From: a virus
Length of the DNA stretch: 64,000 nucleotides
IMG/VR virus record: IMGVR_UViG_3300029787_000003
Location: 37,218-101,217 of that record
Direction: 5' to 3' (one strand)
Part shown: piece after piece, positions 1 to 64,000 of the stretch
Layout: every line of letters begins with the position of its first letter
How positions within the stretch are numbered: position 1 is the stretch's first letter
Notes under the pieces: generated by a model
The model's input: the letters and a program-made list of their open reading frames with translations, nothing else
The model's database searches: none
What the model was told of the DNA's origin: nothing
Translations under genes and position numbers: made by a program

Positions 1-1
1 C

Positions 2-64
2 TGTAAGTACCGCAGAAAAGGTATTAAACGATTATGATGAAATCTTTGAGGACGACGACGGATG
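2..64 (+). CDS. 3' end of a gene truncated by the window edge (...KVLNDYDEIFEDDDG*)
   Basis: Open frame from base 2 to TGA 62-64, which overlaps the next ATG. Confidence 0.4.
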
Positions 65-223
65 AAAAGACAAAAACATCTTATAAAGAATTTAAAAAAT
101 GCAATACAACAAGACTATTTGTATAATGCTAATGAATTAGCATATATGAAAAAGCAACTTGTAATGCTTGAAGAAATGAATGTCGTTAAGAAAAAAGAAA
201 AACCCGAAGGATTTGGTAAATGA
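62..223 (+). CDS. Small hypothetical protein, 53 aa (MKRQKHLIKN...PEGFGK)
   Basis: Translated by hand; ATGA overlaps with the upstream gene and with thyX. Confidence 0.6.
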   Translation: MKRQKHLIKNLKNAIQQDYLYNANELAYMKKQLVMLEEMNVVKKKEKPEGFGK

Positions 224-852
224 ACGTAAAACTTGTAAGTATCACTCCTGATGCGGAGCAAATGATGGCTTATATCGCCAGAGTGAGTAATCCCTCAAAT
301 CAGGATAATGAGAACTATTCTGGATTATTAAAATATTGTATTAAGCATAATCATTGGAGTGTATTTGAACAATCCTCGATGAGCTTGGAGATCGAGACAA
401 GCCGAGCTATTGCTGCTCAAATTTTGAGACATAGGAGCTTTACGTTCCAAGAGTTCTCACAGAGATATGCATCAAGCACCGCATTAGGCGATTTTGACCT
501 ACCAGAACTCAGAAAACAAGACAAGAAGAATCGTCAAAATTCTACAAATGACTTGGAACCCGAATTAATAGACAAATTTGAGAAACAGATGATAACCCTG
601 TTTAGTTCCTCAAAGGCACTTTATGAGCAAATGCTGAGTCAGGGTGTTGCGAAGGAATGTGCAAGAATGGTGTTACCTCTATGTACTCCTACCAGAATCT
701 ATATGACTGGAAGTTGTCGTTCATGGATTCACTATATTAACCTGAGATCTGCACACGGTACTCAAAAAGAGCACATGCAGATTGCAGAGAAATGTAGAAA
801 GATCTTTATAGAGCAATTCCCGAACGTATCAGAAGCCCTAGAATGGGTCTAA
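220..852 (+). CDS. thyX: Flavin-dependent thymidylate synthase
   Basis: ThyX motif RHRSFTFQEFSQRY, HWSVFE, ARMVLP. Confidence 0.95.
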   Translation: MNVKLVSITPDAEQMMAYIARVSNPSNQDNENYSGLLKYCIKHNHWSVFEQSSMSLEIETSRAIAAQILRHRSFTFQEFSQRYASSTALGDFDLPELRKQDKKNRQNSTNDLEPELIDKFEKQMITLFSSSKALYEQMLSQGVAKECARMVLPLCTPTRIYMTGSCRSWIHYINLRSAHGTQKEHMQIAEKCRKIFIEQFPNVSEALEWV

Positions 853-855
853 ATA
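850..855 (+). promoter_or_regulatory. T4-type late promoter core TAAATA
   Basis: TAAATA 20 nt upstream of the ATG at 876. Confidence 0.45.
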
Positions 856-875
856 AATTTACCCGATAAAATATT

Positions 876-1124
876 ATGGCTACATATCCTGTTGTAAATA
901 CAAAAAATGGAGATAAGAAAGAAGTCTCAATGAGTGTACATGATTGGGATCAGTGGTGTGCTGATAACCCTGAGTGGAGTAGAGATTACTCTGATCCATC
1001 TACATGTCCGATGGCTGCAGAAGTGGGAGAATGGAGAGATAAACTACGTAAATCAAAGCCTGGCTGGAACGAAGTTCTGCAGAAAGCATCCAAAGCACCA
1101 GGTGCCCGTAATTTGAAACTATAA
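876..1124 (+). CDS. Conserved cyanophage hypothetical protein, 82 aa
   Basis: MATYPV...WDQW...GEWRDKL; usual position between thyX and phoH. Confidence 0.75.
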   Translation: MATYPVVNTKNGDKKEVSMSVHDWDQWCADNPEWSRDYSDPSTCPMAAEVGEWRDKLRKSKPGWNEVLQKASKAPGARNLKL

Positions 1125-1125
1125 A

Positions 1126-1884
1126 ATGGCCCGTAAAAGAAAAACCTCTGGGGATCAACCTATTGGTGTGGGAATGACTGGTAAACAGATGAAGAGGAAA
1201 AAACCTCTGAGTGCTGATTATTTGATTGATATCCAACCTCTTACTGATAATCAAAAAAGACTATTTGATTCCTATAAAGAAGGAAAACAAATCGTTGCCT
1301 ATGGAGCAGCAGGGACAGGAAAAACTTTCGTTACCCTCTTCAATGCTCTAAAGGACGTTTTAAACCAGAAAACTCCATACGAAAGAATCTATATTGTAAG
1401 ATCATTAGTCTCTACAAGAGAGATTGGATTTTTACCTGGTGATTATGAAGATAAATCAGACATCTACCAAGTGCCTTATAAGCACATGGTAAAGTATATG
1501 TTCGAAATGAACTCTGATGCTGATTTTGAAATGCTTTATGGGAATCTAAAAGCACAGGATACAATTAAATTCTGGAGTACCTCGTTTTTAAGAGGAACTA
1601 CACTCGATAATGCGATTGTGATTGTTGATGAATTTCAGAACCTCAATTTCCATGAACTTGATAGTATTATTACCAGAATAGGAGAAAATAGTAAGATATG
1701 CTTCTGTGGAGATGCTAGACAATCTGATTTACTTAAAACTAATGAGAGAAACGGTATAGTGGACTTTATGAACATCTTGCGTAAAATGAATTCTTTTGAT
1801 ATAATAGAATTTGGAATTGATGATATCATTCGTTCTGGACTCGTGAAGGAGTATATTATTGCTAAACTTGAAATGGGTATGTAA
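1126..1884 (+). CDS. phoH: PhoH-family P-loop ATPase
   Basis: Walker A GAAGTGKT, IGFLPG, RGTTLDNAIVIVDEFQN, GDARQSD. Confidence 0.95.
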   Translation: MARKRKTSGDQPIGVGMTGKQMKRKKPLSADYLIDIQPLTDNQKRLFDSYKEGKQIVAYGAAGTGKTFVTLFNALKDVLNQKTPYERIYIVRSLVSTREIGFLPGDYEDKSDIYQVPYKHMVKYMFEMNSDADFEMLYGNLKAQDTIKFWSTSFLRGTTLDNAIVIVDEFQNLNFHELDSIITRIGENSKICFCGDARQSDLLKTNERNGIVDFMNILRKMNSFDIIEFGIDDIIRSGLVKEYIIAKLEMGM

Positions 1885-2567
1885 TGTTTAAACATGTTGA
1901 TTTGAGTCTTCCTAAACTTACTAGGGAGACTATTGATGGAGTTCGTTATTACTCAGTACCAGACGAAGAAGAGTTACTTAAACTTGTTTCAATTACTTCC
2001 GTCACTAGCCACTTTAATAAAGACATCTTTGTTAATTGGAGAAAGAAGGTAGGTAATGAAGAGGCAGATCGTATCACGAAAGCGGCCACAACCCGTGGAA
2101 CTGGTATGCACACTCTTACGGAACATTATTTAAGTAATGATGAAGTACTTCCAGAGGTTCCTCCTATGTCTGATTTTTTATTTAAAATCTCAAAGGGGGA
2201 ACTTAACAAAATAGATAATATTTACTCTCTTGAGGGTGCCCTATATAGTAAGCAACTTGGTATCGCTGGAACTGTTGATTGTATTGCAGAATATGATGGA
2301 GAGTTATCAATAATAGATTTTAAAACGTCTAAAAAACCAAAGCCTAAAAAATGGATAGAACATTATTTTGTCCAAGCGATGGCATACGGTTGTATGTTGT
2401 ATGAATTGAAAAATATATCAATTAAAAAATTAGTCATTATTATGGCTTGTGAAAATGGAGAATGTGTAGTTTATGAAGAGTACAACAAAGCAAAGTACAT
2501 CAAACTTCTCGACAAATATATTAGAAAGTTTGTTGGAGATAAATTGGAAATCTATGGAACCGAATAA
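1884..2567 (+). CDS. PD-(D/E)xK exonuclease (cyanophage exonuclease)
   Basis: SITSV, RGTGMH, AGTVDCIA, IIDFKTS, QAMAY motifs; adjacent to phoH. Confidence 0.85.
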   Translation: MFKHVDLSLPKLTRETIDGVRYYSVPDEEELLKLVSITSVTSHFNKDIFVNWRKKVGNEEADRITKAATTRGTGMHTLTEHYLSNDEVLPEVPPMSDFLFKISKGELNKIDNIYSLEGALYSKQLGIAGTVDCIAEYDGELSIIDFKTSKKPKPKKWIEHYFVQAMAYGCMLYELKNISIKKLVIIMACENGECVVYEEYNKAKYIKLLDKYIRKFVGDKLEIYGTE

Positions 2568-2814
2568 AGAACTTGAGCAAGTAATGGAGAAGAAGTTTCT
2601 TACTCCTGCTAAATTTGCAATGGAAATTGAGTCAATAGTATCTAAAGAAGATATGAATTATATTGATGCAATATGTTACTATTGTGAAATCAATGGACTT
2701 GAGATAGAATCAGTAACAAAGTTAGTTTCTAAACCACTCAAAGAGAAATTGAAGTGGGATGCACAGGAACTCAATTTTATGAAAAAGACATCAAGAGCAA
2801 AATTGCCTTTATAA
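2554..2814 (+). CDS. gp33: Late-promoter transcription coactivator gp33
   Basis: YIDAICYYCE, LKEKLKWDAQELNF; ATG at 2554 preferred over the track start 2473. Confidence 0.85.
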   Translation: MEPNKELEQVMEKKFLTPAKFAMEIESIVSKEDMNYIDAICYYCEINGLEIESVTKLVSKPLKEKLKWDAQELNFMKKTSRAKLPL

Positions 2815-3011
2815 TGCCTACTAAATCTGAATTAACACATTATCGTCTTCAAGCAATGCTTAGGGAACATAGTTTCCCTGACCTTGAATATATTGGAGAA
2901 CGCAAGAGTTGGAAATCAGGAGAACTTGAACATTGGTATCGTATAGGAAAGGCAGAAGTTCCTGTAGATGCTATTACAGAATTGGATATGGAAAAGGATG
3001 AAACAGATTGA
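2814..3011 (+). CDS. Hypothetical protein, 65 aa (MPTKSELTHYRLQA...)
   Basis: ATG overlaps the gp33 stop; same frame as the track ORF 2754. Confidence 0.6.
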   Translation: MPTKSELTHYRLQAMLREHSFPDLEYIGERKSWKSGELEHWYRIGKAEVPVDAITELDMEKDETD

Positions 3012-3624
3012 AGTATTGCCTCAGACCATATATCAGTTTGAAGCAGATCCAAGGATCACAGAAACAGCATTAGAATTACTTAAAAAAGAAGAATTAATTC
3101 AACAGGGAAATGCTGAGGGTTATGAAGTTTCTGGAATGACTGAAGATGCTCGTCTTAATCTTAGGCCTGAATATGCAGATATCATGGATTGGATTCATGA
3201 GTGTTTAGATGAAGTAAGATTAATAAAGAATTTGCAATGTGAACGTCTACAAATTACTCAGTCTTGGGGTGTTACTACCACATATAATACACACCAATAT
3301 AAGCATTATCACACCAACTCTTATATCAGTGGTGTTTTTTATTTGACAAATTCACCTACAGGAACTACACTATATCATAATAGTATATGGGAACAGGAGA
3401 ATCCTCCATTGATGACTGTTAGACATCTTGCAGAGTCTCGTGATCTTACCCATAAAGTACGTGCAAAAGCAGGTACTTTAGTTTTATTTCCTTCTGCCTT
3501 AGAGCATGAAGTAAGACCAAGTAAAGATTTTGGTGATAGATACACTCTAGTCATTAATGCCTTTCCTTCTGGTAAAATAGGAAATTTTAGAATGTTCAAT
3601 GGAATAGAAATTGAGATTAAATGA
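2998..3624 (+). CDS. Putative 2OG-Fe(II) oxygenase (TIGR02466-like)
   Basis: HYHTNSYISGVFYL and LFPSALEHEV motifs. Confidence 0.7.
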   Translation: MKQIEVLPQTIYQFEADPRITETALELLKKEELIQQGNAEGYEVSGMTEDARLNLRPEYADIMDWIHECLDEVRLIKNLQCERLQITQSWGVTTTYNTHQYKHYHTNSYISGVFYLTNSPTGTTLYHNSIWEQENPPLMTVRHLAESRDLTHKVRAKAGTLVLFPSALEHEVRPSKDFGDRYTLVINAFPSGKIGNFRMFNGIEIEIK

Positions 3625-4217
3625 AAGTGACTCCATTTGAAACCTATCAAACTTATCTCTCTATGAAAAGTCATTTTACTAACCCCAAGTATGACTTTAT
3701 AAAATATGGTGGTAAGTCAAGGGCTACAATGTCTGCCTTTAACAAAAGGAAAGACAAATACTGGTTTGAAAAGACATCCAGAAAATACTCTGACGAAGAA
3801 ATCGTAAACTTTTTATTAGCAAACTTTGTAACAACCGATAACCCACAAAACTTATGGATTGGAGAAATTATAAATTCTGGAGAAAGAACATACGCAGACT
3901 GGAAAAGACGCAAACAGAGTTTGACGTACTTATTCAAAGAACAAACAGAGAAATTGGTTTGCGAAAACAACTTAGAAGAAGTATTCGATTGCTCGAAGGG
4001 ACACCCATTAGTCCTAAAAAGATATCTGGGTGGAGAGATCTCGCTAGAAACGCTTACAATACTGGAAAAGGTCTTTTCTTTCGCAAAAAACTTTGATAAG
4101 AAACTAAAAGATCCTGTGTGGGAATCCGTCAGTTTAAAGATAAAAAAGTACATTCCTTTTATAAATATTAATGTATTCCATTATAAAAACGTATTAAGAG
4201 ATATTATCAATGAGTGA
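3621..4217 (+). CDS. gp59: Helicase loader gp59
   Basis: YQTYLSMKSHFT, YDFIKYGGKSR, FNKRKDKYWF; position near gp33 and gp32. Confidence 0.85.
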   Translation: MKVTPFETYQTYLSMKSHFTNPKYDFIKYGGKSRATMSAFNKRKDKYWFEKTSRKYSDEEIVNFLLANFVTTDNPQNLWIGEIINSGERTYADWKRRKQSLTYLFKEQTEKLVCENNLEEVFDCSKGHPLVLKRYLGGEISLETLTILEKVFSFAKNFDKKLKDPVWESVSLKIKKYIPFININVFHYKNVLRDIINE

Positions 4218-4542
4218 ATTTTTCCAATCAGAAATGGTTCGTGAAGAACTAAAAGTTATCAACGAACTTCAACAAGATGTTTATGGTTCACTCATGAATT
4301 TCAACATAATGCCTCATGACGAAAAACTGGAACACATTGAAAAATTAAGTTCTTTACTTGAAAAGCAAAAGGTCATGTACACAAGATTATCCTTGTCTGA
4401 TGATCCAGAAGCAGATGATATGAAAAAGAATTTAGAGAAATCACTTACCGTGTTGGGTTTCCCAGAAGGTACTGATATGATCACACTTTTTAATGGAATG
4501 GCTAAGACCATTCAACAAATGAAAGACCATCTTGACAATTAA
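4210..4542 (+). CDS. Conserved hypothetical protein (DUF1825-like)
   Basis: FFQSEMVREEL, KQKVMYTRLSLSDDPEA. Confidence 0.65.
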   Translation: MSEFFQSEMVREELKVINELQQDVYGSLMNFNIMPHDEKLEHIEKLSSLLEKQKVMYTRLSLSDDPEADDMKKNLEKSLTVLGFPEGTDMITLFNGMAKTIQQMKDHLDN

Positions 4543-4560
4543 GTCAATGTATGGTATAAT
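4532..4560 (+). promoter_or_regulatory. Consensus sigma70 promoter for gp32
   Basis: TTGACA-17 nt-TATAAT. Confidence 0.85.
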
Positions 4561-4599
4561 ACAAACATCCAATTAATCCAATTAATCCGAGGTATCCTA

Positions 4600-5517
4600 A
4601 TGTCTTTCGCAGACTTAAAAAAACAATCTAAACTTGGTTCACTGACTGCAAAGTTAGTTAAAGAAGTTGAGAAAATGAATAACAACGGTGCATCAGGCGA
4701 TGACCGTATGTGGAAATTAGACGTAGATAAATCAGGTAACGGTTATGCTGTTATTAGATTTCTACCTGCACCAAATGGTGAAGATCTTCCATTCGTAAAA
4801 CTATACTCTCATGCCTTTCAAGGGCCTGGCGGTTGGTATATCGAAAATAGTTTGACTACTCTTGGTCAAAAAGATCCTGTTTCTGAGTACAATACCCAAC
4901 TCTGGAACAATGGTACAGACGCAGGTAAAGATACTGCACGTAAACAGAAACGTAAACTCACTTACATTAGTAACATCTATGTTGTGAAGGATCCTGCTAA
5001 TCCTGAGAATGAAGGTAAGACTTTCTTATACAAATATGGTAAGAAAATCTTTGATAAACTCACTGCAGCAATGCAACCTGAGTTCGAAGATGAAGAAGCA
5101 ATTGATCCATTTGATTTCTGGCAAGGTGCTAACTTCAAGTTGAAGGCTAAAAACGTTGCAGGTTACAGAAACTATGATTCTTCCGAGTTCGCTGCTCAAA
5201 GTCCATTATTAGACGATGATGAAGCAATGGAAGGGTTGTGGAAGAAGCAAGCATCACTTCAAGAATTTGTAGGTGCTGACCAGTTCAAATCATATGAAGA
5301 TTTGAAGAAACGTCTAGGTTACGTATTAGGTAACAAGACTTCTGCACGTCCTGCATTTGATGATGAATTAGAAGACTTAAGTGAAGGCCTAAACAAGGCA
5401 GAACAAGTTGTTGCTGACGCAGTTAAAGCAACTCCCACACCAGTAAGTGTTGGAGTTCCTGATGAAGAAGCGGAGGATGATACACTATCATACTTTGCGA
5501 AACTCGCATCAGAATAA
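4600..5517 (+). CDS. gp32: Single-stranded DNA-binding protein gp32
   Basis: AVIRFLPA, HAFQGPGGWYIENS, YKYGKKIFDK, NYDSSEF, acidic tail. Confidence 0.97.
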   Translation: MSFADLKKQSKLGSLTAKLVKEVEKMNNNGASGDDRMWKLDVDKSGNGYAVIRFLPAPNGEDLPFVKLYSHAFQGPGGWYIENSLTTLGQKDPVSEYNTQLWNNGTDAGKDTARKQKRKLTYISNIYVVKDPANPENEGKTFLYKYGKKIFDKLTAAMQPEFEDEEAIDPFDFWQGANFKLKAKNVAGYRNYDSSEFAAQSPLLDDDEAMEGLWKKQASLQEFVGADQFKSYEDLKKRLGYVLGNKTSARPAFDDELEDLSEGLNKAEQVVADAVKATPTPVSVGVPDEEAEDDTLSYFAKLASE

Positions 5518-5525
5518 ACAATAAG

Positions 5526-5551
5526 AAAGGGGTCGTGAGACCCCTTTTTTT
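5526..5551. terminator. Rho-independent terminator, probably bidirectional, between convergent gp32 and gp53
   Basis: AAAGGGGTC-GTGA-GACCCCTTT followed by a T run. Confidence 0.85.
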
Positions 5552-6209
5552 ATGCTGTTGTAATTCTAGTATTTTCTGTCTTACTTAATTTATCACCTAA
5601 TCGTTGAGAAGATTTTTGAATTATCATTATATCTCTCATATCATTAACAAATTGATTAAGATAACGTTTTTTGAGAATATTTATAGAACTCTTATCAATA
5701 TTTTTCTTTAGTTCATATTCAAAATTAGTAAGTCCTGTGATCGTATCTACAGAAAGTGGTGTTATGTATTGATTATTATAATAATAAGTAACTGAAAAAT
5801 TACCATCAACTCTTTGACCTTCAGGAAGAATCATTCTCCCATCCCCATCTACAATTTCCTTTGTCTCATAGTGACGAACAGCATTTATATTTGCACCATA
5901 CTTATCTGTACAGAAATTAAATAATTCTTGATTAGTTAGAGGCCAATCATCTCTAACATTTAAAATTCCTGCAGTTAATAAAACAACCCAGTCGAATTTA
6001 TCATCGCCATATAATTCTTCTGCAATAGTATCAGGTCTAGCACCCTCTCGAATTTCATACTTATCAAAGACAGTAAATAAACCCTCTAAATCATCACGTA
6101 CTTTATTTCTTCTAAAAAGGTTTTTAACTACAACGTAACTTTGTGATGAAAGACTATCAGATAAAAAATTCTGATATGCTACATCTGGTAACTCTCTAAA
6201 ATATCCCAT
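5550..6209 (-). CDS. gp53: Baseplate wedge subunit gp53
   Basis: MGYFRELP, RPDTIAEELYG, DWVVLL, DWPL. Confidence 0.85.
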   Translation of the reverse strand: MGYFRELPDVAYQNFLSDSLSSQSYVVVKNLFRRNKVRDDLEGLFTVFDKYEIREGARPDTIAEELYGDDKFDWVVLLTAGILNVRDDWPLTNQELFNFCTDKYGANINAVRHYETKEIVDGDGRMILPEGQRVDGNFSVTYYYNNQYITPLSVDTITGLTNFEYELKKNIDKSSINILKKRYLNQFVNDMRDIMIIQKSSQRLGDKLSKTENTRITTA

Positions 6210-7147
6210 TAGAATCCAACTCCGTCTGAACTATCACCGTATGCTCCATAATCTTCATTGTAAACTGGGGTAAGTTCTTTAAAAGTTAAACCCATAGTCA
6301 TAGCAACTGGTGAACCATCATTATATGTTGCCCAAGTTCCATCTGCAGTAAAATTAATATTACAAGATTGTAATGCACATAATTTAATTCTATTCAAATA
6401 ATCTTGTGCTTTTCCAAGATATTGAATTTCAAAAACTTTTGGTGTTTTTATCATAGCAGCACCAGAACCTTCTGGAGCCATATTTCTTTTAAATGCCTTA
6501 ATTATAGTTCTTACAGTCTCTGCTTCTTTTTGAAATCTTGGTGTGAATTTAAAAGTGAAACTGAAAGTTCTAAGAGTTGGCCCTTTAAATAACAATTCCA
6601 TATTTGGATTTATTACTTGACCTGAACCTCTTGCTGTTAGATCATCAACACTAATATTACCTCCAACAGAATTAACAGCCTGTGCTGCAAAATAATTTTT
6701 AACTAAAGGACTATCTTTAAGACCATTAACCATATTTGTTATTGACTTACCAGCTTCTTCTGTATTTCCACCTATCAAACCACCAGCAGCATCAACACCA
6801 GCTGCTTGCAGAAAATTCATATTACCTTGACCCCAGTTAGCACTGTTACTATCTTGTAGTTGTGCGGGTATTGGTAAAATAATATTACCTAGTAAATCTG
6901 ATTTTAATGAATTACTATCTTTTGTTACAACACCTGCTCGTTTATATTTGAAAATAGTAAATTTTAGAAAATCTTGAGTATTATCTATTGTGCTATATGG
7001 ATACCTCAAACCTGTAGGCAATTTCTCTGGTGCTGCTGGCTTTGGCTTAGCAGTAATCAGTGACTCATATTCTTTTATAGATTTATTATTTGACGTTACA
7101 GTACTTTTGGGTGCACCCAATTCGTCTGTTTGTCCTGCAGGTAACAT
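6209..7147 (-). CDS. gp48: Baseplate tail-tube cap gp48
   Basis: NPNMELLFKGPTLRTFSFTFKFTPR, FKELTP. Confidence 0.85.
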   Translation of the reverse strand: MLPAGQTDELGAPKSTVTSNNKSIKEYESLITAKPKPAAPEKLPTGLRYPYSTIDNTQDFLKFTIFKYKRAGVVTKDSNSLKSDLLGNIILPIPAQLQDSNSANWGQGNMNFLQAAGVDAAGGLIGGNTEEAGKSITNMVNGLKDSPLVKNYFAAQAVNSVGGNISVDDLTARGSGQVINPNMELLFKGPTLRTFSFTFKFTPRFQKEAETVRTIIKAFKRNMAPEGSGAAMIKTPKVFEIQYLGKAQDYLNRIKLCALQSCNINFTADGTWATYNDGSPVAMTMGLTFKELTPVYNEDYGAYGDSSDGVGF

Positions 7148-7161
7148 TATTAGCTCTTTTT

Positions 7162-7635
7162 TTATCTATTTATACGGATATTCTGAAAAGGTATCTCTCT
7201 TGCGTCTGGAAGTTCCTCAGCAGTGATTAAATATAGTCCACCAGCGATCTCATCCCATGTATATTGTCTCATTTGACCCCAATGATAGTTCAATCCTTTA
7301 AATCCCCAACTAAACACATTTGATACTGCAACTAAAGGGTTTTGATCATATTGAATATTCGGTGTTTTAGGTTGATATACAAAACAATAGTAATTTCCTG
7401 CTGTTGGTACTTTACCACCTTCACGTAATGCATTCATTACTTCTAACATCAAATCATCTCCACTTTCAGTACCAGTTACACTATCCATAACACCACGAAG
7501 TCTATTTAATTTAGCATTGGTAGGTCTTCTTTCTATTTGATTTGCAGGAACAGGTAAACCCGTATATTGGCCAGGTTTAGTGGGACTCCTAGCATCAATC
7601 TCTGCTTTTATCTCTTCATAACTTTGTTTAGACAT
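7162..7635 (-). CDS. DNA end-protector gp2-like protein
   Basis: YCFVYQPKTP, YDQNPLV, GFKGLNYHW; sits between gp4 and gp48. Confidence 0.6.
   Translation of the reverse strand: MSKQSYEEIKAEIDARSPTKPGQYTGLPVPANQIERRPTNAKLNRLRGVMDSVTGTESGDDLMLEVMNALREGGKVPTAGNYYCFVYQPKTPNIQYDQNPLVAVSNVFSWGFKGLNYHWGQMRQYTWDEIAGGLYLITAEELPDAREIPFQNIRINR
7167..7174 (-). promoter_or_regulatory. T4 late promoter TATAAATA for gp48
   Basis: Exact TATAAATA on the minus strand, 20 nt upstream of the gp48 start. Confidence 0.65.
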
Positions 7636-8072
7636 TACTTGATACCTAATTCGTCCTCTGTTAATACTTTAAATTCCCACATACGGTCAGCACAATAATC
7701 TCTTGCTGCCTTCCATTTTGCTTGATTTCTAGCATATTCATAAACTTCGTAGATATACCCTTTTGTCTTCTTTTTTTGAGGTTTGGGTTCTACGCATTGT
7801 TTTTTTGGTTTTACCTCAATCAAATATTTTTTAATATGACCCTTTGATTCTTTGACTTTAATATAAAAATCTGGAAAGTATCTATGGATCCTATTATCAA
7901 GAGGAGATCTGTAAGGAAGGAATATTTCTTCACTTCCCCATTCTAAAATATTTTCGTTTTTATCGCAGTAAACCATGAATTTACGTTCCCATAAAGAACG
8001 GTAAATTATGTTTCGAAAGTTACCTTTATACTTTAATGGGTTACTTGGTTGATATCTTCCTTTGTAAGACAC
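7635..8072 (-). CDS. gp4: Head completion nuclease gp4
   Basis: YRSLWERKFM, WGSEE, HRYFPDF, LIEVKP, NQAKW. Confidence 0.92.
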   Translation of the reverse strand: MSYKGRYQPSNPLKYKGNFRNIIYRSLWERKFMVYCDKNENILEWGSEEIFLPYRSPLDNRIHRYFPDFYIKVKESKGHIKKYLIEVKPKKQCVEPKPQKKKTKGYIYEVYEYARNQAKWKAARDYCADRMWEFKVLTEDELGIK

Positions 8073-8104
8073 TAAATAGAAATATAATAATATAAGTATA
8101 TTTA
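8073..8104. promoter_or_regulatory. Pair of overlapping late promoters serving divergent gp54 (+) and gp4 (-)
   Basis: TAAATA at 8073-8078 (+) and at 8104-8099 (-) within a 34-nt intergenic gap. Confidence 0.55.
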
Positions 8105-8106
8105 GA

Positions 8107-8745
8107 GTGGCAGGACTTATTTCAAAATATAAAATGGGTACTCTTACCAGATTAGATCTTGGTAAGGTATCTTTGAATAACCAATATCAAGTACATATCG
8201 CAGGTATATCATTTGAATTAAAAAGATATCTTCAGCAATATTATGATATACCTAATGATTATGCAAATGGTAATAAGGTTGGTATAATGTGTGCTGAAGC
8301 TACATTACCTACTAGCTCATTTGCTACATCAGAAGTTAAAGATAATTATCATGGAATCAATCAACAGTTTGCACATACAAGAATATATGTTGATAGTGAT
8401 TTCTCATTTTACGTAGATTCGGATTATAATGTTCTTAAATTTTTTGAAGGATGGATGGATTATGTTGCAGGTGATGATAATTTTAGAGGTATCACCCGTA
8501 CTGATGATGCAAACTATTATAGAAGATTAAACTATCCTATGAACAGAGATACTAAGATAGGATATAAGTCTGGATCATTAACTATTACAAAATTTGAAAA
8601 GAATTTAGATCCAAAGAAAAGTATTACTTATGAATATGTAAATGCTTTTCCAAAGTCAATGACTTCAATACCTGTTCAATATGGTGGGGCTGATCTTGTA
8701 AAAGTAAATGTTCAGTTTGCATACGATAGATACAGGATGAAATAA
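8107..8745 (+). CDS. gp54: Baseplate tail-tube initiator gp54-like
   Basis: CAEATLP, FFEGWMDY, YEYVNAFP, VNVQFAY (tube-protein fold). Confidence 0.7.
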   Translation: MAGLISKYKMGTLTRLDLGKVSLNNQYQVHIAGISFELKRYLQQYYDIPNDYANGNKVGIMCAEATLPTSSFATSEVKDNYHGINQQFAHTRIYVDSDFSFYVDSDYNVLKFFEGWMDYVAGDDNFRGITRTDDANYYRRLNYPMNRDTKIGYKSGSLTITKFEKNLDPKKSITYEYVNAFPKSMTSIPVQYGGADLVKVNVQFAYDRYRMK

Positions 8746-8790
8746 AAAGTTTGTAAAACCCGTATATATAATATACTGAAATTATAAATT

Positions 8791-9513
8791 ATGCCTTTAC
8801 CAAAAATTAATACCCCCGTCTATGAATTGGTATTGCCTTCTAGTGGAAGAAAAGTAAAATATAGACCATTCTTAGTTAGAGAAGAAAAAATTCTAATTAT
8901 GGCTTTAGAATCTGAAGATCAAAAACAGATTTCTAATGCAATTAAAACAGTAATCTCACAGTGTGTTCAAACAAGAGGTATCAAAGTCGATAAAATGGCG
9001 ACTTTTGATATTGAGTATCTATTTCTCAATGTTCGTGCAAAATCTGTTGGAGAGCAAGTTGAGGTTAATGTAACCTGCCCTGATGATGGTCAAACAATGG
9101 TTCAGATGGAAATCGACATTGATTCTATTAAAGTTGAAAAAAATCCAGACCATAGTGATATTATTAAATTAGATAAAGATCTATCAGTTAAAATGAATTA
9201 TCCATCTATGACTCAATTTATTGAGACTAATTTTGAAGTGGATACTGATAAACCTCAAGTAGATCAATCTCTTGATGTTATTATGCAATGTATTGATCAA
9301 GTATACAATGCAGAAGAATCTTGGGATGCAACTGATTGTACTAAAAAAGAATTGAGAGAATTTGTTGAGTCTATGAACTCTAAACAATTTAAGGATATTG
9401 AAAAGTTTTTTGAGACAATGCCTAAATTACAACATAAAATTAAGGTAATGAATCCAAATACTAAAGTTGAAAGTGAAGTGATGTTGGAGGGTCTAGCAAG
9501 TTTTTTCGCTTAG
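8791..9513 (+). CDS. gp26: Baseplate hub subunit / tail assembly chaperone gp26
   Basis: MPLPKI, YRPFLVREEKIL, FDIEYLFL..RAKSVGE, GLASFF end. Confidence 0.92.
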   Translation: MPLPKINTPVYELVLPSSGRKVKYRPFLVREEKILIMALESEDQKQISNAIKTVISQCVQTRGIKVDKMATFDIEYLFLNVRAKSVGEQVEVNVTCPDDGQTMVQMEIDIDSIKVEKNPDHSDIIKLDKDLSVKMNYPSMTQFIETNFEVDTDKPQVDQSLDVIMQCIDQVYNAEESWDATDCTKKELREFVESMNSKQFKDIEKFFETMPKLQHKIKVMNPNTKVESEVMLEGLASFFA

Positions 9514-9692
9514 CTCTAGCTCATGAGAGTCTAGAGAATTACTATCGGACTAATTTTGCCCTGATGCAACACCATAAATATAGCTTAACAGAGTTAGAAA
9601 ACATGATTCCTTGGGAAAGGGAAATTTATGTTTCACTTCTCCAGCAATACATTGAAGAAGAAAACTTAAAAGCACAACAAAAACGTGGCTAA
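9501..9692 (+). CDS. gp51: Baseplate hub assembly protein gp51 (first in-frame ATG only at 9564; probably reached by -1 frameshift)
   Basis: Hand translation ...HESLENYYRTNFALMQHHKYSLTELENMIPWEREIYVSLL...; absent from the ORF track. Confidence 0.8.
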   Translation, partial: FFRLALAHESLENYYRTNFALMQHHKYSLTELENMIPWEREIYVSLLQQYIEEENLKAQQKRG

Positions 9693-11256
9693 AACAGCAA
9701 AACCTAAACCTAAAATAAACATATCAAAAGTAACTGCTCTTGGTGGGAAGGCTGCTGCTCCAATGAGAAGAGCAAAAAAGTCAAGAAAGGGTGCAAAATC
9801 ACTTAAAGAAGTAAAAGCAGCGATTGATGCAAAAAACCCCACATATGTAAGTCCTGTTTCAGGAGGTATGTTACCAGGCACGGGCCCTAAAATAGATCCA
9901 AGTAAATTAATACCAGAAGGTAATGTTGATGATGAACTAAGTCAAAGAGTTTCTGCTAATGAAGCAAAAATTACCAGTATTAAAAATATTCTTAAACTAA
10001 GAAAAGAAAATGAACCTACTGATGATATAGCAGAGGTATCTGTAATACTTCAAGATATTGGTAATGCATTAAGTAAAGATTTTGCAAACAGAATTTCACA
10101 AGAGAAAGATTCAATATCAACTCTAAGAGGGACTGCAGATAGAAAGAAAAGAACTGGTGCTGAAGCAGGAATAGAATCTGTTAAGAAAATAGGTAATACT
10201 TTAGGTAAAGCATTTGATACAATAACTGCACCTGCAAAGGGCATACTTGATAAGGTTATGAATTTCTTCATGGCAATAGCAGGAGGATTCATTGCAGACA
10301 AAGCAATAACATGGTTGGGTAATAACAATGAAGCAATTACAGGATTCTTTAAATTTTTAGGAGATCATGGTAAAAAAATTCTAATTGGATTGGGAGCTAT
10401 TGTTGGTGGTGTTCTCTTAGGAAAACTGGTCAAAAAAGTTAGACAACTTATTAAATTTACTAAAAATGTTTTTAAAGGATTGAATAGGGCTAGAAGGTTG
10501 GCTAGAGTCTTCGTAAAAAGGACACTTCCAAAGATGCTTAAAAATGCTAAAGCCTTGATTAAAAATGGTATATCTGCAATTAAGAATTTTGCTAAGAATA
10601 TACCAGGTGCAAAAGGTTTATTTAAGATGGGTAAGAATGTAATAAAAGGTGGAAAGAATTTAATTAAAGGTGGAAAGAATTTATTAAAGAGTGGTGGTAA
10701 GTTATTAAAGACTGGTGGTAAGGGACTATTAAAAAACTTAGGTAAAGCTGGAGGTAAATCACTTCTTAAAAAGATTCCTATTGTTGGACTAGGTTTAGGT
10801 GCTGCATTTGCTGTAGGAAGATTATTACAAAAACCAGCAGATTGGAAAGGTGCTATAGGTGAAATGGCTTCTGGTGCTGCGTCTATGATTCCTGGTGTTG
10901 GAACTGCTCTTTCAGTCGGTATTGATGCTGGTATGATGGTAAGAGATAGTAAAATGTCTAAGGATGAGAAAGATTTGAAATCTGCAATGGGCAACTATGA
11001 GGCAGTAGCAGAAAAAATAGCTGGTAAGGAACAACAACTTAACTTTAAAAATAATGTTAATCCAACAGGAGATCTTACAGAACCTGATAGAAGTGGAACC
11101 ACAGTTTTAGATCCTATAACAATTGCTGATCAGGCAAATTCAAGACAGCAAAATTCCTTAGAGGGTGAATTTGATACTGTACCTATTATTGGCTCAGAAG
11201 ATGTCAGTAACTATTATATTACTCAGACTAAGGAAAAACTAGGGATATACGTATAA
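9685..11256 (+). CDS. Tape-measure-like / baseplate hub protein (gp29-like)
   Basis: Helical and K/G-rich repeats (KGGKNLIKGGKNLLKSGG); follows gp26-gp51. Confidence 0.55.
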   Translation: MAKTAKPKPKINISKVTALGGKAAAPMRRAKKSRKGAKSLKEVKAAIDAKNPTYVSPVSGGMLPGTGPKIDPSKLIPEGNVDDELSQRVSANEAKITSIKNILKLRKENEPTDDIAEVSVILQDIGNALSKDFANRISQEKDSISTLRGTADRKKRTGAEAGIESVKKIGNTLGKAFDTITAPAKGILDKVMNFFMAIAGGFIADKAITWLGNNNEAITGFFKFLGDHGKKILIGLGAIVGGVLLGKLVKKVRQLIKFTKNVFKGLNRARRLARVFVKRTLPKMLKNAKALIKNGISAIKNFAKNIPGAKGLFKMGKNVIKGGKNLIKGGKNLLKSGGKLLKTGGKGLLKNLGKAGGKSLLKKIPIVGLGLGAAFAVGRLLQKPADWKGAIGEMASGAASMIPGVGTALSVGIDAGMMVRDSKMSKDEKDLKSAMGNYEAVAEKIAGKEQQLNFKNNVNPTGDLTEPDRSGTTVLDPITIADQANSRQQNSLEGEFDTVPIIGSEDVSNYYITQTKEKLGIYV

Positions 11257-12276
11257 ATGAGCCAGAAACAAGAAGTAAAAAGATTAAAGATCACTGCTGT
11301 TAATATTAGGAGTGTACTAACTGAGAGAAATAAAGAACTCACGAAGTTAGGTGATAAGAAGAAAATTCTTGTCCGTAAGCAACGATTACAGGCAGAAAGA
11401 GCAGCTGCCGAGAAGAAGATTGAATCGAAGGGAGGTAATAAAGGCCCTGTAGCAGGTGTACTTGGTAATGTTGGTGGAATGGTAATGAGTATCAAAGATA
11501 GGGTAATGAATTTCTTTGGATATCTTTTGATGGGATTTGTTGTTCAGAAATTACCACAGATCATTTCTTTCCTAACATCCGCATATGATAAAATAGCACC
11601 ATTCGTAAAAGTTGTATGGAAGGTTATAAGTTCGATTGCAAAAGCATTAGTAAAATTTGGTGGTTGGGTTGCTCAACTTTGGAAACCAAAAGATGCAGAA
11701 ACCAATGTAGCTCAATTAGAAACTGCAAAAACACAGATTGAAGGTGAAGTTGATAGTTTAGAAATTCCTAAAGAGGAAACAGATGGGGGTGGTGAAGAAA
11801 AAGTAAGTGAAGGAGATACTTCTACTCCTATAAATTTTGATCCCGTTGGTCAAGATTCAGGAGGTTTAGATAAACCTACTAAAGGAGAAGGAGAGGATGA
11901 AGCAGTATTAGATGCAACAGGTACTACTGATGATCCTGAACCAGAAGGAGAGCAAACAGAAAGTCCATTAGAAAATTTAATTGCTATAGATCCTGAGAAA
12001 ATTGCAAAAGGTGGGAGTGATGGTGAAGCAAAGGAGAATGTTACACAGGAAGATGGTCAAGTTAATAAAGTTATAGAATCTAATGTTAATAATATAATAG
12101 GTAAAGTTCATAAGGTCACTGGTGACTTAAAACGGGTAGATGGAAATAATGTTCAAACTGTTATTGTTCCTGTAGAAGTATTCGCAAATTCTGGTAATGC
12201 AGATAGTGGATCTGGTGGTGGTGGTGGAGAAGAAAGACCAGAACCAGCATTATCTGAGAGTTTGGTTATAGACTAA
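11257..12276 (+). CDS. Second tape-measure-like tail protein
   Basis: Shares D(K/R)VMNFF plus a hydrophobic segment with the upstream ORF; acidic C-terminal half. Confidence 0.5.
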   Translation: MSQKQEVKRLKITAVNIRSVLTERNKELTKLGDKKKILVRKQRLQAERAAAEKKIESKGGNKGPVAGVLGNVGGMVMSIKDRVMNFFGYLLMGFVVQKLPQIISFLTSAYDKIAPFVKVVWKVISSIAKALVKFGGWVAQLWKPKDAETNVAQLETAKTQIEGEVDSLEIPKEETDGGGEEKVSEGDTSTPINFDPVGQDSGGLDKPTKGEGEDEAVLDATGTTDDPEPEGEQTESPLENLIAIDPEKIAKGGSDGEAKENVTQEDGQVNKVIESNVNNIIGKVHKVTGDLKRVDGNNVQTVIVPVEVFANSGNADSGSGGGGGEERPEPALSESLVID

Positions 12277-13706
12277 TGGCAGTACAATCTTCAAAATACG
12301 AAGTATTCAAGATCAAATCTTCCAATGGTGAGAGGGAGGTAGATCTTTTAGATGGGCCCTTTGCTGGAGGAAGTAGAATTGTTAACCTATATTTTTATGA
12401 AAATGTATTATCACCACATATAACTGGTGTTGCTACTATTGTTAGTACTGGAGATGCAGTTGCTAAGGAAGGAGATGAATCAGTAACGGGTTCTTTGCAT
12501 GAATATCTTCCACTTGAAGCTGGTTGTGAATTTATGTTCAGAGCTAAAACTGAAATTGGTGAAGGTATAGATTTTGCTATTAAAGGAGATCCTCATAGAA
12601 TATTGTATATTAATGAAGTACAAATATTAGATAAACAGGCAAATAGTGAGACTATTCAAATAAGATTCTGTTCTAGAATTGGAGTATTGAATGCTATTAA
12701 AAAGGTTACATCATGCTATAAAGGTAGTATATCAGAATCTGTTGCTTCAATATGCAAAGATATTCTAACATTACCTGCAGACAGAGTATTGATTTCAGAA
12801 TCTAGTAATAGTTACACGTTTGCTGGAATGACTAAAAGACCATTTGATTTAATTGCAATGATTGCAAAGCAAACAATACCAATGAATACTGCTAATCCTG
12901 GTTATTTTGCATACGAAACAAAAAGTGGATTTAAGTTTGTATCATTAGATAGTCTAATTAATACAGAACCAGATGATCAAACTCATCATTATTTCTATAA
13001 TTCTCAAAATAAAGATGTTAATCAGAAGGATGATGATAGTAATAATTTTAAAGTATCTGCTTTAGTTGTAGGTAGGGATCAAAATCTTACCAGTCAAATT
13101 AGATCTGGTATCTATGCAAGTAAAAATATATTTTTTAATCCAGCAACCTATTCTTTTACTGAAATTGATATTAATGTTGTTGATGGTAAATTAATAGATG
13201 ATGAAAAATTTAGTACTTTAGGTGGTAAACCAACAGTTGCTAAAATTCTTGATGAGGAATTTGAAGGAGGAACAAAGTTCCACAGGGTATCAACTGCTGT
13301 AATGAATATTGGTGGTGCAGATACCAGTGTAGATCCTAATAATAGCCCTGAATTATATTATGCTGCTGGTGCTGCAAGATATAATATATTATTTTCTCAA
13401 AATTATTCTATTGTTGTTCCAATGAATACTGATTTGGAAGCAGGTGATACAATTAAACTTGAGATTGAGGTTATAAGTAGTAATAAGGAATCTGGCCCTG
13501 ATCAAAAGGCAAGTGGTACGTATATAATACAATCATTATGTCATTTCTTCGAGGCTGAAAAATCTGTTACTTCTATGAAATTAATAAGAGACTCTTATGG
13601 AATGCATTTTTCTAAGGGTGAAACACCTAAAAAGATGGAAAAAGTGGCTATTAAAAATAAGAGGGGTAGAACTACTGGTTCTAAATGGCAGGAGGTTAAA
13701 GACTAA
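12276..13706 (+). CDS. Baseplate hub protein (gp27/gpD-like, called mainly by position)
   Basis: YENVLSPHITG, YFAYETKSGFKFVSLDSL, SGTYIIQSLCH, LIRDSYG. Confidence 0.55.
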   Translation: MAVQSSKYEVFKIKSSNGEREVDLLDGPFAGGSRIVNLYFYENVLSPHITGVATIVSTGDAVAKEGDESVTGSLHEYLPLEAGCEFMFRAKTEIGEGIDFAIKGDPHRILYINEVQILDKQANSETIQIRFCSRIGVLNAIKKVTSCYKGSISESVASICKDILTLPADRVLISESSNSYTFAGMTKRPFDLIAMIAKQTIPMNTANPGYFAYETKSGFKFVSLDSLINTEPDDQTHHYFYNSQNKDVNQKDDDSNNFKVSALVVGRDQNLTSQIRSGIYASKNIFFNPATYSFTEIDINVVDGKLIDDEKFSTLGGKPTVAKILDEEFEGGTKFHRVSTAVMNIGGADTSVDPNNSPELYYAAGAARYNILFSQNYSIVVPMNTDLEAGDTIKLEIEVISSNKESGPDQKASGTYIIQSLCHFFEAEKSVTSMKLIRDSYGMHFSKGETPKKMEKVAIKNKRGRTTGSKWQEVKD

Positions 13707-13708
13707 CT

Positions 13709-14263
13709 ATGGCTGATCAGGATACATATGGATCTGGTACTAATGAATTTCTTGGTATCATTCTTCCATTAGAGTCACAAAAAGAGCAACAAAATGGCGA
13801 CGAAGGTGTCGGTTACAGATATAGAGTTGCTGTAATGGGGAGTCATCCTAGTGATGAAACTGTAAAAGATACCGATATCATTTACGCAATGGTAGCTCTT
13901 GGAGTATCTGATGGAACGGGTGCGGGAGGTAAGAAAAAAACACCAGCAATATCACAAGGTGATGTTGTTATGGGTAAATTCATGGATGGTGATAGGAAAC
14001 AAAATCCTGTTATCACAAATGTTTTAGGAAGAACTAAAGGTGTTAGGTATGGATCAGGAAGATTTGATATCAAAACTGGATATGTAGGCAACAATACAGA
14101 TGCTAATTTAATTGATAATATTGAATTTAGTGAGACAGTGCCTATATGCACACCTTCTGCTAGAGTAGATAACAGTACAGATAATAGAGACCTCAGAACA
14201 GAGGATTTGGAAAGAAGTGGATTAGGTGGAGATAATGAAGTTGGTGCCCTTTCATTTGATTAA
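13709..14263 (+). CDS. gp5 N-terminal (OB-fold-like) baseplate spike segment
   Basis: YRYRVAVMGSHP, GDVVMGKFMDG..QNPVI. Confidence 0.65.
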   Translation: MADQDTYGSGTNEFLGIILPLESQKEQQNGDEGVGYRYRVAVMGSHPSDETVKDTDIIYAMVALGVSDGTGAGGKKKTPAISQGDVVMGKFMDGDRKQNPVITNVLGRTKGVRYGSGRFDIKTGYVGNNTDANLIDNIEFSETVPICTPSARVDNSTDNRDLRTEDLERSGLGGDNEVGALSFD

Positions 14264-14266
14264 ATA
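14261..14266 (+). promoter_or_regulatory. Late promoter core TAAATA
   Basis: TAAATAAATA just upstream of the ATG at 14276. Confidence 0.45.
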
Positions 14267-14275
14267 AATATTATT

Positions 14276-14539
14276 ATGTTAATTTTTTCCTTCATTCTTT
14301 CACTATTTGCTAATCACCTACCCGTGATGTACGTTCAAGTACCACAGTGGGCAGATGATTGGGCAGTTTGTGCTGTAGATATACCTGATGCAAAGTGCCA
14401 TTGGTATGTTATGTCACCTGATAATACATTTGGTGAAGGATTTGATTGGGAAGATGCACCTTGGTTCGATGCAAATGGCCTAAATGATATTGCACCTATA
14501 CAGAAAGAAACCGTAGTTGAGAAATTGCAAAAACAATGA
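14276..14539 (+). CDS. Conserved cyanophage hypothetical protein with hydrophobic N-terminus
   Basis: YVQVPQWADDWAVCAVDIPDAKCHWY. Confidence 0.7.
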   Translation: MLIFSFILSLFANHLPVMYVQVPQWADDWAVCAVDIPDAKCHWYVMSPDNTFGEGFDWEDAPWFDANGLNDIAPIQKETVVEKLQKQ

Positions 14540-16260
14540 GTATTACACCAGCACCAAAAGTTTTAGATGATTTATCTATTAGTACTGTAAAAGATCTAAT
14601 AGAAGCGAATCCTGCTGACCCAAAATTACAAAATGTAATAAAACAATATAAAGATCTTTATCCTGCAACATTTGATGGTGTAATTCCTAAACCCTTAAAT
14701 TCACTTACTAAACAAGCACAAGAAAAAAGACAGAATTTTGTTAGAGCATTACAAGAATGTACTAAATCTGATAGTAATACTGTTGGAGTTACTGTTACAC
14801 AAGCAAGTCCTTGTAGTGATACTGCTATGAGTGAGGTGAGTAATTCTATTAATAATTTCTTTAATAAGATTCAGGCAGGTGGAAATCAAATATTAAATAT
14901 GCCTCAAGAAATTAAGAATGTATCAGATTTAGTTTCCCGTAGTATGACTAGTGTAACTAATAAAATGACGGGTTCATTAAATGATAAGATGGAATCAGAA
15001 TTTAAAACTGGTTTAGCTAGAGTTCATGATCAGATTATGGCCTTAGTACCTCATACTCTACCTAAACCTGCAGCAGTTGCAATAATTAAAGGAATTCAAG
15101 GAGGGATGGTAGGCCCTATGAATAATGCATTTGACGGTGCAACTTGTGGTATGCAGAATATTACAGATGCTATGCAAGGTGTTGTTAGTGATCTGGTAAC
15201 AGCAGCAGCAAAAAATATAACTAAAGCACCAGCCTGTGCAGTTCAGGAATTGATGGGTGCTATCACTAATAAAACTACTAATATGATGGATTCAGTTGCT
15301 GGCCCAATAATGGCACCTATTGAAAAGACATTAGGTTTTGCATTTAATACCAAACAATTCCTAACAAGTGGTGTTGATATGTTATCAAAGGCTGAAGGAT
15401 TAATGAAATGTGGTGAAAAAATGGATTGTCCTCCTAGCACTAATTATGTAACAGGTAAAGGTGATAGACCAAGCCCTTCAGATTCTACTCAGAGTGAAGA
15501 CTTTAGAAGAATGTTCTCAGGAACATCAGTTTCAGGAGCAGTAAGTGATAAACTATCAGCATTTGAAAAAGAGTATGGATCTTGGGGAATCTTTGGAGGT
15601 AAGTCACCATCATCTGATATTGGCCCATGTGGAGATCCAGCCGAACAGGTTTGTGGAGGCCCAACTGTTAGCATCTTTGGTGGTGGAGGACAAGGTGGAG
15701 TAGGTAGAGTTATACTTGGAAGATTCATTAATAAATTAGATACTAATAATATGTTTGCTGCAGTACAAAGAACTGCAAGTATTATTGGAGTAGAAGTTAC
15801 AAATCCTGGTGCAAGATATACAAGTGAACCTATAGTGACTTTTGATGATGAATGTCAAAAGGGAGAAGGTGCTTATGGTAAAGCAACCATTGATCAAAAT
15901 CCAAAATCTCCAACTTATGGTCAGATTACCAGTATAACTATGACTACGATTGGTAGTAAATATCCTGCTGAAGATGAAGATGATTCCTTTGTAAGTGGAG
16001 TTTTAATTGATGCACCTGGCTCAGGTTATGAAGATGCTAATTTGGACAATTTTGAATTGCAAATAACTGATGGTAGAATTACTGGTGTAAATATTGTAAA
16101 TCAAATTGCATATCGTGATTTTCCTAATATGAGAATTCAGAGTGAAACAGGATCTGGTGCTAGACTAAGACCGATAATGACTAATACCCTACCTCAAGGA
16201 AAAGTTATTGAGGTTATTGATTGTGTCGGTAAAACATATTCTAGTGGGGAGGTTAATTAA
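14536..16260 (+). CDS. gp5-associated baseplate hub/tail protein
   Basis: Position in the gp5 cluster; structural-type repeats (VTNPGARY, IDAPGSGY, GSGARLRP). Confidence 0.55.
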   Translation: MSITPAPKVLDDLSISTVKDLIEANPADPKLQNVIKQYKDLYPATFDGVIPKPLNSLTKQAQEKRQNFVRALQECTKSDSNTVGVTVTQASPCSDTAMSEVSNSINNFFNKIQAGGNQILNMPQEIKNVSDLVSRSMTSVTNKMTGSLNDKMESEFKTGLARVHDQIMALVPHTLPKPAAVAIIKGIQGGMVGPMNNAFDGATCGMQNITDAMQGVVSDLVTAAAKNITKAPACAVQELMGAITNKTTNMMDSVAGPIMAPIEKTLGFAFNTKQFLTSGVDMLSKAEGLMKCGEKMDCPPSTNYVTGKGDRPSPSDSTQSEDFRRMFSGTSVSGAVSDKLSAFEKEYGSWGIFGGKSPSSDIGPCGDPAEQVCGGPTVSIFGGGGQGGVGRVILGRFINKLDTNNMFAAVQRTASIIGVEVTNPGARYTSEPIVTFDDECQKGEGAYGKATIDQNPKSPTYGQITSITMTTIGSKYPAEDEDDSFVSGVLIDAPGSGYEDANLDNFELQITDGRITGVNIVNQIAYRDFPNMRIQSETGSGARLRPIMTNTLPQGKVIEVIDCVGKTYSSGEVN

Positions 16261-16262
16261 CT

Positions 16263-16826
16263 ATGTCTAATCAATCAGGATACAGTGCAACAGTTCAGGA
16301 CATGTGGAGTCCTTTATGTTATCTAGAAACACGTAATCCCAATGATAGTAAATGTGGTGCAGAATCTGCAGCATTAAAATTTACTAATGAAGCAGGTCTT
16401 AGATTTGTGATAGCACATCATGAAGGCCCTATAACCAGATTAGAAACAGAGCAGACATTTCAAATAGATGCTAATAATTCTGGTTCTAATGATACTACTG
16501 GTATTCAGATGACTGCTCATAATGGAAATGTTAGTATCACTTCATCAAAGAACTCTATAGGAATAAAGGCTGCACATACAATTACATTAGAGGCAGATAG
16601 TGTTATCATTAAAGCTAAGAAGAAATTAGTTTTAGGTGGTACAGAATCAAATTATTGTAGACATATTCAAATTGAGGGAATGGCTATTGATGTTCCTGGT
16701 CGTTTTAATGGATCTTTGGGTAGGATATTGAAAAAATCATGGAAAATGAATGTTGCTTTAGCACCAAAAGTTTTAATTTCTGCAATGGCAGAAAAAATAT
16801 TCAATAAATCACCAAACGGAATATAG
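16263..16826 (+). CDS. gp5 C-terminal spike-like protein
   Basis: Short beta-strand repeats (IQMTAHNGNVSITS, IGIKAAHTITLEA). Confidence 0.45.
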   Translation: MSNQSGYSATVQDMWSPLCYLETRNPNDSKCGAESAALKFTNEAGLRFVIAHHEGPITRLETEQTFQIDANNSGSNDTTGIQMTAHNGNVSITSSKNSIGIKAAHTITLEADSVIIKAKKKLVLGGTESNYCRHIQIEGMAIDVPGRFNGSLGRILKKSWKMNVALAPKVLISAMAEKIFNKSPNGI

Positions 16827-16830
16827 AAAA

Positions 16831-17622
16831 ATGTCTGACGAACCAAACACTAATCTATTTGCTGATGAGATTTTTTCTGATAAAATCACTGCTACTGAAT
16901 CAATAGAAACAGATCAAATACAGTCAAATAAAGTTATAATTACAGGTGAATTAAATGCAGGTACTCTCAAAGGAGATGGTTCTCAATTAACGGGTGTATT
17001 AAATGGATTCACTTTCCCCTCAGTAGATGGGAGCTCTGGTGATGTTCTGCAGACAAATGGGAATAAGACACTCTCATTCGCAACTCCAACTCAATGGACA
17101 GTTCATAAAACATATGCTGGATCTACTAACCATTCTTATTTTGAGGCAACAGATTTAAACAATCCACAAGTAGTTAAACTTGTTTTTCATGAGATTAGGC
17201 ACTCACTAGCTGGTAGAAATCATATGTTTATTGGTGGATTCAATGGTTATGAAGACTCAGGTTATTATGATGTAGGTTATACTGCTAAGGATGACGGTAC
17301 AGTAACTCGTGCAAAACAGATAGATAAATCTAATTGGTTTCCTCTTGATTATAATATGACGAATACTAATTCTTTGTACAGTGGTGAGATAATCATAAAC
17401 AAAGTAACAACTGGTAGTGATATGCTTCCGTATTATTACACCTACAATTCTCACGTTGAGGCTGGTCTTGCTTATGGTGGTTGGTCTGGTACTGTTGATT
17501 ATTATGAACTATCTTGGAAGGGTCATAATAATGATTTGACGTATCCGTTGGGCAGAGTAAAACTAGAGAATGGAAATGGTGGTAGCTACACTGGTAGACT
17601 TACAATTTTATCACAACGATAG
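16831..17622 (+). CDS. Putative virion structural / tail fibre-related protein
   Basis: LKGDGSQLTGV, FPSVDGSSGDVLQTNG (fibre-type motifs). Confidence 0.55.
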   Translation: MSDEPNTNLFADEIFSDKITATESIETDQIQSNKVIITGELNAGTLKGDGSQLTGVLNGFTFPSVDGSSGDVLQTNGNKTLSFATPTQWTVHKTYAGSTNHSYFEATDLNNPQVVKLVFHEIRHSLAGRNHMFIGGFNGYEDSGYYDVGYTAKDDGTVTRAKQIDKSNWFPLDYNMTNTNSLYSGEIIINKVTTGSDMLPYYYTYNSHVEAGLAYGGWSGTVDYYELSWKGHNNDLTYPLGRVKLENGNGGSYTGRLTILSQR

Positions 17623-17648
17623 ACAAACCAGCATATATATGATATAAT
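17620..17648 (+). promoter_or_regulatory. Sigma70-like promoter
   Basis: TAGACA-17 nt-TATAAT upstream of 17669. Confidence 0.6.
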
Positions 17649-17668
17649 ACTCTATATGTTCTGAGTTT

Positions 17669-17884
17669 ATGATGGAAGGTCAATTGGTAAGGGAGACTAT
17701 TGTAGATCTTTGTAATAGATCCTTTCTTATAATTTCCGATGATGGTTATGAAAAAAAGATTAGGTGCGAAACACCTGAACAATTTTTAGATGTGATGGAA
17801 GTGGTGAATGATTTATTAGAACCTGAGAGAATAAAGTACGCGAATCTTGCCATTTATGAAAAAGACAAAGGAACCAAAGATTAA
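17669..17884 (+). CDS. Conserved hypothetical protein, 71 aa
   Basis: VDLCNRSFLIISDDG...CETPEQF. Confidence 0.7.
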   Translation: MMEGQLVRETIVDLCNRSFLIISDDGYEKKIRCETPEQFLDVMEVVNDLLEPERIKYANLAIYEKDKGTKD

Positions 17885-17999
17885 ATTTAATTTTGATGGT
17901 TGTTATAACTATAATAAATTAAAAGATGAAGGTTTGGTTGATGAATCAAATGATGATGAAATAGTTCGTATACATACTACACATAACGATGGGCCATGA
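17856..17999 (+). CDS. Small hypothetical protein, 47 aa (MKKTKEPKIKFNFDGCYNY...)
   Basis: Hand translation; fills the gap between 17884 and 18003. Confidence 0.5.
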   Translation: MKKTKEPKIKFNFDGCYNYNKLKDEGLVDESNDDEIVRIHTTHNDGP

Positions 18000-18002
18000 A
18001 TA

Positions 18003-18323
18003 ATGGTAAATACGTTTATGATAGATACCAGTTATTGTTGGTATACAGAACAACTTGAAGGTACAATTGAAAGAATTGTTTTGATGTATTTTATCAATGG
18101 TATTCCTTTTACCTTTGATGAATTAGAAGATCTGGATAAAACCGAAGTAGATCTTCCAATGATTAAAACAATTGCCGATCTTGAAAAAAGATACAATACT
18201 GAAGAATTGTACAAATATTATGCATATTTAATGTACGAGGAAATGCATCCGATGGTATTTCCAATTGAATTAGAAAACCCAGAAGATCTTCCTCCCGATT
18301 TCGTGGAAGAAGAGGAGTTCTAG
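18003..18323 (+). CDS. Hypothetical acidic protein
   Basis: MYFINGIPFTFDEL...HPMVF. Confidence 0.7.
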   Translation: MVNTFMIDTSYCWYTEQLEGTIERIVLMYFINGIPFTFDELEDLDKTEVDLPMIKTIADLEKRYNTEELYKYYAYLMYEEMHPMVFPIELENPEDLPPDFVEEEEF

Positions 18324-18329
18324 GGTGAC

Positions 18330-18335
18330 TAAATA
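18330..18335 (+). promoter_or_regulatory. Late promoter core TAAATA
   Basis: CTAAATA 40 nt upstream of the large fibre gene. Confidence 0.5.
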
Positions 18336-18375
18336 ACTTATAGTAATAATTTTATAGTAGTCATAAGGAAAACTC

Positions 18376-21300
18376 ATGCCTCTGAATAAATTAGATAATT
18401 TTATAAAGAATACTGAAGGCCGTATTCTTTATGTGAGTCCAAGCGATTTAGACTCAACAGACAGTATTAGTAATGAAGGTAATTCTCTTGCTAGACCATT
18501 TAAGACCGTTCAAAGAGCACTGCTAGAAGCGGCTAGATTTTCATATGTCAAAGGAAGAAGTAATGATGAGATAGCTAAAACCACTATAGTATTATATCCT
18601 GGTGAGCATATTATTGATAATAGGCCAGGTTATAGAATCTATAATGAAGGTGGAGTTGCTAAAGTTCAACCAGCTGGTGGTGGAACAGTATCTAATGCAT
18701 TAACAACTTTAGACTTAAACCTAACAAGTAATTTTGATTTAACACAAGAAGATAATATACTTTATAAGTTCAATAGTGTTTATGGTGGTCTTATTCTACC
18801 TAGAGGAACATCTATTGTTGGTATGGATCTTAGAAAAACTAGGATAAGACCTAAGTATGTTCCAAATCCAACTGATCCTAATGTAGCTGGTTCAACAATC
18901 TTCAGAATGACTGGTACTTGCTATCTATGGCAGTTCAGTTTATTTGATGGAGATGATTTAGGATTAGTATATACAGACCCAGCTAACTTTAGTAAAACAG
19001 CAAGTCCAATATTCTCACACCATAAATTATCATGTTTTGAATATGCTGATGGTGTAAATTATGTAACTCTTGGTAATACCACATATGATATTACAGACCT
19101 TGATATGTATTACGCTAAGATAGGTAATGCATATAATGTAGGTTCTGGAAGAGAAATTGAAAATACTCAGAAATATCCAACAGATCCTCTTGCTTTCTCA
19201 CCACAAAGACCAGAATTTGAAATTGTTGGTGCTTTTGCTGCTGACCCTATTACATTAACAAGTATTAGAGCTGGAGACGAGGCTGGTGTAACTAACGTAG
19301 TTACTGCAAAAACTTCAAGAGCTCACGGGTATCAAGTAGGTACTCCTATTAAAGTAAGAGGAGTTACTCCAACAAACTATAATATATCAGCTACAGTTAC
19401 TGGTGTAAGTAATAGTGATAATACAGTATTTACATATACATTACCAAATCCACCACTAACTCTGATTCCAGGTAATACTTCAGCAGCAACAGTAACAGTT
19501 GAAACTGATACTGTACAAGGTGCATCACCATATGTGTTTAACTGTTCTATGCGTTCAGTATATGGTATGAATGGTATGAACATTGATGGCTCAAAGGCCA
19601 CAGGATTCAGATCCATAGTTGTTGCTCAGTTTACGGGAATATCACTACAGAAAGACGATAGAGCATTTGTAAAATATAATCCAGTTGCTAGATCTTATGA
19701 TGGAATATCCTTAGGATCACCAACTGAAGGAGCAGCATTGGCGGCTGAATCATCTGCAACTGCAACAGGAGAAGCATACCATTTAGATTCATCTGCAATT
19801 TATAGAAGAGGATGGGAAACAAGTCATATTAAACTTACTAATGATGCTGTTGCTCAGGTTGTTTCTGTTTTCGCTATTGGATTTGCGAATCATTTCCTTA
19901 CAGAGAGTGGTGCTGACCAATCAATTACAAACTCAAACTCAAACTTTGGACAATTATCTCTTGTTTCTGATGGATTCAAGAAAGATGCATTCCAGAAAGA
20001 TAATAAAGCATTTCTTACTTCTATCATTCCACCAAGAAAGATGGAAACAACCAGTAAAGATCTTGACTGGTTAGCTATTGATAAGGCCAAAACACTTGCT
20101 GTTGCTGATACTGCTAAGTTATTCCTAGATGGATATACAAGTGCTGATATTTTACCACCTGTTAATACTCAGGGTTTCAAAATTGGTGCAAAGATAGGAG
20201 ATATTTTATATCTACTTGCAGGAGGTTCAGAAAGAACTGCACAAATTTTAATGCCTGATGGTAGTAGTTCTGTAAAAGAATATAGAGTAACTGGTGTTGA
20301 TGAATTACTTGATACATTCACTATTGGAAATAATACATTAGATACTGGTGAAAAAGTTGTTATTACCAGTGATGACGGTGATTTACCAGAGAACATATCA
20401 AATACAGAACTGTATTATGCTGTTAGAGCTGGTAGTACTGATATTAAGTTGGCATCATCTGAAGCAGATGCTATTAGTGGAAAGACAATTGATATAGCTG
20501 GTGGAACTAATCTTAGAATATTCTCAAGAGTATCTGATAAACTTTCTGGAGATTTAGGTCACCCAGTACAATTTGATGCTATTGAAGGTCAATGGTATGT
20601 TAATACTAATAATAGTAATGTTGCTGGTGGAATATACAATGCTTTAACTATTTCTGGATTAATACCAGAAGATGTCACTACTGCTTCTTTCATCAAGAGA
20701 ATTGATGATACAAGAAGTTTAGATGAAAAAGTTTATAAGATAAGGGTTGTAGTACCTAAGGAACTACAAAATGCTAAGAACCCAGAAAATGGATTTGTAA
20801 TACAGGAATCAAGTAGTACAGGTGCTAGATCTGACGCAGACTTTACCTTTAATAATACTTTAACAGGTGATGATTATGAATTTGAAAAGAATCCAAGATT
20901 CATTGCTACATGTACTTCCTCATCTTCAACTGGTATATGCTCTATTAGATCTGAATTACCACATAACTTAAATGTAAACGATACTGTTATTGTTAAGAAC
21001 GTAACTGATAGTGTTAACGTTACTGGTACTGCTAATACAGGATATAATGGAACATATAAAGTATTGACTGTGCATAATTCCATGGAATTTGCATATCAAC
21101 CTGTTACTGTACATGGTCTTCAATCCACAAATGATACAGCAATAAGGACTGTATCATTACCTAGATTTGAAAAGAATAATTTACAGACAAACCTCTACAT
21201 CTATAGAGCTCTAAAGATTTCGAATTATATTCAAGATAAGCAAGATGGAGTTTATCACATTTATGCATTATCATCAGACCATAAGATTGATTCTGAGTTT

Positions 21301-24009
21301 ACTGACTATGGATATAGTCAAAACGTATCTGATTTATATCCACAGTTAGATAGAGATAATCCAAATGATAACCCTCCAGCATCAAAATCTTTTGCTTTAA
21401 GATCTCCTATTGGTGATGTTTCAACTAATGATCTTAAAAAGAGTTTAACTAGAGAAAGTACTGACTCCTTTATTAAGGCTTTGGGTGTAGGTGTTACTGT
21501 ATTAACTGCTCCAACTGGTGCAAACCCAACAATAACCTTTAGTAGATCTCATGGATATGCAGGTATTGTAACTGGAACTGTATCAAATCAGGGTAATAGT
21601 TATGCCGATGGAACATATTTCAACATAAAATTATTAAATTCCTCAATAAGTGGCCCTTGGAGGGGTGCTACTGCTAGAGTAAGTATTGCTTCTAGTCAAA
21701 TTACCAATGTAGATATTCAATCAAAAGGTGCTGGATATGCGGCTGGTGATTTATATTTCGATCCAACATTTATTGGTGGTGATGGAACTGCTAGATATAC
21801 AATTACAAATGCAGGTATTACATCTGCTATTAATAACGTAGCACAGTTTACTGGTATTGGTGTAACAGAAGATCAGTACCTAAGAATAACTGGTGTTACT
21901 AACGATACTCAGATCACTGTTGCTAAAGTTGCTAGTGGCCCTGAGTTACAGGCAGGTCAGTATGTATTCAATACTGGTAGAGCAGTAGAAATAAACAGTA
22001 CTACTTTTGATGTTACCTCTGGAATAACAACATTTGCTTGTGCAAACAGTCATGGTTTGACTGCAGGTAATAGTTTCTCAATAGTTGATGGTAGTAATAA
22101 TGGATTAGGTTCATATGTGGTTAACTCTGCTGTAGGTGTTACTACATTCAATGCAGTGACTACAACTGCTGTAGGAACTCCTGCATATGCATTTAAACAT
22201 GGTCTTTCATCTAACGAAAAACTTTCAGATAGGTCTAATGAGAATATAAGTGCACGTACAATGCCTATCTTAGATAGTGAAAGTGCAACTACTATTGATT
22301 CAATTCCATCAAGTGGTATTACTACAGTTGCGGTAACAGGTGTTGATAACATAATTGATAGATTCCCATATGGTTCTTATCTACAAATTAATAGTGAGAT
22401 AATGAGAGTTGCTTCCAAGACTATTGTTGGAAGTGATCAACTTCAAGTTATTAGAGGTGTATTTGCAACAGGAATTCAAACACATACTGCTGGTTCTGTA
22501 ATTAGAAAGATTAAACCAGTACCTGTTGAATTTAGAAGACCATCTATTCTTAGAGCATCTGGTCATACATTTGAATATCTTGGTTACGGGCCAGGAAACT
22601 ACTCAACTGCACTTCCACAGGTTCAGGACAGAACACTTACTGAGAAGGAAGAATTCTTAGTTCAGTCACAAGAAAAATCTGGTGGTGTTGTTGTTTATAC
22701 TGGTATGAACAATAAAGGTGACTTCTATATTGGAAACCAGAAGAAATCATCTGCTACTGGTGAGGAGACAACATTTGATACTCCAATTCCAACTGTAACT
22801 GGTGAAACACCTGCAAGATTAAGTGCTGTATTTGATGAAGTAACTGTTAAAGAAAGAATAGTTGTTGAAGGTGGTGACTCTGGAGACATTCTATCTTCCT
22901 TTGATGGCCCAACTACATTCAATAAGAGTGTTAAAATTAATAATACTCTAAAAGTAACAAGTCAAACTCAGTTAGTTAGCACTCTTGATTCAACCAGTAA
23001 AGAATCAGGTTCTCTTGTAGTTTCTGGTGGTGTTGGTATTGGTAGTAATCTCTTTGTTGCTGGTGAGAACGTTGCAATCTCAACTGTAACTGGTGCACTT
23101 ATTGTAGAGAAGGGTGGTGTTGGTATCGCTAAGAGTCTACATGTTGGTGAAGGTGGTTACTTTGCTGGTATTGTATCTGCTACATCATTCTTGGGTGATG
23201 GTTCTACTTTAACTAATATTGATATTCCTGGTGGTTCAATAGGTACTGTATTCTATGATGGTAATTTGATTGGTTTCGGTGCAAGTACTGGAACTCCTGA
23301 TTTACAAATTGGCCATGATTCTGCACACTCTATAATTAGAGAGACTGGTACAGGAAATCTGTACATACAAAGTGATGGTAATGTTAATATTAGTAACACG
23401 GATGCAACTAAGGTCTCTGCTTATTTTGATACTGATGGAGCTGTAACACTTAACCATAACAACTCACAACGATTTAAGACTTACTCAGGTGGTATTAGAG
23501 TTGGTGATCAAACTTCTAATGGAAACATAACGGCTTATGGTGATATCACTGCATACTATTCTTCTGATATAACATTAAAGGATAATGTTAATAATATTCA
23601 TGATCCTCTTGAAAAAGTATTACAGATTAGTGGTAATACATTTACTTGGAAAGAAAATGATGCTGGACATGAAGGTGAAGATACTGGTGTAATTGCACAA
23701 GAAATTGAAGCACTTGGACTACCAGGAGTTGTTGTTACCAGAGACAATGGTAAGAAAGCAGTTAAGTATGAAAAATTAGTTCCACTTCTTATTGAAGCAA
23801 TTAAAGAACTCAACTCAAAAGTTGAAAGACTTGCTGCTACACCAGATATCATGAATGCTGTAGGCATGATAAATGATATCACACAAGATAAAAATAGGAT
23901 GATGGAAGAGAGATTGGAAAGGCAAAACCAATCTAAGAAGGATACTGGAAATCCTAATCAAGGCCCTGTCGGATGGTCGGAACCAATTCCACCAAAAGAT
24001 GGAATATAA
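18376..24009 (+). CDS. Large tail fibre/spike protein (1877 aa) with C-terminal peptidase S74 intramolecular chaperone
   Basis: N-terminal NEGNSLARPFKT; GGVGI repeats; YYSSDITLKDN, FTWK, GVIAQEIE, VKYEKLVPLLIEAIKEL. Confidence 0.85.
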   Translation: MPLNKLDNFIKNTEGRILYVSPSDLDSTDSISNEGNSLARPFKTVQRALLEAARFSYVKGRSNDEIAKTTIVLYPGEHIIDNRPGYRIYNEGGVAKVQPAGGGTVSNALTTLDLNLTSNFDLTQEDNILYKFNSVYGGLILPRGTSIVGMDLRKTRIRPKYVPNPTDPNVAGSTIFRMTGTCYLWQFSLFDGDDLGLVYTDPANFSKTASPIFSHHKLSCFEYADGVNYVTLGNTTYDITDLDMYYAKIGNAYNVGSGREIENTQKYPTDPLAFSPQRPEFEIVGAFAADPITLTSIRAGDEAGVTNVVTAKTSRAHGYQVGTPIKVRGVTPTNYNISATVTGVSNSDNTVFTYTLPNPPLTLIPGNTSAATVTVETDTVQGASPYVFNCSMRSVYGMNGMNIDGSKATGFRSIVVAQFTGISLQKDDRAFVKYNPVARSYDGISLGSPTEGAALAAESSATATGEAYHLDSSAIYRRGWETSHIKLTNDAVAQVVSVFAIGFANHFLTESGADQSITNSNSNFGQLSLVSDGFKKDAFQKDNKAFLTSIIPPRKMETTSKDLDWLAIDKAKTLAVADTAKLFLDGYTSADILPPVNTQGFKIGAKIGDILYLLAGGSERTAQILMPDGSSSVKEYRVTGVDELLDTFTIGNNTLDTGEKVVITSDDGDLPENISNTELYYAVRAGSTDIKLASSEADAISGKTIDIAGGTNLRIFSRVSDKLSGDLGHPVQFDAIEGQWYVNTNNSNVAGGIYNALTISGLIPEDVTTASFIKRIDDTRSLDEKVYKIRVVVPKELQNAKNPENGFVIQESSSTGARSDADFTFNNTLTGDDYEFEKNPRFIATCTSSSSTGICSIRSELPHNLNVNDTVIVKNVTDSVNVTGTANTGYNGTYKVLTVHNSMEFAYQPVTVHGLQSTNDTAIRTVSLPRFEKNNLQTNLYIYRALKISNYIQDKQDGVYHIYALSSDHKIDSEFTDYGYSQNVSDLYPQLDRDNPNDNPPASKSFALRSPIGDVSTNDLKKSLTRESTDSFIKALGVGVTVLTAPTGANPTITFSRSHGYAGIVTGTVSNQGNSYADGTYFNIKLLNSSISGPWRGATARVSIASSQITNVDIQSKGAGYAAGDLYFDPTFIGGDGTARYTITNAGITSAINNVAQFTGIGVTEDQYLRITGVTNDTQITVAKVASGPELQAGQYVFNTGRAVEINSTTFDVTSGITTFACANSHGLTAGNSFSIVDGSNNGLGSYVVNSAVGVTTFNAVTTTAVGTPAYAFKHGLSSNEKLSDRSNENISARTMPILDSESATTIDSIPSSGITTVAVTGVDNIIDRFPYGSYLQINSEIMRVASKTIVGSDQLQVIRGVFATGIQTHTAGSVIRKIKPVPVEFRRPSILRASGHTFEYLGYGPGNYSTALPQVQDRTLTEKEEFLVQSQEKSGGVVVYTGMNNKGDFYIGNQKKSSATGEETTFDTPIPTVTGETPARLSAVFDEVTVKERIVVEGGDSGDILSSFDGPTTFNKSVKINNTLKVTSQTQLVSTLDSTSKESGSLVVSGGVGIGSNLFVAGENVAISTVTGALIVEKGGVGIAKSLHVGEGGYFAGIVSATSFLGDGSTLTNIDIPGGSIGTVFYDGNLIGFGASTGTPDLQIGHDSAHSIIRETGTGNLYIQSDGNVNISNTDATKVSAYFDTDGAVTLNHNNSQRFKTYSGGIRVGDQTSNGNITAYGDITAYYSSDITLKDNVNNIHDPLEKVLQISGNTFTWKENDAGHEGEDTGVIAQEIEALGLPGVVVTRDNGKKAVKYEKLVPLLIEAIKELNSKVERLAATPDIMNAVGMINDITQDKNRMMEERLERQNQSKKDTGNPNQGPVGWSEPIPPKDGI

Positions 24010-24012
24010 ATA
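24005..24012 (+). promoter_or_regulatory. T4 late promoter TATAAATA
   Basis: Exact match 19 nt upstream of 24032. Confidence 0.65.
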
Positions 24013-24031
24013 ACAATAAAGTCTAGGCTCA

Positions 24032-26023
24032 ATGGCAAATTATAATAAGTCATTTAATTTCAGAAATGGTGTACAGGTTGATAGTGATAACTTCATAGTC
24101 AACGCTAGTGGCTTGGTTGGAATTGGAACATCAGTTCCAACACGATTCCTAGATGTCCATGGAACTTCTGCTCTGCGTGGTCAGACGGATATTACTGGAG
24201 TAACAAGCACTGGTGCTTTACGTGTTGCAGGAATAGCTACATTTCATGGTGATGTTGGTATAGGAACCACAAATCCTACAGGTAATGCGTTAGTTGGAAA
24301 TACTAATGTACTTAATGTTGGTGTTGTAACTGCTAATTATTTCTTTGGTAGTGGTTTGTATATGGATGATATTGTCGGTTTTACAACCGATGGTTGGATT
24401 GTTCATCAGGCCAAAAATACTGTTGGTACAAGAACTGGTATTGCTACACACTTGAAGGTTGGTATTGGAACAACTGAGGCAGATAATGCTTTTGACTTAA
24501 TGATTGGACAGAATCCAACAAATGCTGGTGTAGAAGGTATTGGATTTATAGGAGAGACAGGAGATAGTTCAGGTTTTGGTAATCAAATAATAATGAGTGG
24601 CCAAATACAGGCAAACTCTTTTGTTGGTATTGGTACTGAGTTGACACAATTAAATGCAGATTATCTTGCAACTGGTACGATTAGTAATAATAGACTTCCA
24701 GTAATAGATAACACTAAGTTCCCTAATCCAACTATTCTTGATAGTGGTAATGGTACATTACGAGCTGAATTTGTACAATTAGGTGCAACAACAGGTGTTG
24801 TAACCGCAGGTATATTCACAGGTACATCTTCTAAATTCTATGGTGAGCATATTGGTGATGTAACTGGTAATGCTGATACTGCAACTACACTGAATAGTAA
24901 TTCAAATGTAAAAACCTCTGGAACATTAGATGCAAATTCCTTAGTTGGTGCAGGATTAAGTGTTTCTCAATCAATAGGACTTAGTACAACATCACCTAAT
25001 GGTGAATTGCATGTAGTTGGAGTTAATACAACTGATGCAGCTACTATACAAGTAACAAGCCCTGAGCAAGCATCTAAATTAATCTTAGGATTAAATGCTA
25101 ATGCACAGGATAATAACAATGGAGTCCTTCAGTTTGGTAATAGAAGTGCAGGGTTACCATATAGTCAACCAGGTTCACTAGATCTTATTAACTATAGTAC
25201 TGGTACTCATCAGGGTAATGTTAACTTCTATTGTGATGGTAGTGGTGTTGGACTTAATACAGGAAGTTTCTACTGGCATGGTGATGGTTCTACTAGATTA
25301 GCGGCTCTTACCTATGAAGGTAATTTTGGTATAGGAGTTACAGCTCCTCAACAGAAGTTAGAAGTCAATGGTATAGGTACATTTGTAAGTAGTCTGTTTG
25401 CTGGTTTTGATCTTCAAGTTGCTAATGATTTGAGGGTTGTTAGTGGTGTTGCATCTGCTCCTGCATTTATAGGAGATTTCTATGGTAAGGATGTAGGAAG
25501 TATCGTTGATATTACTTCTATTGGTTGTACAAACTTAAGTGTAACTGGTGTTACCACTATTCCTTACCTAACCATGGGTATAGGTGCTACTATGATTATT
25601 GGTGACCCAATCCAATTATTTCTTGGAGCTGCATCAGCGTCTTTAGTTGTCTCTGATGGTGGTGGAGATGGAGATAATGTAAGTTACTTTAAAGATGATG
25701 GTTATCTTGGTATTAAAACTGATTTCGATTTCTCAAATGAGGTAGCACCTGGTGCAACTGGACTTGCTGTTGGTAAAGGTGCAATTTTCCGTACATTCAT
25801 CGGTGTTGGTGAAACTAATCCAACAGCTGGTGTTGACTTCTCATGTGCTAGTGACGACATCACAAGAAGATTCATGGTGTTACCAAAACTTACTACTACT
25901 CAAAGAAATGCCTTATCTGGTGCAGCAGTCACTGATGGTGCCTTGATTTATAATATTACTACAGATCATTTGCAGTTTTATAATGGTAGTTCTTGGAGAC
26001 AAATACAGGATGAATCCGTATAA
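24032..26023 (+). CDS. Tail fibre / structural protein
   Basis: Repeated VGIGT(S/T)xP fibre motifs; C-terminal GALIYNITTDHLQFYNGSSW. Confidence 0.75.
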   Translation: MANYNKSFNFRNGVQVDSDNFIVNASGLVGIGTSVPTRFLDVHGTSALRGQTDITGVTSTGALRVAGIATFHGDVGIGTTNPTGNALVGNTNVLNVGVVTANYFFGSGLYMDDIVGFTTDGWIVHQAKNTVGTRTGIATHLKVGIGTTEADNAFDLMIGQNPTNAGVEGIGFIGETGDSSGFGNQIIMSGQIQANSFVGIGTELTQLNADYLATGTISNNRLPVIDNTKFPNPTILDSGNGTLRAEFVQLGATTGVVTAGIFTGTSSKFYGEHIGDVTGNADTATTLNSNSNVKTSGTLDANSLVGAGLSVSQSIGLSTTSPNGELHVVGVNTTDAATIQVTSPEQASKLILGLNANAQDNNNGVLQFGNRSAGLPYSQPGSLDLINYSTGTHQGNVNFYCDGSGVGLNTGSFYWHGDGSTRLAALTYEGNFGIGVTAPQQKLEVNGIGTFVSSLFAGFDLQVANDLRVVSGVASAPAFIGDFYGKDVGSIVDITSIGCTNLSVTGVTTIPYLTMGIGATMIIGDPIQLFLGAASASLVVSDGGGDGDNVSYFKDDGYLGIKTDFDFSNEVAPGATGLAVGKGAIFRTFIGVGETNPTAGVDFSCASDDITRRFMVLPKLTTTQRNALSGAAVTDGALIYNITTDHLQFYNGSSWRQIQDESV

Positions 26024-26026
26024 ATT

Positions 26027-27049
26027 ATGGCCTTACAAAGTTCTGGAGCAATTTCATATAGCAACATCAAAGATGAGTTTGGTCAACCAACCAATAAAAA
26101 TCTTGGTGCATATAGAATTACACAAAACGTTGGTGAATTATCAAATTTAGCACTAGATACTGGTATTCCTAAGTCTGGAGAAATAAAATTTAGTGATTTT
26201 TATGGTAAGCAATTAAATATTGTAGTTAACTTCCATAGTGGTGGTACTGTTACTAGACAAAATGCAAGAACTCAATACAATAATAATAATGTAACAGTTA
26301 TTGGTGGTTTTAGATCTAAACCTAGTGTTAATAGTACTGGGTGGCAAGGTGGTAAGAAGGTTATTATACATGTAAATAAATTAATTGGATCAGTTGTACA
26401 TAATAGTATTAATAGTAGAGTTGCCTTAAGAACTGGAGCATGGCAAAATGGTACCGATTTAGTTATTGATGTTGGTGGAGAAGGAAGAATATGGGGTGCA
26501 GGTGGTAAAGGTGGTGATGGTAGAACTAATCAAGGAACTGGTGAAAGTGGAAAAACAGGAACCAGTGCTTTAGGTATTGAATATGGTGGTGGAACAATTA
26601 TAAACATAGCAAATGGTGGACAAATTCATCGTGGATTTGGCGGTGGAGGAGGAGGTGGCGGTGGTCACCAATCTGATAAAGGATCACGTCGATACGCTAG
26701 TGGTGGCGGTGGTGGTGGCGGTCAAGGATATCCTGGCGGCCCACATGGAGATAGAGGTAATGGTGGTGCATTAGGTGGAAATGGTACTGATGGAAGTATA
26801 AGTGCTGCTGGTAATGGTGGTGGTGGAAGTAATAATGGTGGTGAGGCCGAAGGTGGTGGCGGTGGTGAAGGAGGTTGGACAGGAGATACCTCTGCTGATA
26901 ATGGTGGTGGTGGAGAAGATAGTAGCGGTGGAGCTGGTGGTGGTAATGGTTCTGCTATCCGAAGAACATCTGGTATTGCTTTAAACACTATAACTATGAA
27001 CAATACTAATAGAATTGATGGAGCTACAAATTCAACAGGAGTTACATAA
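26027..27049 (+). CDS. Glycine-rich adhesin, T-even gp38-like
   Basis: IWGAGGKGGDG, GFGGGGGGGG, SGGGGGGGQG poly-Gly blocks separated by variable loops. Confidence 0.6.
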   Translation: MALQSSGAISYSNIKDEFGQPTNKNLGAYRITQNVGELSNLALDTGIPKSGEIKFSDFYGKQLNIVVNFHSGGTVTRQNARTQYNNNNVTVIGGFRSKPSVNSTGWQGGKKVIIHVNKLIGSVVHNSINSRVALRTGAWQNGTDLVIDVGGEGRIWGAGGKGGDGRTNQGTGESGKTGTSALGIEYGGGTIINIANGGQIHRGFGGGGGGGGGHQSDKGSRRYASGGGGGGGQGYPGGPHGDRGNGGALGGNGTDGSISAAGNGGGGSNNGGEAEGGGGGEGGWTGDTSADNGGGGEDSSGGAGGGNGSAIRRTSGIALNTITMNNTNRIDGATNSTGVT

Positions 27050-27050
27050 C

Positions 27051-27079
27051 TTGCATTTACACGAGATCTGATATATAAT
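27051..27079 (+). promoter_or_regulatory. Sigma70-like promoter at the start of the oxygenase island
   Basis: TTGCAT-17 nt-TATAAT. Confidence 0.6.
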
Positions 27080-27102
27080 ACAAATAACTGTTGATATGTC
27101 TT

Positions 27103-27687
27103 ATGACCAGTGAGAGTGAATTAATTAGAAGATATAAAGGTGTCTTTTCAAAAGAGAGATGTAAGAAAATAATGAGACACTTAGATTACTTAGAGAATAA
27201 TAGTCTATTATTTTATGATAAAAGAAATCTTCATATGGAAGATCATCTAACTCTCAATGCAACTTTGGATTACGAGATAGATTTGACTGCAACTACGAGA
27301 GTAGCAGAAGAAATACTCCCAATGCTTAAAAAACCAGTTGATGAATACTTAGAGACTGTTAGTATTCTTAAATCAAGTAGATTCTTGTGCTATGATTGTA
27401 AGATAAAGAAAATCCCTCAAGGTGGAGGGTTTCATAATTGGCATTTTGAAAATGGTGTTATAGGTGCAACACCAAGAACTTTTGTGATACAAGTATATCT
27501 TAATGATGACTTTGAGGGTGGTGAGACAGAATTTTTATATCAGAATAGAAGAGAACAAGCAGTACAGGGTGATGTTTTAATTTTCCCTGCAGGATTTACA
27601 CATACTCATAGGGGTAATCCACCAATAGGAGGAACAAAATATCTTGCTACAACGTGGGCTATTATTCAACCACCTGATGATAATTAA
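27103..27687 (+). CDS. 2OG-Fe(II) oxygenase (prolyl-hydroxylase-like)
   Basis: GGFHNWHFE, YLNDDFEGGETEF, FTHTHRG. Confidence 0.85.
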   Translation: MTSESELIRRYKGVFSKERCKKIMRHLDYLENNSLLFYDKRNLHMEDHLTLNATLDYEIDLTATTRVAEEILPMLKKPVDEYLETVSILKSSRFLCYDCKIKKIPQGGGFHNWHFENGVIGATPRTFVIQVYLNDDFEGGETEFLYQNRREQAVQGDVLIFPAGFTHTHRGNPPIGGTKYLATTWAIIQPPDDN

Positions 27688-28385
27688 TGGCTCAAGTTTT
27701 TAATGTATTTCCAACTACGATAGTTGTTGATGTAATGCAGGGACATAACAAATATCTTGAAGATTTTGAAAAAGTATATCCAAAATATGATTATGCACCT
27801 GAGATACATGATAATGGATATGTTTATAACACCACTACGAGTGAAAACTTTGGTAATCCTTTATTACATACAGATAAAGAACTAGAGGATATGTTTGGTG
27901 AGATTGCTTATAATGTAAAAAAGTATATCTATGAGGTACTAGATTATAAAAGAATATTTAATATTGTTATTACTAAGAGTTGGTTATCTAGGTCTAGAAA
28001 ATCTGAAGATGAAATTGTTTGGCACGATCATTCTGCAAGTCAAATATCTTTTGTATATTATTTAAAAACACCACCAAATTCACACGTATTGAAGTTCCTT
28101 ACCCCTGATAATACTAATAGTGTGTTTAGAGGTAATAATACCAGTGAGTATAAACATGGTATTGAGAATTTTAATTTAGTAAATTCTTCTACATTCTTTA
28201 TAGAACCAGTAGCGGGAAGTTTAATTATGTTTCCAAGTAAAGTAAAACATTGTACACACTCAATAGATGATAATTTTGAGGGTGAAAGATTGGCTATCGT
28301 TGGTGATGTTACATTAGTATATAATCCTAATATTTTAGATTATTCTCAGGGATACATACATCCTAATTACTGGAAGGTTTATTAG
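27687..28385 (+). CDS. 2OG-Fe(II) oxygenase (TIGR02466-like)
   Basis: WHDHSASQISFVYY, MFPSKVKH, RLAI. Confidence 0.75.
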   Translation: MAQVFNVFPTTIVVDVMQGHNKYLEDFEKVYPKYDYAPEIHDNGYVYNTTTSENFGNPLLHTDKELEDMFGEIAYNVKKYIYEVLDYKRIFNIVITKSWLSRSRKSEDEIVWHDHSASQISFVYYLKTPPNSHVLKFLTPDNTNSVFRGNNTSEYKHGIENFNLVNSSTFFIEPVAGSLIMFPSKVKHCTHSIDDNFEGERLAIVGDVTLVYNPNILDYSQGYIHPNYWKVY

Positions 28386-28987
28386 TGTTTAGATTAAATG
28401 AAGAACTACAAATCATAAATTGCCCATCAAGTAGGCCTATCTTTATAATAGATGATTTCTATGAGAATCCAAAAGAAGTTGAGGATTATCTTTTTAATAG
28501 AAATTCTCCACTATGGAAAATAAATGATGCTGGAAGTAAGAATGGTGTATATTTTGAAGATAGAAGATTTTCTATCTATGATGAGAGACTACGAGAAGCA
28601 TATGATTACTTAAGTGAGTTGTGTGGGCAGAAATATTTTAGTTGTGATGTTAACACTAATATGACTCGCTTTACTAAAGATAGTTTTAATGACTACGAGA
28701 ATTGTATTTGGTGGCCACACAAGGATACTGGATATAATGGTATAGTATATTTTAGTGATGAATGTGGTACTTGTTTATATGAGGACTTAGGTGTAGATGG
28801 TTTTAGTATCGAACATCGTGAACCTTGGAGACTGAAGGAAAAATATAAAGTATTAGAAACACTTGTTCCAAAGTATAATCGTATGGTATTATTTGATGGT
28901 ATGATACCACACGGAATGAATATCTGTAGTGATAGATATTTTGGCGAGGAATATCGTAAAAACCAAGTATTTTTCTTTGATAAATGA
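28385..28987 (+). CDS. 2OG-Fe(II) oxygenase-like protein (DUF6445-like)
   Basis: IIDDFYENP, PHKD, YNRMVLFDG..PHG, R..QVFF. Confidence 0.7.
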   Translation: MFRLNEELQIINCPSSRPIFIIDDFYENPKEVEDYLFNRNSPLWKINDAGSKNGVYFEDRRFSIYDERLREAYDYLSELCGQKYFSCDVNTNMTRFTKDSFNDYENCIWWPHKDTGYNGIVYFSDECGTCLYEDLGVDGFSIEHREPWRLKEKYKVLETLVPKYNRMVLFDGMIPHGMNICSDRYFGEEYRKNQVFFFDK

Positions 28988-29334
28988 AATCAATTTTTAA
29001 AATATCACATTATTATCCAGAAACTAATCAGATTACTATTAGATTCTGTAGATTACACGCACCTAAAAATATTGATGAATATAGACCTATTAGTCTTGAT
29101 CTAGGTGAAGAATTAGATTTGTATGATATAGAAACATTCACTCAAAGTATCATGAGAAAGGCTGGAGAGAAGTGGATTGAAAAACATGAAGATTCTGAAG
29201 AGTTATTGTTTGAGAATATACCAGAGACTCCTAAAGGTAGATTTAATATAGAAGATTTAGTGGGTAAAGTTATCTCATGCGAGACTTATAAACAAAGTAG
29301 AGAAGCAATTAAAATGAGGAAGATTGAATTATGA
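28984..29334 (+). CDS. Hypothetical protein
   Basis: 116-aa ORF overlapping both neighbours. Confidence 0.6.
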   Translation: MKSIFKISHYYPETNQITIRFCRLHAPKNIDEYRPISLDLGEELDLYDIETFTQSIMRKAGEKWIEKHEDSEELLFENIPETPKGRFNIEDLVGKVISCETYKQSREAIKMRKIEL

Positions 29335-29816
29335 CTATCCCTAGATATAAACATTTTTTTAAGAGGTTAGATAAGTTCTCAGTATGTGCAATAAAAGCTG
29401 ATCCTAACTGGATTGGTGTAGAGAGGGATGTTGAATGTTTAGGTGCATATCATTATGTGGTACATGGTAGGGCAAAAGTTGGAGTACCATTTAAAGAAGA
29501 ATACTTTGAGGTAAAGAGTAAAGATTTCTTTTCTATGCAACATCTTTTCCCAACAGTAATGATGGACATTCAAGATGATTTCTATATGATAGGATTTAGT
29601 GCTTTACATGGGAAAGAAAAATGGGATGGTAGATTAGTAACAGAACCAACAGTACTGGTACAGAAAGAATCACATTTAATTTGTTTTGATGGTAAACCTA
29701 TTGTAAATGGGAAACAATTAGAAAGATTTGATTATGCTGATCTATCTCCTGATAGAACTTACGAGATTAATTTGAATGGTGGTGCTTTAGGATTGTTTAC
29801 TGAGGTTAGTGTTTAG
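29331..29816 (+). CDS. Hypothetical protein, possibly cupin-like beta fold
   Basis: 161-aa ORF with ATGA coupling; beta-rich pattern. Confidence 0.55.
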   Translation: MTIPRYKHFFKRLDKFSVCAIKADPNWIGVERDVECLGAYHYVVHGRAKVGVPFKEEYFEVKSKDFFSMQHLFPTVMMDIQDDFYMIGFSALHGKEKWDGRLVTEPTVLVQKESHLICFDGKPIVNGKQLERFDYADLSPDRTYEINLNGGALGLFTEVSV

Positions 29817-30993
29817 GTACATTAAAGTATAGTGCTAATTGAGCCCATATAGCATCAGGATATAGATTTGTATATTTGTTTGATTTGTTATTATAGTGTT
29901 CCCATACAGTCTTAGAACAGTCAAAGTTTTTATAGTATCTCCAAAATTCAGTATCATCTCTTTGACTTAACATATAATGATGTAAGATATAGTCAGAGTT
30001 ATCTTTTTGTACTTTCATCATAGTTTTATTATATGCCTCAGGTGATGAATTTTTTAAAATACATTTCACCAAGAGAGTTATACTATAGACTACTAGATAT
30101 AAACCATTTGCTTCAAGTGGGTCTATAAACCCTTGACCTAAACCAATAGTAACAACGTCATCAGACCAAGGCCTTTTAAGTACGTTAGGTTTCCATTTAA
30201 TTAATCTAGGTTTGATATTATTAAATGGTTTACGATGTGAAGTCCATGACTCAAATTTTTCTAATGCTTCCTCGTCACTTATATGTTGACTACTGAAGAC
30301 ATACCCAGTTCCAGTTCTATTCTGTAGATCCACCATGAACTGCCAACCATCAGGTCGAGCAAAAGTTCTTGTGTAAGGATATATTTCATCTTCATGTTCT
30401 AATGGCCTTACCCAAGTGCTATCTACTAGATGATGTTTCCATGTAACTTCTGTTTTATCCTTTGTAAATTGCCTACGGAAACCAGTTGCATCAACATATA
30501 AATCATAACCCTCTGGTAATTCTGTTAGTGTATCAATTATATGATTTACATTCTTACAATATTTCTTTACGACTTCATTAGCTAAATTAGCATCTAAATG
30601 ATAAGCGATTGAACTCCAACTATTTTTATCGTACAACTCATCATGATCTTCTCTATCTTTGTTACCTAACTTAAATTCTTTATACCAATCATCAAATCTA
30701 TTTTTAGGATCATTTTGCCAGAAGGTCATTTGAAATGGTTTTGAACCAATCTTATCCCAGTCGTATTTTATATTACCATACTTGTGGATCGCATTACATC
30801 CATTCATCCACTCTTTCTCTGGTATTCCTAATTGTTGGAAGAAGAGGCCAACCTGTGGTAGAGTTCCCTCTCCCACACCACTAATAGGTATCTCATCACT
30901 TTCAATTAATGTTATCTCAGCATCAAGAAACTTTTCCATGTATGCTGCACACCACCACCCAGATATTCCACCACCAACAATACAAATTTTCAT
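29806..30993 (-). CDS. Flavin-dependent (tryptophan halogenase-like) protein
   Basis: IVGGGISGW, GVGEGT, NAIHKYG, VDATGF, FIDPLEANG. Confidence 0.85.
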   Translation of the reverse strand: MKICIVGGGISGWWCAAYMEKFLDAEITLIESDEIPISGVGEGTLPQVGLFFQQLGIPEKEWMNGCNAIHKYGNIKYDWDKIGSKPFQMTFWQNDPKNRFDDWYKEFKLGNKDREDHDELYDKNSWSSIAYHLDANLANEVVKKYCKNVNHIIDTLTELPEGYDLYVDATGFRRQFTKDKTEVTWKHHLVDSTWVRPLEHEDEIYPYTRTFARPDGWQFMVDLQNRTGTGYVFSSQHISDEEALEKFESWTSHRKPFNNIKPRLIKWKPNVLKRPWSDDVVTIGLGQGFIDPLEANGLYLVVYSITLLVKCILKNSSPEAYNKTMMKVQKDNSDYILHHYMLSQRDDTEFWRYYKNFDCSKTVWEHYNNKSNKYTNLYPDAIWAQLALYFNVPKH

Positions 30994-31586
30994 CCGTGAT
31001 CAATACAGTTAGGTAATAGGTCAGTTACAACCCTAAAATTATTAGGATTGATATACACACCCATAAGTATATGGTATATATCATCAACAAAAGCAAATGA
31101 CCCATGTTGTTTCTTTGTATTCAAAAGGTATGGTTTCCCTGCTTTAAATGGTGTGAGTTGTTTATCATATATGAAGGCCCACTCATGTATTTCAGTTTTA
31201 TTCAATGGTATAAAGATTCTCATTTGTTGTGTTGTCTTATAAGCATCCCTGTGTGGTCTGAAGAAAGAACCTGTATCCATTTTAACTGCAAGACATTTTG
31301 CTAAACTATTCCACTTATCAAAAAATTCTACTAAGGATGGACATGATTTTAAATTATCATTATATTCTCCCTCTTTACTATCTTTCACTTTAAGATCAAG
31401 AGTATTTGATCCAGTCAAAGATAGTCCTTTTTTGTTATTGCTTCCATTGATCCAGTTGTCGTTACTAGATAGTTGTGTTATAATATTATCGACATCAAAA
31501 TCCCAGTCAAGTTCGACAATATCTCCATAACTATTCAGTACCGTTAGTAGTGTTGCCTGTGTATCGTTCATTTTTTGGGAGTTCAC
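30990..31586 (-). CDS. 2OG-Fe(II)/aspartyl beta-hydroxylase-like protein
   Basis: FFRPHRD, RIFIPL, NTKKQHG, HIL. Confidence 0.65.
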   Translation of the reverse strand: MNSQKMNDTQATLLTVLNSYGDIVELDWDFDVDNIITQLSSNDNWINGSNNKKGLSLTGSNTLDLKVKDSKEGEYNDNLKSCPSLVEFFDKWNSLAKCLAVKMDTGSFFRPHRDAYKTTQQMRIFIPLNKTEIHEWAFIYDKQLTPFKAGKPYLLNTKKQHGSFAFVDDIYHILMGVYINPNNFRVVTDLLPNCIDHG

Positions 31587-31821
31587 GTAGTTGATCCATT
31601 TTTCTTATATGTTCTATTCTCATAATTTCATGGTATAATCGGATTACATCTTTGGGAGCATCTGCTTTCCATAGAAATGGTAATAATCCATGAACAAGAC
31701 TCTTAAATGAGATTGTAATTAACCTACGAGAATTATGTATAGAGTGTTTAAGATGATACCAGTAAGTCCATCCAGTTTCTACTTCTAAGTGATATTTGGA
31801 TTCCTTAAAAATATTTCTCAT
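31531..31821 (-). CDS. Hypothetical protein (DUF6356-like)
   Basis: YWYHLKHS...SLVHGLLPFLW; promoter directly upstream. Confidence 0.6.
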   Translation of the reverse strand: MRNIFKESKYHLEVETGWTYWYHLKHSIHNSRRLITISFKSLVHGLLPFLWKADAPKDVIRLYHEIMRIEHIRKMDQLRELPKNERYTGNTTNGTE

Positions 31822-31828
31822 ACTATTA

Positions 31829-31856
31829 ATTATATCATATCTATCTAGTAATGCAA
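31829..31856 (-). promoter_or_regulatory. Sigma70-like promoter of the minus-strand three-gene cassette
   Basis: TTGCAT-16 nt-TATAAT on the minus strand. Confidence 0.5.
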
Positions 31857-32510
31857 AATTTACAATGCGATGCCTTTACCGATCCTTTTCCACATATAGT
31901 TCTTCATGATTTCTATGATGATGAAGAGTTGAAGTTGATATGGGAAGAACTAGATTTTTATACAAAACCAGGAAAATTAGTAAGTGCTGATAAGTATGGT
32001 GGGATAGTAGGTAAGACTGATTCCAAGGCTTTAATGTTAGATGACGTATATCCTAAAGCATATAGAAATCTATCAAATATATTAGAAGTTAATAGAAAGG
32101 TATTTACCTCTGGAGTATTGGATGTACTTGCTCAATGTCATGGTTGTTGTAGTATTGCACCTCTGGTTAATAAGGATAATACTAAGGTACGATATTATCA
32201 TGATGGCGAAGGATATGAACCTCATAAAGATAAGTCAGTTCAGTTTTTAGCATTTAGTTATTTCTATAAAGAACCTAAGAAGTTTGAAGGAGGAGAGTTG
32301 TATTTTCCTGACTATATCGACATAGATGCCTTGACGTGCGAGAATAATATGACTATAATATTTCCTGGTTGGGTACAACATGGAGTAAGAACAGTAACTA
32401 TCAAAGATTCAGATTATTATGATGGGTTCGGTAGATACGCTATTACGAGTTTTATGAGTTGTATAGATAATGAAAAGAGAAATTTTCAAGGATTAAACAA
32501 GAAAGATTAA
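31851..32510 (+). CDS. 2OG-Fe(II) oxygenase (prolyl-4-hydroxylase-like)
   Basis: YEPHKD, FEGGELYF, WVQHGV, RYAIT. Confidence 0.85.
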   Translation: MQNLQCDAFTDPFPHIVLHDFYDDEELKLIWEELDFYTKPGKLVSADKYGGIVGKTDSKALMLDDVYPKAYRNLSNILEVNRKVFTSGVLDVLAQCHGCCSIAPLVNKDNTKVRYYHDGEGYEPHKDKSVQFLAFSYFYKEPKKFEGGELYFPDYIDIDALTCENNMTIIFPGWVQHGVRTVTIKDSDYYDGFGRYAITSFMSCIDNEKRNFQGLNKKD

Positions 32511-32512
32511 TT

Positions 32513-33085
32513 ATGCAAGATATACTTATAGGTGATAACTTTTTCTCTCATCCCGAGCTTATTCGTGAGTTAGCACTTAGTTATAATGATTACAGACACT
32601 CAGAAGACCCAGAATATGAGTGTGGATGGAAAGGATGGAGAACTCCAGCCCCTAAGGCAATCAATGAGGGTATATGGGATGTAATGAAGAGATCATATTT
32701 AATAAACGAAGAAGATTTTATATGTACACCATACTTCCATATTTCCTACGAGGACACTAAGTTAACTTGTGATTTTCCTAATCATAAATGGCACACAGAT
32801 ACGAGTGATTATGCAGGGATTGTATATTTACATCCAGAGCCTCCCAAGAAAACTGGAACTTGTCTGATAAATGGTACAGACAATGAGATTGTAACAGTTG
32901 ATAATGTATTCAATAGAGTACTTGCATATCCCTCTCATTATTACCACGCACCCGAAGAATTATTCGGAGACAGTAAGGATAAGGAGAGCGGCCGCATGAC
33001 TCTCACATTTTTTATATGGGCAAATGATAATCCACATAAACAACACGCAATAAACTGGATGAGACTTATAGAGACTGAAAAGTGA
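32513..33085 (+). CDS. 2OG-Fe(II) oxygenase-like protein (DUF6445-like)
   Basis: DNFFSHP, WHTD..YAGIVYL, FNRVLAY..H, RMTLTFF. Confidence 0.7.
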   Translation: MQDILIGDNFFSHPELIRELALSYNDYRHSEDPEYECGWKGWRTPAPKAINEGIWDVMKRSYLINEEDFICTPYFHISYEDTKLTCDFPNHKWHTDTSDYAGIVYLHPEPPKKTGTCLINGTDNEIVTVDNVFNRVLAYPSHYYHAPEELFGDSKDKESGRMTLTFFIWANDNPHKQHAINWMRLIETEK

Positions 33086-33141
33086 GAAATTCATACATAC
33101 CTTTGTATGGTTTGTACGGGAAGCTCTAACGTCATAACGGG

Positions 33142-33198
33142 AAACCAATTACAAAAGTGTCACACACCCTCGACCAGAGGGTTTTTTTGTGTTATAAT
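33142..33198 (+). promoter_or_regulatory. Palindrome-box promoter module 1
   Basis: AAACCAA-TTACAAAA-GTGTCAC, 29 nt, TATAAT. Confidence 0.7.
33166..33188 (+). terminator. Terminator-like hairpin inside the promoter spacer
   Basis: ACCCTC-GACCA-GAGGGT followed by a T run. Confidence 0.65.
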
Positions 33199-33220
33199 AA
33201 GGGTACGTTATGAGAGATTG

Positions 33221-34408
33221 ATGCAATTAAGACCACACCAACAGGATGCCCTCGATGCAATGGAGACCCATGAAAAGGGTCAAATCATAGTACCCACAGG
33301 TGGTGGTAAGACTATCTGTATGATACAGGATGCCTTGAGAGAGTTCTCAAAGTTCCCTCAACATACCATAGTGGTCGTTGCACCTCGTATCCTACTAGCA
33401 AATCAGTTAAGTGCAGAGTTCTTAGAGTTCATCACAGATCCCGAAGTGGATGTGATGCACGTGCATAGTGGAGAGACACATCATTTCAGCACTACTAAGG
33501 TAGATGAGATTCGTGAGTTCAACTTCCATAATGCTAATAGTGGTAGAAATCAGTTAATATTCACAACATATCATTCTTTACATAGAATAGTTGAAAGTCA
33601 GATCACGATTGATACAGTATATTTTGATGAAGCACACAACAGTACACAGAGAAACTTCTTTGTGCCTACACAGGAACTCGCAACAAGTATATTCACACGT
33701 GCCTACTTCTTTACTGCAACCCCTAAGCACAGTCTCACACCTGCTAGGGCTGGTATGAATGACTCTAAGGTATATGGAGAGGTAATCTGCAATGTACCTG
33801 CACCAAAGTTAGTCAGAGAGGGTTACATACTACCACCAAAGGTTGAGATATACCAGTCTAGAATCTTGAAAAAAGATGAGTTGGTTGCTGATCGTGATTG
33901 TGAGCAAATGATAGGTGCTATTGATAACCTTAAAAAAGATAAGGTATTGATATGTGCAAAGTCAACCGCACAGATTATCAATCTACTCTATCACACACCA
34001 TTCACTCAGCAACTTGCATGGGCGAATTACTCATGGATGACTATAACATCTAAAACAGGTGCTATAATAGACGGAGAGAAGGTTAATAGAGAGACTTTCT
34101 TTGATACTCTAAGTGAGTGGGGAAAAGACCCTGAGAAGAAATTTGTTGTGTTACATCATAGCATATTATCAGAAGGTATCAACGTAAATGGTCTTGAAGC
34201 GGTCTTGTTCATGAGATCTATGGATTACATAGGTATCTCTCAAACAATTGGCCGTGTGATACGTAAGGGCAATGCAGACAAAGTGTTCGGACTTGTTTGC
34301 GTACCAGTTTATTCAAACGTAGGTATCTCAACTGCACGTAAGGTACAGAATGTTGTTGATACAATATTCAACAAAGGAGAGCCTGCTATTTCAACAGTAA
34401 GAAAATGA
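33221..34408 (+). CDS. SF2 helicase/ATPase (type III restriction Res-like)
   Basis: PTGGGKT, DEAH, FTATP, LSEGIN, QTIGRVIR; ATG 33221 lies after the promoter. Confidence 0.85.
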   Translation: MQLRPHQQDALDAMETHEKGQIIVPTGGGKTICMIQDALREFSKFPQHTIVVVAPRILLANQLSAEFLEFITDPEVDVMHVHSGETHHFSTTKVDEIREFNFHNANSGRNQLIFTTYHSLHRIVESQITIDTVYFDEAHNSTQRNFFVPTQELATSIFTRAYFFTATPKHSLTPARAGMNDSKVYGEVICNVPAPKLVREGYILPPKVEIYQSRILKKDELVADRDCEQMIGAIDNLKKDKVLICAKSTAQIINLLYHTPFTQQLAWANYSWMTITSKTGAIIDGEKVNRETFFDTLSEWGKDPEKKFVVLHHSILSEGINVNGLEAVLFMRSMDYIGISQTIGRVIRKGNADKVFGLVCVPVYSNVGISTARKVQNVVDTIFNKGEPAISTVRK

Positions 34409-34848
34409 CTTCATCAATAGTATTAGTTACAGGTGGTTTTGATCCATTGCATAGTGGACATATTGCCTATTTTAAATCAGCAAAAGCAATCGCACCATTG
34501 AGTCCACTCGCTGTCGGACTCAATTCCGATCAATGGTTAGCACGTAAGAAGGGTAAACCATTCATGCCCTTAGAGGAGAGAATATCAATCGTCAGGGAAT
34601 TGAGAATGATTGATGTTGTGATTGAGTATGATGATAGTGATGGAACCAGTAATGGTGCAATAGAGCAACTATTAGAGATATACGATAAGGTTATCTTTGC
34701 AAATGGTGGAGATAGACACAATGAGAATGTACCAGAGTATGAGAAGTACAAAGATAATGAGAATGTGATCTTCCGATGGGCTGTTGGTGGTCTTAATAAG
34801 AAGAACAGTAGTTCATGGATACTTAATGAGTGGGGTAAGAATGAGTAG
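34405..34848 (+). CDS. Cytidylyltransferase-like (HxGH) nucleotidyltransferase
   Basis: TGGFDPLHSGH, GLNSD..L.RKKG, FANGGDR, KNSSS. Confidence 0.85.
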   Translation: MTSSIVLVTGGFDPLHSGHIAYFKSAKAIAPLSPLAVGLNSDQWLARKKGKPFMPLEERISIVRELRMIDVVIEYDDSDGTSNGAIEQLLEIYDKVIFANGGDRHNENVPEYEKYKDNENVIFRWAVGGLNKKNSSSWILNEWGKNE

Positions 34849-34939
34849 CGAATTACTACTGAAAATATACATGAGGGCAAAAGAGAGACCACTTGCTAAA
34901 CCTGTAAGAAAGCATTATAATGTGGCCACGTATGGTTAA
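34841..34939 (+). CDS. Small hypothetical protein, 32 aa (MSSELLLKIYMRAK...)
   Basis: Hand translation; overlaps the upstream stop and fills the gap. Confidence 0.45.
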   Translation: MSSELLLKIYMRAKERPLAKPVRKHYNVATYG

Positions 34940-34943
34940 CTAG

Positions 34944-35444
34944 ATGAATATTTTTGTTACTGACCCATCACCCTATAAATCTGCACAGGTACTACCTGAT
35001 AAGCATATCGTCAAGATGCCCTTAGAAACTTGTCAAATGCTTTCTATTGTTGCATCCGATAAGTGGGGTCGTGGTTTCGGTAAGTTACCAAAAAAGAGTG
35101 GTGGTTTCTACAAAACAGATAAAGGTGCATTTCGTAATCATCCCTGTACTATATGGGCTCAGACTAACTTCTATTGGTTAATAGAACATGGTCTTGCTTT
35201 ATGTGCAGAGTACACATACAGATATAACAAAGTCCATAGTTGTCAGTCTACTATTGAGTATGCTGATATGACGTTTCCATCTTGCCCACCACCCACAGAT
35301 TTTGTTCGTGCTATGTTTGATGAGTTTAAGTATGATGAGTCTATTGATACTTTTACTGCCTACAGAAGATATATCAATGCTAAACCATGGGTTAAGGACA
35401 ACTATCTTAGAAAACCAGAGAGAAAACCTGATTGGATAACATGA
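34944..35444 (+). CDS. denV: Pyrimidine-dimer DNA glycosylase / endonuclease V-like
   Basis: MNIFVTD, DKHIVKMPLETCQML, HPCTIW, EYTYRY.K.H. Confidence 0.7.
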   Translation: MNIFVTDPSPYKSAQVLPDKHIVKMPLETCQMLSIVASDKWGRGFGKLPKKSGGFYKTDKGAFRNHPCTIWAQTNFYWLIEHGLALCAEYTYRYNKVHSCQSTIEYADMTFPSCPPPTDFVRAMFDEFKYDESIDTFTAYRRYINAKPWVKDNYLRKPERKPDWIT

Positions 35445-36286
35445 GAGATTTAATATTATTTGGAGATTGTAGAGACACACTCACACAATTTGATGAGAAG
35501 GCAAGATGTTGTGTTACATCCCCACCTTACTATGGACTCAGGAACTATGGGGATGAGGAGAATCAAATCGGACATGAACAAACACCTGAGGAATATGTTG
35601 ATGAAATGGTCAAGGTATTCAGATTGGTTAGAGATTGTCTAACTGATGATGGTACTGTATGGTTGAACATGGGAGATAGTTATTATAACTATAGACCTGG
35701 TAAAGGTCAAGCACTTTCTAAACAAACACTAGCAAAGAATGATCAAGACCTACCAACTAAATGTGCAAGGAGAGGTAATAAACTAGATGGATTGAAAGAG
35801 AAGGACTTGATTGGTATTCCTTGGCTTCTTGCGTTTGCCCTGAGGGCTGATGGTTGGTATTTAAGACAAGATATTATCTGGAATAAACCTAATCCCATGC
35901 CCGAAAGTGTGAGAGATAGATGTACTAAATCACATGAATACATATTCTTATTAAGTAAGAGTCAGAACTATTACTTTGATGTAGATGCTATCAAAGAACC
36001 TACAAGAAGGAAGAGATCAGTATGGGATATAACTAAGAAACCATACAAAGATGCACACTTCGCTGTATTCCCACCTGATTTGATTGAACCCTGTATCAAG
36101 GCTGGTAGTGAGAGAGGAGATATAATCCTCGATCCATTTATAGGATCAGGAACTACTGCTATGGTATCTAAAGAGTTAGGAAGAGACTACATAGGTTGCG
36201 AATTACATGAAGAGTATGGTAAACTAATACAAGATAGACTACAACCATACCATAATCCCTTAGAGAAGTTTTATGAAAAAAGTTGA
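35441..36286 (+). CDS. DNA methyltransferase, beta class (N4C/N6A)
   Basis: VTSPPY, IIWNKPNPMPES, HEYIFLL, DPFIGSGTT. Confidence 0.92.
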   Translation: MRDLILFGDCRDTLTQFDEKARCCVTSPPYYGLRNYGDEENQIGHEQTPEEYVDEMVKVFRLVRDCLTDDGTVWLNMGDSYYNYRPGKGQALSKQTLAKNDQDLPTKCARRGNKLDGLKEKDLIGIPWLLAFALRADGWYLRQDIIWNKPNPMPESVRDRCTKSHEYIFLLSKSQNYYFDVDAIKEPTRRKRSVWDITKKPYKDAHFAVFPPDLIEPCIKAGSERGDIILDPFIGSGTTAMVSKELGRDYIGCELHEEYGKLIQDRLQPYHNPLEKFYEKS

Positions 36287-36749
36287 AAGACATAAGTATG
36301 ATGGCGATACGATCATAGCCACCAGAACACTTGAGTTCGATCCATTTCCTTATGAGTACATAGAGGATGTAATGAAAAAGATTGAGTGTTACCTTACACC
36401 TGACTTATTATCACACAAGAAATTGAAATATCCTGAGGATGTTATCAAATACAGATTTTATGGACATTGCTATCATTCATCACAGGCATTATATTTCCTG
36501 ATGGATACTGATAGATTGAAACCTTATAGTGGAGTCGATTGGAGAGAAGAAAAGCATTGGTGGTTACAGGATGAAGATACAATATATGATGTAACTGTTG
36601 ACCAGTATAACTGTAGAAACAAAGTACCACCTTATGATGTTGGTAAGGAGAGTAAATGGTACGGATGGAAACAGAGACCACAACAATTAACACTTGATCT
36701 CATGGTCAAAGTGTTAGGAAAGAGATTAATTAAAGATGAAGCATCCTAA
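36273..36749 (+). CDS. Hypothetical protein, possible Cys-His-Asp (transglutaminase-like) fold
   Basis: GHCYHSSQALY, HWWL, DVTVDQ. Confidence 0.6.
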   Translation: MKKVERHKYDGDTIIATRTLEFDPFPYEYIEDVMKKIECYLTPDLLSHKKLKYPEDVIKYRFYGHCYHSSQALYFLMDTDRLKPYSGVDWREEKHWWLQDEDTIYDVTVDQYNCRNKVPPYDVGKESKWYGWKQRPQQLTLDLMVKVLGKRLIKDEAS

Positions 36750-36777
36750 GTCAATTTCAAAGTAAAATTACTAAGGG

Positions 36778-36836
36778 GTAACAGTTTGCAAACTGTCACA
36801 CTAGGGGTCGCATAGACCCCTTTTTTATTATATAAT
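36778..36836 (+). promoter_or_regulatory. Palindrome-box promoter module 2
   Basis: GTAACAG-TTTGCAAA-CTGTCAC, 31 nt, TATAAT. Confidence 0.75.
36804..36826 (+). terminator. Terminator hairpin inside the promoter spacer
   Basis: GGGGTC-GCATA-GACCCC-TTTTTT. Confidence 0.75.
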
Positions 36837-36861
36837 AAAGAAGTAAACAAAGGAGAATCCT

Positions 36862-37002
36862 ATGAAGTGCGAAGTAAAACTATATGTTGCAGGAACAGTA
36901 TTTACTGAGGATGTTCATGCTGTTGACTATGCTGAAGCAAAGCGAGTCGCACTAGCAAGAAATCCTAATGCAAGAGTGATTGGTGTAAATGCGAAATTCT
37001 AA
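36862..37002 (+). CDS. Small conserved cyanophage protein, 46 aa (MKCEVKLYVAGTVF...ARNPNARV)
   Basis: Hand translation; AGGAG Shine-Dalgarno. Confidence 0.7.
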   Translation: MKCEVKLYVAGTVFTEDVHAVDYAEAKRVALARNPNARVIGVNAKF

Positions 37003-37189
37003 CTATCAAACCTTTTATAAGGATGCGATAAAGAATAAGCAAGGATACGTAACTAAAGATGGTATGTGGGCTGCTATACCATCTAACGGAAAGAAGTTTG
37101 CTATTGTTCACAATGGAGAGGTAGTACACATCTCAAGGAACTACGATAGTGCTATGAACTATATACGGAAAGAACTTAAAAGGAAATGA
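36989..37189 (+). CDS. Hypothetical protein, 66 aa
   Basis: GYVTKDGMWAAIP...IVHNG. Confidence 0.65.
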   Translation: MRNSNYQTFYKDAIKNKQGYVTKDGMWAAIPSNGKKFAIVHNGEVVHISRNYDSAMNYIRKELKRK

Positions 37190-37270
37190 GTCGTGTCTGA
37201 CCTTGACCTAGCCCCATCATCATATGAACCACCTGATGATGTACAATTACAAAATAACAGAGGTACACAA

Positions 37271-37567
37271 ATGAGAGACCAAGCATCAATCGGTAATGAA
37301 ACACCTGCAATAAAATATGATAGAGCATTATCTTTATTCACAGAGTCGGTAATGAAGCCTGACCATGACTTGAGAGGCTGTGCACACAACCAAGGATGTT
37401 ATAACGAATTGTTAGAGATAAGACAACACGTTTTAGAATACCTTAAAACATTAAAAGAAGTTACTCATCACACAAATGCTGACGAGAGTGATGAAATAGA
37501 AACTGCAAAATTGGAGTCAGCAAAATCATATTATAATAACGATCAGAAACCATATTACATACAGTAG
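37271..37567 (+). CDS. Hypothetical protein
   Basis: ALSLFTESV.KPDHDLRGCAHNQGCY; AGGT Shine-Dalgarno before ATG 37271. Confidence 0.65.
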   Translation: MRDQASIGNETPAIKYDRALSLFTESVMKPDHDLRGCAHNQGCYNELLEIRQHVLEYLKTLKEVTHHTNADESDEIETAKLESAKSYYNNDQKPYYIQ

Positions 37568-37601
37568 GTATATGTGCGTAGGCATAAATTTTTGTTAAAA
37601 T

Positions 37602-37637
37602 GTATCTGTAAATACAGACATTATTTGTCTATATAAT
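37602..37637 (+). promoter_or_regulatory. NtcA-like box GTA-N8-TAC followed 16 nt later by TATAAT
   Basis: TGTA-TCTGTAAA-TACA at 37601-37616; TATAAT at 37632-37637. Confidence 0.45.
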
Positions 37638-37714
37638 AATGAAGAGTTAGGAAAAAACAAGATGATCTAAACCATCTTTGTTATGGCGACTAATTTCAAT
37701 TTGGAGGTTCAATT

Positions 37715-37864
37715 ATGCACAACTTAATTTCCTTTAATCAGTTAGCGGGAGATCACGATGATCACCATGACGATTTAATCAAAGAGTACTACGAGTGTCT
37801 GATTGAATGTGATCAAGAACATCATGTATGTAAACGTATTTGTAAGGAGGTTTTAATTAACTAA
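37715..37864 (+). CDS. Small twin-Cys protein, 49 aa (MHNLISFNQLA...YYECLIECDQEHHVCKRICKEVL)
   Basis: Hand translation; GGAGG Shine-Dalgarno; own promoter upstream and terminator downstream. Confidence 0.75.
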   Translation: MHNLISFNQLAGDHDDHHDDLIKEYYECLIECDQEHHVCKRICKEVLIN

Positions 37865-37942
37865 CACGTAAACATCACATAGGTTAAAGGACATGGACAA
37901 GTATTTACATCCACCTTAAAGCAAACATTCATTCATTCACTA

Positions 37943-37976
37943 AACCCTTGACTTCTACAGTCAGGGGTTTTATAAT
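37943..37976 (+). terminator. Terminator hairpin that is also a sigma70 promoter
   Basis: AACCCTTGACT-TCTAC-AGTCAGGGGTT plus T run; TTGACT(37948)-17 nt-TATAAT(37971). Confidence 0.7.
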
Positions 37977-37980
37977 ATCA

Positions 37981-37988
37981 TATAAATA
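37981..37988 (+). promoter_or_regulatory. T4 late promoter TATAAATA
   Basis: Exact match upstream of 38017. Confidence 0.55.
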
Positions 37989-38016
37989 GGCTTTCATGCA
38001 ATATGCTTATGTAACA

Positions 38017-38166
38017 ATGAATGATAAACAAGCCGCAAAAAAACTTATAAAGATAGCAAGAAAGCATCCTAAATTATATAACAAAAGGGATGTATGGTAT
38101 GCTAAAATGATTAAAAAGGAACTAAAGAAAAATGACTCAGGACTCACTAAAGATCAATCGAAATAA
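38017..38166 (+). CDS. Small basic protein, 49 aa (MNDKQAAKKLIKIARKHP...)
   Basis: Hand translation. Confidence 0.6.
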   Translation: MNDKQAAKKLIKIARKHPKLYNKRDVWYAKMIKKELKKNDSGLTKDQSK

Positions 38167-38290
38167 AGATGGTTCATTTGCTGTTGAGTGGGATAAAGAA
38201 GATCCTAACTGGAAATTTATGAACACCTTGACTTCTAAAGAAATTCAAGATATTATACAAAAAGCAATGAAAGAAGATGGCCTTATCTGA
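38132..38290 (+). CDS. Small hypothetical protein, 52 aa (MTQDSLKINRNKDGSFAVEWDKEDP...)
   Basis: Hand translation; overlaps both neighbours. Confidence 0.6.
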   Translation: MTQDSLKINRNKDGSFAVEWDKEDPNWKFMNTLTSKEIQDIIQKAMKEDGLI

Positions 38291-38498
38291 TACAGTAAAA
38301 GCATCCCTAACTGATGCACAAGAAGATTTAAGAAATGCACTTGCGTATGCAGCTAGAACTGAAAAACCATTTGTAAGTAAGCACATAGCAGCCTTACTTG
38401 CTGATATAGAGAACCTTATAGATGCTAGTGATGTAATTGATAGCATCGAGAATAGGAAACTAGGAGATAGTGGACTATTTGGTACATTTTATGACTAA
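38277..38498 (+). CDS. Hypothetical protein, 73 aa
   Basis: LRNALAYAARTEKP helical pattern. Confidence 0.65.
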   Translation: MALSDTVKASLTDAQEDLRNALAYAARTEKPFVSKHIAALLADIENLIDASDVIDSIENRKLGDSGLFGTFYD

Positions 38499-38574
38499 AT
38501 TATAAAGGGATTATAAAATTTATAACTACTTTATATAACCTATGTTATAATACCAACACAAACAAGCACAGAAA

Positions 38575-38790
38575 ATGGTCAATTTAGACGAAAGATACCA
38601 CGATTACCTTATTAATGGTAAACTTATAAGGATGGATGGTGTAAGCGAAAAATTGATCGGTTATGGTTGGCATTGTGATGGAAACGAGATAAAAGGTTAC
38701 TATCTTACTACAGAGAACCATAAATTATATTATAATACAAACCAAGTATATCAGTACAAAGAAACACTTAAGGAGAAAGTTAATGTCTAA
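38575..38790 (+). CDS. Hypothetical protein, 71 aa
   Basis: LDERYHDY...GYGWHCDG; TATAAT at 38546. Confidence 0.65.
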   Translation: MVNLDERYHDYLINGKLIRMDGVSEKLIGYGWHCDGNEIKGYYLTTENHKLYYNTNQVYQYKETLKEKVNV

Positions 38791-39049
38791 AATGAAACAT
38801 GATTTAGACCATGAAGTATATCTTGATCCTAAGGATCATAAGGAACATATTAATCATGGTATGTTAGAGTATAAAGAATCAGAACTTGAAGAAGTTCATG
38901 CAGATTATGAATACTCTCATAAAGACGAAGTAGTAGAGCCGAATGAAGGTAAGATTAATGATTGGCACACAAGACACGAGGATAAGCATTTAGAAATATA
39001 TTGTGATAACCACCCTGACGCATTTGAATGTCGAGTATATGACGATTAA
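38783..39049 (+). CDS. cp12: CP12 Calvin-cycle inhibitor
   Basis: C-terminal YCDNHPDAFECRVYDD signature. Confidence 0.92.
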   Translation: MSKMKHDLDHEVYLDPKDHKEHINHGMLEYKESELEEVHADYEYSHKDEVVEPNEGKINDWHTRHEDKHLEIYCDNHPDAFECRVYDD

Positions 39050-39070
39050 TTAACCAATATAAATTATATT

Positions 39071-40690
39071 ATGAAAGGAATTAAAATCACAGGTGACGAT
39101 GGTAACAGAACCATTGAATATGAAATGCAAAGTGTAAAGAAGATTACTATAGTTGGTGGTGGTACTGCTGGCTGGATGACTGCTGCTTGGACTGTAAGGA
39201 GAGCAGCCGCTTTTCATCATGCTCATGTAACTTTAATTGATAAAGAAGTACCTGAGAGAATTGGAGTAGGAGAAGCAAATCTTTTAAACTTTAATAAGTT
39301 TATGCACTTTTGTGGTTTTAATGATCCTACTGCATGGATGGATTCTGTAGATGCTACTTATAAAGGTGGTATCATGTATCCTAATTGGGGTAAAGATGGT
39401 AAAACAATATTTCATCCATTTGGTCAATATCACTTCCATACTAAAGCACCTGATGGGAGTGATTTTGTAATACCCTATGGTGATGTTCTATCAGCCAATC
39501 CTGATATTGATTATGCGTCATCATTATATTTCTTTCCCTCTTTGATTAAGGATAAAGTAGAGATAAATGAACTCTCAGCATATTCTGAGCAACTAGATTG
39601 TGGTAAGTATGTTGAATTTTTAATGAAAGAGATTAAAGGTTCAAAAGGATTTACATACATAAATTCTACTGTTGAAAATATAAATTGGGATGGGGAAGAT
39701 ATAACATCACTAGACTTGGCTGATGGTACTAAGAATGAAGCAGATGTATTCATTGACTGTACTGGATTCAAGAGACTGTTATCAGAGAAAAGAGAAATTG
39801 TTGATTTTAGTGGTAGATTATTTGTAAATACTGCGGTTGCTACAAGAGTACAGTATGTTGATAAGGAGAAAGAGTTGCATCCATATACAACTGCTACCTG
39901 TACTGATCATGGATGGATATGGGAAACACCATTGACTACTAGGATAGGAACAGGTCATGTATTTAATAGACATATTACTGACCCTGAGGATGCTAAGGAA
40001 TATTTTGTTAAGCATTGGGATAATAGAATTAAGAAAGAAGATTTAAGAACTATAAATTGGGATCCCTGTAGAATTAGTAAGTTTTGGGAAGGTAATGTAA
40101 TCAACATTGGTCTATCTGGTGGATTCATTGAACCATTAGAAAGTACTGGAATTGGTCTTATTATTAATGGAATAGAACTACTAGAGGATAGTCTGATTGG
40201 TGGGTGTTATGACTACATGGATAGAGACCAATATAATTTAAAGTTGATAAATGACTATGAAACTGCTGTAGATTTCATTAGTATGCACTATGACTATTCA
40301 CATATTCAGAGTCCATTTTGGGATCATGTTAGAAAGACATTTAAGAAGTCTGGATTTCAAAAGATGATGGAGAGTTCTATCTTAGATCCTGATTATCCAA
40401 CATATAAAGTATTGAGACATGGATTCTTTGGTGGTCACAACTGGGCAATTTGGTTACATCAATTAATGCAAAAAGAAGGTGGGTATCCAGCCAAGAAATA
40501 TTTTGATAATAGAAAATGGAGAAGAGAATTAATTGGAAGACTACAAGAAATGAAAAGTAATGCTAATAAAGGATTACCACATCTTAAAGCACTAGAATAT
40601 AAACCAACACTTGATGAGAGAATGATGGGTGAGGAGTCAATTAGAGCATTGGAAGAAGATAATATGAAAAGTGTTAGACAAATGGGATAG
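39071..40690 (+). CDS. Tryptophan halogenase-like flavoprotein (PrnA family)
   Basis: IVGGGTAGW, IGVGE, DATYKGGI, FIDCTGF, GWIWETPL, FIEPLESTG. Confidence 0.9.
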   Translation: MKGIKITGDDGNRTIEYEMQSVKKITIVGGGTAGWMTAAWTVRRAAAFHHAHVTLIDKEVPERIGVGEANLLNFNKFMHFCGFNDPTAWMDSVDATYKGGIMYPNWGKDGKTIFHPFGQYHFHTKAPDGSDFVIPYGDVLSANPDIDYASSLYFFPSLIKDKVEINELSAYSEQLDCGKYVEFLMKEIKGSKGFTYINSTVENINWDGEDITSLDLADGTKNEADVFIDCTGFKRLLSEKREIVDFSGRLFVNTAVATRVQYVDKEKELHPYTTATCTDHGWIWETPLTTRIGTGHVFNRHITDPEDAKEYFVKHWDNRIKKEDLRTINWDPCRISKFWEGNVINIGLSGGFIEPLESTGIGLIINGIELLEDSLIGGCYDYMDRDQYNLKLINDYETAVDFISMHYDYSHIQSPFWDHVRKTFKKSGFQKMMESSILDPDYPTYKVLRHGFFGGHNWAIWLHQLMQKEGGYPAKKYFDNRKWRRELIGRLQEMKSNANKGLPHLKALEYKPTLDERMMGEESIRALEEDNMKSVRQMG

Positions 40691-40709
40691 TATCTGTTAT
40701 AATGTAAGA

Positions 40710-40776
40710 GTCAGAGAAATACTGACTGCGGTAATGCCCTTTGGTAGGTTCAGCATTAGCGGCTATAGGAACCTAC
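40710..40776 (+). ncRNA. Candidate structured leader RNA: hairpin plus H-type pseudoknot
   Basis: GTCAG/CTGAC; TAATGC/GCATTA; GTAGGTTC/GAACCTAC; TATAAT at 40698. Confidence 0.5.
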
Positions 40777-40798
40777 ACTCATTAAGTACCATACCACT

Positions 40799-41770
40799 AT
40801 GATCGAGATAAAGCAACAGCCTGCTGAGAAGATTGGAGATATAGAGCAAGATTTTGATTTAATATACATGGATCCACCTTTCGGATTACAACGTGAGTTT
40901 ACTATGGTCGAGAAAGATGGAGAGAAGAAGGGATTTGCTGATCAATGGGATTCATTTGATGATTACATGGTGTGGTATGCAAATATTATTATAAAATCAT
41001 ATTATAAGTTAAAGAAGGATGGATGGTTATACTTACATAATAACTTTATCAACAATGCTTTAGTATTATCTAAAGTAACTGCTGAAATTCGTAATAATTT
41101 CTATACAAATATATCATGGAAGAGATCAGGGCCTAAGAATAATATTAAGAATGGATGGGGGAATATTGTAGATTCTATCATGGTTATTCAGAAAGGCAAC
41201 CCCTATTTTGAAGTTGAATATACATCACTAGACCCAATATATGAAGCAAATAGTTTTAAAAATAAGGATGAGAATGGATTTTATGCACTAGCAAAAGTTA
41301 CAGGAGAGAAGAGCAGGCCGTGTGCTAAGTATGAGTATAAGGGTTATAACCCTGAGTATGGATTCAGAATAACACAAGAGAAACTCAAAGGACTAGACGA
41401 TCAGAACTTACTACATTATGGTAAGAATATGTTATACAAAAAGATATACTCTCATGAGTCTAAGGGAGTTCCAGTTCAGAACTTCTGGGATGATGTATAT
41501 TTTATATCGAGGAGTGAGAAGAACAAGAGAAAGTATCCTACTCAGAAACCTCTAAAACTATTAGAAAGAATAATCAAATCAAGTTGCCCACCTGACGGAT
41601 GGGTACTGGATCCTTTTTGTGGATCAGGAACAACTGCTATAGCATCTTTGAACCTTGATAGAAATTGTATCACAACTGACGTGAACCCTGACGCAATCAA
41701 GATGGCCGATGTGGCAGTAAAAGAACTGTCACAAGAGAAGTTGAATCCTCTGGTTGAGGTGCTATATTAA
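40799..41770 (+). CDS. DNA adenine methyltransferase, beta class
   Basis: YMDPPF, ISWKR, YPTQKPLKLLERII, DPFCGSGTT. Confidence 0.92.
   Translation: MIEIKQQPAEKIGDIEQDFDLIYMDPPFGLQREFTMVEKDGEKKGFADQWDSFDDYMVWYANIIIKSYYKLKKDGWLYLHNNFINNALVLSKVTAEIRNNFYTNISWKRSGPKNNIKNGWGNIVDSIMVIQKGNPYFEVEYTSLDPIYEANSFKNKDENGFYALAKVTGEKSRPCAKYEYKGYNPEYGFRITQEKLKGLDDQNLLHYGKNMLYKKIYSHESKGVPVQNFWDDVYFISRSEKNKRKYPTQKPLKLLERIIKSSCPPDGWVLDPFCGSGTTAIASLNLDRNCITTDVNPDAIKMADVAVKELSQEKLNPLVEVLY
41711..41768 (+). promoter_or_regulatory. Palindrome-box promoter module 3
   Basis: GTGGCAG-TAAAAGAA-CTGTCAC, 30 nt, TATATT; TTGAAT at 41741. Confidence 0.7.
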
Positions 41771-41772
41771 TA

Positions 41773-41858
41773 GTGGGAAACAAAACAGGCAAGGATCTAT
41801 GGTTGTCTTTGTTCAGCAAAGAAATTACGTCCTGTAAGTCCGAGTTTTTGTTTCTCGC
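41773..41858 (+). ncRNA. Candidate structured leader RNA
   Basis: Closing stem GGGAAACAAAA/TTTTGTTTCTC; internal hairpin TCTTTG-TTCAG-CAAAGA. Confidence 0.45.
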
Positions 41859-41879
41859 ACCCTAATACTGGAGCATTAC

Positions 41880-42323
41880 ATGGCCACAAGATCAAGAATT
41901 GGTTACGTCTTACCTGACGATTCAATAGTATCAGTTTACCACCATTGGGATGGATACCCTGAGTGGTTAGGTGTTACTCTTAACAGAGAATACAATACAG
42001 AAGAGAAAGTAAGAAAACTCATTGATGGTGGTAACATGAGTAATTGTTGGTCAGATAGTAAATTTAATACAGAAACAAAAGAATTTGATAAGGTAGAACC
42101 TCATGTAAATTATTATGATGGGGATGATGAGAGACCAGAAATATCAGCAACCAGACAAGAGGCTGCTGAGTTGAATTGGGATGCTGAGTTCATCTATTTC
42201 TTTATGAATGGAAATTGGGAATGTTTCTCTATAAACAACAAATTGGATAAAGAGGGTACAGTAGTAGAGTCCACCATACTACCAGTAGAAATACCAGCAG
42301 GGGATGTTGCAGATGACAGTTAA
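41880..42323 (+). CDS. Conserved phage hypothetical protein
   Basis: MATRSRIG...SVYHHWDGYPEWLG...EFIYFF. Confidence 0.75.
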   Translation: MATRSRIGYVLPDDSIVSVYHHWDGYPEWLGVTLNREYNTEEKVRKLIDGGNMSNCWSDSKFNTETKEFDKVEPHVNYYDGDDERPEISATRQEAAELNWDAEFIYFFMNGNWECFSINNKLDKEGTVVESTILPVEIPAGDVADDS

Positions 42324-42370
42324 ATAACTGTCACATCCGATATTGTACTATGATGTAAAACTGCTATAAT
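42313..42370 (+). promoter_or_regulatory. Palindrome-box promoter module 4
   Basis: ATGACAG-TTAAATAA-CTGTCAC, 30 nt, TATAAT. Confidence 0.75.
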
Positions 42371-42376
42371 ACAGTT

Positions 42377-42523
42377 GTTGAGAAGGATAAGACTTTCAAG
42401 GTTGCGTTCAGTCGCATTTAAGTCGAACTTAAGCACCTTTTCAACACCTTTTACTGGGCATTACCACCCTCAACCGAGAACGTCACAGTACGCCACCCTC
42501 AACCGAGACCATGTAAGCCCCAG
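42377..42523 (+). ncRNA. Candidate two-domain structured RNA containing a duplicated 16-mer
   Basis: GTTGAGAAGG/CCTTTTCAAC multibranch domain; CTGGGC.TTAC/GTAA.GCCCCAG stem enclosing CCACCCTCAACCGAGA x2. Confidence 0.55.
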
Positions 42524-42551
42524 ACCCTTTTGTAAACCTGACTATTTTATT

Positions 42552-42665
42552 ATGTCTCAAACTTTCGCTGAGTTCCTACTCGACAACGCATCTACAGGAA
42601 ATGAGATTCTCTCAGTTCTTGATGATATTGTAGAGGTAACTGAAACAGGAGGAACTGACCTATAG
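42552..42665 (+). CDS. Acidic micropeptide, 37 aa (MSQTFAEFLLDNAS...)
   Basis: Last 37 codons of track ORF 42375, beginning just after the RNA element. Confidence 0.55.
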   Translation: MSQTFAEFLLDNASTGNEILSVLDDIVEVTETGGTDL

Positions 42666-42722
42666 GCCAGTTAAATAAGTGGAACAAGGCCCCTACACAG
42701 GGGTCTTGTTTTCTATTATAAT
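42664..42722 (+). promoter_or_regulatory. Palindrome-box promoter module 5 with internal hairpin
   Basis: AGGCCAG-TTAAATAA-GTGGAAC, 31 nt, TATAAT; hairpin at 42683-42710. Confidence 0.7.
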
Positions 42723-42752
42723 AAGTACATAGCAAACACAAAGAGTAACTCA

Positions 42753-43277
42753 ATGACTACTTCAATTCACAGTTTTATCAAGGACAAGAAAAAGCCAGAC
42801 TATAGAGATACACTAACAACAACCAGACTATTTGTTAGAGACTACACAAAAGATTACGCAGAAGCAATTACAGAGAATTACAGAAGACAACATATAAGAT
42901 CACTCAAGCATAACGCAACACGTTATACTGCTAGTGGAGACAAATCTTTATCTGACTATGCTACTGAGCAACTTAAAGAGATTGAAGATGGAACTGCTAA
43001 ACTAATGAGATTCAAGATCTATGAAGGTAGAAAATATTATAAGATAGTTCAGCAAGACTATCGTGAAGCATCCGAGTATTACAATACAGAGGCTGGGTAT
43101 CGTGATGGTTCAGTTCATTGTTTTGTTGATAAGAAATCAGGGGATGTTTACAAGGCTGCGTCATGGAACGCACCTGCAAAGCACGTTAGATATTCATTCC
43201 AGAATACTAAACATCTAAGATTCTTACTTGACCCTAACAATGTGGGTTGGGCTGGTGGTTACTTATACATGAGGTAA
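42753..43277 (+). CDS. Conserved phage hypothetical protein
   Basis: GRKYYKIV...GSVHCFVDKKSGDVYKAASWNAPAKHVRY. Confidence 0.75.
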   Translation: MTTSIHSFIKDKKKPDYRDTLTTTRLFVRDYTKDYAEAITENYRRQHIRSLKHNATRYTASGDKSLSDYATEQLKEIEDGTAKLMRFKIYEGRKYYKIVQQDYREASEYYNTEAGYRDGSVHCFVDKKSGDVYKAASWNAPAKHVRYSFQNTKHLRFLLDPNNVGWAGGYLYMR

Positions 43278-43280
43278 TAA

Positions 43281-43471
43281 CAATGGACAAAAGTGTAGAG
43301 ATCATGAGTGAACATTATGTTCAGAGATTTAAGACCCTATTAGAGGGAGAAACATTAGATCTACAGATAAAAAGACATAGGGATGCACAATCTATTATGG
43401 AAGAATACCTATGTGGTGGAGTAGAGAATGATAGTTACAAATGGTTGCACATTAACAAATTGGAGGCTTAA
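43281..43471 (+). CDS. Hypothetical protein (MDKSVEIMSEHY...); start approximate
   Basis: GAGG Shine-Dalgarno before the ATG near 43283; same frame as track ORF 43247. Confidence 0.55.
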
Positions 43472-43474
43472 ACT

Positions 43475-43711
43475 ATGATTACAGCATTTTGGACAGGAGT
43501 TGTTGTAGCAATTCCAACTTCACTTATCACAATGAAGTTACTGAACAGTTCACTCTTTATAAGTAATACTGAATTAAGAGAAGCTAATGCAAAGATAAGT
43601 CTCATCATTAATAACCTTGATGACTTCCGAGAGGAGAGAATGAAGGATAAAATGGAGAGATTAGGCATTACAGACAAACTTGACCCCAGATTATCCACTA
43701 AAATCAAATGA
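43475..43711 (+). CDS. Small membrane-anchored protein
   Basis: Hydrophobic N-terminus followed by a coiled coil; GGAGG Shine-Dalgarno. Confidence 0.6.
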   Translation: MITAFWTGVVVAIPTSLITMKLLNSSLFISNTELREANAKISLIINNLDDFREERMKDKMERLGITDKLDPRLSTKIK

Positions 43712-43998
43712 AGCAACTAACACAACAACAACGTGATGACCTTATCACTCAGTATATTGAAATTGTAGTAGATAGTATGAGTGTTGATGAACTTGTGAAC
43801 TTAGGCATGAATAAACTACAACAAGAGTTCAATTCTTATGACTTAGATGAACTAAGGGGGAAAATAGGTCAGTATGACCCTGAGTTGTTTGATGAGTTAG
43901 TTGATAATGTACTGTACATAGACTCAAAACGCAAGCCCTTTGAACCAGTTGATAAAGTGTCCACTACACACGTACGTAAGGACTTAGACTTGCTATAA
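43708..43998 (+). CDS. Hypothetical protein
   Basis: ATGA coupling; acidic and helical. Confidence 0.6.
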   Translation: MKQLTQQQRDDLITQYIEIVVDSMSVDELVNLGMNKLQQEFNSYDLDELRGKIGQYDPELFDELVDNVLYIDSKRKPFEPVDKVSTTHVRKDLDLL

Positions 43999-43999
43999 T
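43942..43999 (+). promoter_or_regulatory. Palindrome-box promoter module 6
   Basis: GAACCAG-TTGATAAA-GTGTCCA, 30 nt, TATAAT-AAGTACATA. Confidence 0.7.
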
Positions 44000-44028
44000 A
44001 AGTACATAACAAACAAAGGAAAACTTCT

Positions 44029-44295
44029 ATGACTTCTACTACTGAAATTTGTGAATTTGTTAAGTATGTTGATTCTTTCTATGGTGTTGTTGACCCACTC
44101 TATCCTATGATGAGTAAAGAGACAGGTCAACCACTAAACACAGTTGACATTTATTGTGCTACACAGAACTATCTTGATAGGTGTGTTGACTTCTTTAAGA
44201 ATGGAATTACATGGGGTGGTGGAGACTCACTTGATAGAGAAAGAGTAAGAGATATACTTCTTGATGAGTACAACTATAAGTTTGTAGGAGAGTAA
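44029..44295 (+). CDS. Hypothetical protein
   Basis: YVDSFYG..DPLYP...WGGGDSLDRERVRD. Confidence 0.7.
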   Translation: MTSTTEICEFVKYVDSFYGVVDPLYPMMSKETGQPLNTVDIYCATQNYLDRCVDFFKNGITWGGGDSLDRERVRDILLDEYNYKFVGE

Positions 44296-44296
44296 T

Positions 44297-44476
44297 ATGA
44301 CCCAAAAGTATTACAACCTCTATGAACATATACCAGAGGATGAACATAGTCATATTTCTAATAAGATATGGGAAGCATTTGAGAGAGCTGGGATAAAGTT
44401 ATCTCAAGATGCTGAACTATCAATCAGAGTATATGATGATGAGATAATAGATGATGTAATATCTGAAGGAGTTTAA
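44297..44476 (+). CDS. Small acidic protein, 59 aa (MTQKYYNLYEHIP...)
   Basis: Hand translation; AGGAG Shine-Dalgarno. Confidence 0.6.
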   Translation: MTQKYYNLYEHIPEDEHSHISNKIWEAFERAGIKLSQDAELSIRVYDDEIIDDVISEGV

Positions 44477-44481
44477 TCAAA

Positions 44482-44616
44482 ATGAATTTAACAGAGAATG
44501 AGTACAACTTAGTTGTTTATTGCTTAGAGCAACAAATGTATGAGTTTAATAAGGATGAGCAGAATGATGCAAATAATATTGTAATTAAACTATCCAACTT
44601 AGTGGAGTCAAAGTAA
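44482..44616 (+). CDS. Small protein, 44 aa (MNLTENEYNL...)
   Basis: Hand translation; AGGAG Shine-Dalgarno. Confidence 0.55.
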   Translation: MNLTENEYNLVVYCLEQQMYEFNKDEQNDANNIVIKLSNLVESK

Positions 44617-44754
44617 ATGAAAACTATTGTATTTCTACTTACTGTTTTTGTATTAGTAACTAATACATTTAACGTGAGAACTAAAGCAAGAATATTAACG
44701 TCTAACGTATTAGACACTACTTCAAACATTATACACCCATATAGGAGTTACTAA
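44617..44754 (+). CDS. Small protein with hydrophobic N-terminus, 45 aa (MKTIVFLLTVFVLV...)
   Basis: Hand translation; TAA-ATG abutment; GGAG Shine-Dalgarno. Confidence 0.5.
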   Translation: MKTIVFLLTVFVLVTNTFNVRTKARILTSNVLDTTSNIIHPYRSY

Positions 44755-44756
44755 AA

Positions 44757-44960
44757 ATGAAAACTAATGATGACCAACTTTACTACCTATACTCAAAAAT
44801 ATATGAGATAGTAGAACTAGCAGATTTCAATATTGATGAAGAAGACTTAAAGACAGCTTGTGATGCTGTTATTGAAGACCTTGAACTTGATGAGAGATTC
44901 TACCACACTAAGGGTAAACCCCACCAATTTGATGATGAACCCACTTACGTAGTAAAATGA
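44757..44960 (+). CDS. Small acidic protein
   Basis: Track ORF; AGGAG Shine-Dalgarno. Confidence 0.6.
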   Translation: MKTNDDQLYYLYSKIYEIVELADFNIDEEDLKTACDAVIEDLELDERFYHTKGKPHQFDDEPTYVVK

Positions 44961-45166
44961 AAACAGCAACTTTTCAAGTCAGACTCGAAGCAACACCTGA
45001 TGCAGAGATCAACCCATTACACTTAGCAGAAGAGATACAGGCATATCTCAATGCTCATGTATGCACAGTAGATCAAAATACTGATGAGTTCGAAGATGTT
45101 AGAGTAATTGGGTACAAATATGAGTATGATGACTTCATACCAGTTCAAATGGACTACCCACTCTAA
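44957..45166 (+). CDS. Small hypothetical protein
   Basis: Track ORF; ATGA coupling. Confidence 0.6.
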   Translation: MKTATFQVRLEATPDAEINPLHLAEEIQAYLNAHVCTVDQNTDEFEDVRVIGYKYEYDDFIPVQMDYPL

Positions 45167-45265
45167 TTGTATCAAATGATACCAAACTGCTCCCTTGAGA
45201 ATCGCCTGTGGCTGCCCTCTAACTTCTCTCAGGTATGATAGTAAGGCCCCCAAAACACTAAAATT

Positions 45266-45580
45266 ATGTCTTTATACACAAAACACAATATTCCACTAAC
45301 AGAGTCACAAATTTCGATAATTTGTTATACTTTAGAGGATTATATGGCCAGAGGATCAGGCAATACGTCAAGTGACCCTGACTTACCTAAAGAAGTTGAT
45401 GATATCATTGAACTCTTAGAGGGAACTGTTGATAAGTATTATGAAGAGTTAGAAAAGAAGAAGGCCAAGCAACCTACTATGGAGTGGGATGATGGATTCA
45501 CTCATTATAGTGAGTGTGTGGATAAATTGGTTGATGATATGAACAGTTCAGAAAGTGTCACACCTGGCCTTACAGACTGA
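45266..45580 (+). CDS. Hypothetical acidic protein
   Basis: Track ORF; TATGAT at 45234. Confidence 0.6.
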   Translation: MSLYTKHNIPLTESQISIICYTLEDYMARGSGNTSSDPDLPKEVDDIIELLEGTVDKYYEELEKKKAKQPTMEWDDGFTHYSECVDKLVDDMNSSESVTPGLTD

Positions 45581-45598
45581 TGAGCCTTCTGTTATAAT
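45540..45598 (+). promoter_or_regulatory. Palindrome-box promoter module 7
   Basis: TGAACAG-TTCAGAAA-GTGTCAC, 31 nt, TATAAT-AAGTATATA. Confidence 0.7.
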
Positions 45599-45627
45599 AA
45601 GTATATAAACAAACAGAGGTAATCACA

Positions 45628-45867
45628 ATGAATAAGAAGTACATCGTTGAAAACCTTGAATTTGATACAAAATTCAAAACTGATAAGGAGATAGAGGATC
45701 TCAATTGGAAAAGGGATAATGCCTATGGAATTTGGGATGCAGAAGGCAGAACCGAGGATGAGAGAATTAACAATCTCTATAATAAGGTTCAAGACTATAT
45801 GGGAGTTTATCTTAAGTCTTTTGAATTCTGTAAGAATAGACCGCACCCATTAACATCATATATGTAA
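45628..45867 (+). CDS. Hypothetical protein
   Basis: Track ORF; GAGG Shine-Dalgarno. Confidence 0.65.
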   Translation: MNKKYIVENLEFDTKFKTDKEIEDLNWKRDNAYGIWDAEGRTEDERINNLYNKVQDYMGVYLKSFEFCKNRPHPLTSYM

Positions 45868-45921
45868 CTAAAGGTAAAACATCATTCGCACTTATACTCA
45901 CTATCTGTTATAATAAACATT

Positions 45922-46134
45922 ATGATAAACGATTCAATCATCACAATCAACTTGAATGATGTTGTAAGACAATTTTATCCAGGCCTGAGTGAGGATGAAG
46001 TTGCTACCATAGCATCTAAAATGAATGAATACTTTGACTATGACTCAATGTATTCAGACTTTTATGATCTAATCCCAGAATTAGCACGTAAGAGTTTCAT
46101 TAGTACGGAAGGTAAGGAGGGAGTTCTATTATGA
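45922..46134 (+). CDS. Hypothetical protein
   Basis: Track ORF; TATAAT at 45909. Confidence 0.6.
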   Translation: MINDSIITINLNDVVRQFYPGLSEDEVATIASKMNEYFDYDSMYSDFYDLIPELARKSFISTEGKEGVLL

Positions 46135-46271
46135 ATATGAACTCTAAGGAGAAATTAATTTTCATCAGTTCTTTTATTTGGTTTTTACATTGGGGATCAT
46201 GTATCATTTACAAACTTGCGGATATGGTTATAGTACAACAGCCTGTACGGATATTGTTGACTGGTTTATAA
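46131..46271 (+). CDS. Small membrane protein, 46 aa (MNMNSKEKLIFISSFIWFLHWG...)
   Basis: Hand translation; AGGAGG Shine-Dalgarno; ATGA coupling. Confidence 0.55.
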   Translation: MNMNSKEKLIFISSFIWFLHWGSCIIYKLADMVIVQQPVRILLTGL

Positions 46272-46651
46272 ACAAATATCTACCACGTCATAAACTATTC
46301 ATTAATATACAGCATCGTGGCCTTAAACGTGAGGGAGGTGCTTTCGGCTATTGTGATATTGACCCTGACTTTGGCGATATAGCAAGGCCACGTGACTTCA
46401 CTATTGATATACAGGCAAATCTAAATCCCACTCTATATGCGATTACACTTATACATGAGTTAATACATTTGAGACAATGGGTTAGAGGTCAGTTAACAAT
46501 GAAGTCAGGTCGTAATACATGGGATGGTATTGTAGTATCCGAATTAGATTACTGCATACAACCGCATGAGATAGAGGCTTTCGATAATGAATGGCCATAT
46601 TATAGGGATTACATCTTTGATACAAAAGGAGACTGGCTTGGCGATGAATGA
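46199..46651 (+). CDS. Putative zinc metallopeptidase (HExxH)
   Basis: TLIHELIHLRQW...PHEIEA. Confidence 0.7.
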   Translation: MYHLQTCGYGYSTTACTDIVDWFINKYLPRHKLFINIQHRGLKREGGAFGYCDIDPDFGDIARPRDFTIDIQANLNPTLYAITLIHELIHLRQWVRGQLTMKSGRNTWDGIVVSELDYCIQPHEIEAFDNEWPYYRDYIFDTKGDWLGDE

Positions 46652-46817
46652 TAAAGAAATCACAACACTACTTAATGCTATTAAATCTTACATGAATAAT
46701 TCAGAACAATCAATCTTTGAGTACTATCTTCGGGAGGAACATCACAAAGACTTAGAAGAGAAGGCCGCACAGTTAGAGGTAACTGTTGATTATTACATAT
46801 CGGAGTTCCTATCATGA
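46644..46817 (+). CDS. Small hypothetical protein (MNDKEITT...EVTVDYYISEFL)
   Basis: Internal ATG of track ORF 46587. Confidence 0.6.
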   Translation: MNDKEITTLLNAIKSYMNNSEQSIFEYYLREEHHKDLEEKAAQLEVTVDYYISEFLS

Positions 46818-46897
46818 TATACGTAACAGCCTTCACTATCGCCATTATTTGTGGTATAATATATACTGTACTAAGGTATTACAACCCACATAATTGA
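46814..46897 (+). CDS. Single-TM micropeptide, 27 aa (MIYVTAFTIAIICGIIYTVLRYYNPHN)
   Basis: Hand translation; ATGA coupling; GGAG Shine-Dalgarno. Confidence 0.5.
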   Translation: MIYVTAFTIAIICGIIYTVLRYYNPHN

Positions 46898-47128
46898 ATG
46901 GCCGATCCTATCAAGTATTTGTACATTCTAAATTATTGGGAACCTAAAAGAGAAGGTATTTTAAATGTAATAGCAGAGAATGATGAGGAGTGTCTTACAA
47001 TACTATCATCCGAAGAGTCATTCCCTAAAGAATGGGAATCACTTATATGGCCTGCTATACAGAACGCACAAAAACTAACTCTTACAACCAATTACAAATC
47101 AGACTTAATTGAGGCCTTTATTCCATGA
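46898..47128 (+). CDS. Hypothetical protein
   Basis: YLYILNYW...GILNVIAEND.EC. Confidence 0.65.
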   Translation: MADPIKYLYILNYWEPKREGILNVIAENDEECLTILSSEESFPKEWESLIWPAIQNAQKLTLTTNYKSDLIEAFIP

Positions 47129-47337
47129 CCCCTAAACCAGAACTACATCCCAGAGATCCTAACGACAATGTACCCAGATATGCACTATATGAAATGCAAA
47201 CTTCTGGATGGGAGATAGTAGAGATCGAACAAGAAGTATGTAACTATCTCACTAAAGAGAATGTACAACATTTTCAACAACTGATGTTAGACAATGGGTG
47301 TTCCCCTGATCGTATCAAAGTTGTAAGAGTAGCATAA
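47125..47337 (+). CDS. Hypothetical protein
   Basis: Track ORF; ATGA coupling. Confidence 0.6.
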   Translation: MTPKPELHPRDPNDNVPRYALYEMQTSGWEIVEIEQEVCNYLTKENVQHFQQLMLDNGCSPDRIKVVRVA

Positions 47338-47745
47338 ATGTATGAACCTGAGGTCAATGACTACGTTATATGGACTACACAGTTGGGTCAGGTACATGAG
47401 GGATGGGTATATTGGAAGGGAGATCCAATAGAACCTAAAAGAGGATGGCCAACACCAACTGATTATATCACTATAGAGATAGGAACTAAGGAAAGAGAAG
47501 TATGTGAATACACAGTTGATAAACCAGTTAAGCATAAGAAACATCATATATGTTTGTTGTGTTATAAACATCAATGGAATGAACTGAAATTTGTAAGGAA
47601 AAGAGTATCTAAAACAGACAATCGTGATCCTAATGAACTGACTAAAGAGAACATAAAGCAACAGGAATATACAGATTATGATAGTCCTGAGAACCTAAGT
47701 TATGGTGCATATAAGAGTCAGAGACACAGATACATAGATCCTTAA
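47338..47745 (+). CDS. Hypothetical protein
   Basis: MYEPEVNDYVIW...EGWVYW...YITIEIG. Confidence 0.7.
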   Translation: MYEPEVNDYVIWTTQLGQVHEGWVYWKGDPIEPKRGWPTPTDYITIEIGTKEREVCEYTVDKPVKHKKHHICLLCYKHQWNELKFVRKRVSKTDNRDPNELTKENIKQQEYTDYDSPENLSYGAYKSQRHRYIDP

Positions 47746-47828
47746 CGGAAATGTATCAGGCTTTGATACAAAAAGTATCTAAAAATAGGTTTTAAATGGC
47801 TTTATAAATATAAAACTGTTAATTATCT

Positions 47829-47930
47829 GATTCTCAATAAGCATCTGTTATTGATAGTCAATAGTGTGTATTATTGATTCTCAATAGGTATCTAATATTC
47901 TCATAAGCATCTCTTAAACATCTCATAAAG
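47829..47930 (+). repeat. Cluster of ATTCTCA(A)TAAG-like direct repeats in an AT-rich non-coding region
   Basis: Copies at 47829, 47876, 47897 and 47920; further copies at 48484, 48507 and inverted at 48526. Confidence 0.6.
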
Positions 47931-48078
47931 GGTCAGATCTTATGCAAGTTTAGCGAGCGTAGCATGAGACGAGCGTTTCGTCAAGGCCACGGATCGAAAT
48001 TTTCCCAGAGAAGGCAGGTTTTATGTGTATTTCGTTACATTATAAGCACTTATAGTATAAATATACTACATTGTGTTG

Positions 48079-48115
48079 ACTACGAGATCTTTACTACGAG
48101 ATTTCACTACGAGAT
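48079..48115 (+). repeat. Three tandem ACTACGAGAT repeats (iteron-like)
   Basis: Copies at 48079, 48093 and 48106; more (Y)ACGAGAT variants out to 48343. Confidence 0.75.
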
Positions 48116-48117
48116 AC

Positions 48118-48146
48118 TTGACAATCTAGTCGAGATCATGTATAAT
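48118..48146 (+). promoter_or_regulatory. Consensus sigma70 promoter
   Basis: TTGACA-17 nt-TATAAT immediately after the repeats. Confidence 0.8.
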
Positions 48147-48182
48147 CATTATATACAAAGCTCAATTCTCTACTAGATTCTC

Positions 48183-48335
48183 ATGGAAGATTACGTTTGG
48201 GACTACGAGATCTCCTGCCACGATCTCGACGAGAATTACACATACAATATGCAAGATGACATGCATGATCTCGACGAGGAATACGCACGAGATTCATACA
48301 CATACACAGAGCTTGCATATGTACATTATGCGTAA
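48183..48335 (+). CDS. Acidic, Tyr-rich micropeptide, 50 aa (MEDYVWDYEISCHDLDENY...)
   Basis: Hand translation; downstream of the consensus promoter; internal HDLDE repeat. Confidence 0.5.
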   Translation: MEDYVWDYEISCHDLDENYTYNMQDDMHDLDEEYARDSYTYTELAYVHYA

Positions 48336-48402
48336 TACGAGATATGTGTACATTCACGTACATACATAATGATACATTCGTACTAGACACACACATTCCT
48401 AC

Positions 48403-48460
48403 ATTATAGCACGTGGGTCATGTGATGGTGCATGGTGTGTGCAGGTTTATGAGGTGTCAC
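48403..48460 (-). promoter_or_regulatory. Palindrome-box promoter module, leftward
   Basis: Minus strand: GTGACAC-CTCATAAA-CCTGCAC, 30 nt, TATAAT. Confidence 0.55.
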
Positions 48461-48623
48461 AACCTCTTTTTTTATTTCTTTTCATTCTCAATAAGGATTC
48501 GTTATTGATTCTCATTAAGTTTTTGTTATTGAGAATGTTACTTAGTGTTGCTAATAATATTTCATCGCAGGGGCCGTGACGAAGATTTTATAGTTCGTAC
48601 CCCCGAACTTTTTTCATACCTTT

Positions 48624-48681
48624 ATTATAACACCTCGGCCGACCTTTTCAACCAGCTGAGTGCCACTAATTTAAGTGTCAC
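48624..48681 (-). promoter_or_regulatory. Leftward promoter sharing the palindrome of module 8
   Basis: Minus-strand TATAAT (48629-48624) 30 nt from the palindrome; TTGAAA 16 nt upstream of it. Confidence 0.6.
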
Positions 48682-48717
48682 ATGAAATCCCCATTCGTGG
48701 TGGATCTGGTTTATATT
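48660..48717 (+). promoter_or_regulatory. Palindrome-box promoter module 8
   Basis: GTGCCAC-TAATTTAA-GTGTCAC, 30 nt, TATATT. Confidence 0.7.
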
Positions 48718-48723
48718 AAGTGT

Positions 48724-48942
48724 ATGGAAAATTTTTTAACGATCAACGGGAAATCTTATTCTCACAAACAGATAAATCTGATTCGTGATTTTTTCACGGA
48801 CGATCAGTGGACTGTCATAGACGGTGCGTTGAGTGAGTTCAAGGATCATGATCCAGATTATCTTGAGGAGGTCTACGGATCTGAAAACATTCTCACGGAA
48901 ACTTTGGATATCATCTCTGAAGTTTACCGTAGTGCCTACTAA
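48724..48942 (+). CDS. Small acidic protein (MENFLTINGKSYS...)
   Basis: ATG immediately after the promoter, so probably leaderless or nearly so. Confidence 0.65.
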   Translation: MENFLTINGKSYSHKQINLIRDFFTDDQWTVIDGALSEFKDHDPDYLEEVYGSENILTETLDIISEVYRSAY

Positions 48943-48990
48943 CAAACTGGCACACCACCTCTTGCAAAAGAGGGCGGCCTAGATTATATT
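48932..48990 (+). promoter_or_regulatory. Palindrome-box promoter module 9
   Basis: GTGCCTA-CTAACAAA-CTGGCAC, 31 nt, TATATT; TTGCAA 17 nt upstream of the -10. Confidence 0.7.
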
Positions 48991-48995
48991 AGAAA

Positions 48996-49077
48996 TGTGG
49001 CAGGATCTATCGTAGTTATGACACGGTTGGATTTATCCGTAAAAGATACCGTTAGGATCATAGAACGTAAGACCACA
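48996..49077 (+). ncRNA. Candidate structured leader RNA
   Basis: TGTGG/CCACA, TCTAT/ATAGA and ACGGT/ACCGT nested stems. Confidence 0.4.
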
Positions 49078-49100
49078 CGCAAACCACACCACAAAAACAC

Positions 49101-49232
49101 ATGGAATACGAAGACCTCTTGTTGCAAGAATTGATGGAAACACCTGGTGAACTCTACGACCTGCCAGAAATGAAGCAGGATGACAAGTTCGATGTTGAAT
49201 CGTATATTGAGAAATCCGATTTTACGTGGTGA
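49101..49232 (+). CDS. Acidic micropeptide, 43 aa (MEYEDLLLQELMETP...)
   Basis: Hand translation. Confidence 0.55.
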   Translation: MEYEDLLLQELMETPGELYDLPEMKQDDKFDVESYIEKSDFTW

Positions 49233-49249
49233 TCAAATAATATTAAACA

Positions 49250-49387
49250 ATGAAATCACAAGTAACCCTAAAAAACACCAAAGCAGAAATCTTTCAAGCC
49301 TTTTTACAAAATAGAGACGCATTGGAGGAGAGGAACTGTTTAGTTATCCTTAGTATAGTTCTTTTTTGTTTCGTTTGTCTCACGTAG
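49250..49387 (+). CDS. Micropeptide with C-terminal TM segment, 45 aa (MKSQVTLKNTKAEIF...)
   Basis: Hand translation. Confidence 0.5.
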   Translation: MKSQVTLKNTKAEIFQAFLQNRDALEERNCLVILSIVLFCFVCLT

Positions 49388-49444
49388 TAGACAGTTATTA
49401 AAGTGGCCTATCTGTACACACAGAGGGTCATTTTTTGTTATAAT
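49388..49444 (+). promoter_or_regulatory. Palindrome-box promoter module 10
   Basis: TAGACAG-TTATTAAA-GTGGCCT, 29 nt, TATAAT. Confidence 0.65.
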
Positions 49445-49472
49445 GAGTATGTACACAAAAACACATTAGTAA

Positions 49473-49637
49473 ATGAGTTACACAAGAAACGAACGAGCTC
49501 TGTTAAATCTACAGAACGATATCAACAAATTATTTGATTATGTTGGTGAAGAAAACGACCAAATTCCATTCACCTCGTTAAGAACATTTGAAAAGGCTTG
49601 TGTTGCATTCGTTAACGCTATTGAGGTTGAGTCATGA
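49473..49637 (+). CDS. Small protein, 54 aa (MSYTRNERALLNL...)
   Basis: Hand translation; ATGA coupling to the next ORF. Confidence 0.55.
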   Translation: MSYTRNERALLNLQNDINKLFDYVGEENDQIPFTSLRTFEKACVAFVNAIEVES

Positions 49638-49900
49638 TAGGTACCGCACCAACAATGAGAATGTATGAGTCAATACACCTTGGCCATACATTTTGGATAG
49701 ACGATGACGGCCTGTTCATGAGTTGCCCAACTTTCAAGGATGGATCCGTGGATATGGAAAATGCGGTGAGCGTGTACGACTGGGAGAACTGGGAAGAGGC
49801 CCACCCACATTTACCACACTTAATGCACGTGAACCAGATTTGTATACTAAAGAGAGACTCAGATAAGATAGACTATTATTCAAAATTATTCGCACAATAG
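49634..49900 (+). CDS. Hypothetical protein
   Basis: FWIDDDGLFMSCPTFKDGSVD. Confidence 0.65.
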   Translation: MIGTAPTMRMYESIHLGHTFWIDDDGLFMSCPTFKDGSVDMENAVSVYDWENWEEAHPHLPHLMHVNQICILKRDSDKIDYYSKLFAQ

Positions 49901-49958
49901 TGGCCAGTAATTAAACTGTCCACCATCACCCCACTATCACCTGATCCTAGGTTATAGT
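49901..49958 (+). promoter_or_regulatory. Palindrome-box promoter module 11
   Basis: TGGCCAG-TAATTAAA-CTGTCCA, 30 nt, TATAGT-AAGTACATA. Confidence 0.7.
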
Positions 49959-49985
49959 AAGTACATACAACAAAAGGAGCAAATT

Positions 49986-50210
49986 ATGCAACTCACCCCA
50001 ATTGCGTCAAACATGACACAAGTTGATCTCAACGGTTTTCAAGTTTTATTTTCATATAGAACCCCTGTTGCCTGTATATCTGATGATAACCAATATTATA
50101 GAACAGAAAAGTTTTGGTCAGTTACCACCAGTAGACACATTAACAAATGGTTAGATGGTGAAGTAGCAGCAGAGCAACCCCAAACATATTTCGACAATTT
50201 GGCCAATTAA
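49986..50210 (+). CDS. Conserved phage hypothetical protein
   Basis: VLFSYRTPVA...WSVTTSRHINKW. Confidence 0.7.
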   Translation: MQLTPIASNMTQVDLNGFQVLFSYRTPVACISDDNQYYRTEKFWSVTTSRHINKWLDGEVAAEQPQTYFDNLAN

Positions 50211-50257
50211 CAGGCTGTCCACTATAGCCCCATTCGTGATGCGTTTGGGGTTATAAT
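50200..50257 (+). promoter_or_regulatory. Palindrome-box promoter module 12
   Basis: TGGCCAA-TTAACAGG-CTGTCCA, 30 nt, TATAAT-AAGTATGTA. Confidence 0.7.
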
Positions 50258-50283
50258 AAGTATGTACACAAATGAAGGACTCT

Positions 50284-50418
50284 ATGACCTACACTACCGA
50301 CCAATTCAACAAAGACGTTTCAGAGTTGAGAAGATTGATAAAAATGTGCGACGATTTACAGAAGAAGCAAGATAAAAACACAACTTACTTAATAAACCAA
50401 TTCAACGGAGGTAAGTAA
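50284..50418 (+). CDS. Small protein, 44 aa (MTYTTDQFNKDVSEL...)
   Basis: Hand translation; AGGA Shine-Dalgarno. Confidence 0.55.
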   Translation: MTYTTDQFNKDVSELRRLIKMCDDLQKKQDKNTTYLINQFNGGK

Positions 50419-50421
50419 TCA

Positions 50422-51354
50422 ATGAAAAATATACACTTAGAACACCCCGAAGACACAATTTTAACAGGAGATCTATCCGTATTAGATGCGTTAGAGTTAG
50501 AGCAGGAAATATCCGTCAAGTATGACGGAGCTCCCGCTATCGTATGGGGAAAGAACCCAGCCACAGGCCGTCAGTTCGTAGGCACGAAATCCGTATTTAA
50601 TAAAGTTAAAATCAAGATTTGTGAAAGCCCAGCTGATGTAATGACTCATTACGAGGGCCACCCTGTTCAAGATATTTTACTTGAGTGTTTGAAATACTTA
50701 CCAGACACAGAAAATATCTATCAAGGTGATTTTATCGGCTTCGGTGGTGAAACAGAATATCAGCCAAATACTTTGGTTTATGATTTTGATGATGAAGTAA
50801 AAGAACAAATAATAGTAGCTCCACATACACAGTACACCACAACAACAACTTTAAAAGATGCAGAAGCAAAACCAATTAAGTCTAATCTTGACGGCACTTT
50901 TGACTGTTTATTCATTAAGCCTAACGCAGGTACTAGTATAGGCCAATACAATAGATACGGATCTAAGTTTGATTTTAAAAACTATCTTAAGTTCGTTAAA
51001 CAGATGGCCAGCATGGTTACGTTTTTAACTGCAACAGATGCAAAAGCCATGAAAACTGAATTAAATAGGTATATCAGAAATGGCCATTATATTCACCCCG
51101 AAGATTTCGGTAATGAGTTATTAATTTCGTTGTGGGTGAGTGTTAAAAACTTAAAGATGATGGCTTTGAGCCAGTGCCGTCATAGGTGGGGCCCTGATGC
51201 GTACTTGATGGATGAGGGAGGAAACCCAGAGCTTATTGATGCTGAGGGCTACGTAATTCATAATAAAATAGGATCATACAAATTAATCGACAGAGAATGG
51301 TTTAGCCATGCAAACTTTAACAACACCAGATGGGCCAATGCGAAAACTAACTGA
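50422..51354 (+). CDS. Unknown protein with ligase/nucleotidyltransferase-like motifs (DUF6267-like)
   Basis: HLEHPED, SVKYDGAP, YQGDF, EGYVI, YKLIDR. Confidence 0.7.
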   Translation: MKNIHLEHPEDTILTGDLSVLDALELEQEISVKYDGAPAIVWGKNPATGRQFVGTKSVFNKVKIKICESPADVMTHYEGHPVQDILLECLKYLPDTENIYQGDFIGFGGETEYQPNTLVYDFDDEVKEQIIVAPHTQYTTTTTLKDAEAKPIKSNLDGTFDCLFIKPNAGTSIGQYNRYGSKFDFKNYLKFVKQMASMVTFLTATDAKAMKTELNRYIRNGHYIHPEDFGNELLISLWVSVKNLKMMALSQCRHRWGPDAYLMDEGGNPELIDAEGYVIHNKIGSYKLIDREWFSHANFNNTRWANAKTN

Positions 51355-51604
51355 CACGGAATTTAACTATCTTAAGGAGCTCTACGTTGACAGAATCGTA
51401 GAGGGCATGATGACAAAAGACTTAGTTCGTTATGTTATGGAACGCGAGCAAGAGTGGATCGACTCTTTAACCTATACTGAGGCTATGGATGAGTTGGAAA
51501 GTTATTTTGACGAAATGTTCACGGATACTGTAGAGGAAGCCCTAGCCGATGTCAAGGAATTTGGGCCAGATTACAAACCGTCCACTGAAGACACACGTTT
51601 CTAG
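51338..51604 (+). CDS. Small acidic protein (MRKLTDTEF...)
   Basis: Internal ATG of track ORF 51308. Confidence 0.6.
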   Translation: MRKLTDTEFNYLKELYVDRIVEGMMTKDLVRYVMEREQEWIDSLTYTEAMDELESYFDEMFTDTVEEALADVKEFGPDYKPSTEDTRF

Positions 51605-51619
51605 CCAATGCGTTATAAT
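51563..51619 (+). promoter_or_regulatory. Palindrome-box promoter module 13
   Basis: GGGCCAG-ATTACAAA-CCGTCCA, 29 nt, TATAAT-AAGTACATA. Confidence 0.7.
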
Positions 51620-51645
51620 AAGTACATACACAAAAGGATTTCTTT

Positions 51646-52062
51646 ATGACTTCATTAGACACAACACTAGGCACTTCAGAGTTAACCGAAGAGTTAATTA
51701 AAGAGTACATAGAGGATGAGGGCTATGAGAGAGAAGATATGGAGGAATTCATCAAGGAGCACGGTGACAGGGCTTTCCAGTTAGATTATCAGGACTATTT
51801 GGCCGCAATTGATGATATGGGCTCTGAAGTAGTCGAAGCATTTATTGAGGAGTTTTCAATCAATGACGTAAGTAGCTGCCGTGATGCGTACATGGGCTGT
51901 TACAGATCAGGTGCAGAATTTGCAGAGCAAATGGCCTCCGACTGTGGCGAAGTGATGAACCCGATGGCCAGCTGGATAGAGATCGACTGGGAGAAGAGCT
52001 GGGAAAATTTATCCTACGACTATTGCGAATACGACGGACACATATTCAGCCAGTATTATTAG
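51646..52062 (+). CDS. ArdA-like antirestriction protein (acidic DNA mimic)
   Basis: Very acidic; AYMGCYRSGAEFAEQ...WIEIDWEKSWENL..DY resembles the ArdA C-terminal domain. Confidence 0.6.
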   Translation: MTSLDTTLGTSELTEELIKEYIEDEGYEREDMEEFIKEHGDRAFQLDYQDYLAAIDDMGSEVVEAFIEEFSINDVSSCRDAYMGCYRSGAEFAEQMASDCGEVMNPMASWIEIDWEKSWENLSYDYCEYDGHIFSQYY

Positions 52063-52105
52063 TGGCACACGGGCCCTTTCATTAGGGCCCATTATCCCTT
52101 ATAAT
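52047..52105 (+). promoter_or_regulatory. Palindrome-box promoter module 14
   Basis: CAGCCAG-TATTATTA-GTGGCAC, 31 nt, TATAAT. Confidence 0.7.
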
Positions 52106-52136
52106 AAGAATAACAAACAAACAAAGTTTTAAAACT

Positions 52137-52421
52137 ATGTACGATCCAAACGACCTAAAGGAATTAACTTCAGACATTATGTACACAGAAAGAGTGATCC
52201 GCAAGCCAAACAAAGTCGTAAGATATTATTTTGAAAATGGATATGGAGCCAGCGTAGCATGCCATGAGGGATCATATGGTGGCCCAGATGGACTGTATGA
52301 AATGGCCCTGTTGAAAGGAGATAATTTACATTATGACGAAAGCGGGATTTGGGCTGATGTAATAGGCTATCTCACATTTGCGGAAGTTTGGGCATATATG
52401 AAGGAGATTGCAGAGTATTAG
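52137..52421 (+). CDS. Conserved phage hypothetical protein
   Basis: FENGYGASV..H..SYGG..GLYEMALL. Confidence 0.7.
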   Translation: MYDPNDLKELTSDIMYTERVIRKPNKVVRYYFENGYGASVACHEGSYGGPDGLYEMALLKGDNLHYDESGIWADVIGYLTFAEVWAYMKEIAEY

Positions 52422-52479
52422 GCCACTTCACAAAGTGGCACTCAACTGCTTGCAAAGTGACCCCTTTTGTGTGTATAAT
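52420..52479 (+). promoter_or_regulatory. Palindrome-box promoter module 15
   Basis: AGGCCAC-TTCACAAA-GTGGCAC, 32 nt, TATAAT; TTGCAA at -35. Confidence 0.7.
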
Positions 52480-52514
52480 AGTAGTATACAAAGTTCAAAA
52501 CAGATTTAAAAATT

Positions 52515-52691
52515 ATGTTCACTATTCAAAAATTCATCGAAGTTCCAAATACAAATATTAAGGAACCTGTCACAGGTTTTGCTGATGACCTATGCTACGA
52601 CATGGCACAGCAATTTGGTCATGCTCAAATCGTTTGGTATGCTCTAAACGGAAACCGCGTTGTTGACGGAGAGTATACAGACAAAGACTAA
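52515..52691 (+). CDS. Small protein, 58 aa (MFTIQKFIEVP...)
   Basis: Hand translation. Confidence 0.6.
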   Translation: MFTIQKFIEVPNTNIKEPVTGFADDLCYDMAQQFGHAQIVWYALNGNRVVDGEYTDKD

Positions 52692-52736
52692 ACTGTCACA
52701 CGGGCCCTTCCATTAGGGCCCATTATCCATTATAAT
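52678..52736 (+). promoter_or_regulatory. Palindrome-box promoter module 16
   Basis: CAGACAA-AGACTAAA-CTGTCAC, 31 nt, TATAAT-AAGTACATA. Confidence 0.7.
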
Positions 52737-52764
52737 AAGTACATACACAAAAGGAGTTTCACAC

Positions 52765-53007
52765 ATGATCCAAACAAAGACAGAAAGATTAATAAACAGA
52801 ATCAAAGAAAAAGAGTCATTCAATGACGTGGCTTATGTTTGCGAAGATTTCGAAACATTTATTGAAGAAGTGGCTGAGTGGGGAGTAGACCACGCAGCAG
52901 GAGTTGACTTTGACGACCCAGAGCTAAACCTTGAGCAGTTAGACGCATATTTTGCATCTTTCGGCTGCACACCTTCAAACCCTCATCCAGCTGGGAGGTA
53001 CGCATAA
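52765..53007 (+). CDS. Small acidic protein
   Basis: Track ORF; AGGAG Shine-Dalgarno. Confidence 0.65.
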   Translation: MIQTKTERLINRIKEKESFNDVAYVCEDFETFIEEVAEWGVDHAAGVDFDDPELNLEQLDAYFASFGCTPSNPHPAGRYA

Positions 53008-53156
53008 TGAGCCACCCAGTAAACGACTCAATTTTAGAAACCCTCTTTGAAGAGGCCCTCGCAGAAATCGGAATTGCTGAGGATTCCCCATTCTTTGCAG
53101 ATGCTGAGAAAATAGCAGGGGAAATGGCCATGAACAAATTCTTAGAGATGGGCTAA
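53007..53156 (+). CDS. Small acidic protein, 49 aa (MSHPVNDSILETLFEE...)
   Basis: Hand translation; TAATG coupling. Confidence 0.6.
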   Translation: MSHPVNDSILETLFEEALAEIGIAEDSPFFADAEKIAGEMAMNKFLEMG

Positions 53157-53174
53157 GAAAAGTCAAGCGGGTGA

Positions 53175-53231
53175 GTGCCACTTAATGAACTGGCCCTATA
53201 CTCACCACGCTGCCATAAAATCCGTTATAAT
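53175..53231 (+). promoter_or_regulatory. Palindrome-box promoter module 17
   Basis: GTGCCAC-TTAATGAA-CTGGCCC, 29 nt, TATAAT. Confidence 0.7.
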
Positions 53232-53259
53232 AATAGTATAAACAAAAGGAGATCCACTC

Positions 53260-53526
53260 ATGGTTCAAACAACATTCAATCTTTCAGACATAGGCACAGA
53301 TACTTACAACGGATGGAAGAACTGGACTACATGGAACGTCGCCCTATGGATTAACAATGACATGGGTTTCTATGGTGTAGCACAACAGGTGGAAACATTC
53401 GGAGAGTTTTTACTTTGGATCTTACCAGAGGACGGAACAGGCGATTTCAAAACACCTGATGGAGCAATCTGGCAGGAAGCAGATTTAACAGAAATGACAG
53501 AATTAATACAGGAGATCAAAGCATGA
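53260..53526 (+). CDS. Conserved phage hypothetical protein
   Basis: YNGWKNWTTWNVALWINND...TPDG. Confidence 0.7.
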   Translation: MVQTTFNLSDIGTDTYNGWKNWTTWNVALWINNDMGFYGVAQQVETFGEFLLWILPEDGTGDFKTPDGAIWQEADLTEMTELIQEIKA

Positions 53527-53600
53527 AACCATTAGACCCCAAAGTCTACGAAGCCCTGCTTAAAGCAGAAAAACTAAAACGTCACCTAAAGGAGCATTAA
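53523..53600 (+). CDS. Micropeptide, 25 aa (MKPLDPKVYEALLKAEKLKRHLKEH)
   Basis: Hand translation; ATGA coupling; AGGAG Shine-Dalgarno. Confidence 0.45.
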   Translation: MKPLDPKVYEALLKAEKLKRHLKEH

Positions 53601-53602
53601 AC

Positions 53603-53749
53603 ATGACAGGAATTGAACTTTTCATATTGATTGGCGGCTGCTATGCATTATACACTGTAGGAGTGGCCATTGCAACCGAAATTGATTATAGATGTGCCAA
53701 TAAAACAACTGGCCCTAAACCAACTATTATAGTGAAAAAACCATTATAA
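53603..53749 (+). CDS. Small TM protein, 48 aa (MTGIELFILIGGCYALYTVG...)
   Basis: Hand translation; AGGAG Shine-Dalgarno. Confidence 0.55.
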   Translation: MTGIELFILIGGCYALYTVGVAIATEIDYRCANKTTGPKPTIIVKKPL

Positions 53750-53750
53750 T
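53694..53750 (+). promoter_or_regulatory. Palindrome-box promoter module 18
   Basis: GTGCCAA-TAAAACAA-CTGGCCC, 29 nt, TATAAT-AAGTATATA. Confidence 0.7.
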
Positions 53751-53779
53751 AAGTATATACAAAACAAGGATTAAAATCA

Positions 53780-54526
53780 ATGTTCAAAACAGACGGATCA
53801 GTTCACAACTCAGGCATTAAGAACGAACTAAACACAATCGACTTTCTAAATGAGACTGGCCTATTCGCTGAAGAGGTTAAGCACTTCGGAGGAACAAAGA
53901 GCAAAGCAGACGCAAAAGCAGGGGACGTTAATATTTCAATCAAGCATAAGAAGGGACTAAAGAATGGCTCCTTTGACTGGGTGAACACATCAAAGATTGA
54001 TGGCCTAGTAGATACAAAGGAGTTCGAAGACTTTATATTATTAACTAAGTTATACAGAGACACAGACCAAGCCGAGAAGCAGGTTGAAAACTTTCGCCAG
54101 TACTTCGCCAGCCACTGTTCAAACCAGTTGAACGCAATCAGCTCTGATGCACTCACCACATGGCTCAAGCAGGTCATGTTAGAAGAGAATCATGGCATGG
54201 TTATGGTTATTAATGATTCAGAGGCCAATAATATACACATGGTCAAAGAAGAGAATCTATTAACAGTTCAGTTACTGAAGCAGGGCTGGAAGGCCGAATT
54301 CAAGAGAGATTGGAAAGGGCAGAGCAGCCGTAAGGTTATATTAACCAACGGAACAGAGACAAAGGACACAGGCCTTAGACTTAGACTAACAAGCAACAAC
54401 GGAATTAAAGCATTTTTAGGCCTAAGCAAAGCCAATAAGAACTCACAGGTAGTTTTGAAATTACAACAGGATAACATCGCTGAACTACTCAACACAGCAA
54501 CAGACACAGCTACTATGCCTTATTAG
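53780..54526 (+). CDS. Putative PD-(D/E)xK restriction-endonuclease-like protein
   Basis: GGTKSKADAKAGDVNISIKHK resembles the (P)D...(D/E/S)xK active-site pattern. Confidence 0.5.
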   Translation: MFKTDGSVHNSGIKNELNTIDFLNETGLFAEEVKHFGGTKSKADAKAGDVNISIKHKKGLKNGSFDWVNTSKIDGLVDTKEFEDFILLTKLYRDTDQAEKQVENFRQYFASHCSNQLNAISSDALTTWLKQVMLEENHGMVMVINDSEANNIHMVKEENLLTVQLLKQGWKAEFKRDWKGQSSRKVILTNGTETKDTGLRLRLTSNNGIKAFLGLSKANKNSQVVLKLQQDNIAELLNTATDTATMPY

Positions 54527-54675
54527 TGTCTCAGACATATTATATGCGGTTGATCCCCCGTATATAAAAACCGAAAGAGACCCTAACCTACAAAGTGTTA
54601 CGGAAGCGAGATAAATGTTTCCTGTTATACAAAAATTTTTTCCCCTATATAAAAACATGTAAGGTCGTTTCATTA

Positions 54676-54849
54676 ATGCAAAAAAATTTCGGACATATTT
54701 TTTCGACCATAGAGGTCGATCCCGCAACTGGAGAGTATAAGATTATAATACCAGAAGCAGTTATCAATGAGATGGGATGGTTCGAAGATACAGAACTTAA
54801 ATGGAACTTGGTAGATAAAGAAGTAATATTAACCGAAGATACAGATTGA
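54676..54849 (+). CDS. AbrB/MazE/SpoVT-like small DNA-binding protein
   Basis: IIIPEAVINEMGWFEDTELKW swapped-hairpin pattern. Confidence 0.55.
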   Translation: MQKNFGHIFSTIEVDPATGEYKIIIPEAVINEMGWFEDTELKWNLVDKEVILTEDTD

Positions 54850-54878
54850 TTGACAACGACTATATAAGATGATATAAT
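54850..54878 (+). promoter_or_regulatory. Consensus sigma70 promoter
   Basis: TTGACA-17 nt-TATAAT. Confidence 0.85.
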
Positions 54879-54902
54879 TGGATTGAAAGGAATTTAATTT
54901 TT

Positions 54903-55661
54903 ATGGCTAAAGGATTCACGGTGAAGGCAAAAACACCGACTGCACAAAAGCAAGTGCAAGAATGGGATTATGATAGAGCTAAGCAGTTGGTAAAAGGGAA
55001 GGCAATAGTATTCTGTTTACCTGGCCGCGGAGTTTCATATCAGTACCTAAAGAGTTTCGTACAACTATGCTTCGACTTGGTTCAGGCTGGTGCAAGTATA
55101 CAGATATCTCAAGATTATTCATCAATGGTAAATTTCGCCCGTTGTAAATGTTTGGGTGCTAACGTACTCAGAGGGCCTAAGCAATTACCATGGGATGGAA
55201 AACTAAAATATGATTGGCAACTATGGATTGACTCAGATATAGTTTTTAATTCTGAGAAGTTCTTTCAGTTAGTCTTAATGGAAAAAGACTTAGCAGCAGG
55301 TTGGTATGCTACAGAGGATGGTAAAACAACTTCAGTTGCTCACTGGTTAGAAGAAGATGATTTCCGTAACAACGGTGGAGTCATGAATCATGAAACAGTT
55401 GAAAGTATGAGTAAGAGAAAGAAACCTTTTACAGTAGACTACACAGGTTTCGGATGGCTTCTTATTAAAAAGGGAGTATTTGAAAACGAAGGTATACCTT
55501 ATCCATGGTTTGCACCTAAGATGCAGGTCTTCGAAAGTGGCGAGGTACAAGACATGTGCGGTGAAGACGTTTCTTTCTGTCTTGATGCAAAAGAAGCAGG
55601 TTACGAAATCTGGTGCGATCCACGTGTACGTGTAGGACATGAGAAAACAAGAATCATATAG
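54903..55661 (+). CDS. Glycosyltransferase-like protein (GT-A fold), conserved in cyanophages
   Basis: VNFARCKC, LWIDSDI, GFGWLLIKKGVF, GEDVSFC, VRVGHEK. Confidence 0.75.
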   Translation: MAKGFTVKAKTPTAQKQVQEWDYDRAKQLVKGKAIVFCLPGRGVSYQYLKSFVQLCFDLVQAGASIQISQDYSSMVNFARCKCLGANVLRGPKQLPWDGKLKYDWQLWIDSDIVFNSEKFFQLVLMEKDLAAGWYATEDGKTTSVAHWLEEDDFRNNGGVMNHETVESMSKRKKPFTVDYTGFGWLLIKKGVFENEGIPYPWFAPKMQVFESGEVQDMCGEDVSFCLDAKEAGYEIWCDPRVRVGHEKTRII

Positions 55662-55803
55662 TATTCTCATAGGTGGTGAGGAGAAGTATTCGAATCTCAC
55701 ACAGAACGAATACTTTGATATGATGGAGGACTTAGCGATTGAATTCTACAAAACAGGTTCTCCACATCCTGATACAGTAAAAACTAAGATTAACAAGGAG
55801 TAA
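55639..55803 (+). CDS. Small protein, 54 aa (MRKQESYSIL...DLAIEFYKTGSP)
   Basis: Hand translation; AGGA Shine-Dalgarno. Confidence 0.55.
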   Translation: MRKQESYSILIGGEEKYSNLTQNEYFDMMEDLAIEFYKTGSPHPDTVKTKINKE

Positions 55804-55805
55804 TT

Positions 55806-55943
55806 ATGGCAGTTTATTCAAGTACGAACACGAGTAAGGAGGCAACACCCAAAAAAACTCGTCAAGGAAGCGGAAAACACTCAAAATATTCGGCAACATC
55901 CCGTAACTCGGCTCGTAAAAAGTACAGAGGACAAGGAAAATAA
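55806..55943 (+). CDS. Small highly basic protein, 45 aa (...KKTRQGSGKHSK...KKYRGQGK)
   Basis: Hand translation; AGGAG Shine-Dalgarno; followed by a terminator. Confidence 0.7.
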   Translation: MAVYSSTNTSKEATPKKTRQGSGKHSKYSATSRNSARKKYRGQGK

Positions 55944-55947
55944 CCGC

Positions 55948-55973
55948 AGTGTCTCGAAAGAGGCACTTTTTTT
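55948..55973 (+). terminator. Rho-independent terminator
   Basis: AGTGTCTC-GAAA-GAGGCACT followed by a T run. Confidence 0.85.
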
Positions 55974-55986
55974 ATGGGGAAACCAT

Positions 55987-55994
55987 TATAAATA
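55987..55994 (+). promoter_or_regulatory. T4 late promoter TATAAATA for gp25-gp6-gp7
   Basis: Exact match 18 nt upstream of gp25. Confidence 0.75.
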
Positions 55995-56012
55995 ATAAAA
56001 AACCTTTGTCTA

Positions 56013-56414
56013 ATGGCGATTAAGAGGGTATCTAGAGCATTTAAAGACATTTCATTGTCGTTTAAACCTCATCCTGTAACAGATGATTTACAAGTATTGA
56101 AGAATGAAGACGCAATTCGTCGTTCTGTAAGAAATATAGTACAAACAATTCCTACTGAAAGATTCTTTAATTCACTGTTAGGATCAGATGTCCAAAGAAG
56201 TCTATTTGAATTCGTTGATTTTGGTACTGCGTCTACTATAAGGCAGCAGATAGCCATTGCAATAGATAACTTTGAACCAAGAGTAGAAAACGTAACCGTT
56301 GCGGTAGACCCAAATCCAGAAGTTAACTCTTTTGATGTTACCGTTATCTTTGATATTATAGGACAAGAGTTTCCAACACAAGAATATTCATTCCTCTTAG
56401 AGGCAACAAGATAA
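56013..56414 (+). CDS. gp25: Baseplate wedge subunit gp25
   Basis: FKDISLSF..HPVT.D, AIRRSVRNIV.T...ERFF, NFEPRV. Confidence 0.92.
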   Translation: MAIKRVSRAFKDISLSFKPHPVTDDLQVLKNEDAIRRSVRNIVQTIPTERFFNSLLGSDVQRSLFEFVDFGTASTIRQQIAIAIDNFEPRVENVTVAVDPNPEVNSFDVTVIFDIIGQEFPTQEYSFLLEATR

Positions 56415-56415
56415 C

Positions 56416-58350
56416 ATGCCTTTCACTAAATTTACAGATCTTGATTTTGATCAAATAAAAACCTCAATTAAGTCATATCTCCGTGCAAATAGCAATTTTA
56501 CGGACTTTGACTTCGAAGGATCGAACTTTTCCGTCCTTATCGACACGTTAGCTTATAATACGTATATCACAGCATTCAACTCAAACATGGTTGTGAACGA
56601 ATCTTTCCTAGATTCAGCAACAGTTAGAGAAAATGTCGTCTCATTAGCAAGAAATATAGGTTATGTACCCCGTTCTAGGACGGCAGCCACAGCACAAGTA
56701 ACATTTGATGTAGGTCTAAACATAACTTCACTCAATTCAACCCCTATAGCGACTATAAGAGCAGGTTTAGTGTGTATAGGTGATGCTAACAACACCTCAT
56801 ATGTGTTCTCAACGTCCGAAGACATCTCTGCACCAGTAAGAGAACCATCTATAGGCACTTTTGTAGCAACGTTTGAAAATATTTTACTAAAAGAAGGCAC
56901 ATTTCTTAACAAAACCTTCACAGTTGATGGTTCATTAAGTCAAAGATTCATTTTAGACAACCCACATATTGATACTTCGACTATAAAAGTGTATGTTAAG
57001 GGGCCTAGTGACGCATCTGGGTCAGTTGGAATTGAATATTCACTAGTTTCTAACATTTTAGACGTAGATTCAGTCTCAGAAATCTTTTTAGTGCAAGAAG
57101 TACAAGATGAAAGGTATGAAGTAGTGTTTGGTGATGGAATAATTGGTAAAAAACTGGAAAATGGGTCTGTAGTTACTGTTCAATATATTATTACTGATGG
57201 AGAAGACGGAAATGGTATTGGAAATAATAATAGTTTCTCATTTGCAGGTAGAATTGTTAATGCAGCAGGGGGATCTATCACTCTAACATCAACTCCTAGT
57301 GTGGCTACCGTTGAGGCATCCACAAATGGGTCTGAAATAGAGTCTATTAGTTCAATTAAGTATTATGCACCTAGAATCTATTCCTCCCAATACAGGGCGG
57401 TTACACCTAGGGATTATGAGGCAATAATAAAGAAAATTTACCCAGATACTGAGTCAGTAGCAGTCGTTGGTGGTGAAGAAATGGATCCACCAGAGTTTGG
57501 TACTGTTACAATTAGTATTAAACCTAAGAATGGTACATATGTATCAGCATTTAACAAAACTAGGATTTTATCCCAATTAAAGCAATACGCTGTATCTGGT
57601 ATTAACCAAAAAATTGAAGATCTTAAAATACTATATGTGGAAATTGATTCTGCAGTGTATTTTGATGAAAATAAGGTCTCTACTTCATCTGCCCTTCAAA
57701 CAAAAGTCTCAAATACACTAACTGCATATTCAAATTCTGTAGATATGAATAAATTTGGTGGTAGATTCAAATATAGTAAAGTACAGCAAGTAATTGATAG
57801 TACAGATACTGCTATTACCTCTAATATTACCCGTGTACGTATTAGAAGGGATTTGAAGGCAGCAATTAACCAGTTTGCCCAATATGAACTATGTTTCGGT
57901 AACCAATTCCATGTAACCACAGCAGGAAAAAATATTAAGTCTACTGGGTTTACAATATCTAATAATATTAGAACTGTTTACCTTACAGATACTCCTAATT
58001 CAGATATGAAGACAGGTGTTATCTCTATCGTGGAAATATTAGACAATGGAACTGAAAATACTGTTATTGGTTCAGCTGGAACCGTAGATTATATAAAAGG
58101 AGAAATTCTTCTAAGTACAGTGAATATTACATCAACACTTGATAATAGTGGTGTTGTAGAAGTACAAGCAATTCCAGAATCTAATGATGTAGTTGGATTA
58201 AAAGAACTATACCTCAATTTTAGTCTTTCAAAAAGTACAATAAATATGATTAGGGATGTGATAAGTTCAGGTGATGAAATTACTGGAACTAGCTTTATTA
58301 AGGACTTCTATACTTCAAGTTATCTAAACGGAAAATTAATACGCGAGTAA
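56416..58350 (+). CDS. gp6: Baseplate wedge subunit gp6
   Basis: LDFDQIK, DFDFEGSN, ESFLDSAT.RENVVSLARNIGYVP, RAVTPRDY. Confidence 0.95.
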   Translation: MPFTKFTDLDFDQIKTSIKSYLRANSNFTDFDFEGSNFSVLIDTLAYNTYITAFNSNMVVNESFLDSATVRENVVSLARNIGYVPRSRTAATAQVTFDVGLNITSLNSTPIATIRAGLVCIGDANNTSYVFSTSEDISAPVREPSIGTFVATFENILLKEGTFLNKTFTVDGSLSQRFILDNPHIDTSTIKVYVKGPSDASGSVGIEYSLVSNILDVDSVSEIFLVQEVQDERYEVVFGDGIIGKKLENGSVVTVQYIITDGEDGNGIGNNNSFSFAGRIVNAAGGSITLTSTPSVATVEASTNGSEIESISSIKYYAPRIYSSQYRAVTPRDYEAIIKKIYPDTESVAVVGGEEMDPPEFGTVTISIKPKNGTYVSAFNKTRILSQLKQYAVSGINQKIEDLKILYVEIDSAVYFDENKVSTSSALQTKVSNTLTAYSNSVDMNKFGGRFKYSKVQQVIDSTDTAITSNITRVRIRRDLKAAINQFAQYELCFGNQFHVTTAGKNIKSTGFTISNNIRTVYLTDTPNSDMKTGVISIVEILDNGTENTVIGSAGTVDYIKGEILLSTVNITSTLDNSGVVEVQAIPESNDVVGLKELYLNFSLSKSTINMIRDVISSGDEITGTSFIKDFYTSSYLNGKLIRE

Positions 58351-58357
58351 TCAAAAT

Positions 58358-61300
58358 ATGATTCAAACTGGCTTTGAACCAAAAGTAAAGGTTCAACAAA
58401 TCATTGAAAATCAGCTGCCCGAATATGTATTGAGTGAAAGTCCTCGTGCAGTAGATTTTTTAAAGCAATATTATATTTCTCAAGAATATCAGGGAGGTAA
58501 TATTGACATCTCTGATAATTTAGATCAGTATTTAAAATTAGATAATTTAACCCCAGACGTTGTTATTGGATCAACAACTCTTTCTACTGGAATTACTACA
58601 AGTAGTGATACTATTCCTGTTTCTAGTACAAAGGGTTTTCCTAGTGAATGGGGTTTATTAAAGATTAATGATGAGATTATAACTTATACTGGAGTAACAA
58701 CTAATAGTTTTACTGGTGCTAAACGTGGTTTTAGTGGTATTACAAGTTATCATCAAGAATTAAATCAAGAAGACTTAACATTTTCCACTTCTAGTACTGC
58801 TGATCATTTATCAGGTACTTATGTACAAAACTTAAGTTCTCTATTTTTACAAGAATTTTATAAAAAACTTAAGTATTCTCTTACTCCAGGGTTAGAAAAT
58901 GTCGATTTTGATCCAAATTTGAATGCAGGTACGTTTATAAAAGAAGCAAGAGCATTATATAATGCTAAAGGAACAGATGAATCATTCAGAATTTTATTTA
59001 ATGCACTTTATAACGAAACTCCAAAAGTTGTAAATTTAGAAGAATATTTATTAAAACCATCTGCAGCGAATTATGTTAGAAGAGAAGTTGTAATTGCTGA
59101 GGCTCTTAGTGGTGATGTTACCAAATTAGCAGGTCAAACACTCTTCAAAACATCAGATGTTAATACTAGTGCTTCAATATCTGAGGTTGAAGGATTTAGT
59201 AGAGTTGGTGTTGCACTAACAACTATTCAAAATTACTATAAATTATCACTTTTCATTGGTTTTGATGACTCCGATTCTACAATTCAAGGTGATTTTGATA
59301 TTACACAAGCAACTAGATGTCTTGATAATGTAAGTATTGGTTCATCAGTCCTTAGTGTTGATTCAACTGTAGGGTTTGGCCAGACTGGAACTATAATATC
59401 TCTTGGTAATACATCTATTGATTACACAAGTAAGAGTGTTAACCAGTTCTTTGGATGCACTGGAATAGGTGTTTCTATTAAAAAATCAGATGAAATAAGA
59501 AGTAATAACACTTATTATGGTTATGAAGATGGAGATAGTACTAAAAAAGTAGAATTAAGACTTACTGGTGTACTTTCAGACTTTGAACAGATCTCTACAA
59601 ACCTGAATATTAATGAAGGTGAGACAATTTCAGTTAAAAATGTTGGAGACTTTATACAAAATCCAGCAACAAACGCAACATTTAAGCAAGTTTTTGCAAA
59701 TTCATGGATTTATAACACAAGTTGTAGATATTTCCTTGAAGGACAGTCATTTAACAGTGCAAGTACCTTTACTACTAAGTCAAAAATTGATAAATCTAGT
59801 CTAAAAAAGGGTGATATAGTTGAAGTTGTTCGTAATAGGTCAAATAATGTTGTAGCATTTAATAATGGAAACTTAGAAAGTTCAATTTTACAAATAACTG
59901 GTGATGATACTGTTCAATTATCAGATGCTTTATCTGTAGAAGGTGCAATTGACCTTAGAAGAAAACTAAATTATGCAAAAAGTACTGCAGTTCCTTTAGA
60001 AGTTGATAATATTATCACAGATACATCAAATTTATACATTAAAGATGAAACTGAAGCATATTATGCAGCAAATTCACTTCCATCTGGAAGAACTGGTGTT
60101 ACTACCGACTTTTTAAATGTTATAACCACTGATGTTAAGTCTGCAACAGCTAGTGGATTAGATAGTTTAGTACCAAATACATTAGATCAGTATAGTGTTG
60201 TTTCATTCCCATCTGCTGTTCCTTTCTTTACAGGTGATGAAATATATTATAAACCATCTGGTACTCATTATGTCGGATTAGAAACTGGCAGATATTACTG
60301 TGAGATTGTTTCTAGTGATAAAAAGAAGATTAGAGTATATGGATCTAGAGCATCTATTGAGAGTGCTACTTATATTCCATTAAAATCTGTTGCTGGTGAT
60401 CATAAGTTTATATTAAATTCTCAAAGATCAGAAGAAATAGCAGCACAAAAAACACTTAAGAAGTTTCCATTAACATCATCTTCAAATAGAGCAGATCAAA
60501 CATTAACAGAACCAGGTGCAACTGGTATGTTAATTAATGGTGTAGAGATTACTAACTATAAATCTGAAGATAAAGTTTATTATGGCCCATTAAAATCTGC
60601 AACTGTTGTTACTTCTGGTAACAATTATGATGTTGTTAGGCCACCAAATATACATATTAGTTCTGGTGTAGGTACAGATGCTTTAGTGCAACCAGTAGTA
60701 CAAGGTTCTGTTACTAAAGTCTTTATTGATCCTCAAGGATTTGATATTACAGAAGTTCAAAGTATTGATGTTCTTGGTGGTAATGGGACTGCAGTTCTTG
60801 AACCAATAATTATTCGTAAATCAAGAGAAATTGAATTTGATGGTAGACAAACAGTTTTTGCTGGTGGAGTTGATGAAACTGCTAATACTATTACATTCTT
60901 AACTAGTCATAATTTACAAAATGCTCAGGAAGTAATCTATAAATCCAATGGGAATGAAGGTATCGGTGTTGGGGTTGGAACCGCTACTCTAGTTAATAAT
61001 GGTTCTTACTTTGTAGAAGTAATTAATAATAGAGCAATTAAATTATATGAAAGTGCTTTAAGTGCTATTAATAAAACTAATGTAGTTGGTTTAGGTGTTT
61101 CTAATACTGCTGGTACACATAAATTTTCTACTTTACCTAATCAAAAATCAGTTGGTGCTATTGAAGTTATAGATGGTGGAACATTAACTAATAGAAAATT
61201 ATATGTTAAACCTACAGGAATTTCTACACAATACAATAAAGTAATATTTGAAAATCATGGATTTAGTAATGGTGATATAGTTGAATATACAACTGCTGCA

Positions 61301-64000
61301 GGTGCTGGTACATCAACTCCAGAAACAATTACTGGATTAACTACAACTACAGGTATCACAACAACTGCGAATTATTATCAGGTTCTTAAACTTAATGATC
61401 ATTCATTTAGGTTAGCTAATGCTGGTATTGCTGGAACAGATCCTATTAATTTTGATAGAGGTAATTTTGTTAAATTTGATTATTCAGGACAAGGATTCCA
61501 AGTCTTTAAATATCCAGATATTTCAGTATCATTAAAATATACTCCTGTTGGATTTGGTACTGCTACACAAGTAGTTGAAGAGATGATACTTACTCCTACA
61601 GTTAGGGGTAGTATTATTGATGCTTATTTGTATGAAACTGGTACTGGTTATGGTTCAACTATCATCAACTTTGAAAAGAAACCAACAGTATCAATACAAA
61701 ATGGTAGAAATGCATCATTAAAACCAAATGTTATTAATGGTAGAGTTGTAAGTGTTGATATTAACTATGGTGGAGTTGATTATTACTCAACACCTGATTT
61801 AAACCTAGTTGATGAAACAAATGCAGGATCTGGTGCTAAATTAAGACCAATTATAACCAATAATAGAATAACAGGGGTTCAAGTTGTTAGTGCAGGTATT
61901 GGGTACTCTACAGCATCAACTAAACTAACAGTAGTTGCTGCTGGTGATGGTGCAAATGTTAATGTTAATGTTAGACCATTAACTATAGACATGGTTCAAA
62001 AATACGAAGAAAATGAATTATTTGTAGAGAGTAACGATAAATTAAAATATACAGTTGTTGGATATGGTGAAACTTACAGAACATCATTTGGTGAAGTTGG
62101 TATAGGTATTACAGTTGCTTCTAAAATTATTGGATGGGCTTATGATGGAAATCCAATTTATGGATCTTTTGGTTATTCAAATCCTCAGGATGCAAACTCA
62201 TTTGCAACAAGAATAATTAGTGGTTATACATTAGACGCTTCTGCAGTAGAAGATAGGCCTTTGACTAGTGTATTTTCAGAGGGATTCTTTGTAGAAGATC
62301 ATAAATTTGATGATTCTGGTGATTTAGATATTAATAATGGTCGTTTTGCAAAAACACCTGAATTTCCAAATGGAATTTATGCATATTATGCAACTATAAA
62401 AGATAGTAGTAATCAAAATAAACCAGATTTCCCGTATTTTGTAGGTAATAGTTTTAGATCTGTTCCAGTAGACCAAGTTTTATCACAAGATTATGATTAT
62501 GCGACAAATAATCTACTTAGAAATACATTCCCATATAGAGTTGCTGAAAAAGATATTGATAATGACTTTATTATTGAAACTAATGAAATTTCTAATCAGA
62601 AAGCAATAATAGAATCAGTTACATCAGGAACCATTGATGAATTGAATATTGTTACTTCTGGTGAGAATTATTCAATGAATGAGAAGTTAATATTTGATGA
62701 AACTGATAGTGGTGGTGAAGGTTTATCAAGTAAAATTTCTTCCTTGAAGGGTAAAACTATTGTTGATATACAAACTGCAGTTACCTCTTTTGATAATACA
62801 ATATTGACTTGGAATCCTGAGAATGTACAAGTTAATATTTTACCTCAACATTCTTTAGTTAGTCGTGATGATGTTGTTATTTCTGGATTATCTACAGTTC
62901 TAACTCAAGTAAATGGCCGATATCAAATTGGTATAGTAACAGCAAGTACTCAATTAATCGCAGCAGTACCTACAGTTGGATCTCTACCAAGTGCAAGTGA
63001 ATTGTATGTTACATCAGTTCCTGAGTCTTTAGGTGTAGGTAATAGTATTACAGTTGGTTCTGAAACAATGCAAGTTTTAGAAATATTCCCAAATGAGAAA
63101 ATAATAAAAGCAAATAGAGGTATTTCAGGTGTTTCTCATAATGTAGGTAGTCCAGTTTCTATAATATCTGACTCATTTACTATTCCTAAAGTTGTACCTT
63201 ATTTTGAGTCAAAATTAAATAATATTGCATATTTTAATCCAATTCATCAAGTTGGATTTGGTGTTACATCTGGTATCAGTCATTCATCATCATTTGGATT
63301 TGGAAGTACTACAATTACAAGAAATATTCCAACTCAGACAATTTTCTTACCTAATCATAAGTTTAATAATAATGATTCAGTGACTATTTCAGTTCCTGGT
63401 GGAGCAGCACAAATATCTATTGCTAATAGTTCGGGTACCGTTAGTTATAATCTACCACAAGAGGTATTTGTTACAGATAGAGGTAAAAACTATATTGGTA
63501 TAAGAACTGGTGTTGGAATAGGTTTTTCAGATGTCTTTTTCACTGGTGGTGGTACTGATAGGGATAATTATTACATTACTACTAAATTTGAGCAAGTTTT
63601 AGCAAAAACACAGAAAATTATTTCAACTGTTTCTATTTCTACAGCATTTAATCATAACTTAAGTATTGGTGATGAGATTGATTTAACAGTTAGATCTAGT
63701 CTTGCAGTTGGTATTGGAACATCTACAGGTATAAAACTCAAGAGAAATGAAGTAACTGGACATCTTTTAGTTAATCCTATTAATTTCATTAATACTGGAA
63801 TTAATTCAATAACTAACGAAATAACTTTAAATGAGCATGGATTAAAGACAGGAGATAAAGTTTTCTATGATGCTAATACTATAGCTACTGGATTATCAAC
63901 TGGTAGTTACTTTGTATTTAAAGTTGATGAAGATATTATCAAATTATGTGCAACATCTAAGGATGCTTATAGTAATCCTCCTACTGTAGTTGATATGATT
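58358..64000 (+). CDS. gp7: Baseplate wedge initiator gp7 (large; truncated by the window end)
   Basis: MIQTGFE...NQLPEYV...FLKQYY; FYNAKGTDESFRILF; GWAYDGNPIYG; frame spot-checked as open at several points and at 64000. Confidence 0.85.
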   Translation, partial: MIQTGFEPKVKVQQIIENQLPEYVLSESPRAVDFLKQYYISQEYQGGNIDISDNLDQYLKLDNLTPDVVIGSTTLSTGITTSSDTIPVSSTKGFPSEWGLLKINDEIITYTGVTTNSFTGAKRGFSGITSYHQELNQEDLTFSTSSTADHLSGTYVQNLSSLFLQEFYKKLKYSLTPGLENVDFDPNLNAGTFIKEARALYNAKGTDESFRILFNALYNETPKVVNLEEYLLKPSAANYVRREVVIAEALSGDVTKLAGQTLFKTSDVNTSASISEVEGFSRVGVALTTIQNYYKLSLFIGFDDSDSTIQGDFDITQATRCLDNVSIGSSVLSVDSTVGFGQTGTIISLGNTSIDYTSKSVNQFFGCTGIGVSIKKSDEIRSNNTYYGYEDGDSTKKVELRLTGVLSDFEQISTNLNINEGETISVKNVGDFIQNPATNATFKQVFANSWIYNTSCRYFLEGQSFNSASTFTTKSKIDKSSLKKGDIVEVVRNRSNNVVAFNNGNLESSILQITGDDTVQLSDALSVEGAIDLRRKLNYAKSTAVPLEVDNIITDTSNLYIKDETEAYYAANSLPSGRTGVTTDFLNVITTDVKSATASGLDSLVPNTLDQYSVVSFPSAVPFFTGDEIYYKPSGTHYVGLETGRYYCEIVSSDKKKIRVYGSRASIESATYIPLKSVAGDHKFILNSQRSEEIAAQKTLKKFPLTSSSNRADQTLTEPGATGMLINGVEITNYKSEDKVYYGPLKSATVVTSGNNYDVVRPPNIHISSGVGTDALVQPVVQGSVTKVFIDPQGFDITEVQSIDVLGGNGTAVLEPIIIRKSREIEFDGRQTVFAGGVDETANTITFLTSHNLQNAQEVIYKSNGNEGIGVGVGTATLVNNGSYFVEVINNRAIKLYESALSAINKTNVVGLGVSNTAGTHKFSTLPNQKSVGAIEVIDGGTLTNRKLYVKPTGISTQYNKVIFENHGFSNGDIVEYTTAAGAGTSTPETITGLTTTTGITTTANYYQVLKLNDHSFRLANAGIAGTDPINFDRGNFVKFDYSGQGFQVFKYPDISVSLKYTPVGFGTATQVVEEMILTPTVRGSIIDAYLYETGTGYGSTIINFEKKPTVSIQNGRNASLKPNVINGRVVSVDINYGGVDYYSTPDLNLVDETNAGSGAKLRPIITNNRITGVQVVSAGIGYSTASTKLTVVAAGDGANVNVNVRPLTIDMVQKYEENELFVESNDKLKYTVVGYGETYRTSFGEVGIGITVASKIIGWAYDGNPIYGSFGYSNPQDANSFATRIISGYTLDASAVEDRPLTSVFSEGFFVEDHKFDDSGDLDINNGRFAKTPEFPNGIYAYYATIKDSSNQNKPDFPYFVGNSFRSVPVDQVLSQDYDYATNNLLRNTFPYRVAEKDIDNDFIIETNEISNQKAIIESVTSGTIDELNIVTSGENYSMNEKLIFDETDSGGEGLSSKISSLKGKTIVDIQTAVTSFDNTILTWNPENVQVNILPQHSLVSRDDVVISGLSTVLTQVNGRYQIGIVTASTQLIAAVPTVGSLPSASELYVTSVPESLGVGNSITVGSETMQVLEIFPNEKIIKANRGISGVSHNVGSPVSIISDSFTIPKVVPYFESKLNNIAYFNPIHQVGFGVTSGISHSSSFGFGSTTITRNIPTQTIFLPNHKFNNNDSVTISVPGGAAQISIANSSGTVSYNLPQEVFVTDRGKNYIGIRTGVGIGFSDVFFTGGGTDRDNYYITTKFEQVLAKTQKIISTVSISTAFNHNLSIGDEIDLTVRSSLAVGIGTSTGIKLKRNEVTGHLLVNPINFINTGINSITNEITLNEHGLKTGDKVFYDANTIATGLSTGSYFVFKVDEDIIKLCATSKDAYSNPPTVVDMI

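Follow-up and report, generated by a model that had tools for sequence, protein, structure and literature searches.

The small-gene region of an uncultured T4-like cyanomyovirus is punctuated by a repeated unit in which a palindrome stands at a nearly constant distance upstream of a TATAAT-like box. Taken as a whole, the explanation that we favour, with somewhat better than even confidence, is that these cassettes are early-class promoters used by the host RNA polymerase together with a dyad-bound protein, the best candidate for which is the host regulator PlmA. The components of this explanation differ in strength. That the cassettes form a separate promoter class devoid of a -35 element and equipped with a protein operator is very likely from their sequence features, and it is from these that we infer their promoter function and early timing. 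The original prediction of a distinct promoter class with a dyad operator and fixed geometry thus largely holds, but the role in gene shuffling that it also envisaged is more conjectural.

The window, i.e. the whole stretch of 64,000 nucleotides of IMGVR_UViG_3300029787_000003 that was analysed, contains 18 rightward and two leftward copies of a dyad with the consensus G-M-C-A-S-T-T, 4 nt, A-A-S-T-G-K-C-A-C, and two more cassettes lie beyond it in the 152-kb phage record, at window-equivalent positions 108537 and 110789. All 18 plus-strand palindromes are present where they had been predicted, and each 22-mer is separated from a TATAAT, TATATT or TATAGT box, expected 29-32 nt further on, by 29 nt at five sites, 30 at six, 31 at six and 32 at one. 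A -10-like box occurs at this distance in 20 of 20 plus-strand sites, compared with 3.0% of random positions expected. Leave-one-out scores of the palindrome position weight matrix (PWM) range from 12.8 to 25.7 bits, and a PWM scan for palindromes away from -10 boxes found that every site above 14.5 bits in the 152-kb record has such a box. A degenerate regular expression gave 26 matches versus 4.6 in dinucleotide shuffles; chance produces nothing comparable to the palindrome-plus-TATAAT unit. Between the centre of the dyad and the -10 there are 41.5 +/- 1.5 bp, which puts the centre at about -53.5 (a position near -52 had been proposed initially). The half-sites of this genome form 14 everted pairs with a 4-nt spacer; other orientations and other spacings, examined from 0 to 12 nt, gave no pair.

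On the plus strand, the first cassette (33142-33198) comprises a palindrome at 33142-33163, a terminator-like hairpin with a T-run and TATAAT at 33193-33198, upstream of a helicase gene (33218-34405). The second (36778-36836) has the same layout, with a hairpin, T-run and TATAAT at a gap of 31 nt. The next ones are interwoven with coding sequences: the palindrome of the cassette at 41711-41768 (TATATT, gap 30) lies within the 3' end of a methyltransferase ORF (40799-41770), the near-perfect palindrome of the cassette at 42313-42370 (TATAAT, gap 30) has the stop codon of ORF 41880-42323 in its AT-rich centre, and at 43942-43999 (gap 30) the palindrome is within ORF 43708-43998, whose stop codon overlaps the -10. 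Between the latter two, the cassette at 42664-42722 (TATAAT, gap 31) has a strong hairpin (-17.6 kcal/mol) with a T-run, and a seventh is found at 45540-45598 (gap 31). Both predicted leftward uses are real, with a gap of exactly 30 nt each. One (48403-48460, minus strand) pairs a weaker palindrome at 48439-48460 (13.7-14.5 bits) with TATAAT at 48408-48403. The other belongs to a bidirectional cassette (48624-48717), in which a single palindrome (48660-48681) is flanked at 30 nt on each side by TATATT (48712-48717, plus strand) and TATAAT (48629-48624, minus strand), an arrangement kept in relatives. The remaining plus-strand cassettes are at 48932-48990 (gap 31, spacer hairpin), 49388-49444 (gap 29), 49901-49958 (gap 30, TATAGT), 50200-50257 (gap 30, hairpin; followed by a small ORF and then a DUF6267 gene at 50422-51351), 51563-51619 (gap 29; upstream of an ArdA-like anti-restriction gene at 51646-52059), 52047-52105 (gap 31, GGGCCC hairpin), 52420-52479 (gap 32), 52678-52736 (gap 31, GGGCCC hairpin), 53175-53231 (gap 29; the top-scoring palindrome, 27.8 bits) and 53694-53750 (gap 29).

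As for the core promoter, the -10 is near-consensus and in part of the extended TGn type. A good -35 had been described as often missing; across 64 non-redundant sites, no -35 consensus is visible at -23 to -18 relative to the -10. A consensus, host-like sigma-70 promoter was rejected as a description of the cassettes, as a TTGACA-like -35 at 16-18 nt is absent. Conversely, the TTGACA-17-TATAAT promoters at 4532, 48118 and 54850 lack the palindrome, as predicted (best PWM scores -1.4, -3.4 and -8.2). Downstream of the -10, the leaders resemble one another (AAGTACATA...AAGGA). The AAGTA(C/T)ATA motif said to follow often is exact in 7/18 copies, and an AAGGA Shine-Dalgarno sequence is present in about seven copies.

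The spacer between palindrome and -10 was thought to vary freely. Its freedom has limits, however: it is C-rich and G-poor, and in 8/20 copies it folds at -7 kcal/mol or lower, versus 6% of random 33-mers. This hairpin occupies the place of the would-be -35, inside the promoter, and in about five copies it is followed by a T-run, as in a terminator. The spacer would thus often house the terminator of the upstream gene, and one compact unit would end one transcript and start the next.

This organisation recalls the PeSLs of T4-type phages, in which a stem-loop lies upstream of a sigma-70 promoter with a -35, 17 nt and a -10 (Arbiol 2010; Comeau 2014, PMC4122927). In each case, units that combine a terminator with a promoter recur among the small genes of hyperplastic regions, and some indel junctions lie close to them. 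However, the cassettes of this phage have no -35, their hairpin is optional and internal to the promoter, and a dyad operator is added upstream. The terminator-like hairpins of some spacers resemble the suggested PeSL context. Strict PeSL identity was rejected, since the cassettes lack a -35 at the 17-nt distance from the -10 and the stem-loop, where present, is inside the promoter.

By analogy with PeSLs, the cassettes might be primarily recombination units, approximately 90-bp patches of homology that shuffle modules of one to three genes, with promoter activity being secondary. They indeed resemble one another, leaders included, whereas the genes that they separate, in a hyperplastic region of small genes, are unrelated, and some breaks adjoin them: homology to two relatives stops just past the palindrome of the seventh cassette, at 45563, and at 53156-53202 an insertion of 200-300 bp is present in relatives. 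In addition, what metatranscriptome contigs have in common with this phage is limited to the -10 and the core of the leader (around 52725-52756). Nevertheless, of the 18 indel edges seen in comparisons with relatives about 84% identical, about 5 are no more than 35 nt away from a cassette, where about 3.5 would be expected, and many indels are found at plain gene boundaries (43278, 44957, 50418). A strict 30 +/- 1 geometry and a base-specific dyad across genera are what interaction between a protein and the RNA polymerase predicts, rather than homology alone. We consider a primary role in recombination improbable. Of note, assembled metatranscriptome contigs run across cassettes and are uninformative on transcript starts.

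Could the palindrome act through its structure, as an RNA hairpin formed by the 3' ends of upstream transcripts and serving as a processing or stability signal, or as a DNA cruciform? It is an inverted repeat, transcribed within the upstream mRNA and often located just 5' of the terminator hairpin. Yet the variable positions of the arms do not covary: at positions 7 and 16, 26 complementary combinations were observed versus 25.8 expected (p = 0.52), with G-G combinations common, and positions 4 and 19 behave likewise. What is conserved is the identity of particular bases and not their pairing, the -10 stands at a fixed distance, and the palindrome has no Rfam match. A structural role thus seems very improbable, and the absence of covariation argues for a protein operator, suited to a dimeric protein.

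The same composite of palindrome and -10 is found in other cyanomyoviruses, with 10 matches in Syn9 (7+3), 15 in S-PM2 (14+1), 18 in P-SSM2 (11+7) and 15 in P-TIM40 (11+4), versus 0-1 in controls. Its density is 50-90 per Mb in cyanomyoviruses and about 1 per Mb in hosts, below control. The 121 host-family genomes analysed show no enrichment of the palindrome or of the composite, so that any host regulon with the phage arrangement must be tiny. T4 has zero matches, and by all these counts the composite appears to define a promoter class spanning the cyanomyovirus family. Different genera of the Kyanoviridae have conserved it, and the gap remains at 29-31 nt even in IMG/VR relatives with protein identity as low as 39%. 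In Syn9, copies are concentrated in the small-gene region (44.7-53 kb), and the -10 region is TATTCT with ATAAGAGTC after it, where this phage has TATAAT and then AAGTACATA. At least one promoter-gene pair has been kept, the helicase gene having a palindrome upstream at 33142 in this phage and at 49079, before gp75, in Syn9. Doron and co-workers (ISME J 10:1437) reportedly described in 2016 a 'novel regulatory element' of early genes in T4-like cyanophages, the two phages being Syn9 and P-TIM40. Our composite is very probably that element: in these two phages, the dyad, about 30 nt and a -10-like box lie upstream of small early-region genes. The original guess of a cyanophage early-gene motif is thereby supported, albeit indirectly.

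How might such promoters work? The host RNA polymerase would use the near-consensus -10 of each unit, helped by a protein on the 18-22 bp dyad. Early genes fire before any phage protein is made, and the factor should therefore be present at infection. The genes downstream suit early functions, as exemplified by the ArdA-like anti-restriction gene and small ORFs of unknown function. We infer that the dyad mediates activation rather than repression, although activators of the classical class I or class II type would not usually be centred near -53.5. Phage precedents exist: the Mu Pm promoter is described with a dyad centred at -43.5 for its activator Mor, and the late promoters of P2, P4 and 186, with Ogr, Delta or B, have a dyad near -55, nearly the position found here. 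Like the cassettes, they lack a -35 and have a good -10, and the host RNA polymerase is recruited by means of an inverted repeat whose distance upstream is fixed. However, they are middle or late promoters with phage-encoded activators and unrelated sequences, whereas the cassettes are presumably early.

A host precedent is provided by CGRE1, a 21-22 nt palindrome 55-57 nt upstream of the transcription start of yfr2 sRNA genes in Prochlorococcus and marine Synechococcus, which is bound in EMSA by the activator PMM1637, a PlmA homologue of the GntR family in Prochlorococcus MED4, and raises promoter output in a reporter (PMC6191309). Upstream of Rfam Cyano-1 (yfr2) genes, CGRE1 copies read AACTG(G/T)CAC, 1-2 nt, GTG(A/C)CAGTT. 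The phage half-site, (C/T)AACTG(G/T)CAC in 128 phage arms, is identical to the 9-nt host half-site, including the G/T and C/G degeneracies. Both promoter types lack a -35 and have their element upstream, and in both the GTG(A/C)CAGTT half has the same orientation and the same place, about -65 to -57, its first base being about 52 +/- 2 nt upstream of the -10 (as assigned here, for the hosts). The distal phage arm thus matches the promoter-proximal half of CGRE1, and when promoters are aligned on the -10, GGACAGTT of other yfr2 promoters falls in the same columns as the phage left arm. The arrangements differ, though. CGRE1 is head-to-head (H, 1-2 nt, H'), whereas the phage element is everted (H', 4 nt, H), with its second half-site downstream rather than upstream of the shared half and its centre about one helical turn nearer the -10. 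One rigid dimer could therefore not bind both alike. Phage genomes contain only the everted 4-nt form, and no head-to-head arrangement with 1-2 nt.

The best candidate factor would be the universal PlmA-type GntR regulator of the host, which is linked to PipX-PII and activates yfr2 sRNAs in high light and during nitrogen stress; none of five cyanomyovirus genomes encodes a GntR domain. It is slightly more probable than the converse that the factor is supplied by the host; that it is PlmA specifically is plausible, at somewhat below even odds. It is tempting to speculate that T4-like cyanophages borrow this activator for their early genes by means of an everted CGRE1 in register with yfr2 promoters, a proposal that we put forward as tentative.

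Alternatively, the operator might be read by a phage protein, either an activator injected along the lines of Alt, or a protein of the early or middle phase that turns off the early class; the likeness to CGRE1 would then be mimicry or coincidence. The phage specificity of the composite and its departure from the only proven PlmA site would fit such a factor, as would the fact that PMM1637 does not shift its own promoter (PMC6191309). In high-light Prochlorococcus genomes a phage-type palindrome is located 58 nt upstream of the PMM1637 gene, and the assayed fragment may or may not have included it. In contrast, no candidate DNA-binding gene was found, and the Syn9 'transcriptional regulator' gp230 homologue has no evident DNA-binding signature. 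A position at -53.5 is poor for steric repression, the same half-site occupies the same position in host yfr2 promoters, and a host integrative island employs the cassette for its integrase and restriction-modification operon. We regard a phage-supplied factor as rather unlikely.

T4-like cyanophages, which rank with the most abundant viruses infecting the ocean's main primary producers, lack the transcription-reprogramming tools of T4, namely Alt, ModA/B, MotA and AsiA. To our knowledge, no factor reading their early element has been named so far. As the element is made up of the half-site of a characterised host activator site and is in register with that site, binding and activation by PlmA can be addressed by direct experiment. 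The compact, portable promoter-terminator cassette may serve the engineering of marine picocyanobacteria and their phages. If PlmA is the factor, host mobile islands with the cassette would join the PlmA circuit, and early phage transcription would be wired to the light and C/N status of the host, which suggests that early phage expression could sense the physiological state of the cell.

The cassettes, in which a 22-nt palindrome stands about 30 nt ahead of a TATAAT-like -10 box, are a real feature of this genome. All the rightward palindromes of the original prediction were found (18/18), each 29-32 nt ahead of TATAAT, TATATT or TATAGT, as were its two leftward uses, where the gap is exactly 30 nt in both cases; the palindrome at 48660-48681 serves -10 boxes on either side. 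With a leave-one-out position matrix, the left-out sites still reach 12.8-25.7 bits. The proposed tie to the -10 box held over the whole 152-kb record, in which no site above 14.5 bits lacks such a box; a -10-like box occupies the 29-32-nt slot at 20/20 plus-strand sites, against 3% expected at random positions. The record holds two more cassettes beyond the window, at genome positions 145754 (window-equivalent 108537; gap of 30 nt, terminator-like hairpin in the spacer) and 148006 (window-equivalent 110789; gap of 29 nt). As for the three consensus TTGACA-17-TATAAT promoters thought to lack the palindrome, nothing resembling it is present there. Judged by its sequence, the feature looks functional.

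The window (bases 37218-101217 of the IMG/VR viral record, which is 73% complete) is AT-rich, with a GC content of 35%. Its gene content identifies a T4-like cyanomyovirus: the tryptophan halogenase is 44% identical to its S-SSM7 counterpart, and there are further matches in Syn9, P-SSM2 and S-RIM44. Megablast returned no near DNA relative of the cassette region among isolate phages. Marine RNA libraries of two studies contain the stretch 48400-54400 with 93-100% identity (up to 48% of the words sampled), so in nature the phage or its near relatives are common, and probably also transcribed, DNA carry-over being possible. In the metatranscriptomes of the two studies, the region is present as short cassette-crossing contigs, which are uninformative on transcription start sites (TSS).

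Relatives were gathered by means of the DUF6267 protein; over protein identities from 100% down to 39%, they have these cassettes too, and the gap remains 29-32 nt. We also searched with a composite pattern of dyad and -10 box, RMCAV-N8-STGKC-N(31-34)-TANNNT, using the pattern backwards as control. It matched 10 times in Syn9, 15 in S-PM2, 18 in P-SSM2 and 15 in P-TIM40, versus 0-1 for the control; T4 has no match to the same pattern. The Syn9 sites cluster at 44.7-53 kb, where the small genes lie; as in this phage, one of them stands ahead of the helicase gene (gp75). Doron and colleagues reportedly described in 2016 'a novel regulatory element' that controls early genes in Syn9 and P-TIM40 and is conserved among T4-like cyanophages, the middle genes being said to be under host-like promoters. 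The cassettes are very likely that early-gene element. Full-text searches turned up no open paper giving the early motif's sequence.

Among the genes downstream of the cassettes are those for the helicase, an ArdA-like anti-restriction protein and the DUF6267 protein, together with numerous small ORFs without known function. The ArdA-like gene (51646-52059; PHROG 36653, E = 8.5e-39) lies directly behind a cassette, a placement consistent with a part in early counter-defence. The cassette region also holds two N6/N4 DNA methyltransferase genes, at 35432-36283 and 40799-41767, and a cassette sits within the 3' end of the latter.

The anatomy of the unit was derived from 64 pooled non-redundant sites of this genome, Syn9 and IMG/VR relatives. 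The dyad reads G3-M4-C5-A6-S7-T8-T9, four free bases, A14-A15-S16-T17-G18-K19-C20, with A21-C22 extending the promoter side, and conservation is somewhat higher in the promoter-proximal half. The gap to the -10 box is 30 nt in 30 sites, 31 in 18, 29 in 14, and 28 and 32 in one each, which places the dyad centre at about -53.5 if the -10 box covers -12 to -7. A -35 consensus is missing from the pooled sites, and the -10 box is extended by TGn only in part. Covariation of the variable arm positions was not found in this set: positions 7/16 are complementary in 26/64 sites versus 25.8 expected, and the test for positions 4/19 gave p = 0.07. The missing covariation rules out a hairpin or cruciform role of the palindrome and indicates that the two half-sites are selected independently of each other rather than for base pairing, as in the predicted operator of a dimeric protein. 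An Rfam search of the window's 32-56 kb portion gave no family.

The spacer is C-rich and forms a stable hairpin in 8/20 copies, compared with 6% of random 33-mers; about five of these hairpins are followed by a T-run, resembling intrinsic terminators. Many of the palindromes reach into the preceding ORF, at its 3' end or stop codon. In T4-type phages, PeSL elements combine a stem-loop with a sigma-70-type promoter and mark indel junctions [PMC4122927]. The cassettes share with them the terminator-promoter idea and the hyperplastic setting; they lack the -35 element of a PeSL and carry an additional operator. Among nine indel or replacement events relative to ~84%-identical relatives, approximately 5 of the 18 edges fall within 35 nt of a cassette, against ~3.5 expected, and several events lie at plain gene boundaries; a role of the cassettes in gene shuffling is therefore no more than a possibility. 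A hot spot of variation at 50418-50421, just before the DUF6267 gene start, recurs in relatives, which carry insertions of 200-485 bp, and in metatranscriptome contigs, those of three RNA runs diverging at this point.

In the hosts, the palindrome is not enriched in three complete Synechococcus genomes, the strict pattern for the composite gave no match, and in 121 host-family genomes the composite occurs less often than its control; no large host regulon uses the palindrome. One conserved host match lies upstream of a GntR-family gene adjoining infC in high-light Prochlorococcus, the PlmA homolog of Lambrecht et al. 2018 (PMC6191309). In three such strains (L149-L151), the phage-type palindrome ATGACAGATGTTAAAGTGTCAC scores 17-20 bits and stands 58 nt before the GTG start. 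Ahead of the Synechococcus orthologs (L153-L157) stand two conserved elements, CAATTGTCAC at a distance of ~71 nt and a TGGCC...GGCC dyad at 28 nt. Phage-type cassettes of canonical geometry also occur in a low-GC (~0.40-0.50) integrative island of a host-family genome (L152, G020:C1:112000-130500), at 2043(+), 16296(-) and 17850. A tyrosine integrase follows one of them (gap 30, TAAATT); behind another (gap 31, TATAGT) lies an operon that includes a Type ISP/IIG-like methylase-restriction protein. The island has no tblastx similarity to this phage; it is possibly a mobile defence island that responds to infection or to PlmA.

In the work of Lambrecht et al. 2018 (PMC6191309), the PlmA-type regulator PMM1637 was shown to increase promoter output and to bind CGRE1, a palindrome of 21-22 nt that lies 55-57 nt ahead of the yfr2 TSS. 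We recovered CGRE1 upstream of yfr2 genes located by Rfam RF01701, as AACTG(G/T)CAC, 1-2 nt, GTG(A/C)CAGTT. Its 9-nt half-site equals the phage palindrome arm, degeneracies included, although the order differs: the host has the half-site (H) followed by its reverse complement (H'), whereas H', 4 nt, H is the sole arrangement and spacing in phage genomes. A second conserved yfr2 promoter type, without full CGRE1, reads GGACAGTT, about 5 nt, AGCGCCAC (AGCGCC(A/C)C), and begins ~60 nt before the Rfam model start (L166, L167, L202, L205, L211, L213, L217, L223); it shares with the phage cassette the arm distal to the -10 box and the distance of that arm to the box. In an alignment on the -10 box, the GTG(A/C)CAGTT half falls into the same columns for both yfr2 groups and for the cassettes. 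PlmA is a tentative candidate for reading the operator, a possibility somewhat short of even; the everted arrangement counts against it, and so does the report that PMM1637 did not shift its own promoter (PMC6191309). None of five cyanomyovirus genomes encodes a GntR domain. The homolog of the Syn9 'transcriptional regulator' gp230 (window ~876-1115) has no evident DNA-binding features. A protein delivered by the phage would be an unlikely reader. It is rather improbable that a host factor other than PlmA takes this part.

The cassettes are nothing unusual in this virus family: they add new members to an already-known promoter class. What is added here is the precise geometry of the unit, the exclusion of a hairpin role and, in PlmA, a concrete and testable candidate for the factor that would read the operator.

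Follow-up and report, generated by a model that had tools for sequence, protein, structure and literature searches.

A pseudoknotted, probably portable RNA module in the leaders of marine cyanophage genes

The leader of a DNA methyltransferase gene in a cyanophage genome holds an element that is probably a portable and undescribed RNA module of hundreds of ocean cyanobacterial viruses, and probably not a methylase sensor. It lies in a stretch of 64,000 nucleotides, here called the window, which represents positions 37,218 to 101,217 of the 152-kb cyanophage record IMGVR_UViG_3300029787_000003 (35% G+C). The element consists of a promoter, a 5'-terminal hairpin (P1), and two stems that together form an H-type pseudoknot. 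As judged from the compensatory changes in about 150 distinct homologues, which back all three helices, this pseudoknot is real, because the paired strands change in step. On sequence evidence, the element family is confined to phages and patchy in distribution, being common to myoviruses and a siphovirus at ~80 to 87% identity. The element is independent of the gene that follows it (here called the cargo), occurs once per genome, and has passed between myoviruses and a siphovirus; these features suggest that the RNA targets a conserved partner and is not a gene-specific switch.

Marine cyanophages infect abundant ocean phototrophs, and to our knowledge, few of their noncoding RNAs are known, i.e., manA, wcaG, PhotoRC-II, glnA, and CfrI. 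The element would add to these a strongly conserved and well-supported pseudoknot RNA. It is present in cultivable phages (P-SSM2, S-SKS1, ACG-2014f, and Bellamy) and is thus directly testable, and identification of its conserved partner could reveal a new ligand or a hitherto unseen way in which phages take over their hosts.

Structure and covariation of the element

The TATAAT hexamer, the hairpin, stem 1, and stem 2 reported in the initial annotation were all read directly at the positions listed in Table 1. The same annotation had noted that stem 1 is extendable through GC pairs, which are indeed reached across a G.G layer, and that stem 2 ends 22 nt before an ATG lacking an obvious Shine-Dalgarno sequence. 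It had also described the element as GC-richer than its surroundings, and the G+C contents are 48% and 34 to 36%, respectively. With 11/12 matches and a TG, the sigma-70-type promoter is the top promoter-like site within positions 39000 to 43500.

Table 1. Coordinates of the element, its parts, and the adjacent genes in the window
Feature	Coordinates	Strand	Remarks
Gene 5' of the element, tryptophan-halogenase-like flavoenzyme	39071..40690	+	PF04820, E 2.9e-86
Promoter, sigma-70 type	40675..40703	+	-35-like TAGACA (40675-40680), 17-nt spacer, TG-n-TATAAT (extended -10; TG at 40695-40696, TATAAT at 40698-40703)
P1, 5'-terminal hairpin GUCAG-AGAAAUA-CUGAC	40710..40726	+	GTCAG/CTGAC, 40710-40714 with 40722-40726
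UG joiner between P1 and stem 1, invariant	40727..40728	+	Within invariant CUGCG
Stem 1	40729..40761	+	40729-40737 with 40753-40761: C-G, G-C, G.G mismatch, and 6 Watson-Crick pairs; core TAATGC/GCATTA, 40732-40737 with 40753-40758, continued via the G31.G59 mismatch to G40730-C40760 and C40729-G40761
Loop 1, CCUUUG	40738..40743	+	CCUU (near-)invariant by conservation
Stem 2, GTAGGTTC/GAACCTAC	40744..40776	+	40744-40751 with 40769-40776
Loop 2, single nucleotide A40752	40752	+	
Loop 3, GCUAUAG	40762..40768	+	Family consensus GCKAUAG, in which K alone varies
Spacer before the ATG	40777..40798	+	22 nt, 64% A+U, no Shine-Dalgarno sequence
Cargo gene, DNA methyltransferase N6_N4_Mtase, 323 aa	40799..41770	+	PF01555, E 1.1e-38

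The final codons of the halogenase-like gene overlap the -35 region of the element, and no terminator-like site was found on the plus strand between this gene and the element. A CP12 gene also lies upstream. ARAGORN identified no tRNA or tmRNA gene in the window, and neither the window nor the rest of the genome contains a further copy of the element.

Folding of the single sequence gave z scores of -3.7 for P1 (-3.9 kcal/mol), -3.6 for the stem-2 hairpin, and -1.3 for the whole element. Such folds are only weakly informative, being slightly better than those of shuffled sequences, and the evidence for structure therefore comes from related sequences. With the 1 kb surrounding the site as the query, blastn gave matches in other phages that were confined to window positions 40692 to 40776, with the flanking genes unmatched. 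These matches were found in the Prochlorococcus phages P-SSM2 and P-SSM5, the siphovirus S-SKS1, and two single-cell viral genomes, each in an unannotated spacer with different genes on either side. Three pattern scans of IMG/VR contigs yielded at least 120, 67, and 12 contigs (at least 199 viral contigs together), which gave 205 loci with 147 distinct cores.

In 97 canonical copies, 98.8% of the cells paired, compared to 87.5% in shuffled sequences and 16 to 49% when the partners were slid, and changes on both sides were seen in four of the five P1 pairs and four of the eight stem-1 pairs. When noncanonical copies were included (147 distinct cores), the share of paired cells was 97.3% overall and 99.5% in stem 1, and both-sided changes were present in five of the eight pairs of stem 1 (for example, UA/CG/UG; AU/GU/UA/GC; and AU/CG/GC/UA) and in 6 of the 10 pairs of stem 2. 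For these 147 cores, none of 500 shuffles matched the observed percentage paired, the number of double-change cells, or the covariation score. The pseudoknot proposed in the initial annotation is thus borne out by covariation in both sets.

The first scan had fixed the 5' strand of stem 2, whereas a later one sought copies with a different G48 or U45 and left the 3' strand free. With the 3' strand free, the partners were seen to covary (GUAGAUUC/GAAUCUAC, GUAGUUUC/GAAACUAC, GCAGGUUC/GAACCUGC, GUGGUUUC/GAAACCAC, AUGGAUUC/GAAUCCAU, and CUGGUUUC/GAAAUCAG). Among the homologues, GGUAGGUUC/GAACCUACC of stem 2 is replaced by GGUAGUUUC/GAAACUACC, GCAGG/CCUGC, and AUGG/CCAU. A covariance model built from the cores also retrieved a divergent copy from Synechococcus phage ACG-2014f, whose stem 2 is one base pair shorter, with a nucleotide deleted from each strand. 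Stem 2 comprises 9 to 10 bp in most relatives (G43-C77 or A43-U77; U42-A78), whereas that of the window copy, with G43.A77, stays at 8 bp. Loop 1 is 6 nt long in the window copy and 4 to 5 nt long where stem 2 reaches 9 to 10 bp.

Loop-1 CCUU and the junction-side stem-2 pairs C51-G69, U50-A70, and U49-A71 never vary. The geometry of this CCUU would possibly allow C+.G-C and U.A-U major-groove triples with stem 2. CTGCG was invariant both in the 97 and in the 147 sequences; it was fixed by some of the search patterns and free in one of them. The family has ~25 invariant bases, a conservation that is partly an effect of the collection, since the search patterns fixed several of these positions (including GCGGC and ATAG). 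The ACG-2014f copy matched by the covariance model keeps both GCGGC and ATAG.

Distribution, promoter coupling, and cargo

The covariance model found exactly one copy in each of five genomes, i.e., the genome of the window, P-SSM2, S-SKS1, and two IMG/VR genomes, one of which was 100% complete. These copies scored 75 to 80 bits, and the next match in any genome scored at most 15 bits. No copy was found with the model in P-TIM68, P-HM1, S-RIM2, or S-B68. Cultured phages carrying the element include P-SSM2, P-SSM5, S-SKS1, SynMITS9220M01, S-SCSM2R, Bellamy, and many ACG-2014f isolates, and it is present in ~65 isolate records altogether. Among 185,579 prokaryotic genomes (one per species), there was a single match, located on an 832-bp contig of a metagenome-assembled genome (MAG) that is probably phage DNA.

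The element is tightly coupled to its promoter. A -10 hexamer was identified in 154 of 163 distinct upstream sequences, with exact TATAAT in 117 and a TG at -15/-14 in 98. In 122 of the 154 homologues, the distance between the hexamer and the base at which P1 pairing begins is exactly 6 nt, and this spacing is kept even though P1 itself can be a GNRA-capped hairpin of only 4 bp or a stem with a loop of up to 19 nt. On the basis of this fixed spacing, transcription is predicted to start at about position 40710, the first paired base of P1, and the transcript would have no unpaired 5' end. A T-run of the terminator type lies directly before 49 of the 154 copies. Directly after the element, S-SKS1-type loci have another consensus promoter (TTGACT, 17 nt, TATAAT).

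In every case, the element has the same orientation as a gene that usually lies only 13 to 29 nt away, and no terminator follows it. At 45 of the 205 loci, a tRNA starts 3 to 6 nt past stem 2; it is tRNA-Arg(tct) at 28 loci, tRNA-Pro(tgg) at 16, and tRNA-Val at 1. At 16 of these 45 loci, the element is located between two tRNAs, the upstream one (Tyr, Ile, or Ser) ending ~48 nt before it, and at one locus (L063), it stands at the front of an array with over 20 tRNAs. The proteins encoded behind the other copies form at least 30 unrelated clusters, and their ATG is mostly 13 to 29 nt past stem 2. Copies that precede different cargo are ~80 to 90% identical. The most common protein cargo is a DUF6561-like gene, behind which lie a second DUF6561 gene and the gene for the family B DNA polymerase gp43. 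Further cargo comprises PurM, PurH, PstS, phosphomannomutase (PMM), gp32, a halogenase, a 2OG oxygenase, and small proteins with no assigned function. The element is often found within the replication gene module (gp41, gp43, gp32, and gp62/regA).

The initial annotation had linked the element to the methyltransferase and to S-adenosylmethionine (SAM), and the methyltransferase proved to be the cargo in this window only (1 of 205 loci). Since the same element stands before unrelated cargo, a switch specific for the methyltransferase or SAM is unsupported. The broader suggestion of a riboswitch, a ribozyme, or a translational control element fared better with respect to a structured RNA; the first two are disfavored, and the many tRNA genes among the cargo rule out translational control as the function that all copies share.

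Across the family, the spacers that follow stem 2 are AU-rich, G-poor, unconserved, and devoid of a Shine-Dalgarno sequence. The U-tract after stem 2 is inconsistent, with a mean of 3.45 U per 8 nt against a T background of 31%. In one class of loci, there is almost no U after stem 2, and U6 is present at two loci alone (L146 and L154). In view of this inconsistent U content, stem 2 plus a U-tract was rejected as an intrinsic terminator or attenuator of general occurrence.

We also considered the DUF6561 (Sm-like) protein as a dedicated partner of the element and rejected it, since its homologues occur in 249 phage records, including those of element-negative phages (P-HM1, S-RIM2, P-TIM68, and S-B68). 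In P-SSM2 and S-SKS1, the DUF6561 gene is located 4 to at least 30 kb from the element.

Candidate functions

The explanation that we favor, while holding it with slightly less than even confidence, is that the element is a gene-independent RNA that is released from its transcript and acts by binding a conserved protein, either in trans or on the transcribing polymerase. Host RNA polymerase would start at the first base of P1 and produce an RNA with no free 5' tail. The product would be a compact RNA of ~70 nt, with its 5' end closed by P1 and its 3' end closed by the pseudoknot. RNase P removes every tRNA 5' leader and would thus separate the element from its cargo, 3 to 6 nt downstream, in the 45 tRNA contexts. 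Once separated in this way, the element would have no effect on the translation or stability of the cargo in these contexts. In mRNA contexts, a cut within the AU-rich spacer would free the RNA. The invariant loops would bind a conserved protein, most likely one of the host, and the RNA could then be a trans-acting decoy or sponge or, alternatively, could act on the transcribing polymerase. The methyltransferase would merely be the gene that is transcribed from the promoter of the module in this particular phage.

Such an RNA product is suggested by the covariation of all three helices, the independence of the cargo, the tRNA-flanked layout, the single copy per genome, the restriction to phages, the promoter spacing, and the modularity of the element. 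The second promoter of the S-SKS1-type loci points in the same direction, as the cargo can have a promoter of its own. On the other side, the element at the least also serves as the promoter and 5' untranslated region of its cargo, and the start site, 3' end, and stability of the RNA are predictions drawn from sequence. In addition, the invariant loops would suit a small-molecule aptamer equally well, and the sole recurrent neighbor, DUF6561, is common in cyanophages that have no element.

Some copies of the element are more elaborate. At eight loci, P1 (GUGAGGGA...UCCCUCAC, itself covarying) encloses a conserved extra domain of 100 to 200 nt. Parts of these variants are 88 to 93% identical to other leaders of the window (positions 41786 to 41841 and 42315 to 42389), and the insert of L130 is 92% identical to window positions 41789 to 41840. 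Two loci (L146 and L154) are syntenic with window positions 42315 to 42700 and have the pseudoknot in a leader in which the window has different modules. The RNAalifold consensus of the eight large variants is unreliable owing to the small number of sequences and their poor 5' alignment. The nested variants suggest that the 5' leaders of these phages are assembled from exchangeable RNA parts. It is conceivable, although we consider it rather doubtful, that phages have a combinatorial toolkit of RNA modules of their own, to which the element would belong. These phage-only modules would be placed at the starts of early cyanophage transcripts and be nestable in one another's closing helices, and the pseudoknot of the element would, with its invariant loops, capture a specific host machine (for example, RNA polymerase, RNase E/J, or a defense protein). 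Capture of RNA polymerase would then amount to processive antitermination in Rho-less cyanobacteria. If true, this reading would describe a new class of RNA-based host takeover.

An unlikely alternative to the released, protein-binding RNA is protection in cis, in which P1 and the pseudoknot would stay on the primary transcript and block 5'-end-dependent decay by RppH, RNase E, and RNase J, so that the early expression of the cargo would be strong and stable. Emory, Bouvet, and Belasco reportedly found in 1992 that 5'-terminal stem-loops protect Escherichia coli mRNA only when almost no 5' bases are unpaired, and the P1 helices that begin at the predicted start in 122 of the 154 homologues would suit such a role. 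The constant co-orientation with nearby cargo is also in keeping with it, and other leaders in the window likewise begin with a helix flush with the promoter. However, 22% of the copies precede tRNAs, which are stable anyway and are cut from the leader by RNase P, and the transcripts from the second promoter of the S-SKS1-type loci contain cargo with no element. One would expect a genome to contain several copies of a general stabilizer, and the ~25 invariant bases common to myoviruses and a siphovirus exceed the needs of simple stability.

The compact fold with its invariant loops and joiners could also represent an orphan riboswitch, i.e., an aptamer for a metabolite or a host-state signal that tunes auxiliary metabolic genes at the level of transcription or translation, like the neighboring candidates manA and wcaG; we regard this as quite improbable. 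The geometry would allow a triplex between loop 1 and stem 2 as in SAM-II and preQ1-II, the element shares its gene islands with manA and wcaG (at L179, it lies 60 nt after manA and before gp32), and its cargo includes purM, purH, pstS, and the PMM gene. Among the general characteristics of riboswitches, the aptamer-like structured domain was found, but the cargo has no common pathway and no expression platform was found. In addition, tRNAs start 3 to 6 nt past stem 2, there is no consistent U-tract and no Shine-Dalgarno sequence in or near stem 2, and the SAM-II, SAM-V, preQ1, and fluoride models gave no match at E values up to 10.

Slightly less probable again is a put-like processive antiterminator, for which the nascent RNA would bind its own polymerase and carry it through the pauses and terminators of long tRNA arrays and early operons. 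The element resembles such RNAs in being promoter-proximal, cargo-independent, phage-confined, and present once per genome, and it heads the array of more than 20 tRNAs at L063. The position of 49 of the 154 copies just after a T-run indicates that terminators are common in such regions. However, the fold is unlike that of put, which consists of two stem-loops and lacks a pseudoknot, and we know of no antitermination control of this type in cyanobacteria. As an explanation, it overlaps with the protein-binding RNA favored above, of which it is a special case.

We consider it highly unlikely that the element is a self-cleaving ribozyme or that it works as DNA, for instance, as a replication origin or as a recombination cassette resembling the promoter-early stem-loops (PeSLs). 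The conserved pseudoknotted core, the single copy, and the frequent location in the replication gene module would be compatible with one or the other, but no ribozyme family matches the element, a transcript that starts at P1 would have nothing upstream to cleave, and the compensatory changes point to an RNA structure and not to a DNA-level element. A replication origin was also rejected because there is no switch of GC skew at 40.7 kb and tRNA genes abut the element.

Finally, we give hardly any credence to a SAM/SAH-responsive or other translational control of the methyltransferase, because, although the ATG, 22 nt past the element, lacks a Shine-Dalgarno sequence and belongs to the gene of a SAM-dependent enzyme, this cargo occurs at a single locus, the SAM-II and SAM-V models gave no match, and tRNA cargo is incompatible with translational control.

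Relation to known RNA families and phage elements

The element belongs to no described family that we could find, and its nearest analogues are the stable RNAs C and D of T4 and the orphan motifs manA and wcaG. A search of the whole window against Rfam 15 at gathering thresholds gave no matches. At E values up to 10, positions 40600 to 40900 gave only a chance snoRNA match outside the element, and a tRNA-type copy of the element gave none. The initial annotation, made by eye, had found no likeness to preQ1, SAM-II/V, fluoride, or small ribozymes, and the Rfam 15 covariance models agree, with no match of the element to SAM-II, SAM-V, preQ1-I/II/III, fluoride, pistol, twister, hatchet, hammerhead, or HDV. 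No paper reporting the core sequence was found; a catalogue of 10,006 viral RNA candidates (Fremin and Bhatt 2023, PMC10690425) may include the motif.

The element has the topology of SAM-II (RF00521), SAM-V (RF01826), and preQ1-II and, like them, has invariant loops. As in these riboswitches, a pyrimidine-containing loop 1 (CCUU) would be placed along the purine strand (GAA) of stem 2, and a triplex may form there. Unlike them, the element is matched by none of their covariance models, its stem 2 contains no Shine-Dalgarno sequence, and its cargo represents no single pathway.

The gene 32 mRNA of T4 and T2 contains an operator in which an H-type pseudoknot on the 5' side is followed by an unstructured AU-rich stretch that reaches to the start codon (summarized in PMC10690425). 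The element similarly occurs in T4-like phages as a leader pseudoknot followed by an AU-rich spacer, and the L179 copy precedes gp32. However, 204 of the 205 copies are located elsewhere, tRNA cargo is common, and the element has P1 in addition; we know of no sequence similarity between the two. With gp32 as the cargo at L179 only, the gene 32 translational operator was rejected as an identity for the element.

The HK022 putL and putR sites are phage-only structured RNAs of ~70 nt that follow an early promoter, act independently of the gene, and are present once or twice per genome. The element is likewise phage-only, ~70 nt long, promoter-proximal, and indifferent to the genes behind it, but it is pseudoknotted, whereas put forms two stem-loops.

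PeSLs are multicopy promoter-early stem-loop cassettes of T4-type phages in which the stem-loop is a terminator (PMC2839356, PMC4122927). They share with the element the character of a portable unit of promoter plus structure at the borders of variable genes, and the T-runs described above directly precede 49 of 154 element copies. In contrast to PeSLs, the element is single-copy, and its structure is downstream of the promoter, in the RNA, and maintained by covariation. A PeSL cassette was ruled out by the single copy per genome and the lack of a U-tract after stem 2.

The T4 stable RNA species 1 and 2 (rnaC and rnaD) are small structured RNAs of unknown function that reside in a tRNA cluster, are cotranscribed with the tRNAs, and are released by tRNA-processing enzymes. 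The gene layout fits at 45 of the 205 element loci, including the 16 with the element between two tRNAs, where tRNA processing would release the RNA. However, most copies of the element precede protein genes, and by description it also differs from the T4 RNAs in being ~70 nt long, pseudoknotted, and equipped with its own promoter.

The motifs manA (RF01745) and wcaG (RF01761) are orphan cis-regulatory RNAs of T4-like cyanophages (Weinberg et al. 2010, PMC2864571). Like the element, they occur in the same phages, marine metagenomes, and gene islands, reside in the 5' leaders of mixed metabolic genes, and have no known function. However, the element is shorter, is flush with its promoter, and is also found before tRNAs, and the manA and wcaG covariance models never match it. 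The same models served as a positive control and detected manA and wcaG at 82 to 193 bits at other positions of related loci. In P-SSM2, manA is located ~1 kb upstream of the element, before purL; at L179, manA ends 60 nt before the element core, and gp32 follows the element; and in S-SKS1, wcaG is found ~570 nt downstream of the element. These gene islands thus contain the element as a third RNA, separate from manA and wcaG.

Large variants and shared leader modules

The family of pseudoknot RNAs (a promoter, a 5'-terminal hairpin P1, and an H-type pseudoknot) includes a large variant, which was found in eight loci of other phages (L130, L132, L146, L150, L154, L166, L178, and L187). In all eight, P1 (GUGAGGGA...UCCCUCAC) covaries and encloses a structured, conserved insert of 100 to 200 nt, which has long-range pairs of its own (CUACUG/CAGUAG replaced by CUCUAG/CUAGAG). 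One part of the insert, GGGGGUUCAGGUGUAAGCGAU, is similar to the pseudoknot core and, judged by this similarity, may be a diverged duplicate of it. L146 and L154 have a U6 tract 3' of the element.

Two other leaders of the window also start at a promoter with a flush closing helix, as the pseudoknot RNA does. Since these leaders and the large variants of other phages have modules in common that are 88% to 93% identical, leader modules appear to have been exchanged and nested between loci. Palindromes were identified upstream of other promoters of the region, and no palindrome of this type was present at the promoter of the pseudoknot RNA itself (window 40640-40703).

Locations of features associated with the pseudoknot RNA (L-numbers, element-bearing loci of other phages, with local coordinates)
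Feature	Location	Remarks
Tryptophan-halogenase-like gene	window 39071-40690; L037:10941-12080	
Palindromes GnCAGT-N8-ACTGTCAC	window 41711-41733; window 42313-42336	upstream of other promoters of the region
Large variant, example copy	L146:4768-5046	
manA/wcaG RNAs near element	L001:1823-2020; L179:1576-1760; L003:3643-3740; L046:2750-2845	
Two other leaders	window 41786-41841; window 42315-42389	promoter-flush closing helix
Second promoter	L003:3083-3125 and other S-SKS1-type loci	TTGACT, 17 nt, TATAAT
tRNA-Arg(tct) directly 3' of element, Synechococcus phage ACG-2014f	L229:1556-1629	KJ019100.1, about 128559-128632
Largest cargo class	L029:534-3587 and 13 other loci	conserved operon

Genes downstream and upstream of the element

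The largest class of cargo, i.e., what lies directly downstream of the element, is an operon with the conserved order element, DUF6561-like gene (~105 amino acids; weak Sm-like match), DUF6561 gene (~87 amino acids), and family-B DNA polymerase gene gp43. The DUF6561 gene directly precedes gp43 in many cyanomyoviruses. A tryptophan-halogenase-like gene is located 5' of the element in the window and is its cargo, on the 3' side, in L037; the element appears to have moved relative to this gene family.

Neighboring RNAs, promoters, and database records

In several phages, manA and wcaG RNAs are located ~0.1 to 1 kb from the element; in L179, manA is followed by a pseudoknot core lacking the P1 hairpin and then by gp32. 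S-SKS1-type loci (e.g., L003) have a second consensus promoter directly 3' of the element, resulting in tandem promoters ~90 nt apart upstream of a 73-amino-acid ORF. The tRNA-Arg(tct) directly 3' of the element in ACG-2014f is missing from the GenBank annotation of KJ019100.1, and in sister records an annotated "hypothetical protein" covers the element.

The only match in a prokaryote genome (L206) was to JAURJB010000094.1, a tiny (832-bp), low-coverage contig binned in an Acidimicrobiales MAG, which is probably mis-binned phage DNA.

Follow-up and report, generated by a model that had tools for sequence, protein, structure and literature searches.

Modular, gene-independent RNA motifs behind early promoters of marine T4-like cyanophages

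The stretch at positions 42371–42551 lies between an early promoter and the gene of a 37-aa peptide, and its predicted folding raises the question of whether it encodes a real structured RNA and, if so, whether that RNA serves the peptide gene. The window, which is the whole 64,000-nt stretch analysed here, is part of a 152-kb virus record (genome 73% complete). The neighbouring genes match those of Prochlorococcus and Synechococcus T4-like phages, which identifies the window as early-region DNA of a marine T4-like cyanophage. The structured element sits amid small early genes, 3′ of one of several repeated early-promoter sites. As an earlier note based on the sequence had proposed, the promoter lies directly 5′ of the element on the plus strand (42317–42370); repeat search and promoter listing resolve it into an upstream site of repeat family D1 (42317–35) and a −10 hexamer (42365–70). 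A sigma-70 scan misses this promoter, which has no −35 box. Judging from these signals, transcription would start near 42377. Most early promoters of this genome are followed by short, plain leaders without modules. The flanking genes include a CP12 gene (38783–39049; PF02672) and a DNA methyltransferase gene (40799–41770), together with a 539-aa flavin-enzyme-like ORF (39071–40690), assigned from its sequence only. A search with the CP12 protein for a host relative returned phage proteins only, and no tRNA was found in the window.

All of the stems, hairpins and 16-mers listed in the earlier note are present in the sequence, and compensatory changes in homologues support the folds of the two modules described below. 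The folding energy has a z of −1.5 for 42371–42551 and of −2.4 for 42377–42523. By itself, folding energy is weak evidence, and it is conservation in homologues and covariation that carry the case. The covariation counts are phylogenetically non-independent and inflated by relatedness, yet several independent pair types occur at each position. The domains were found apart, in either order and within other stems, and the idea of one two-domain RNA acting as a unit was accordingly abandoned. The region 42377–42523 is instead composed of two independent RNA modules, A and C, each closed by a shared small internal loop, K. It is a conserved, folded and undescribed RNA built of mix-and-match parts.

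Unit 1 (42377–42445), defined by sequence and covariation, is bounded by a 10-bp closing stem (42377–86 with 42436–45) with nine Watson-Crick pairs and one G·U pair. The closing stem is replaceable: at least five other stems enclose the same core in relatives, and the five outer pairs show two-sided changes at all five positions. The enclosed module A (42387–42435, or 42388–42435 in a narrower delimitation) recurs in 63 IMG/VR loci and in the phages P-HM2, P-SSM4 and MbCM1, with differing closing stems. Covariation defines an inverted K loop (42387–94 with 42432–35) and a variable stem-loop (42403–06/42413–16), while alignment A2 defines an invariant strand (42395–402) and a near-invariant strand (42417–31). 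In the K loop, positions 42391 and 42434 co-vary with zero exceptions (G-C 23 vs A-U 6), and in one lineage the pair 42394/42432 is C-G in place of U-A. The inner 4-bp stem takes 10 sequence forms, is 100% paired and shows compensatory changes at four of four pairs; it tolerates anything from a 6-nt loop up to inserts of about 80 nt, the inserts being other modules. The structure built from the covarying pairs outscores all 500 shuffles and all slid controls. The minimum-energy helix 42391–95/42420–24 was rejected, being broken at two pairs in 7 of 30 sequences, with no compensation and no covariation.

The two hairpins that the earlier note had drawn in domain 1 are present at 42403–06/42413–16 and 42418–22/42428–32. 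The latter is 95% paired, has zero compensatory changes and is compatible with the module A fold; as a third small hairpin in the strand 42417–31, it would possibly make module A a three-way junction. The leaders of two loci (L312 and L321) contain a unit with the 3′ strand of A and a different 5′ strand, of which sister versions swap the small hairpin, which suggests that module A is one member of a family of three-way junctions. At the site matching 42418–22/42428–32, a small hairpin is retained in a related unit whose 5′ strand differs. Module A also occurs in CAZJXE010000393.1 (L222), a 1-kb cyanophage fragment binned in a Weeksellaceae genome of GTDB as a contamination.

Unit 2 (42454–42523) likewise rests on sequence and covariation. 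Its stem is present at 42454–64/42513–23, as first drawn, and carries a K loop (42457–60/42513–20) around a doubled module C (42461–42512; alignment A1 and covariation). The two exact 16-mers were confirmed at 42464–79 and 42493–508; allowing up to three mismatches, two matches were found against 0.12 expected, and no shuffle reached two. Module C recurs in 23 contexts, P-HM2 among them, and the 16-mer pair occurs with the same 29-nt spacing in other phages, within the stem that here closes the unit at 41773–41858. In more distant versions of C, what remains of the 16-mers is the first 13 letters on the 5′ side and the last nine letters on the 3′ side, and a covarying stem in which various inserts occur links the two strands. 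Given this arrangement, the fold of module C is a rod with a symmetric 4×4 loop. In alignment A1, the rod comprises the pairs 42469–71/42505–07 and 42476–78/42498–500, the 4×4 loop 42472–75/42501–04 and a central hairpin at 42481–83/42489–91, all on the plus strand. The rod model is 92.5% paired with 12 compensatory cells, a result reached by 0 of 500 shuffles, whereas the two identical hairpin loops envisaged in the earlier note are 72.5% paired and show no compensatory change. The exact repeat is therefore best taken as two copies of C placed head to head in a two-fold symmetric rod, of which the two 16-mers form the two strands. For the window sequence taken singly, the computed ensemble holds 0.40 rod vs 0.57 hairpins. 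A match of the C model in S-SSM7 sits in a coding end and was taken as chance, and a loose repeat pattern run over viral contigs was discarded because its matches were mostly coding repeats.

The complementarities between the repeats and domain 1, which had suggested an inter-domain pseudoknot or alternative folds, are real in this sequence and are not conserved. Module A is lacking within 250 nt in 14 of the 23 C contexts, and where A is present, the partner letters after its invariant strand vary.

In the K loop, a small 4×1 internal loop adjoins a G-C pair, after which come a bulge and two further pairs. K is common to both units of 42377–42523, to a unit at 41773 and to a unit at 48999; it faces one way where it closes B and C, and either way where it closes A, and each of the three pairs shows compensatory changes. 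The unit at 41773–41858 on the plus strand, identified from homologues, promoter listing and covariation, lies at the preceding early promoter and consists of module B closed by K, within a stem that elsewhere encloses C or A. Module B is conserved in P-SSM2, P-SSM5 and many viral contigs; its inner stems covary, and it has no Rfam match. The unit at 48999–49074, also on the plus strand and found by promoter listing, is a third K-closed leader unit. A further K-closed unit in S-SSM7 (L158:1465–1512; also in L327 and L349) contains eight letters of the abiF loop and has no Rfam abiF match. At least eight further conserved RNA modules (D, E, F, G, H, I, J, M, N and others) were observed at L157:1840–2130 and 2650–2950 in P-SSM2 and in the leaders L307–L368, none of them matching Rfam. 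One long unit ends in a T-arm-like hairpin.

Turning to the downstream gene, the 37-aa ORF expected directly behind the element is present at 42552–42665 on the plus strand (37 codons, an acidic peptide), preceded by a pyrimidine linker and an A/U-rich initiation region (42524–42551) recognised by comparison with other phages. Peptide homologues are annotated in P-SSM7 and P-SSM2. The peptide alignment A3 has 88% column identity, and pairwise codon differences are 7993 synonymous vs 3588 non-synonymous; by this measure the gene is a real, conserved one. The peptide has no match among PHROG, Pfam, PDB or Atlas entries. To guard against bias, leaders were gathered through the peptide coding sequence alone, with a pattern that favours the commoner N-terminal variant. 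Among 41 distinct leaders, of about 70 to 650 nt, 36 carry lettered modules in varying order and nesting, none of them A or C; the remaining five contain other closed units, seen by eye. Module D is present in 24–28 of the 41 leaders. The linker and initiation motif precedes the peptide gene in other phages whatever modules lie upstream, and is not tied to A or C. The peptide gene is thus the fixed 3′ end of an RNA locus that is itself hypervariable, rather than a gene governed by a switch of its own.

The downstream families are correspondingly diverse: 26 unrelated protein families follow A and nine follow C, with a distance from module to next start of 16–290 nt. Counting adjacent and nested placements, the 18 motif strands defined from these loci show 28 distinct orders; F can enclose A, and A can enclose F or G. 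Cultured phages differ in their content, A being present in P-HM2 and P-SSM4 and absent from P-SSM2, S-SSM7 and P-SSM7. The P-HM2 array lies near 41397–41535 of GU075905. These data reveal a modular RNA system of marine T4-like cyanophages, made of short two-stranded motifs with invariant loops. These motifs (A, B, C and no fewer than eight others) stack along helices, nest in each other's variable stems, are closed by exchangeable stems, often with K, and form arrays directly behind a subset of early promoters. They are conserved plus-strand RNA motifs that are modular, gene-independent and accessory.

As to the strand, the supported helices contain G·U 9 times vs A·C once when read on the plus strand (p 0.02, the cases not being independent), and module starts lie mostly 13–36 nt behind a rightward −10 hexamer. 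Read on the minus strand, domain 2 forms a G·U-rich rod (−26.2 vs −13.2 kcal/mol, with equal z). A −10-like hexamer on that strand, inside the peptide gene at 42632–27, is found in 29 of 45 peptide genes vs about 19% from codon usage. The same hexamer (42627–42632) stands at mirror distance from a near-palindromic early site (42668–42722) behind the peptide gene, and a leftward transcript from it would be antisense to the array. The stretch is present in marine RNA libraries of several studies, and in the four examined, contigs cover it; this RNA evidence consists of contigs without strand, ends or level, to which DNA may contribute, with small-share runs left out. In metatranscriptome contigs, the A core enters other scaffolds exactly at 42387/42435 and 42395/42431. 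One such contig joins opposite strands at 42376/42447, the ends of the domain 1 stem, which is probably a fold-back artefact at the hairpin.

We compared the element with known RNA families. A cmscan-type search of Rfam 15 at gathering score, covering the window and 30 related loci, returned no family, and the element by itself matched none at E up to 10. The same covariance-model search on S-CREM1, used as a positive control, recovered manA at 96.6, wcaG at 92.7 and abiF at 52.2 bits, which gives the negative result its meaning. The suggestion that the element may be a member of a described cyanophage motif such as manA was not borne out, with no manA match in the window at the 55.2-bit threshold, none locally at E up to 10 and none genome-wide; manA (RF01745) has a multi-stem consensus of about 190 nt, often beside tRNAs, unlike 42377–42523. 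The wcaG model gave no match either. For abiF (RF03085), no match of at least 37 bits was found in the genome or the related loci; this family needs a hairpin with an 11-nt loop, and the rod is favoured here. No Rfam antitoxin family matches. Exact patterns of A and of doubled C, run against 185,579 prokaryote genomes of GTDB, found one phage contaminant and one chance match only, and tRNA-like CCA ends showed no excess after closing stems. A TIGR-type guide array was also dismissed, the loops being invariant rather than variable spacers, and the 73%-complete genome holding no PF01798 (Nop domain). The literature contained no description of these motifs or arrays; a prior listing is possible in Fremin 2023 (10,000 viral candidates) or Doron 2016.

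What might such arrays do? Our leading reading, held tentatively, is that they are a combinatorial set of protein-binding RNA decoys acting in trans. Host RNA polymerase would transcribe the array within the opening minutes of infection. The closed units would fold independently; cleavage at the pyrimidine linkers may release them, or they may persist as part of the leader. Every invariant loop would be a putative binding site for a particular protein, and the symmetric doubled C would fit a homodimer. With invariant loops as protein-binding sites on self-folding units, the RNAs would serve in trans as decoys for, or inhibitors of, host RNA-binding proteins; the most plausible targets are defence nucleases or toxins that an RNA ordinarily holds. 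Recombination would let phages acquire, drop and duplicate modules in step with variation among host strains. The protein-sponge role raised in the earlier note thus survives as the leading reading, with a rod in place of its two identical hairpin loops. Covariation in stems, invariant loops, free combination, gene independence, accessory distribution and the pseudo-ToxI and abiF precedents make decoys quite possible, if still short of probable, and we infer that the variety, patchiness, duplication and early timing of the modules resemble counter-defence cargo. Against this reading, a mimic should have a host counterpart and the exact-pattern search gave none, although a diverged one is possible; moreover, all units lie 5′ of genes on the same transcript, like cis elements.

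The latter observation would suit the main rival, a cis-acting leader that aids its own early transcript, through put-like antitermination by RNA polymerase binding, protection from RNase E/J by pairing of the 5′ end, RNase III-type processing or ribosome recruitment. The modules lie at the extreme 5′ end of early transcripts with the first base paired, a general cis role is also compatible with independence from gene identity, and there is a precedent in the HK022 put RNA (PMC9378689). However, the modules are absent from most early promoters and their content differs between phages, and a cis role does not call for ten or more unrelated invariant motifs that change order and nest in one another; we regard this role as unlikely. 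A riboswitch or small-molecule aptamer for the 37-aa peptide, or an aptamer that sequesters a signalling nucleotide (including in trans), is improbable. The large invariant loops between covarying stems do resemble an aptamer core; nevertheless, the riboswitch-like control first proposed is contradicted by the numbers of unrelated families behind A and C, and independently found peptide genes carry other modules. No downstream gene class is consistent, A preceding the peptide in 3 of 64 contexts, and the distance varies. An expression platform is equally absent, with no plus-strand terminator called and no constant start-site overlap, and the pseudoknot is not conserved.

Two further explanations concern sequence identity and strand. 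That the modules mimic, or serve as antisense guides to, host rRNA, tRNA or mRNA finds some encouragement in E. coli, where 10 nt of the 16-mer match 23S 224–233 and 9 nt of A match 16S. We nonetheless find it hard to credit: eight matches in 156 tests are at chance level, 8–10-mers are in no excess over shuffles in 37 non-redundant leaders set against E. coli and Leptolyngbya rRNA (a somewhat conservative control), the 23S match is missing from the cyanobacterial sequence, and an anticodon-like reading of 42393–99 is broken by a compensatory change. The minus-strand rod and hexamer described above would fit an RNA transcribed from a leftward promoter inside the peptide gene; alternatively, the hairpins could act as DNA, as recombination sites. 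Both are very improbable, given the excess of G·U over A·C on the plus strand, the position of A and C mostly behind rightward promoters and before other genes, and the bulged, looped invariant motifs with wobble pairs, which suit RNA.

Several known systems share features with the arrays. The orphan structured cyanophage RNAs manA (RF01745), wcaG (RF01761) and PhotoRC-II (Weinberg 2010, PMC2864571) are likewise covarying RNAs of T4-like cyanophages and marine metagenomes that lie 5′ of genes, whereas they have fixed architectures of 100–200 nt and the small motifs described here recombine and nest behind early promoters. The pseudo-ToxI of phage phiTE is a non-coding RNA whose repeat units are gained or multiplied by recombination (Blower 2012, PMC3475682). 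It repeats, in tandem, a single antitoxin mimic whose host counterpart is known, and it forms pseudoknots; in contrast, we find many unrelated motifs, rods and no counterpart. The AbiF toxin, a homodimeric nuclease, is held by tandem RNA motifs (PMC12373285), and an orphan abiF-family RNA occurs in cyanophage S-CREM1 (PMC9964418). The abiF RNA is similarly a small stem with an internal loop used in tandem, and its loop shares six letters with module C, which is not significant; on the other hand, abiF forms a hairpin loop and module C a two-stranded rod. The put RNA of HK022 is a nascent, structured RNA that comes immediately after early promoters, whatever gene follows. The modules sit in the same place, but put is one fixed element at both HK022 early promoters, while the modules occupy a minority of promoters with variable content. 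Finally, PeSL cassettes of T4-type phages are repeated units of early promoter and stem-loop that shuffle small early genes (PMC2839356, PMC4122927). PeSLs lie upstream of the start site as promoter or terminator signals, whereas the modules are transcribed cargo with their own covariation. By analogy, PeSL-type cassettes are a likely means of moving these arrays, and whole units may travel with the repeated promoter cassettes, as has been described for PeSLs (PMC2839356).

Stackable internal-loop motifs, a clamp that works in two orientations, nesting and hypervariable arrays at a fixed anchor gene together point to a modular RNA toolkit. To our knowledge, few examples of RNA-based counter-defence have been described, and in each a single RNA acts on a single target. 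In its boldest form, which we consider somewhat unlikely, our decoy reading holds that the ocean's most abundant myoviruses carry a combinatorial, recombining repertoire of at least ten undescribed aptamer-like modules, assembled into nested arrays at early promoters, each of which neutralises its own defence or regulatory protein of the host. Because the modules are present in the cultured phage–host pairs P-HM2/MED4 and P-SSM2 and P-SSM4 with NATL strains, they are directly testable. Even if they are cis elements, at least three covariation-supported motifs (A, C and K) and about eight candidates absent from Rfam have come to light. If the decoy reading is true in its boldest form, the arrays would be the RNA counterpart of anti-defence protein clusters, and would bear on the intracellular resistance of picocyanobacteria to T4-like phages and on how broad-host-range phages evade it.

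Follow-up and report, generated by a model that had tools for sequence, protein, structure and literature searches.

A symmetric early-type promoter element predicted to serve two divergent promoters, one of them for a conserved leftward RNA, in an uncultured T4-like cyanomyovirus

In bacteria, one dimer of a CRP-family regulator can serve both members of a pair of divergent promoters. In cyanophages, Doron et al. reportedly described in 2016 a new regulatory element of early genes in Syn9 and P-TIM40, along with host-like middle promoters. We know of no report in which a single cyanophage early element is used on both of its sides and is coupled with a conserved leftward non-coding RNA. In T4 itself, the priming of replication by promoter-derived RNAs, as at oriF (uvsY) and oriG (gene 34), is established knowledge. 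Three promoter types are known in cyanomyoviruses, which lack motA and asiA (PMC2984593). The T4-type phages RB49 and phi1 carry PeSL cassettes, in which repeated early-promoter modules and stem-loop terminators accompany small orphan genes (Arbiol et al., 2010; PMC2839356); the words 'bidirectional' and 'antisense' are absent from that paper. At the RNA level, the T4-like cyanophage S-PM2 encodes CfrI, a non-coding RNA shown experimentally to be antisense to protein-coding genes (Millard et al., 2010; PMC2984593; PMC12197685), and among experimentally shown antisense RNAs of cyanophages these two reviews name no other.

The locus considered here lies in a window of 64,000 nucleotides, which is the whole stretch of DNA that was analyzed, taken from a 152-kb IMG/VR virus record with an estimated completeness of 73%. 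We assign the window to an uncultured marine T4-like cyanomyovirus because its PHROG matches are T4-like and its baseplate wedge protein shares 65% identity with the counterpart in Synechococcus phage S-SKS1 and 57% with the counterparts in P-SSM2 and P-SSM5. Almost all genes of the window are on the plus strand, and no tRNA or tmRNA genes were found. Megablast searches with the region gave no match among cultured phages; a distant blastn search with it recovered the RNA core described below and nothing else, in P-SSM2, P-SSM5 and a single-cell virus. The features of the locus, in which PL1 and PL2 denote two predicted leftward promoters and R1 the candidate leftward RNA, are collected in Table 1.

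Table 1. Features of the two-way promoter region, by position in the window; the last row refers to the cultured phage P-SSM2
Feature	Position	Strand	Remarks
Host-type promoter TTGACA-17-TATAAT of the 50-aa gene	48118-48146	+	scan score 12/12, perfect
Gene for 50-aa acidic microprotein	48183-48335	+	homologue of PSSM2_098
PL2 -10, TATAAT with TGc extension	48403-48408	-	30 nt from the 22-mer at 48439-48460
Degenerate dyad 22-mer GTGCAGGTTTATGAGGTGTCAC	48439-48460	both	palindrome part 16.0 bits
Intrinsic terminator GAGGTGTCACAACCTC + T7 of the 50-aa gene transcript	48451-48473	+	from the terminator scan
Inverted 12-nt repeats CATTCTCAATAA / TTATTGAGAATG, with a 24-nt-period copy between	48483-48537		in the path of the leftward RNA
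Candidate small non-coding RNA R1	48548-48617	-	3' end not defined
5'-proximal stem-loop AGUUCG-GGGGUA-CGAACU	48592-48609	-	just past the predicted PL1 start
PL1 -10, TATAAT with TGn extension	48624-48629	-	30 nt (48630-48659) from the 22-mer
PL1 -35-like TTGAAA	48646-48651	-	16-nt spacer to the -10
Dyad 22-mer GTGCCACTAATTTAAGTGTCAC	48660-48681	both	read from the sequence
Core 16-mer CCACTAATTTAAGTGT with flanking GTG/CAC	48663-48678		common to both divergent promoters
Conserved CCCCATTCGT box before the rightward -10	48689-48698	+
Rightward -10, TATATT	48712-48717	+	30 nt (48682-48711) from the 22-mer
72-aa early gene (MENFLTING...)	48724-48942	+	phrog_35733; relatives found
P-SSM2 leftward -10	NC_006883 66556-66561		predicted start near 66549, 7 nt downstream

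At the center of the locus is a dyad 22-mer, whose arms GTGCCACT and AGTGTCAC match at 7 of 8 positions and which scores 25.7 bits when read on the plus strand and 23.0 bits on the minus strand. This palindrome is one of about 20 copies of a class dyad in the genome: a loose pattern search gave 11 matches against 3.5 expected, and iterated scanning of the complete genome with a position-weight matrix recovered 20 rightward members with scores of 33.9-49.6 bits, almost all of them at 33-54 kb of the window and before small genes. The class module, as defined from the window's own genome, consists of CCASTT-N4-AASTGG with a following (C)CAC, a spacer of 32-35 nt, TATAAT and then AAGTAyAT, or, allowing for the variation among members, a TATAAT-like hexamer and A(A/G)GTAyAT. 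The ribosome-binding site and ATG of a small gene usually come after the -10 module, and most members have no -35 box. In five of the modules (33145, 36781, 42667, 52050 and 52681) a GC-rich hairpin with a T-run is lodged between the palindrome and the -10. To our knowledge, the dyad consensus has no resemblance to those of NtcA, CRP, LexA or the -24 box of sigma54.

A related element is found in Syn9 upstream of gp55, 63, 68, 73, 75, 78 and 79, in the syntenic small-gene region, and before gp55, 63, 68, 75, 78 and 79 it takes the form ...CCAGTT..AAGGTG(G/T)(C)CAC, with a -10-like box some 30 nt farther on. Positions 1-100 kb of Syn9 held no match to CCASTT-N4-AASTGG (at least 10 of the 12 specified bases) with a -10 at 32-34 nt. 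As in the element that Doron et al. reportedly described, a conserved sequence before small early-region genes replaces the canonical -35, and, again as reported for those phages, host-like TTGACA/TATAAT promoters and TATAAATA late boxes are found alongside as classes of their own. The label 'early' for our class is borrowed: it draws on what that study reportedly found and on the likeness to Syn9 rather than on data specific to this phage.

The organization of the class also parallels the PeSL cassettes, in that modules with an internal GC-rich stem-loop flank the orphan genes of the hyperplastic region and module copies border the cassette insertions that distinguish relatives, as seen in the relative L038. 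However, a PeSL promoter is sigma70-like in having both a -35 and a -10 box, with an AT-rich tract upstream of them (PMC2839356), whereas most copies in the present class lack the -35 of such strong promoters and have a dyad at -61 to -46 instead. PL1 does have a -35-like TTGAAA, but this hexamer is found in only about half of the lineages, and we treat it as an accessory feature.

The copy at 48660-48681 differs from its fellows in being flanked by a full-scoring -10 on both sides, a property that it alone displays among the approximately 20 copies in the genome. The rightward site totals 43.4 bits, inside the class range, having itself been in the training set of the matrix. PL1, scored with a matrix trained on rightward copies alone, reaches 41.5 bits (23.0 for the palindrome and 18.5 for the -10 region), likewise within the rightward range of 33.9-49.6 bits. 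The 18.5 bits of its -10 region are the top value found anywhere on the minus strand of the 152-kb record, with the next at about 11.3, and the other minus-strand partners of palindromes reach 14-28 bits. The two-way architecture is well beyond chance. The promoter scan also rated PL1 at 11/12, with a predicted start near 48617. With a dyad at the class spacing, a TATAAT-like hexamer and a score in the class range, PL1 has the attributes by which we would recognize a promoter of the early class. Every coordinate that an earlier sequence-only reading of this DNA had given for the palindrome and the -10 boxes was correct on direct reading of the sequence, as were the 30-nt distances on both sides and the placing of TTGAAA 16 nt upstream of the PL1 -10; the same reading was right in seeing a symmetric site, but it missed that this site is a general early-promoter element.

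Comparisons with relatives point in the same direction. In the close relatives at 99%, 86% and 82% identity both hexamers are kept. A metagenome scan, for which the query pattern was drawn from the neighboring conserved block, yielded 64 loci, 52 of them distinct over the region. Among these 52 ocean metagenome sequences the PL1 hexamer, in plus-strand reading, is ATTATA in 50 and ATCATA in the other two, and in 49 it stands exactly 33 nt from the 16-mer. The spacers, when clustered at 75% identity, fall into 16 families with a mean pairwise identity of 48%, and all family representatives carry an identical hexamer. Fixed spacing of hexamer and palindrome across such scrambled spacers is the signature of what would be a promoter using the palindrome. 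Since the distance from the hexamer to the hairpin that follows it varies (7-21 nt) and the 33 nt to the palindrome are rigid, the position of the hexamer appears to be set relative to the palindrome. Read in either orientation, the palindrome reaches promoter scores in most of the 36 non-identical loci with enough flanking sequence. The relative L038 (75% identity) has two palindromes instead, which bound a two-gene insertion; one is 33 nt from the leftward -10, and the other is at class distance from a rightward promoter that would drive the inserted gene. In the cultured phage P-SSM2 this module recurs between PSSM2_098 and PSSM2_099, with 45.0 bits leftward and 33.5 bits rightward. The two-way promoter architecture is, as a prediction, well supported by these comparisons. 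Conservation of the symmetric -10 in relatives, which the sequence-only reading had named as a check on its proposal, thus holds, and its view of the palindrome as an orientation-independent site is borne out by the same 33-nt distance to the -10 on both sides across many diverged lineages, with protein binding as the predicted use.

On the right-hand side, the gap between the -10 and the ATG of the 72-aa gene is 6 nt, a value kept in the relatives L004, L007 and L019, and the rightward mRNA is probably leaderless because the ATG follows the -10 so closely. The start given for this gene in the list of open reading frames, ATG 48682, is ACG in L004, while ATG 48724 is kept there, and we reject the former as the start.

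On the left-hand side, the sequence directly downstream of the early-class promoter PL1 is a conserved motif, R1, laid out as a leader, a stem-loop, a near-invariant core AAAAUCUUCGyCACnnCCCCUGCGAU and an A/U-rich tail. The motif joins a 5-bp stem with a 6-nt GGGGUA-like loop to AAAAUCUUCGyCAC..CCCCUGCGAU, and the near-invariant block after the hairpin extends for about 45 nt; the invariance of the 26 core nucleotides is in part by construction because the search pattern that gathered the loci lay within the core. The hairpin occurs with at least 7 different stems in the metagenome alignment, and covariation is seen at 4 of the 5 pairs. Eight pairs that are G-U when read on the minus strand become A-C mismatches on the plus strand, and the consensus fold is at -11.0 kcal/mol on the minus strand versus -6.8 kcal/mol on the plus strand. 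A covariance model of R1 finds a single copy in the phage's own genome, at 48548-48629 on the minus strand with 93.4 bits, the window sequence being part of the seed alignment, and it matches P-SSM2 with 60 bits and the more distant L008 with 48 bits. Positions 1-100 kb of Syn9 gave no match to the model. Rfam at gathering thresholds had no match across the 64 kb, and in a permissive search of 47700-48800 it returned chance matches to microRNA models alone (E > 0.5). A second helix within the core (UCGC/GCGA) showed no covariation and is broken in L008; the promoter and terminator scan predicted no intrinsic terminator on the minus strand; and a search of the phage genome for trans targets of the core yielded AT-rich chance words alone.

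With these data a leftward small RNA from PL1 is, as a prediction, likely. Parts of the region are present in 11 RNA-library runs, and contigs from four runs of three studies cover 48033-48419, 48420-49097, 48445-48721 and 48100-48372, all being unstranded, without defined ends and open to DNA carry-over. The stretches 48420-49097 and 48445-48721 come from two runs of one study; contigs of the two other studies cover the 50-aa gene and not 48373-48842, a gap that is uninformative. These contigs speak neither for nor against the promoters. The sequence-only reading had taken the leftward transcripts to encode at most a 9-aa peptide, MKKVRGYEL, or a 71-aa reading frame. Both reading frames exist and neither can be kept as a gene: the ATG of the peptide is lost in three of four close lineages, having been removed by a 4-nt deletion in L003 and L004, and the 71-aa frame on the minus strand is an antisense shadow of the conserved 50-aa gene on the plus strand.

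The hairpin could also belong to a small RNA of the plus strand, which would run from a TTGAGA-18-AATAAT promoter at 48529-48558 to a terminator made of the hairpin at 48592-48609 and a U-run, with the leftward TATAAT being a by-product of its AT-rich tail. The promoter and terminator scan indeed lists the hairpin as a plus-strand terminator and rates the plus-strand promoter at 10/12; in this phage a T-run follows the hairpin on that strand and the promoter-like site faces it; and in L038 both TTGAGA and AATAAT are kept at the 18-nt spacing while the spacer itself changes. We nevertheless regard this reading as unlikely. In many lineages the hairpin is followed by a poor T-run, such as TCATACTTCT or CTCATACACAT, and no -10 or -35 stays fixed from lineage to lineage in the AT-rich box that precedes the block. 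Moreover, ATTATA is tied rigidly to the palindrome and loosely to the hairpin, and the eight G-U pairs of the core stem mentioned above would be mismatches in a plus-strand RNA. A few extended stems do have G-T pairs that are valid on the plus strand; such pairs in the extended stems point both ways and were left out of the covariation argument.

Farther to the left, the leftward transcripts would run toward a protein-coding gene, and not into non-coding DNA as the sequence-only reading had it. The 50-aa gene has nine homologues among the fetched relatives, PSSM2_098 included; its substitutions are distributed over the three codon positions as 331/256/727, and its indels are multiples of 3. 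It has its own terminator, the stem of which coincides with the right half of the degenerate dyad at 48439-48460, and its own promoter, which is conserved in L007, L019 and P-SSM2 and converges with PL1 and PL2. The strong promoter at 48118, on which the sequence-only reading had the leftward transcripts converge, is of perfect host type. Two T4-late-like TATAAATA boxes, at 47805 and 48056, lie in the same intergenic region as PL1; with early-class, host-type and late-type promoters all present, the three promoter types of cyanomyoviruses would therefore meet at this locus.

A second minus-strand module with the same 30-nt geometry, as proposed in the sequence-only reading, is indeed present, in the form of PL2. 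It lies 61 nt past the stop codon of the 50-aa gene, with a predicted start near 48396, and points into the gene. PL2 totals 15.9 bits, below the class range. In close relatives its hexamer is invariant and its spacer varies in sequence at equal length; the spacing is lost in L038, and the homologous palindromes are good in L081 and P-SSM2 (CAGGTTTATGAACTGG / CAGGTTTATGAATTGG). Across 48 unique loci, 26 have an exact leftward TATAAT at 33 nt from a palindrome past the 50-aa gene and another 12 have TAATAT at 34 nt in this position, so that PL2-type promoters stand 40-130 nt downstream of the 50-aa stop in most of them; the PL2 hexamer overlaps a repeated TACATTATA motif and could be conserved for another reason. 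PL2 has the layout of a predicted cis-antisense promoter, being on the opposite strand, downstream of the gene, directed into it and conserved along with it. The co-occurrence of a conserved early-type antisense promoter with the host-type promoter on which it converges suggests a timing control of the 50-aa gene. Between PL1 and PL2, the 12-nt inverted repeats at 48483-48537 form a 12-bp stem in the minus-strand RNA, and in other lineages further dyad elements with leftward -10s stand in their place. That the leftward transcripts might be non-coding or antisense RNAs, as had been put forward earlier, gains support from both the conserved, covarying leftward motif and the position of PL2 pointing into the 50-aa gene.

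Leftward transcription might matter here while its RNA product does not, if it boosted the rightward promoter through supercoiling or insulated it by blocking read-through from the middle and late promoters upstream. The promoter at 48118 and the two late-type boxes would otherwise read into the early cluster, and the divergent geometry is conserved, as such a role would have it. Yet this leaves unexplained both the covarying stem-loop with its near-invariant core just past the leftward start and the fact that one of about 20 promoters in the genome is two-sided, and we deem it quite improbable.

To replication priming by the leftward promoters, after the fashion of T4 oriF and oriG, with an R-loop RNA and an origin of about 1 kb, we give still less credence. 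No other gene-poor stretch of the window is as large as this locus, which contains two repeat families, an AT-rich tract past PL1 and convergent promoters, and which shares with the T4 origins a promoter that would fire into AT-rich DNA without a protein product. Nevertheless, the GC and AT skews of the 152-kb record are uninformative on an origin, the cumulative GC skew being monotonic with no turning point, and much of the supposedly non-coding region is a gene with a promoter and a terminator. In other lineages the ATTCTCAATAAG repeats are replaced by dyad elements, while the promoter and the RNA core persist. T4 origins, moreover, use MotA-dependent middle promoters, of which there is none here, and cyanomyoviruses are devoid of motA and asiA (PMC2984593). 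A covarying hairpin and an invariant core are more than a simple R-loop primer requires, and they point instead to a folded, sequence-specific RNA; the primer or R-loop proposal of the sequence-only reading finds no support.

Least probable of all is that the palindrome acts as a nucleic-acid hairpin (a terminator, processing site or recombination hot spot) with incidental -10 symmetry: several modules do have stem-loops with T-runs between palindrome and -10, and the two-gene insertion of L038 is bounded by palindromes as PeSL-type shuffling predicts (PMC2839356), but half-site positions 4 and 13 are each G or C independently, being complementary in 8 of 20 copies and non-complementary in 12, so that pairing is not kept, and the fixed 33-nt distance to the -10 on each side is a promoter property.

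As the pairing of positions 4 and 13 is not kept and the -10 distance is fixed, we favor a site that is recognized by protein as a duplex, and the evidence favors, as a prediction, a dimeric protein on a dyad centered near -53.5. In having one dyad equidistant from two outward -10 boxes, the locus resembles the CRP-type bidirectional sites; unlike in those, the center at about -53.5 is neither the canonical class I nor the class II position. The predicted PL2 RNA would resemble CfrI in being antisense to a protein gene; however, the CfrI locus is that of psbA and a homing endonuclease, with no sequence relation to the present one, and the RNAs considered here are known from prediction alone.

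Combining these strands, we think it reasonably probable that the dyad early-promoter element serves both of its sides, with PL1 producing a structured non-coding RNA and PL2 producing RNA antisense to the 50-aa gene. The dyad, approximately 53 bp upstream of the start, would stand in for the -35 box and would most likely be bound by a dimeric factor, be it host-encoded or virion-borne; its symmetry would let it work with a -10 at 33 bp on either side. Our analysis shows the sequence architecture, its singularity in this genome, its conservation, the hairpin covariation and the coding status of the 50-aa gene; we infer that the promoters fire, that they do so early in infection, that a protein binds the dyad and what the RNAs do. 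Rightward, the product would be the probably leaderless mRNA of the first gene in the early gene cluster. Leftward, PL1 would give rise to a small non-coding RNA in which the covarying stem-loop comes first and is followed by the near-invariant core of about 45 nt, and PL2, with its degenerate dyad copy, would drive transcription antisense to the acidic microprotein gene. The leftward transcripts would most likely exert control at the RNA level during early infection: the PL1 product may act as a structured regulatory RNA, and PL2 may restrain the 50-aa gene, by antisense pairing or transcriptional interference, while the early promoters are active. A bolder version, which we see as possible rather than probable, would have phages of the P-SSM2 group deploy an early structured small RNA whose core targets a host function, together with an antisense RNA that times the acidic microprotein. 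The host function in such a scheme could be, for instance, a host mRNA or an RNA-binding protein.

These observations bear on how transcription starts in T4-like cyanophages in the absence of Alt, Mod, MotA and AsiA, which is an unsettled question (PMC2984593). A dyad that works in either orientation at a fixed distance would narrow the search for the factor concerned, as it suggests a dimer that acts from about -53, and one site with two outputs would make a clean test bed for it. The presence of the module in the cultured phage P-SSM2 opens it to direct testing with existing infection systems and RNA-seq data. The leftward RNA, for its part, would extend the short list of cyanophage small RNAs, which comprises CfrI and the wcaG, manA and glnA motifs. 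Finally, the placement of an early-type antisense promoter and a host-type promoter around the gene for a 50-aa acidic protein suggests that these phages may run a simple timing circuit.

The 50-aa acidic gene, a homologue of PSSM2_098, stands under a promoter that is a perfect match to TTGACA-17-TATAAT, with three CTACGAGAT repeats upstream of the -35 and TCGAGATC within the spacer. These repeats look like operator sites, because they are retained in the relative L007 and occur in inverted form in L019 and the cultured phage P-SSM2. These sequence words reappear inside the gene as codons (DYEI, DLDE). The whole cassette is flanked on both sides by clusters of TCAATAA/TTATTGA inverted repeats; L004 has one additional 24-nt unit of these, and in L019 two early promoters each have such a pair immediately in front of them, on the upstream side. 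To the left of the gene lies a further block, downstream of a late-type box (TATAAATA at 47805), which retains 78-89% identity in the distant relatives L006, L019, L023 and P-SSM2, a level of conservation far above that of the genes next to it. Since the start of the block's short ORF is missing in L004, the block may represent a further RNA, or else a DNA element.

Features around the 50-aa gene and the early promoters, in the window or in its relatives
Feature	Location	Detail
50-aa acidic gene and promoter region	window 48076-48335	protein pattern ..WDYEISCHDLDE..YDLDEEYARD..ELAYxHYA
TCAATAA/TTATTGA inverted repeats, two clusters	window 47825-47910 and 48480-48540	24-nt period
Conserved block	window 47925-47995	contains ..TTAGCGAGCGTAGCATGAGACGAGCGTTTCGTCAAGG..
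-10 to ATG of 72-aa gene	window 48712-48726
Spacer box of two early promoters	window 48689-48698 and 50228-50237	CCCCATTCGT
Extra stacked dyad elements	P-SSM2 (L112) 1325-1480; L049 and L088, upstream of RNA block
Insertion of two extra small genes	L038 3476-4121	79 and 81 aa

On the other side of the candidate leftward small RNA, the rightward promoter leaves only 6 nt between its -10 and the ATG of the 72-aa gene. The conservation of this gap in L004, L007 and L019 suggests that the early mRNA of this gene is leaderless; the leaders of the other early genes in the array are 14-30 nt long and have AGGAG-type ribosome-binding sites. The spacer box of this promoter, which it shares with a second early promoter, is also present in their counterparts in L007, L019 and L038 and in many metagenome loci, and so defines a sub-class of early promoters.

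Leftward dyad elements are more numerous in the P-SSM2-like lineages, where the interval separating the RNA block from the 50-aa gene holds a stack of two or three more, with a leftward TATAAT at 33 nt; one of these hexamers overlaps the edge of the adjoining palindrome. In the window itself, a second palindrome, at 45543-45558, has an exact TATAAT at 33 nt on the minus strand; it lies within coding sequence, in the gene upstream, and reaches a total score of only 23 bits.

Finally, the two extra genes of L038 both have an early-type promoter of their own, and their insertion separates the rightward promoter from the 72-aa gene homologue. This is a cassette turnover of the kind seen in the promoter-early stem-loop (PeSL) cassettes of the T4-type phages RB49 and phi1.
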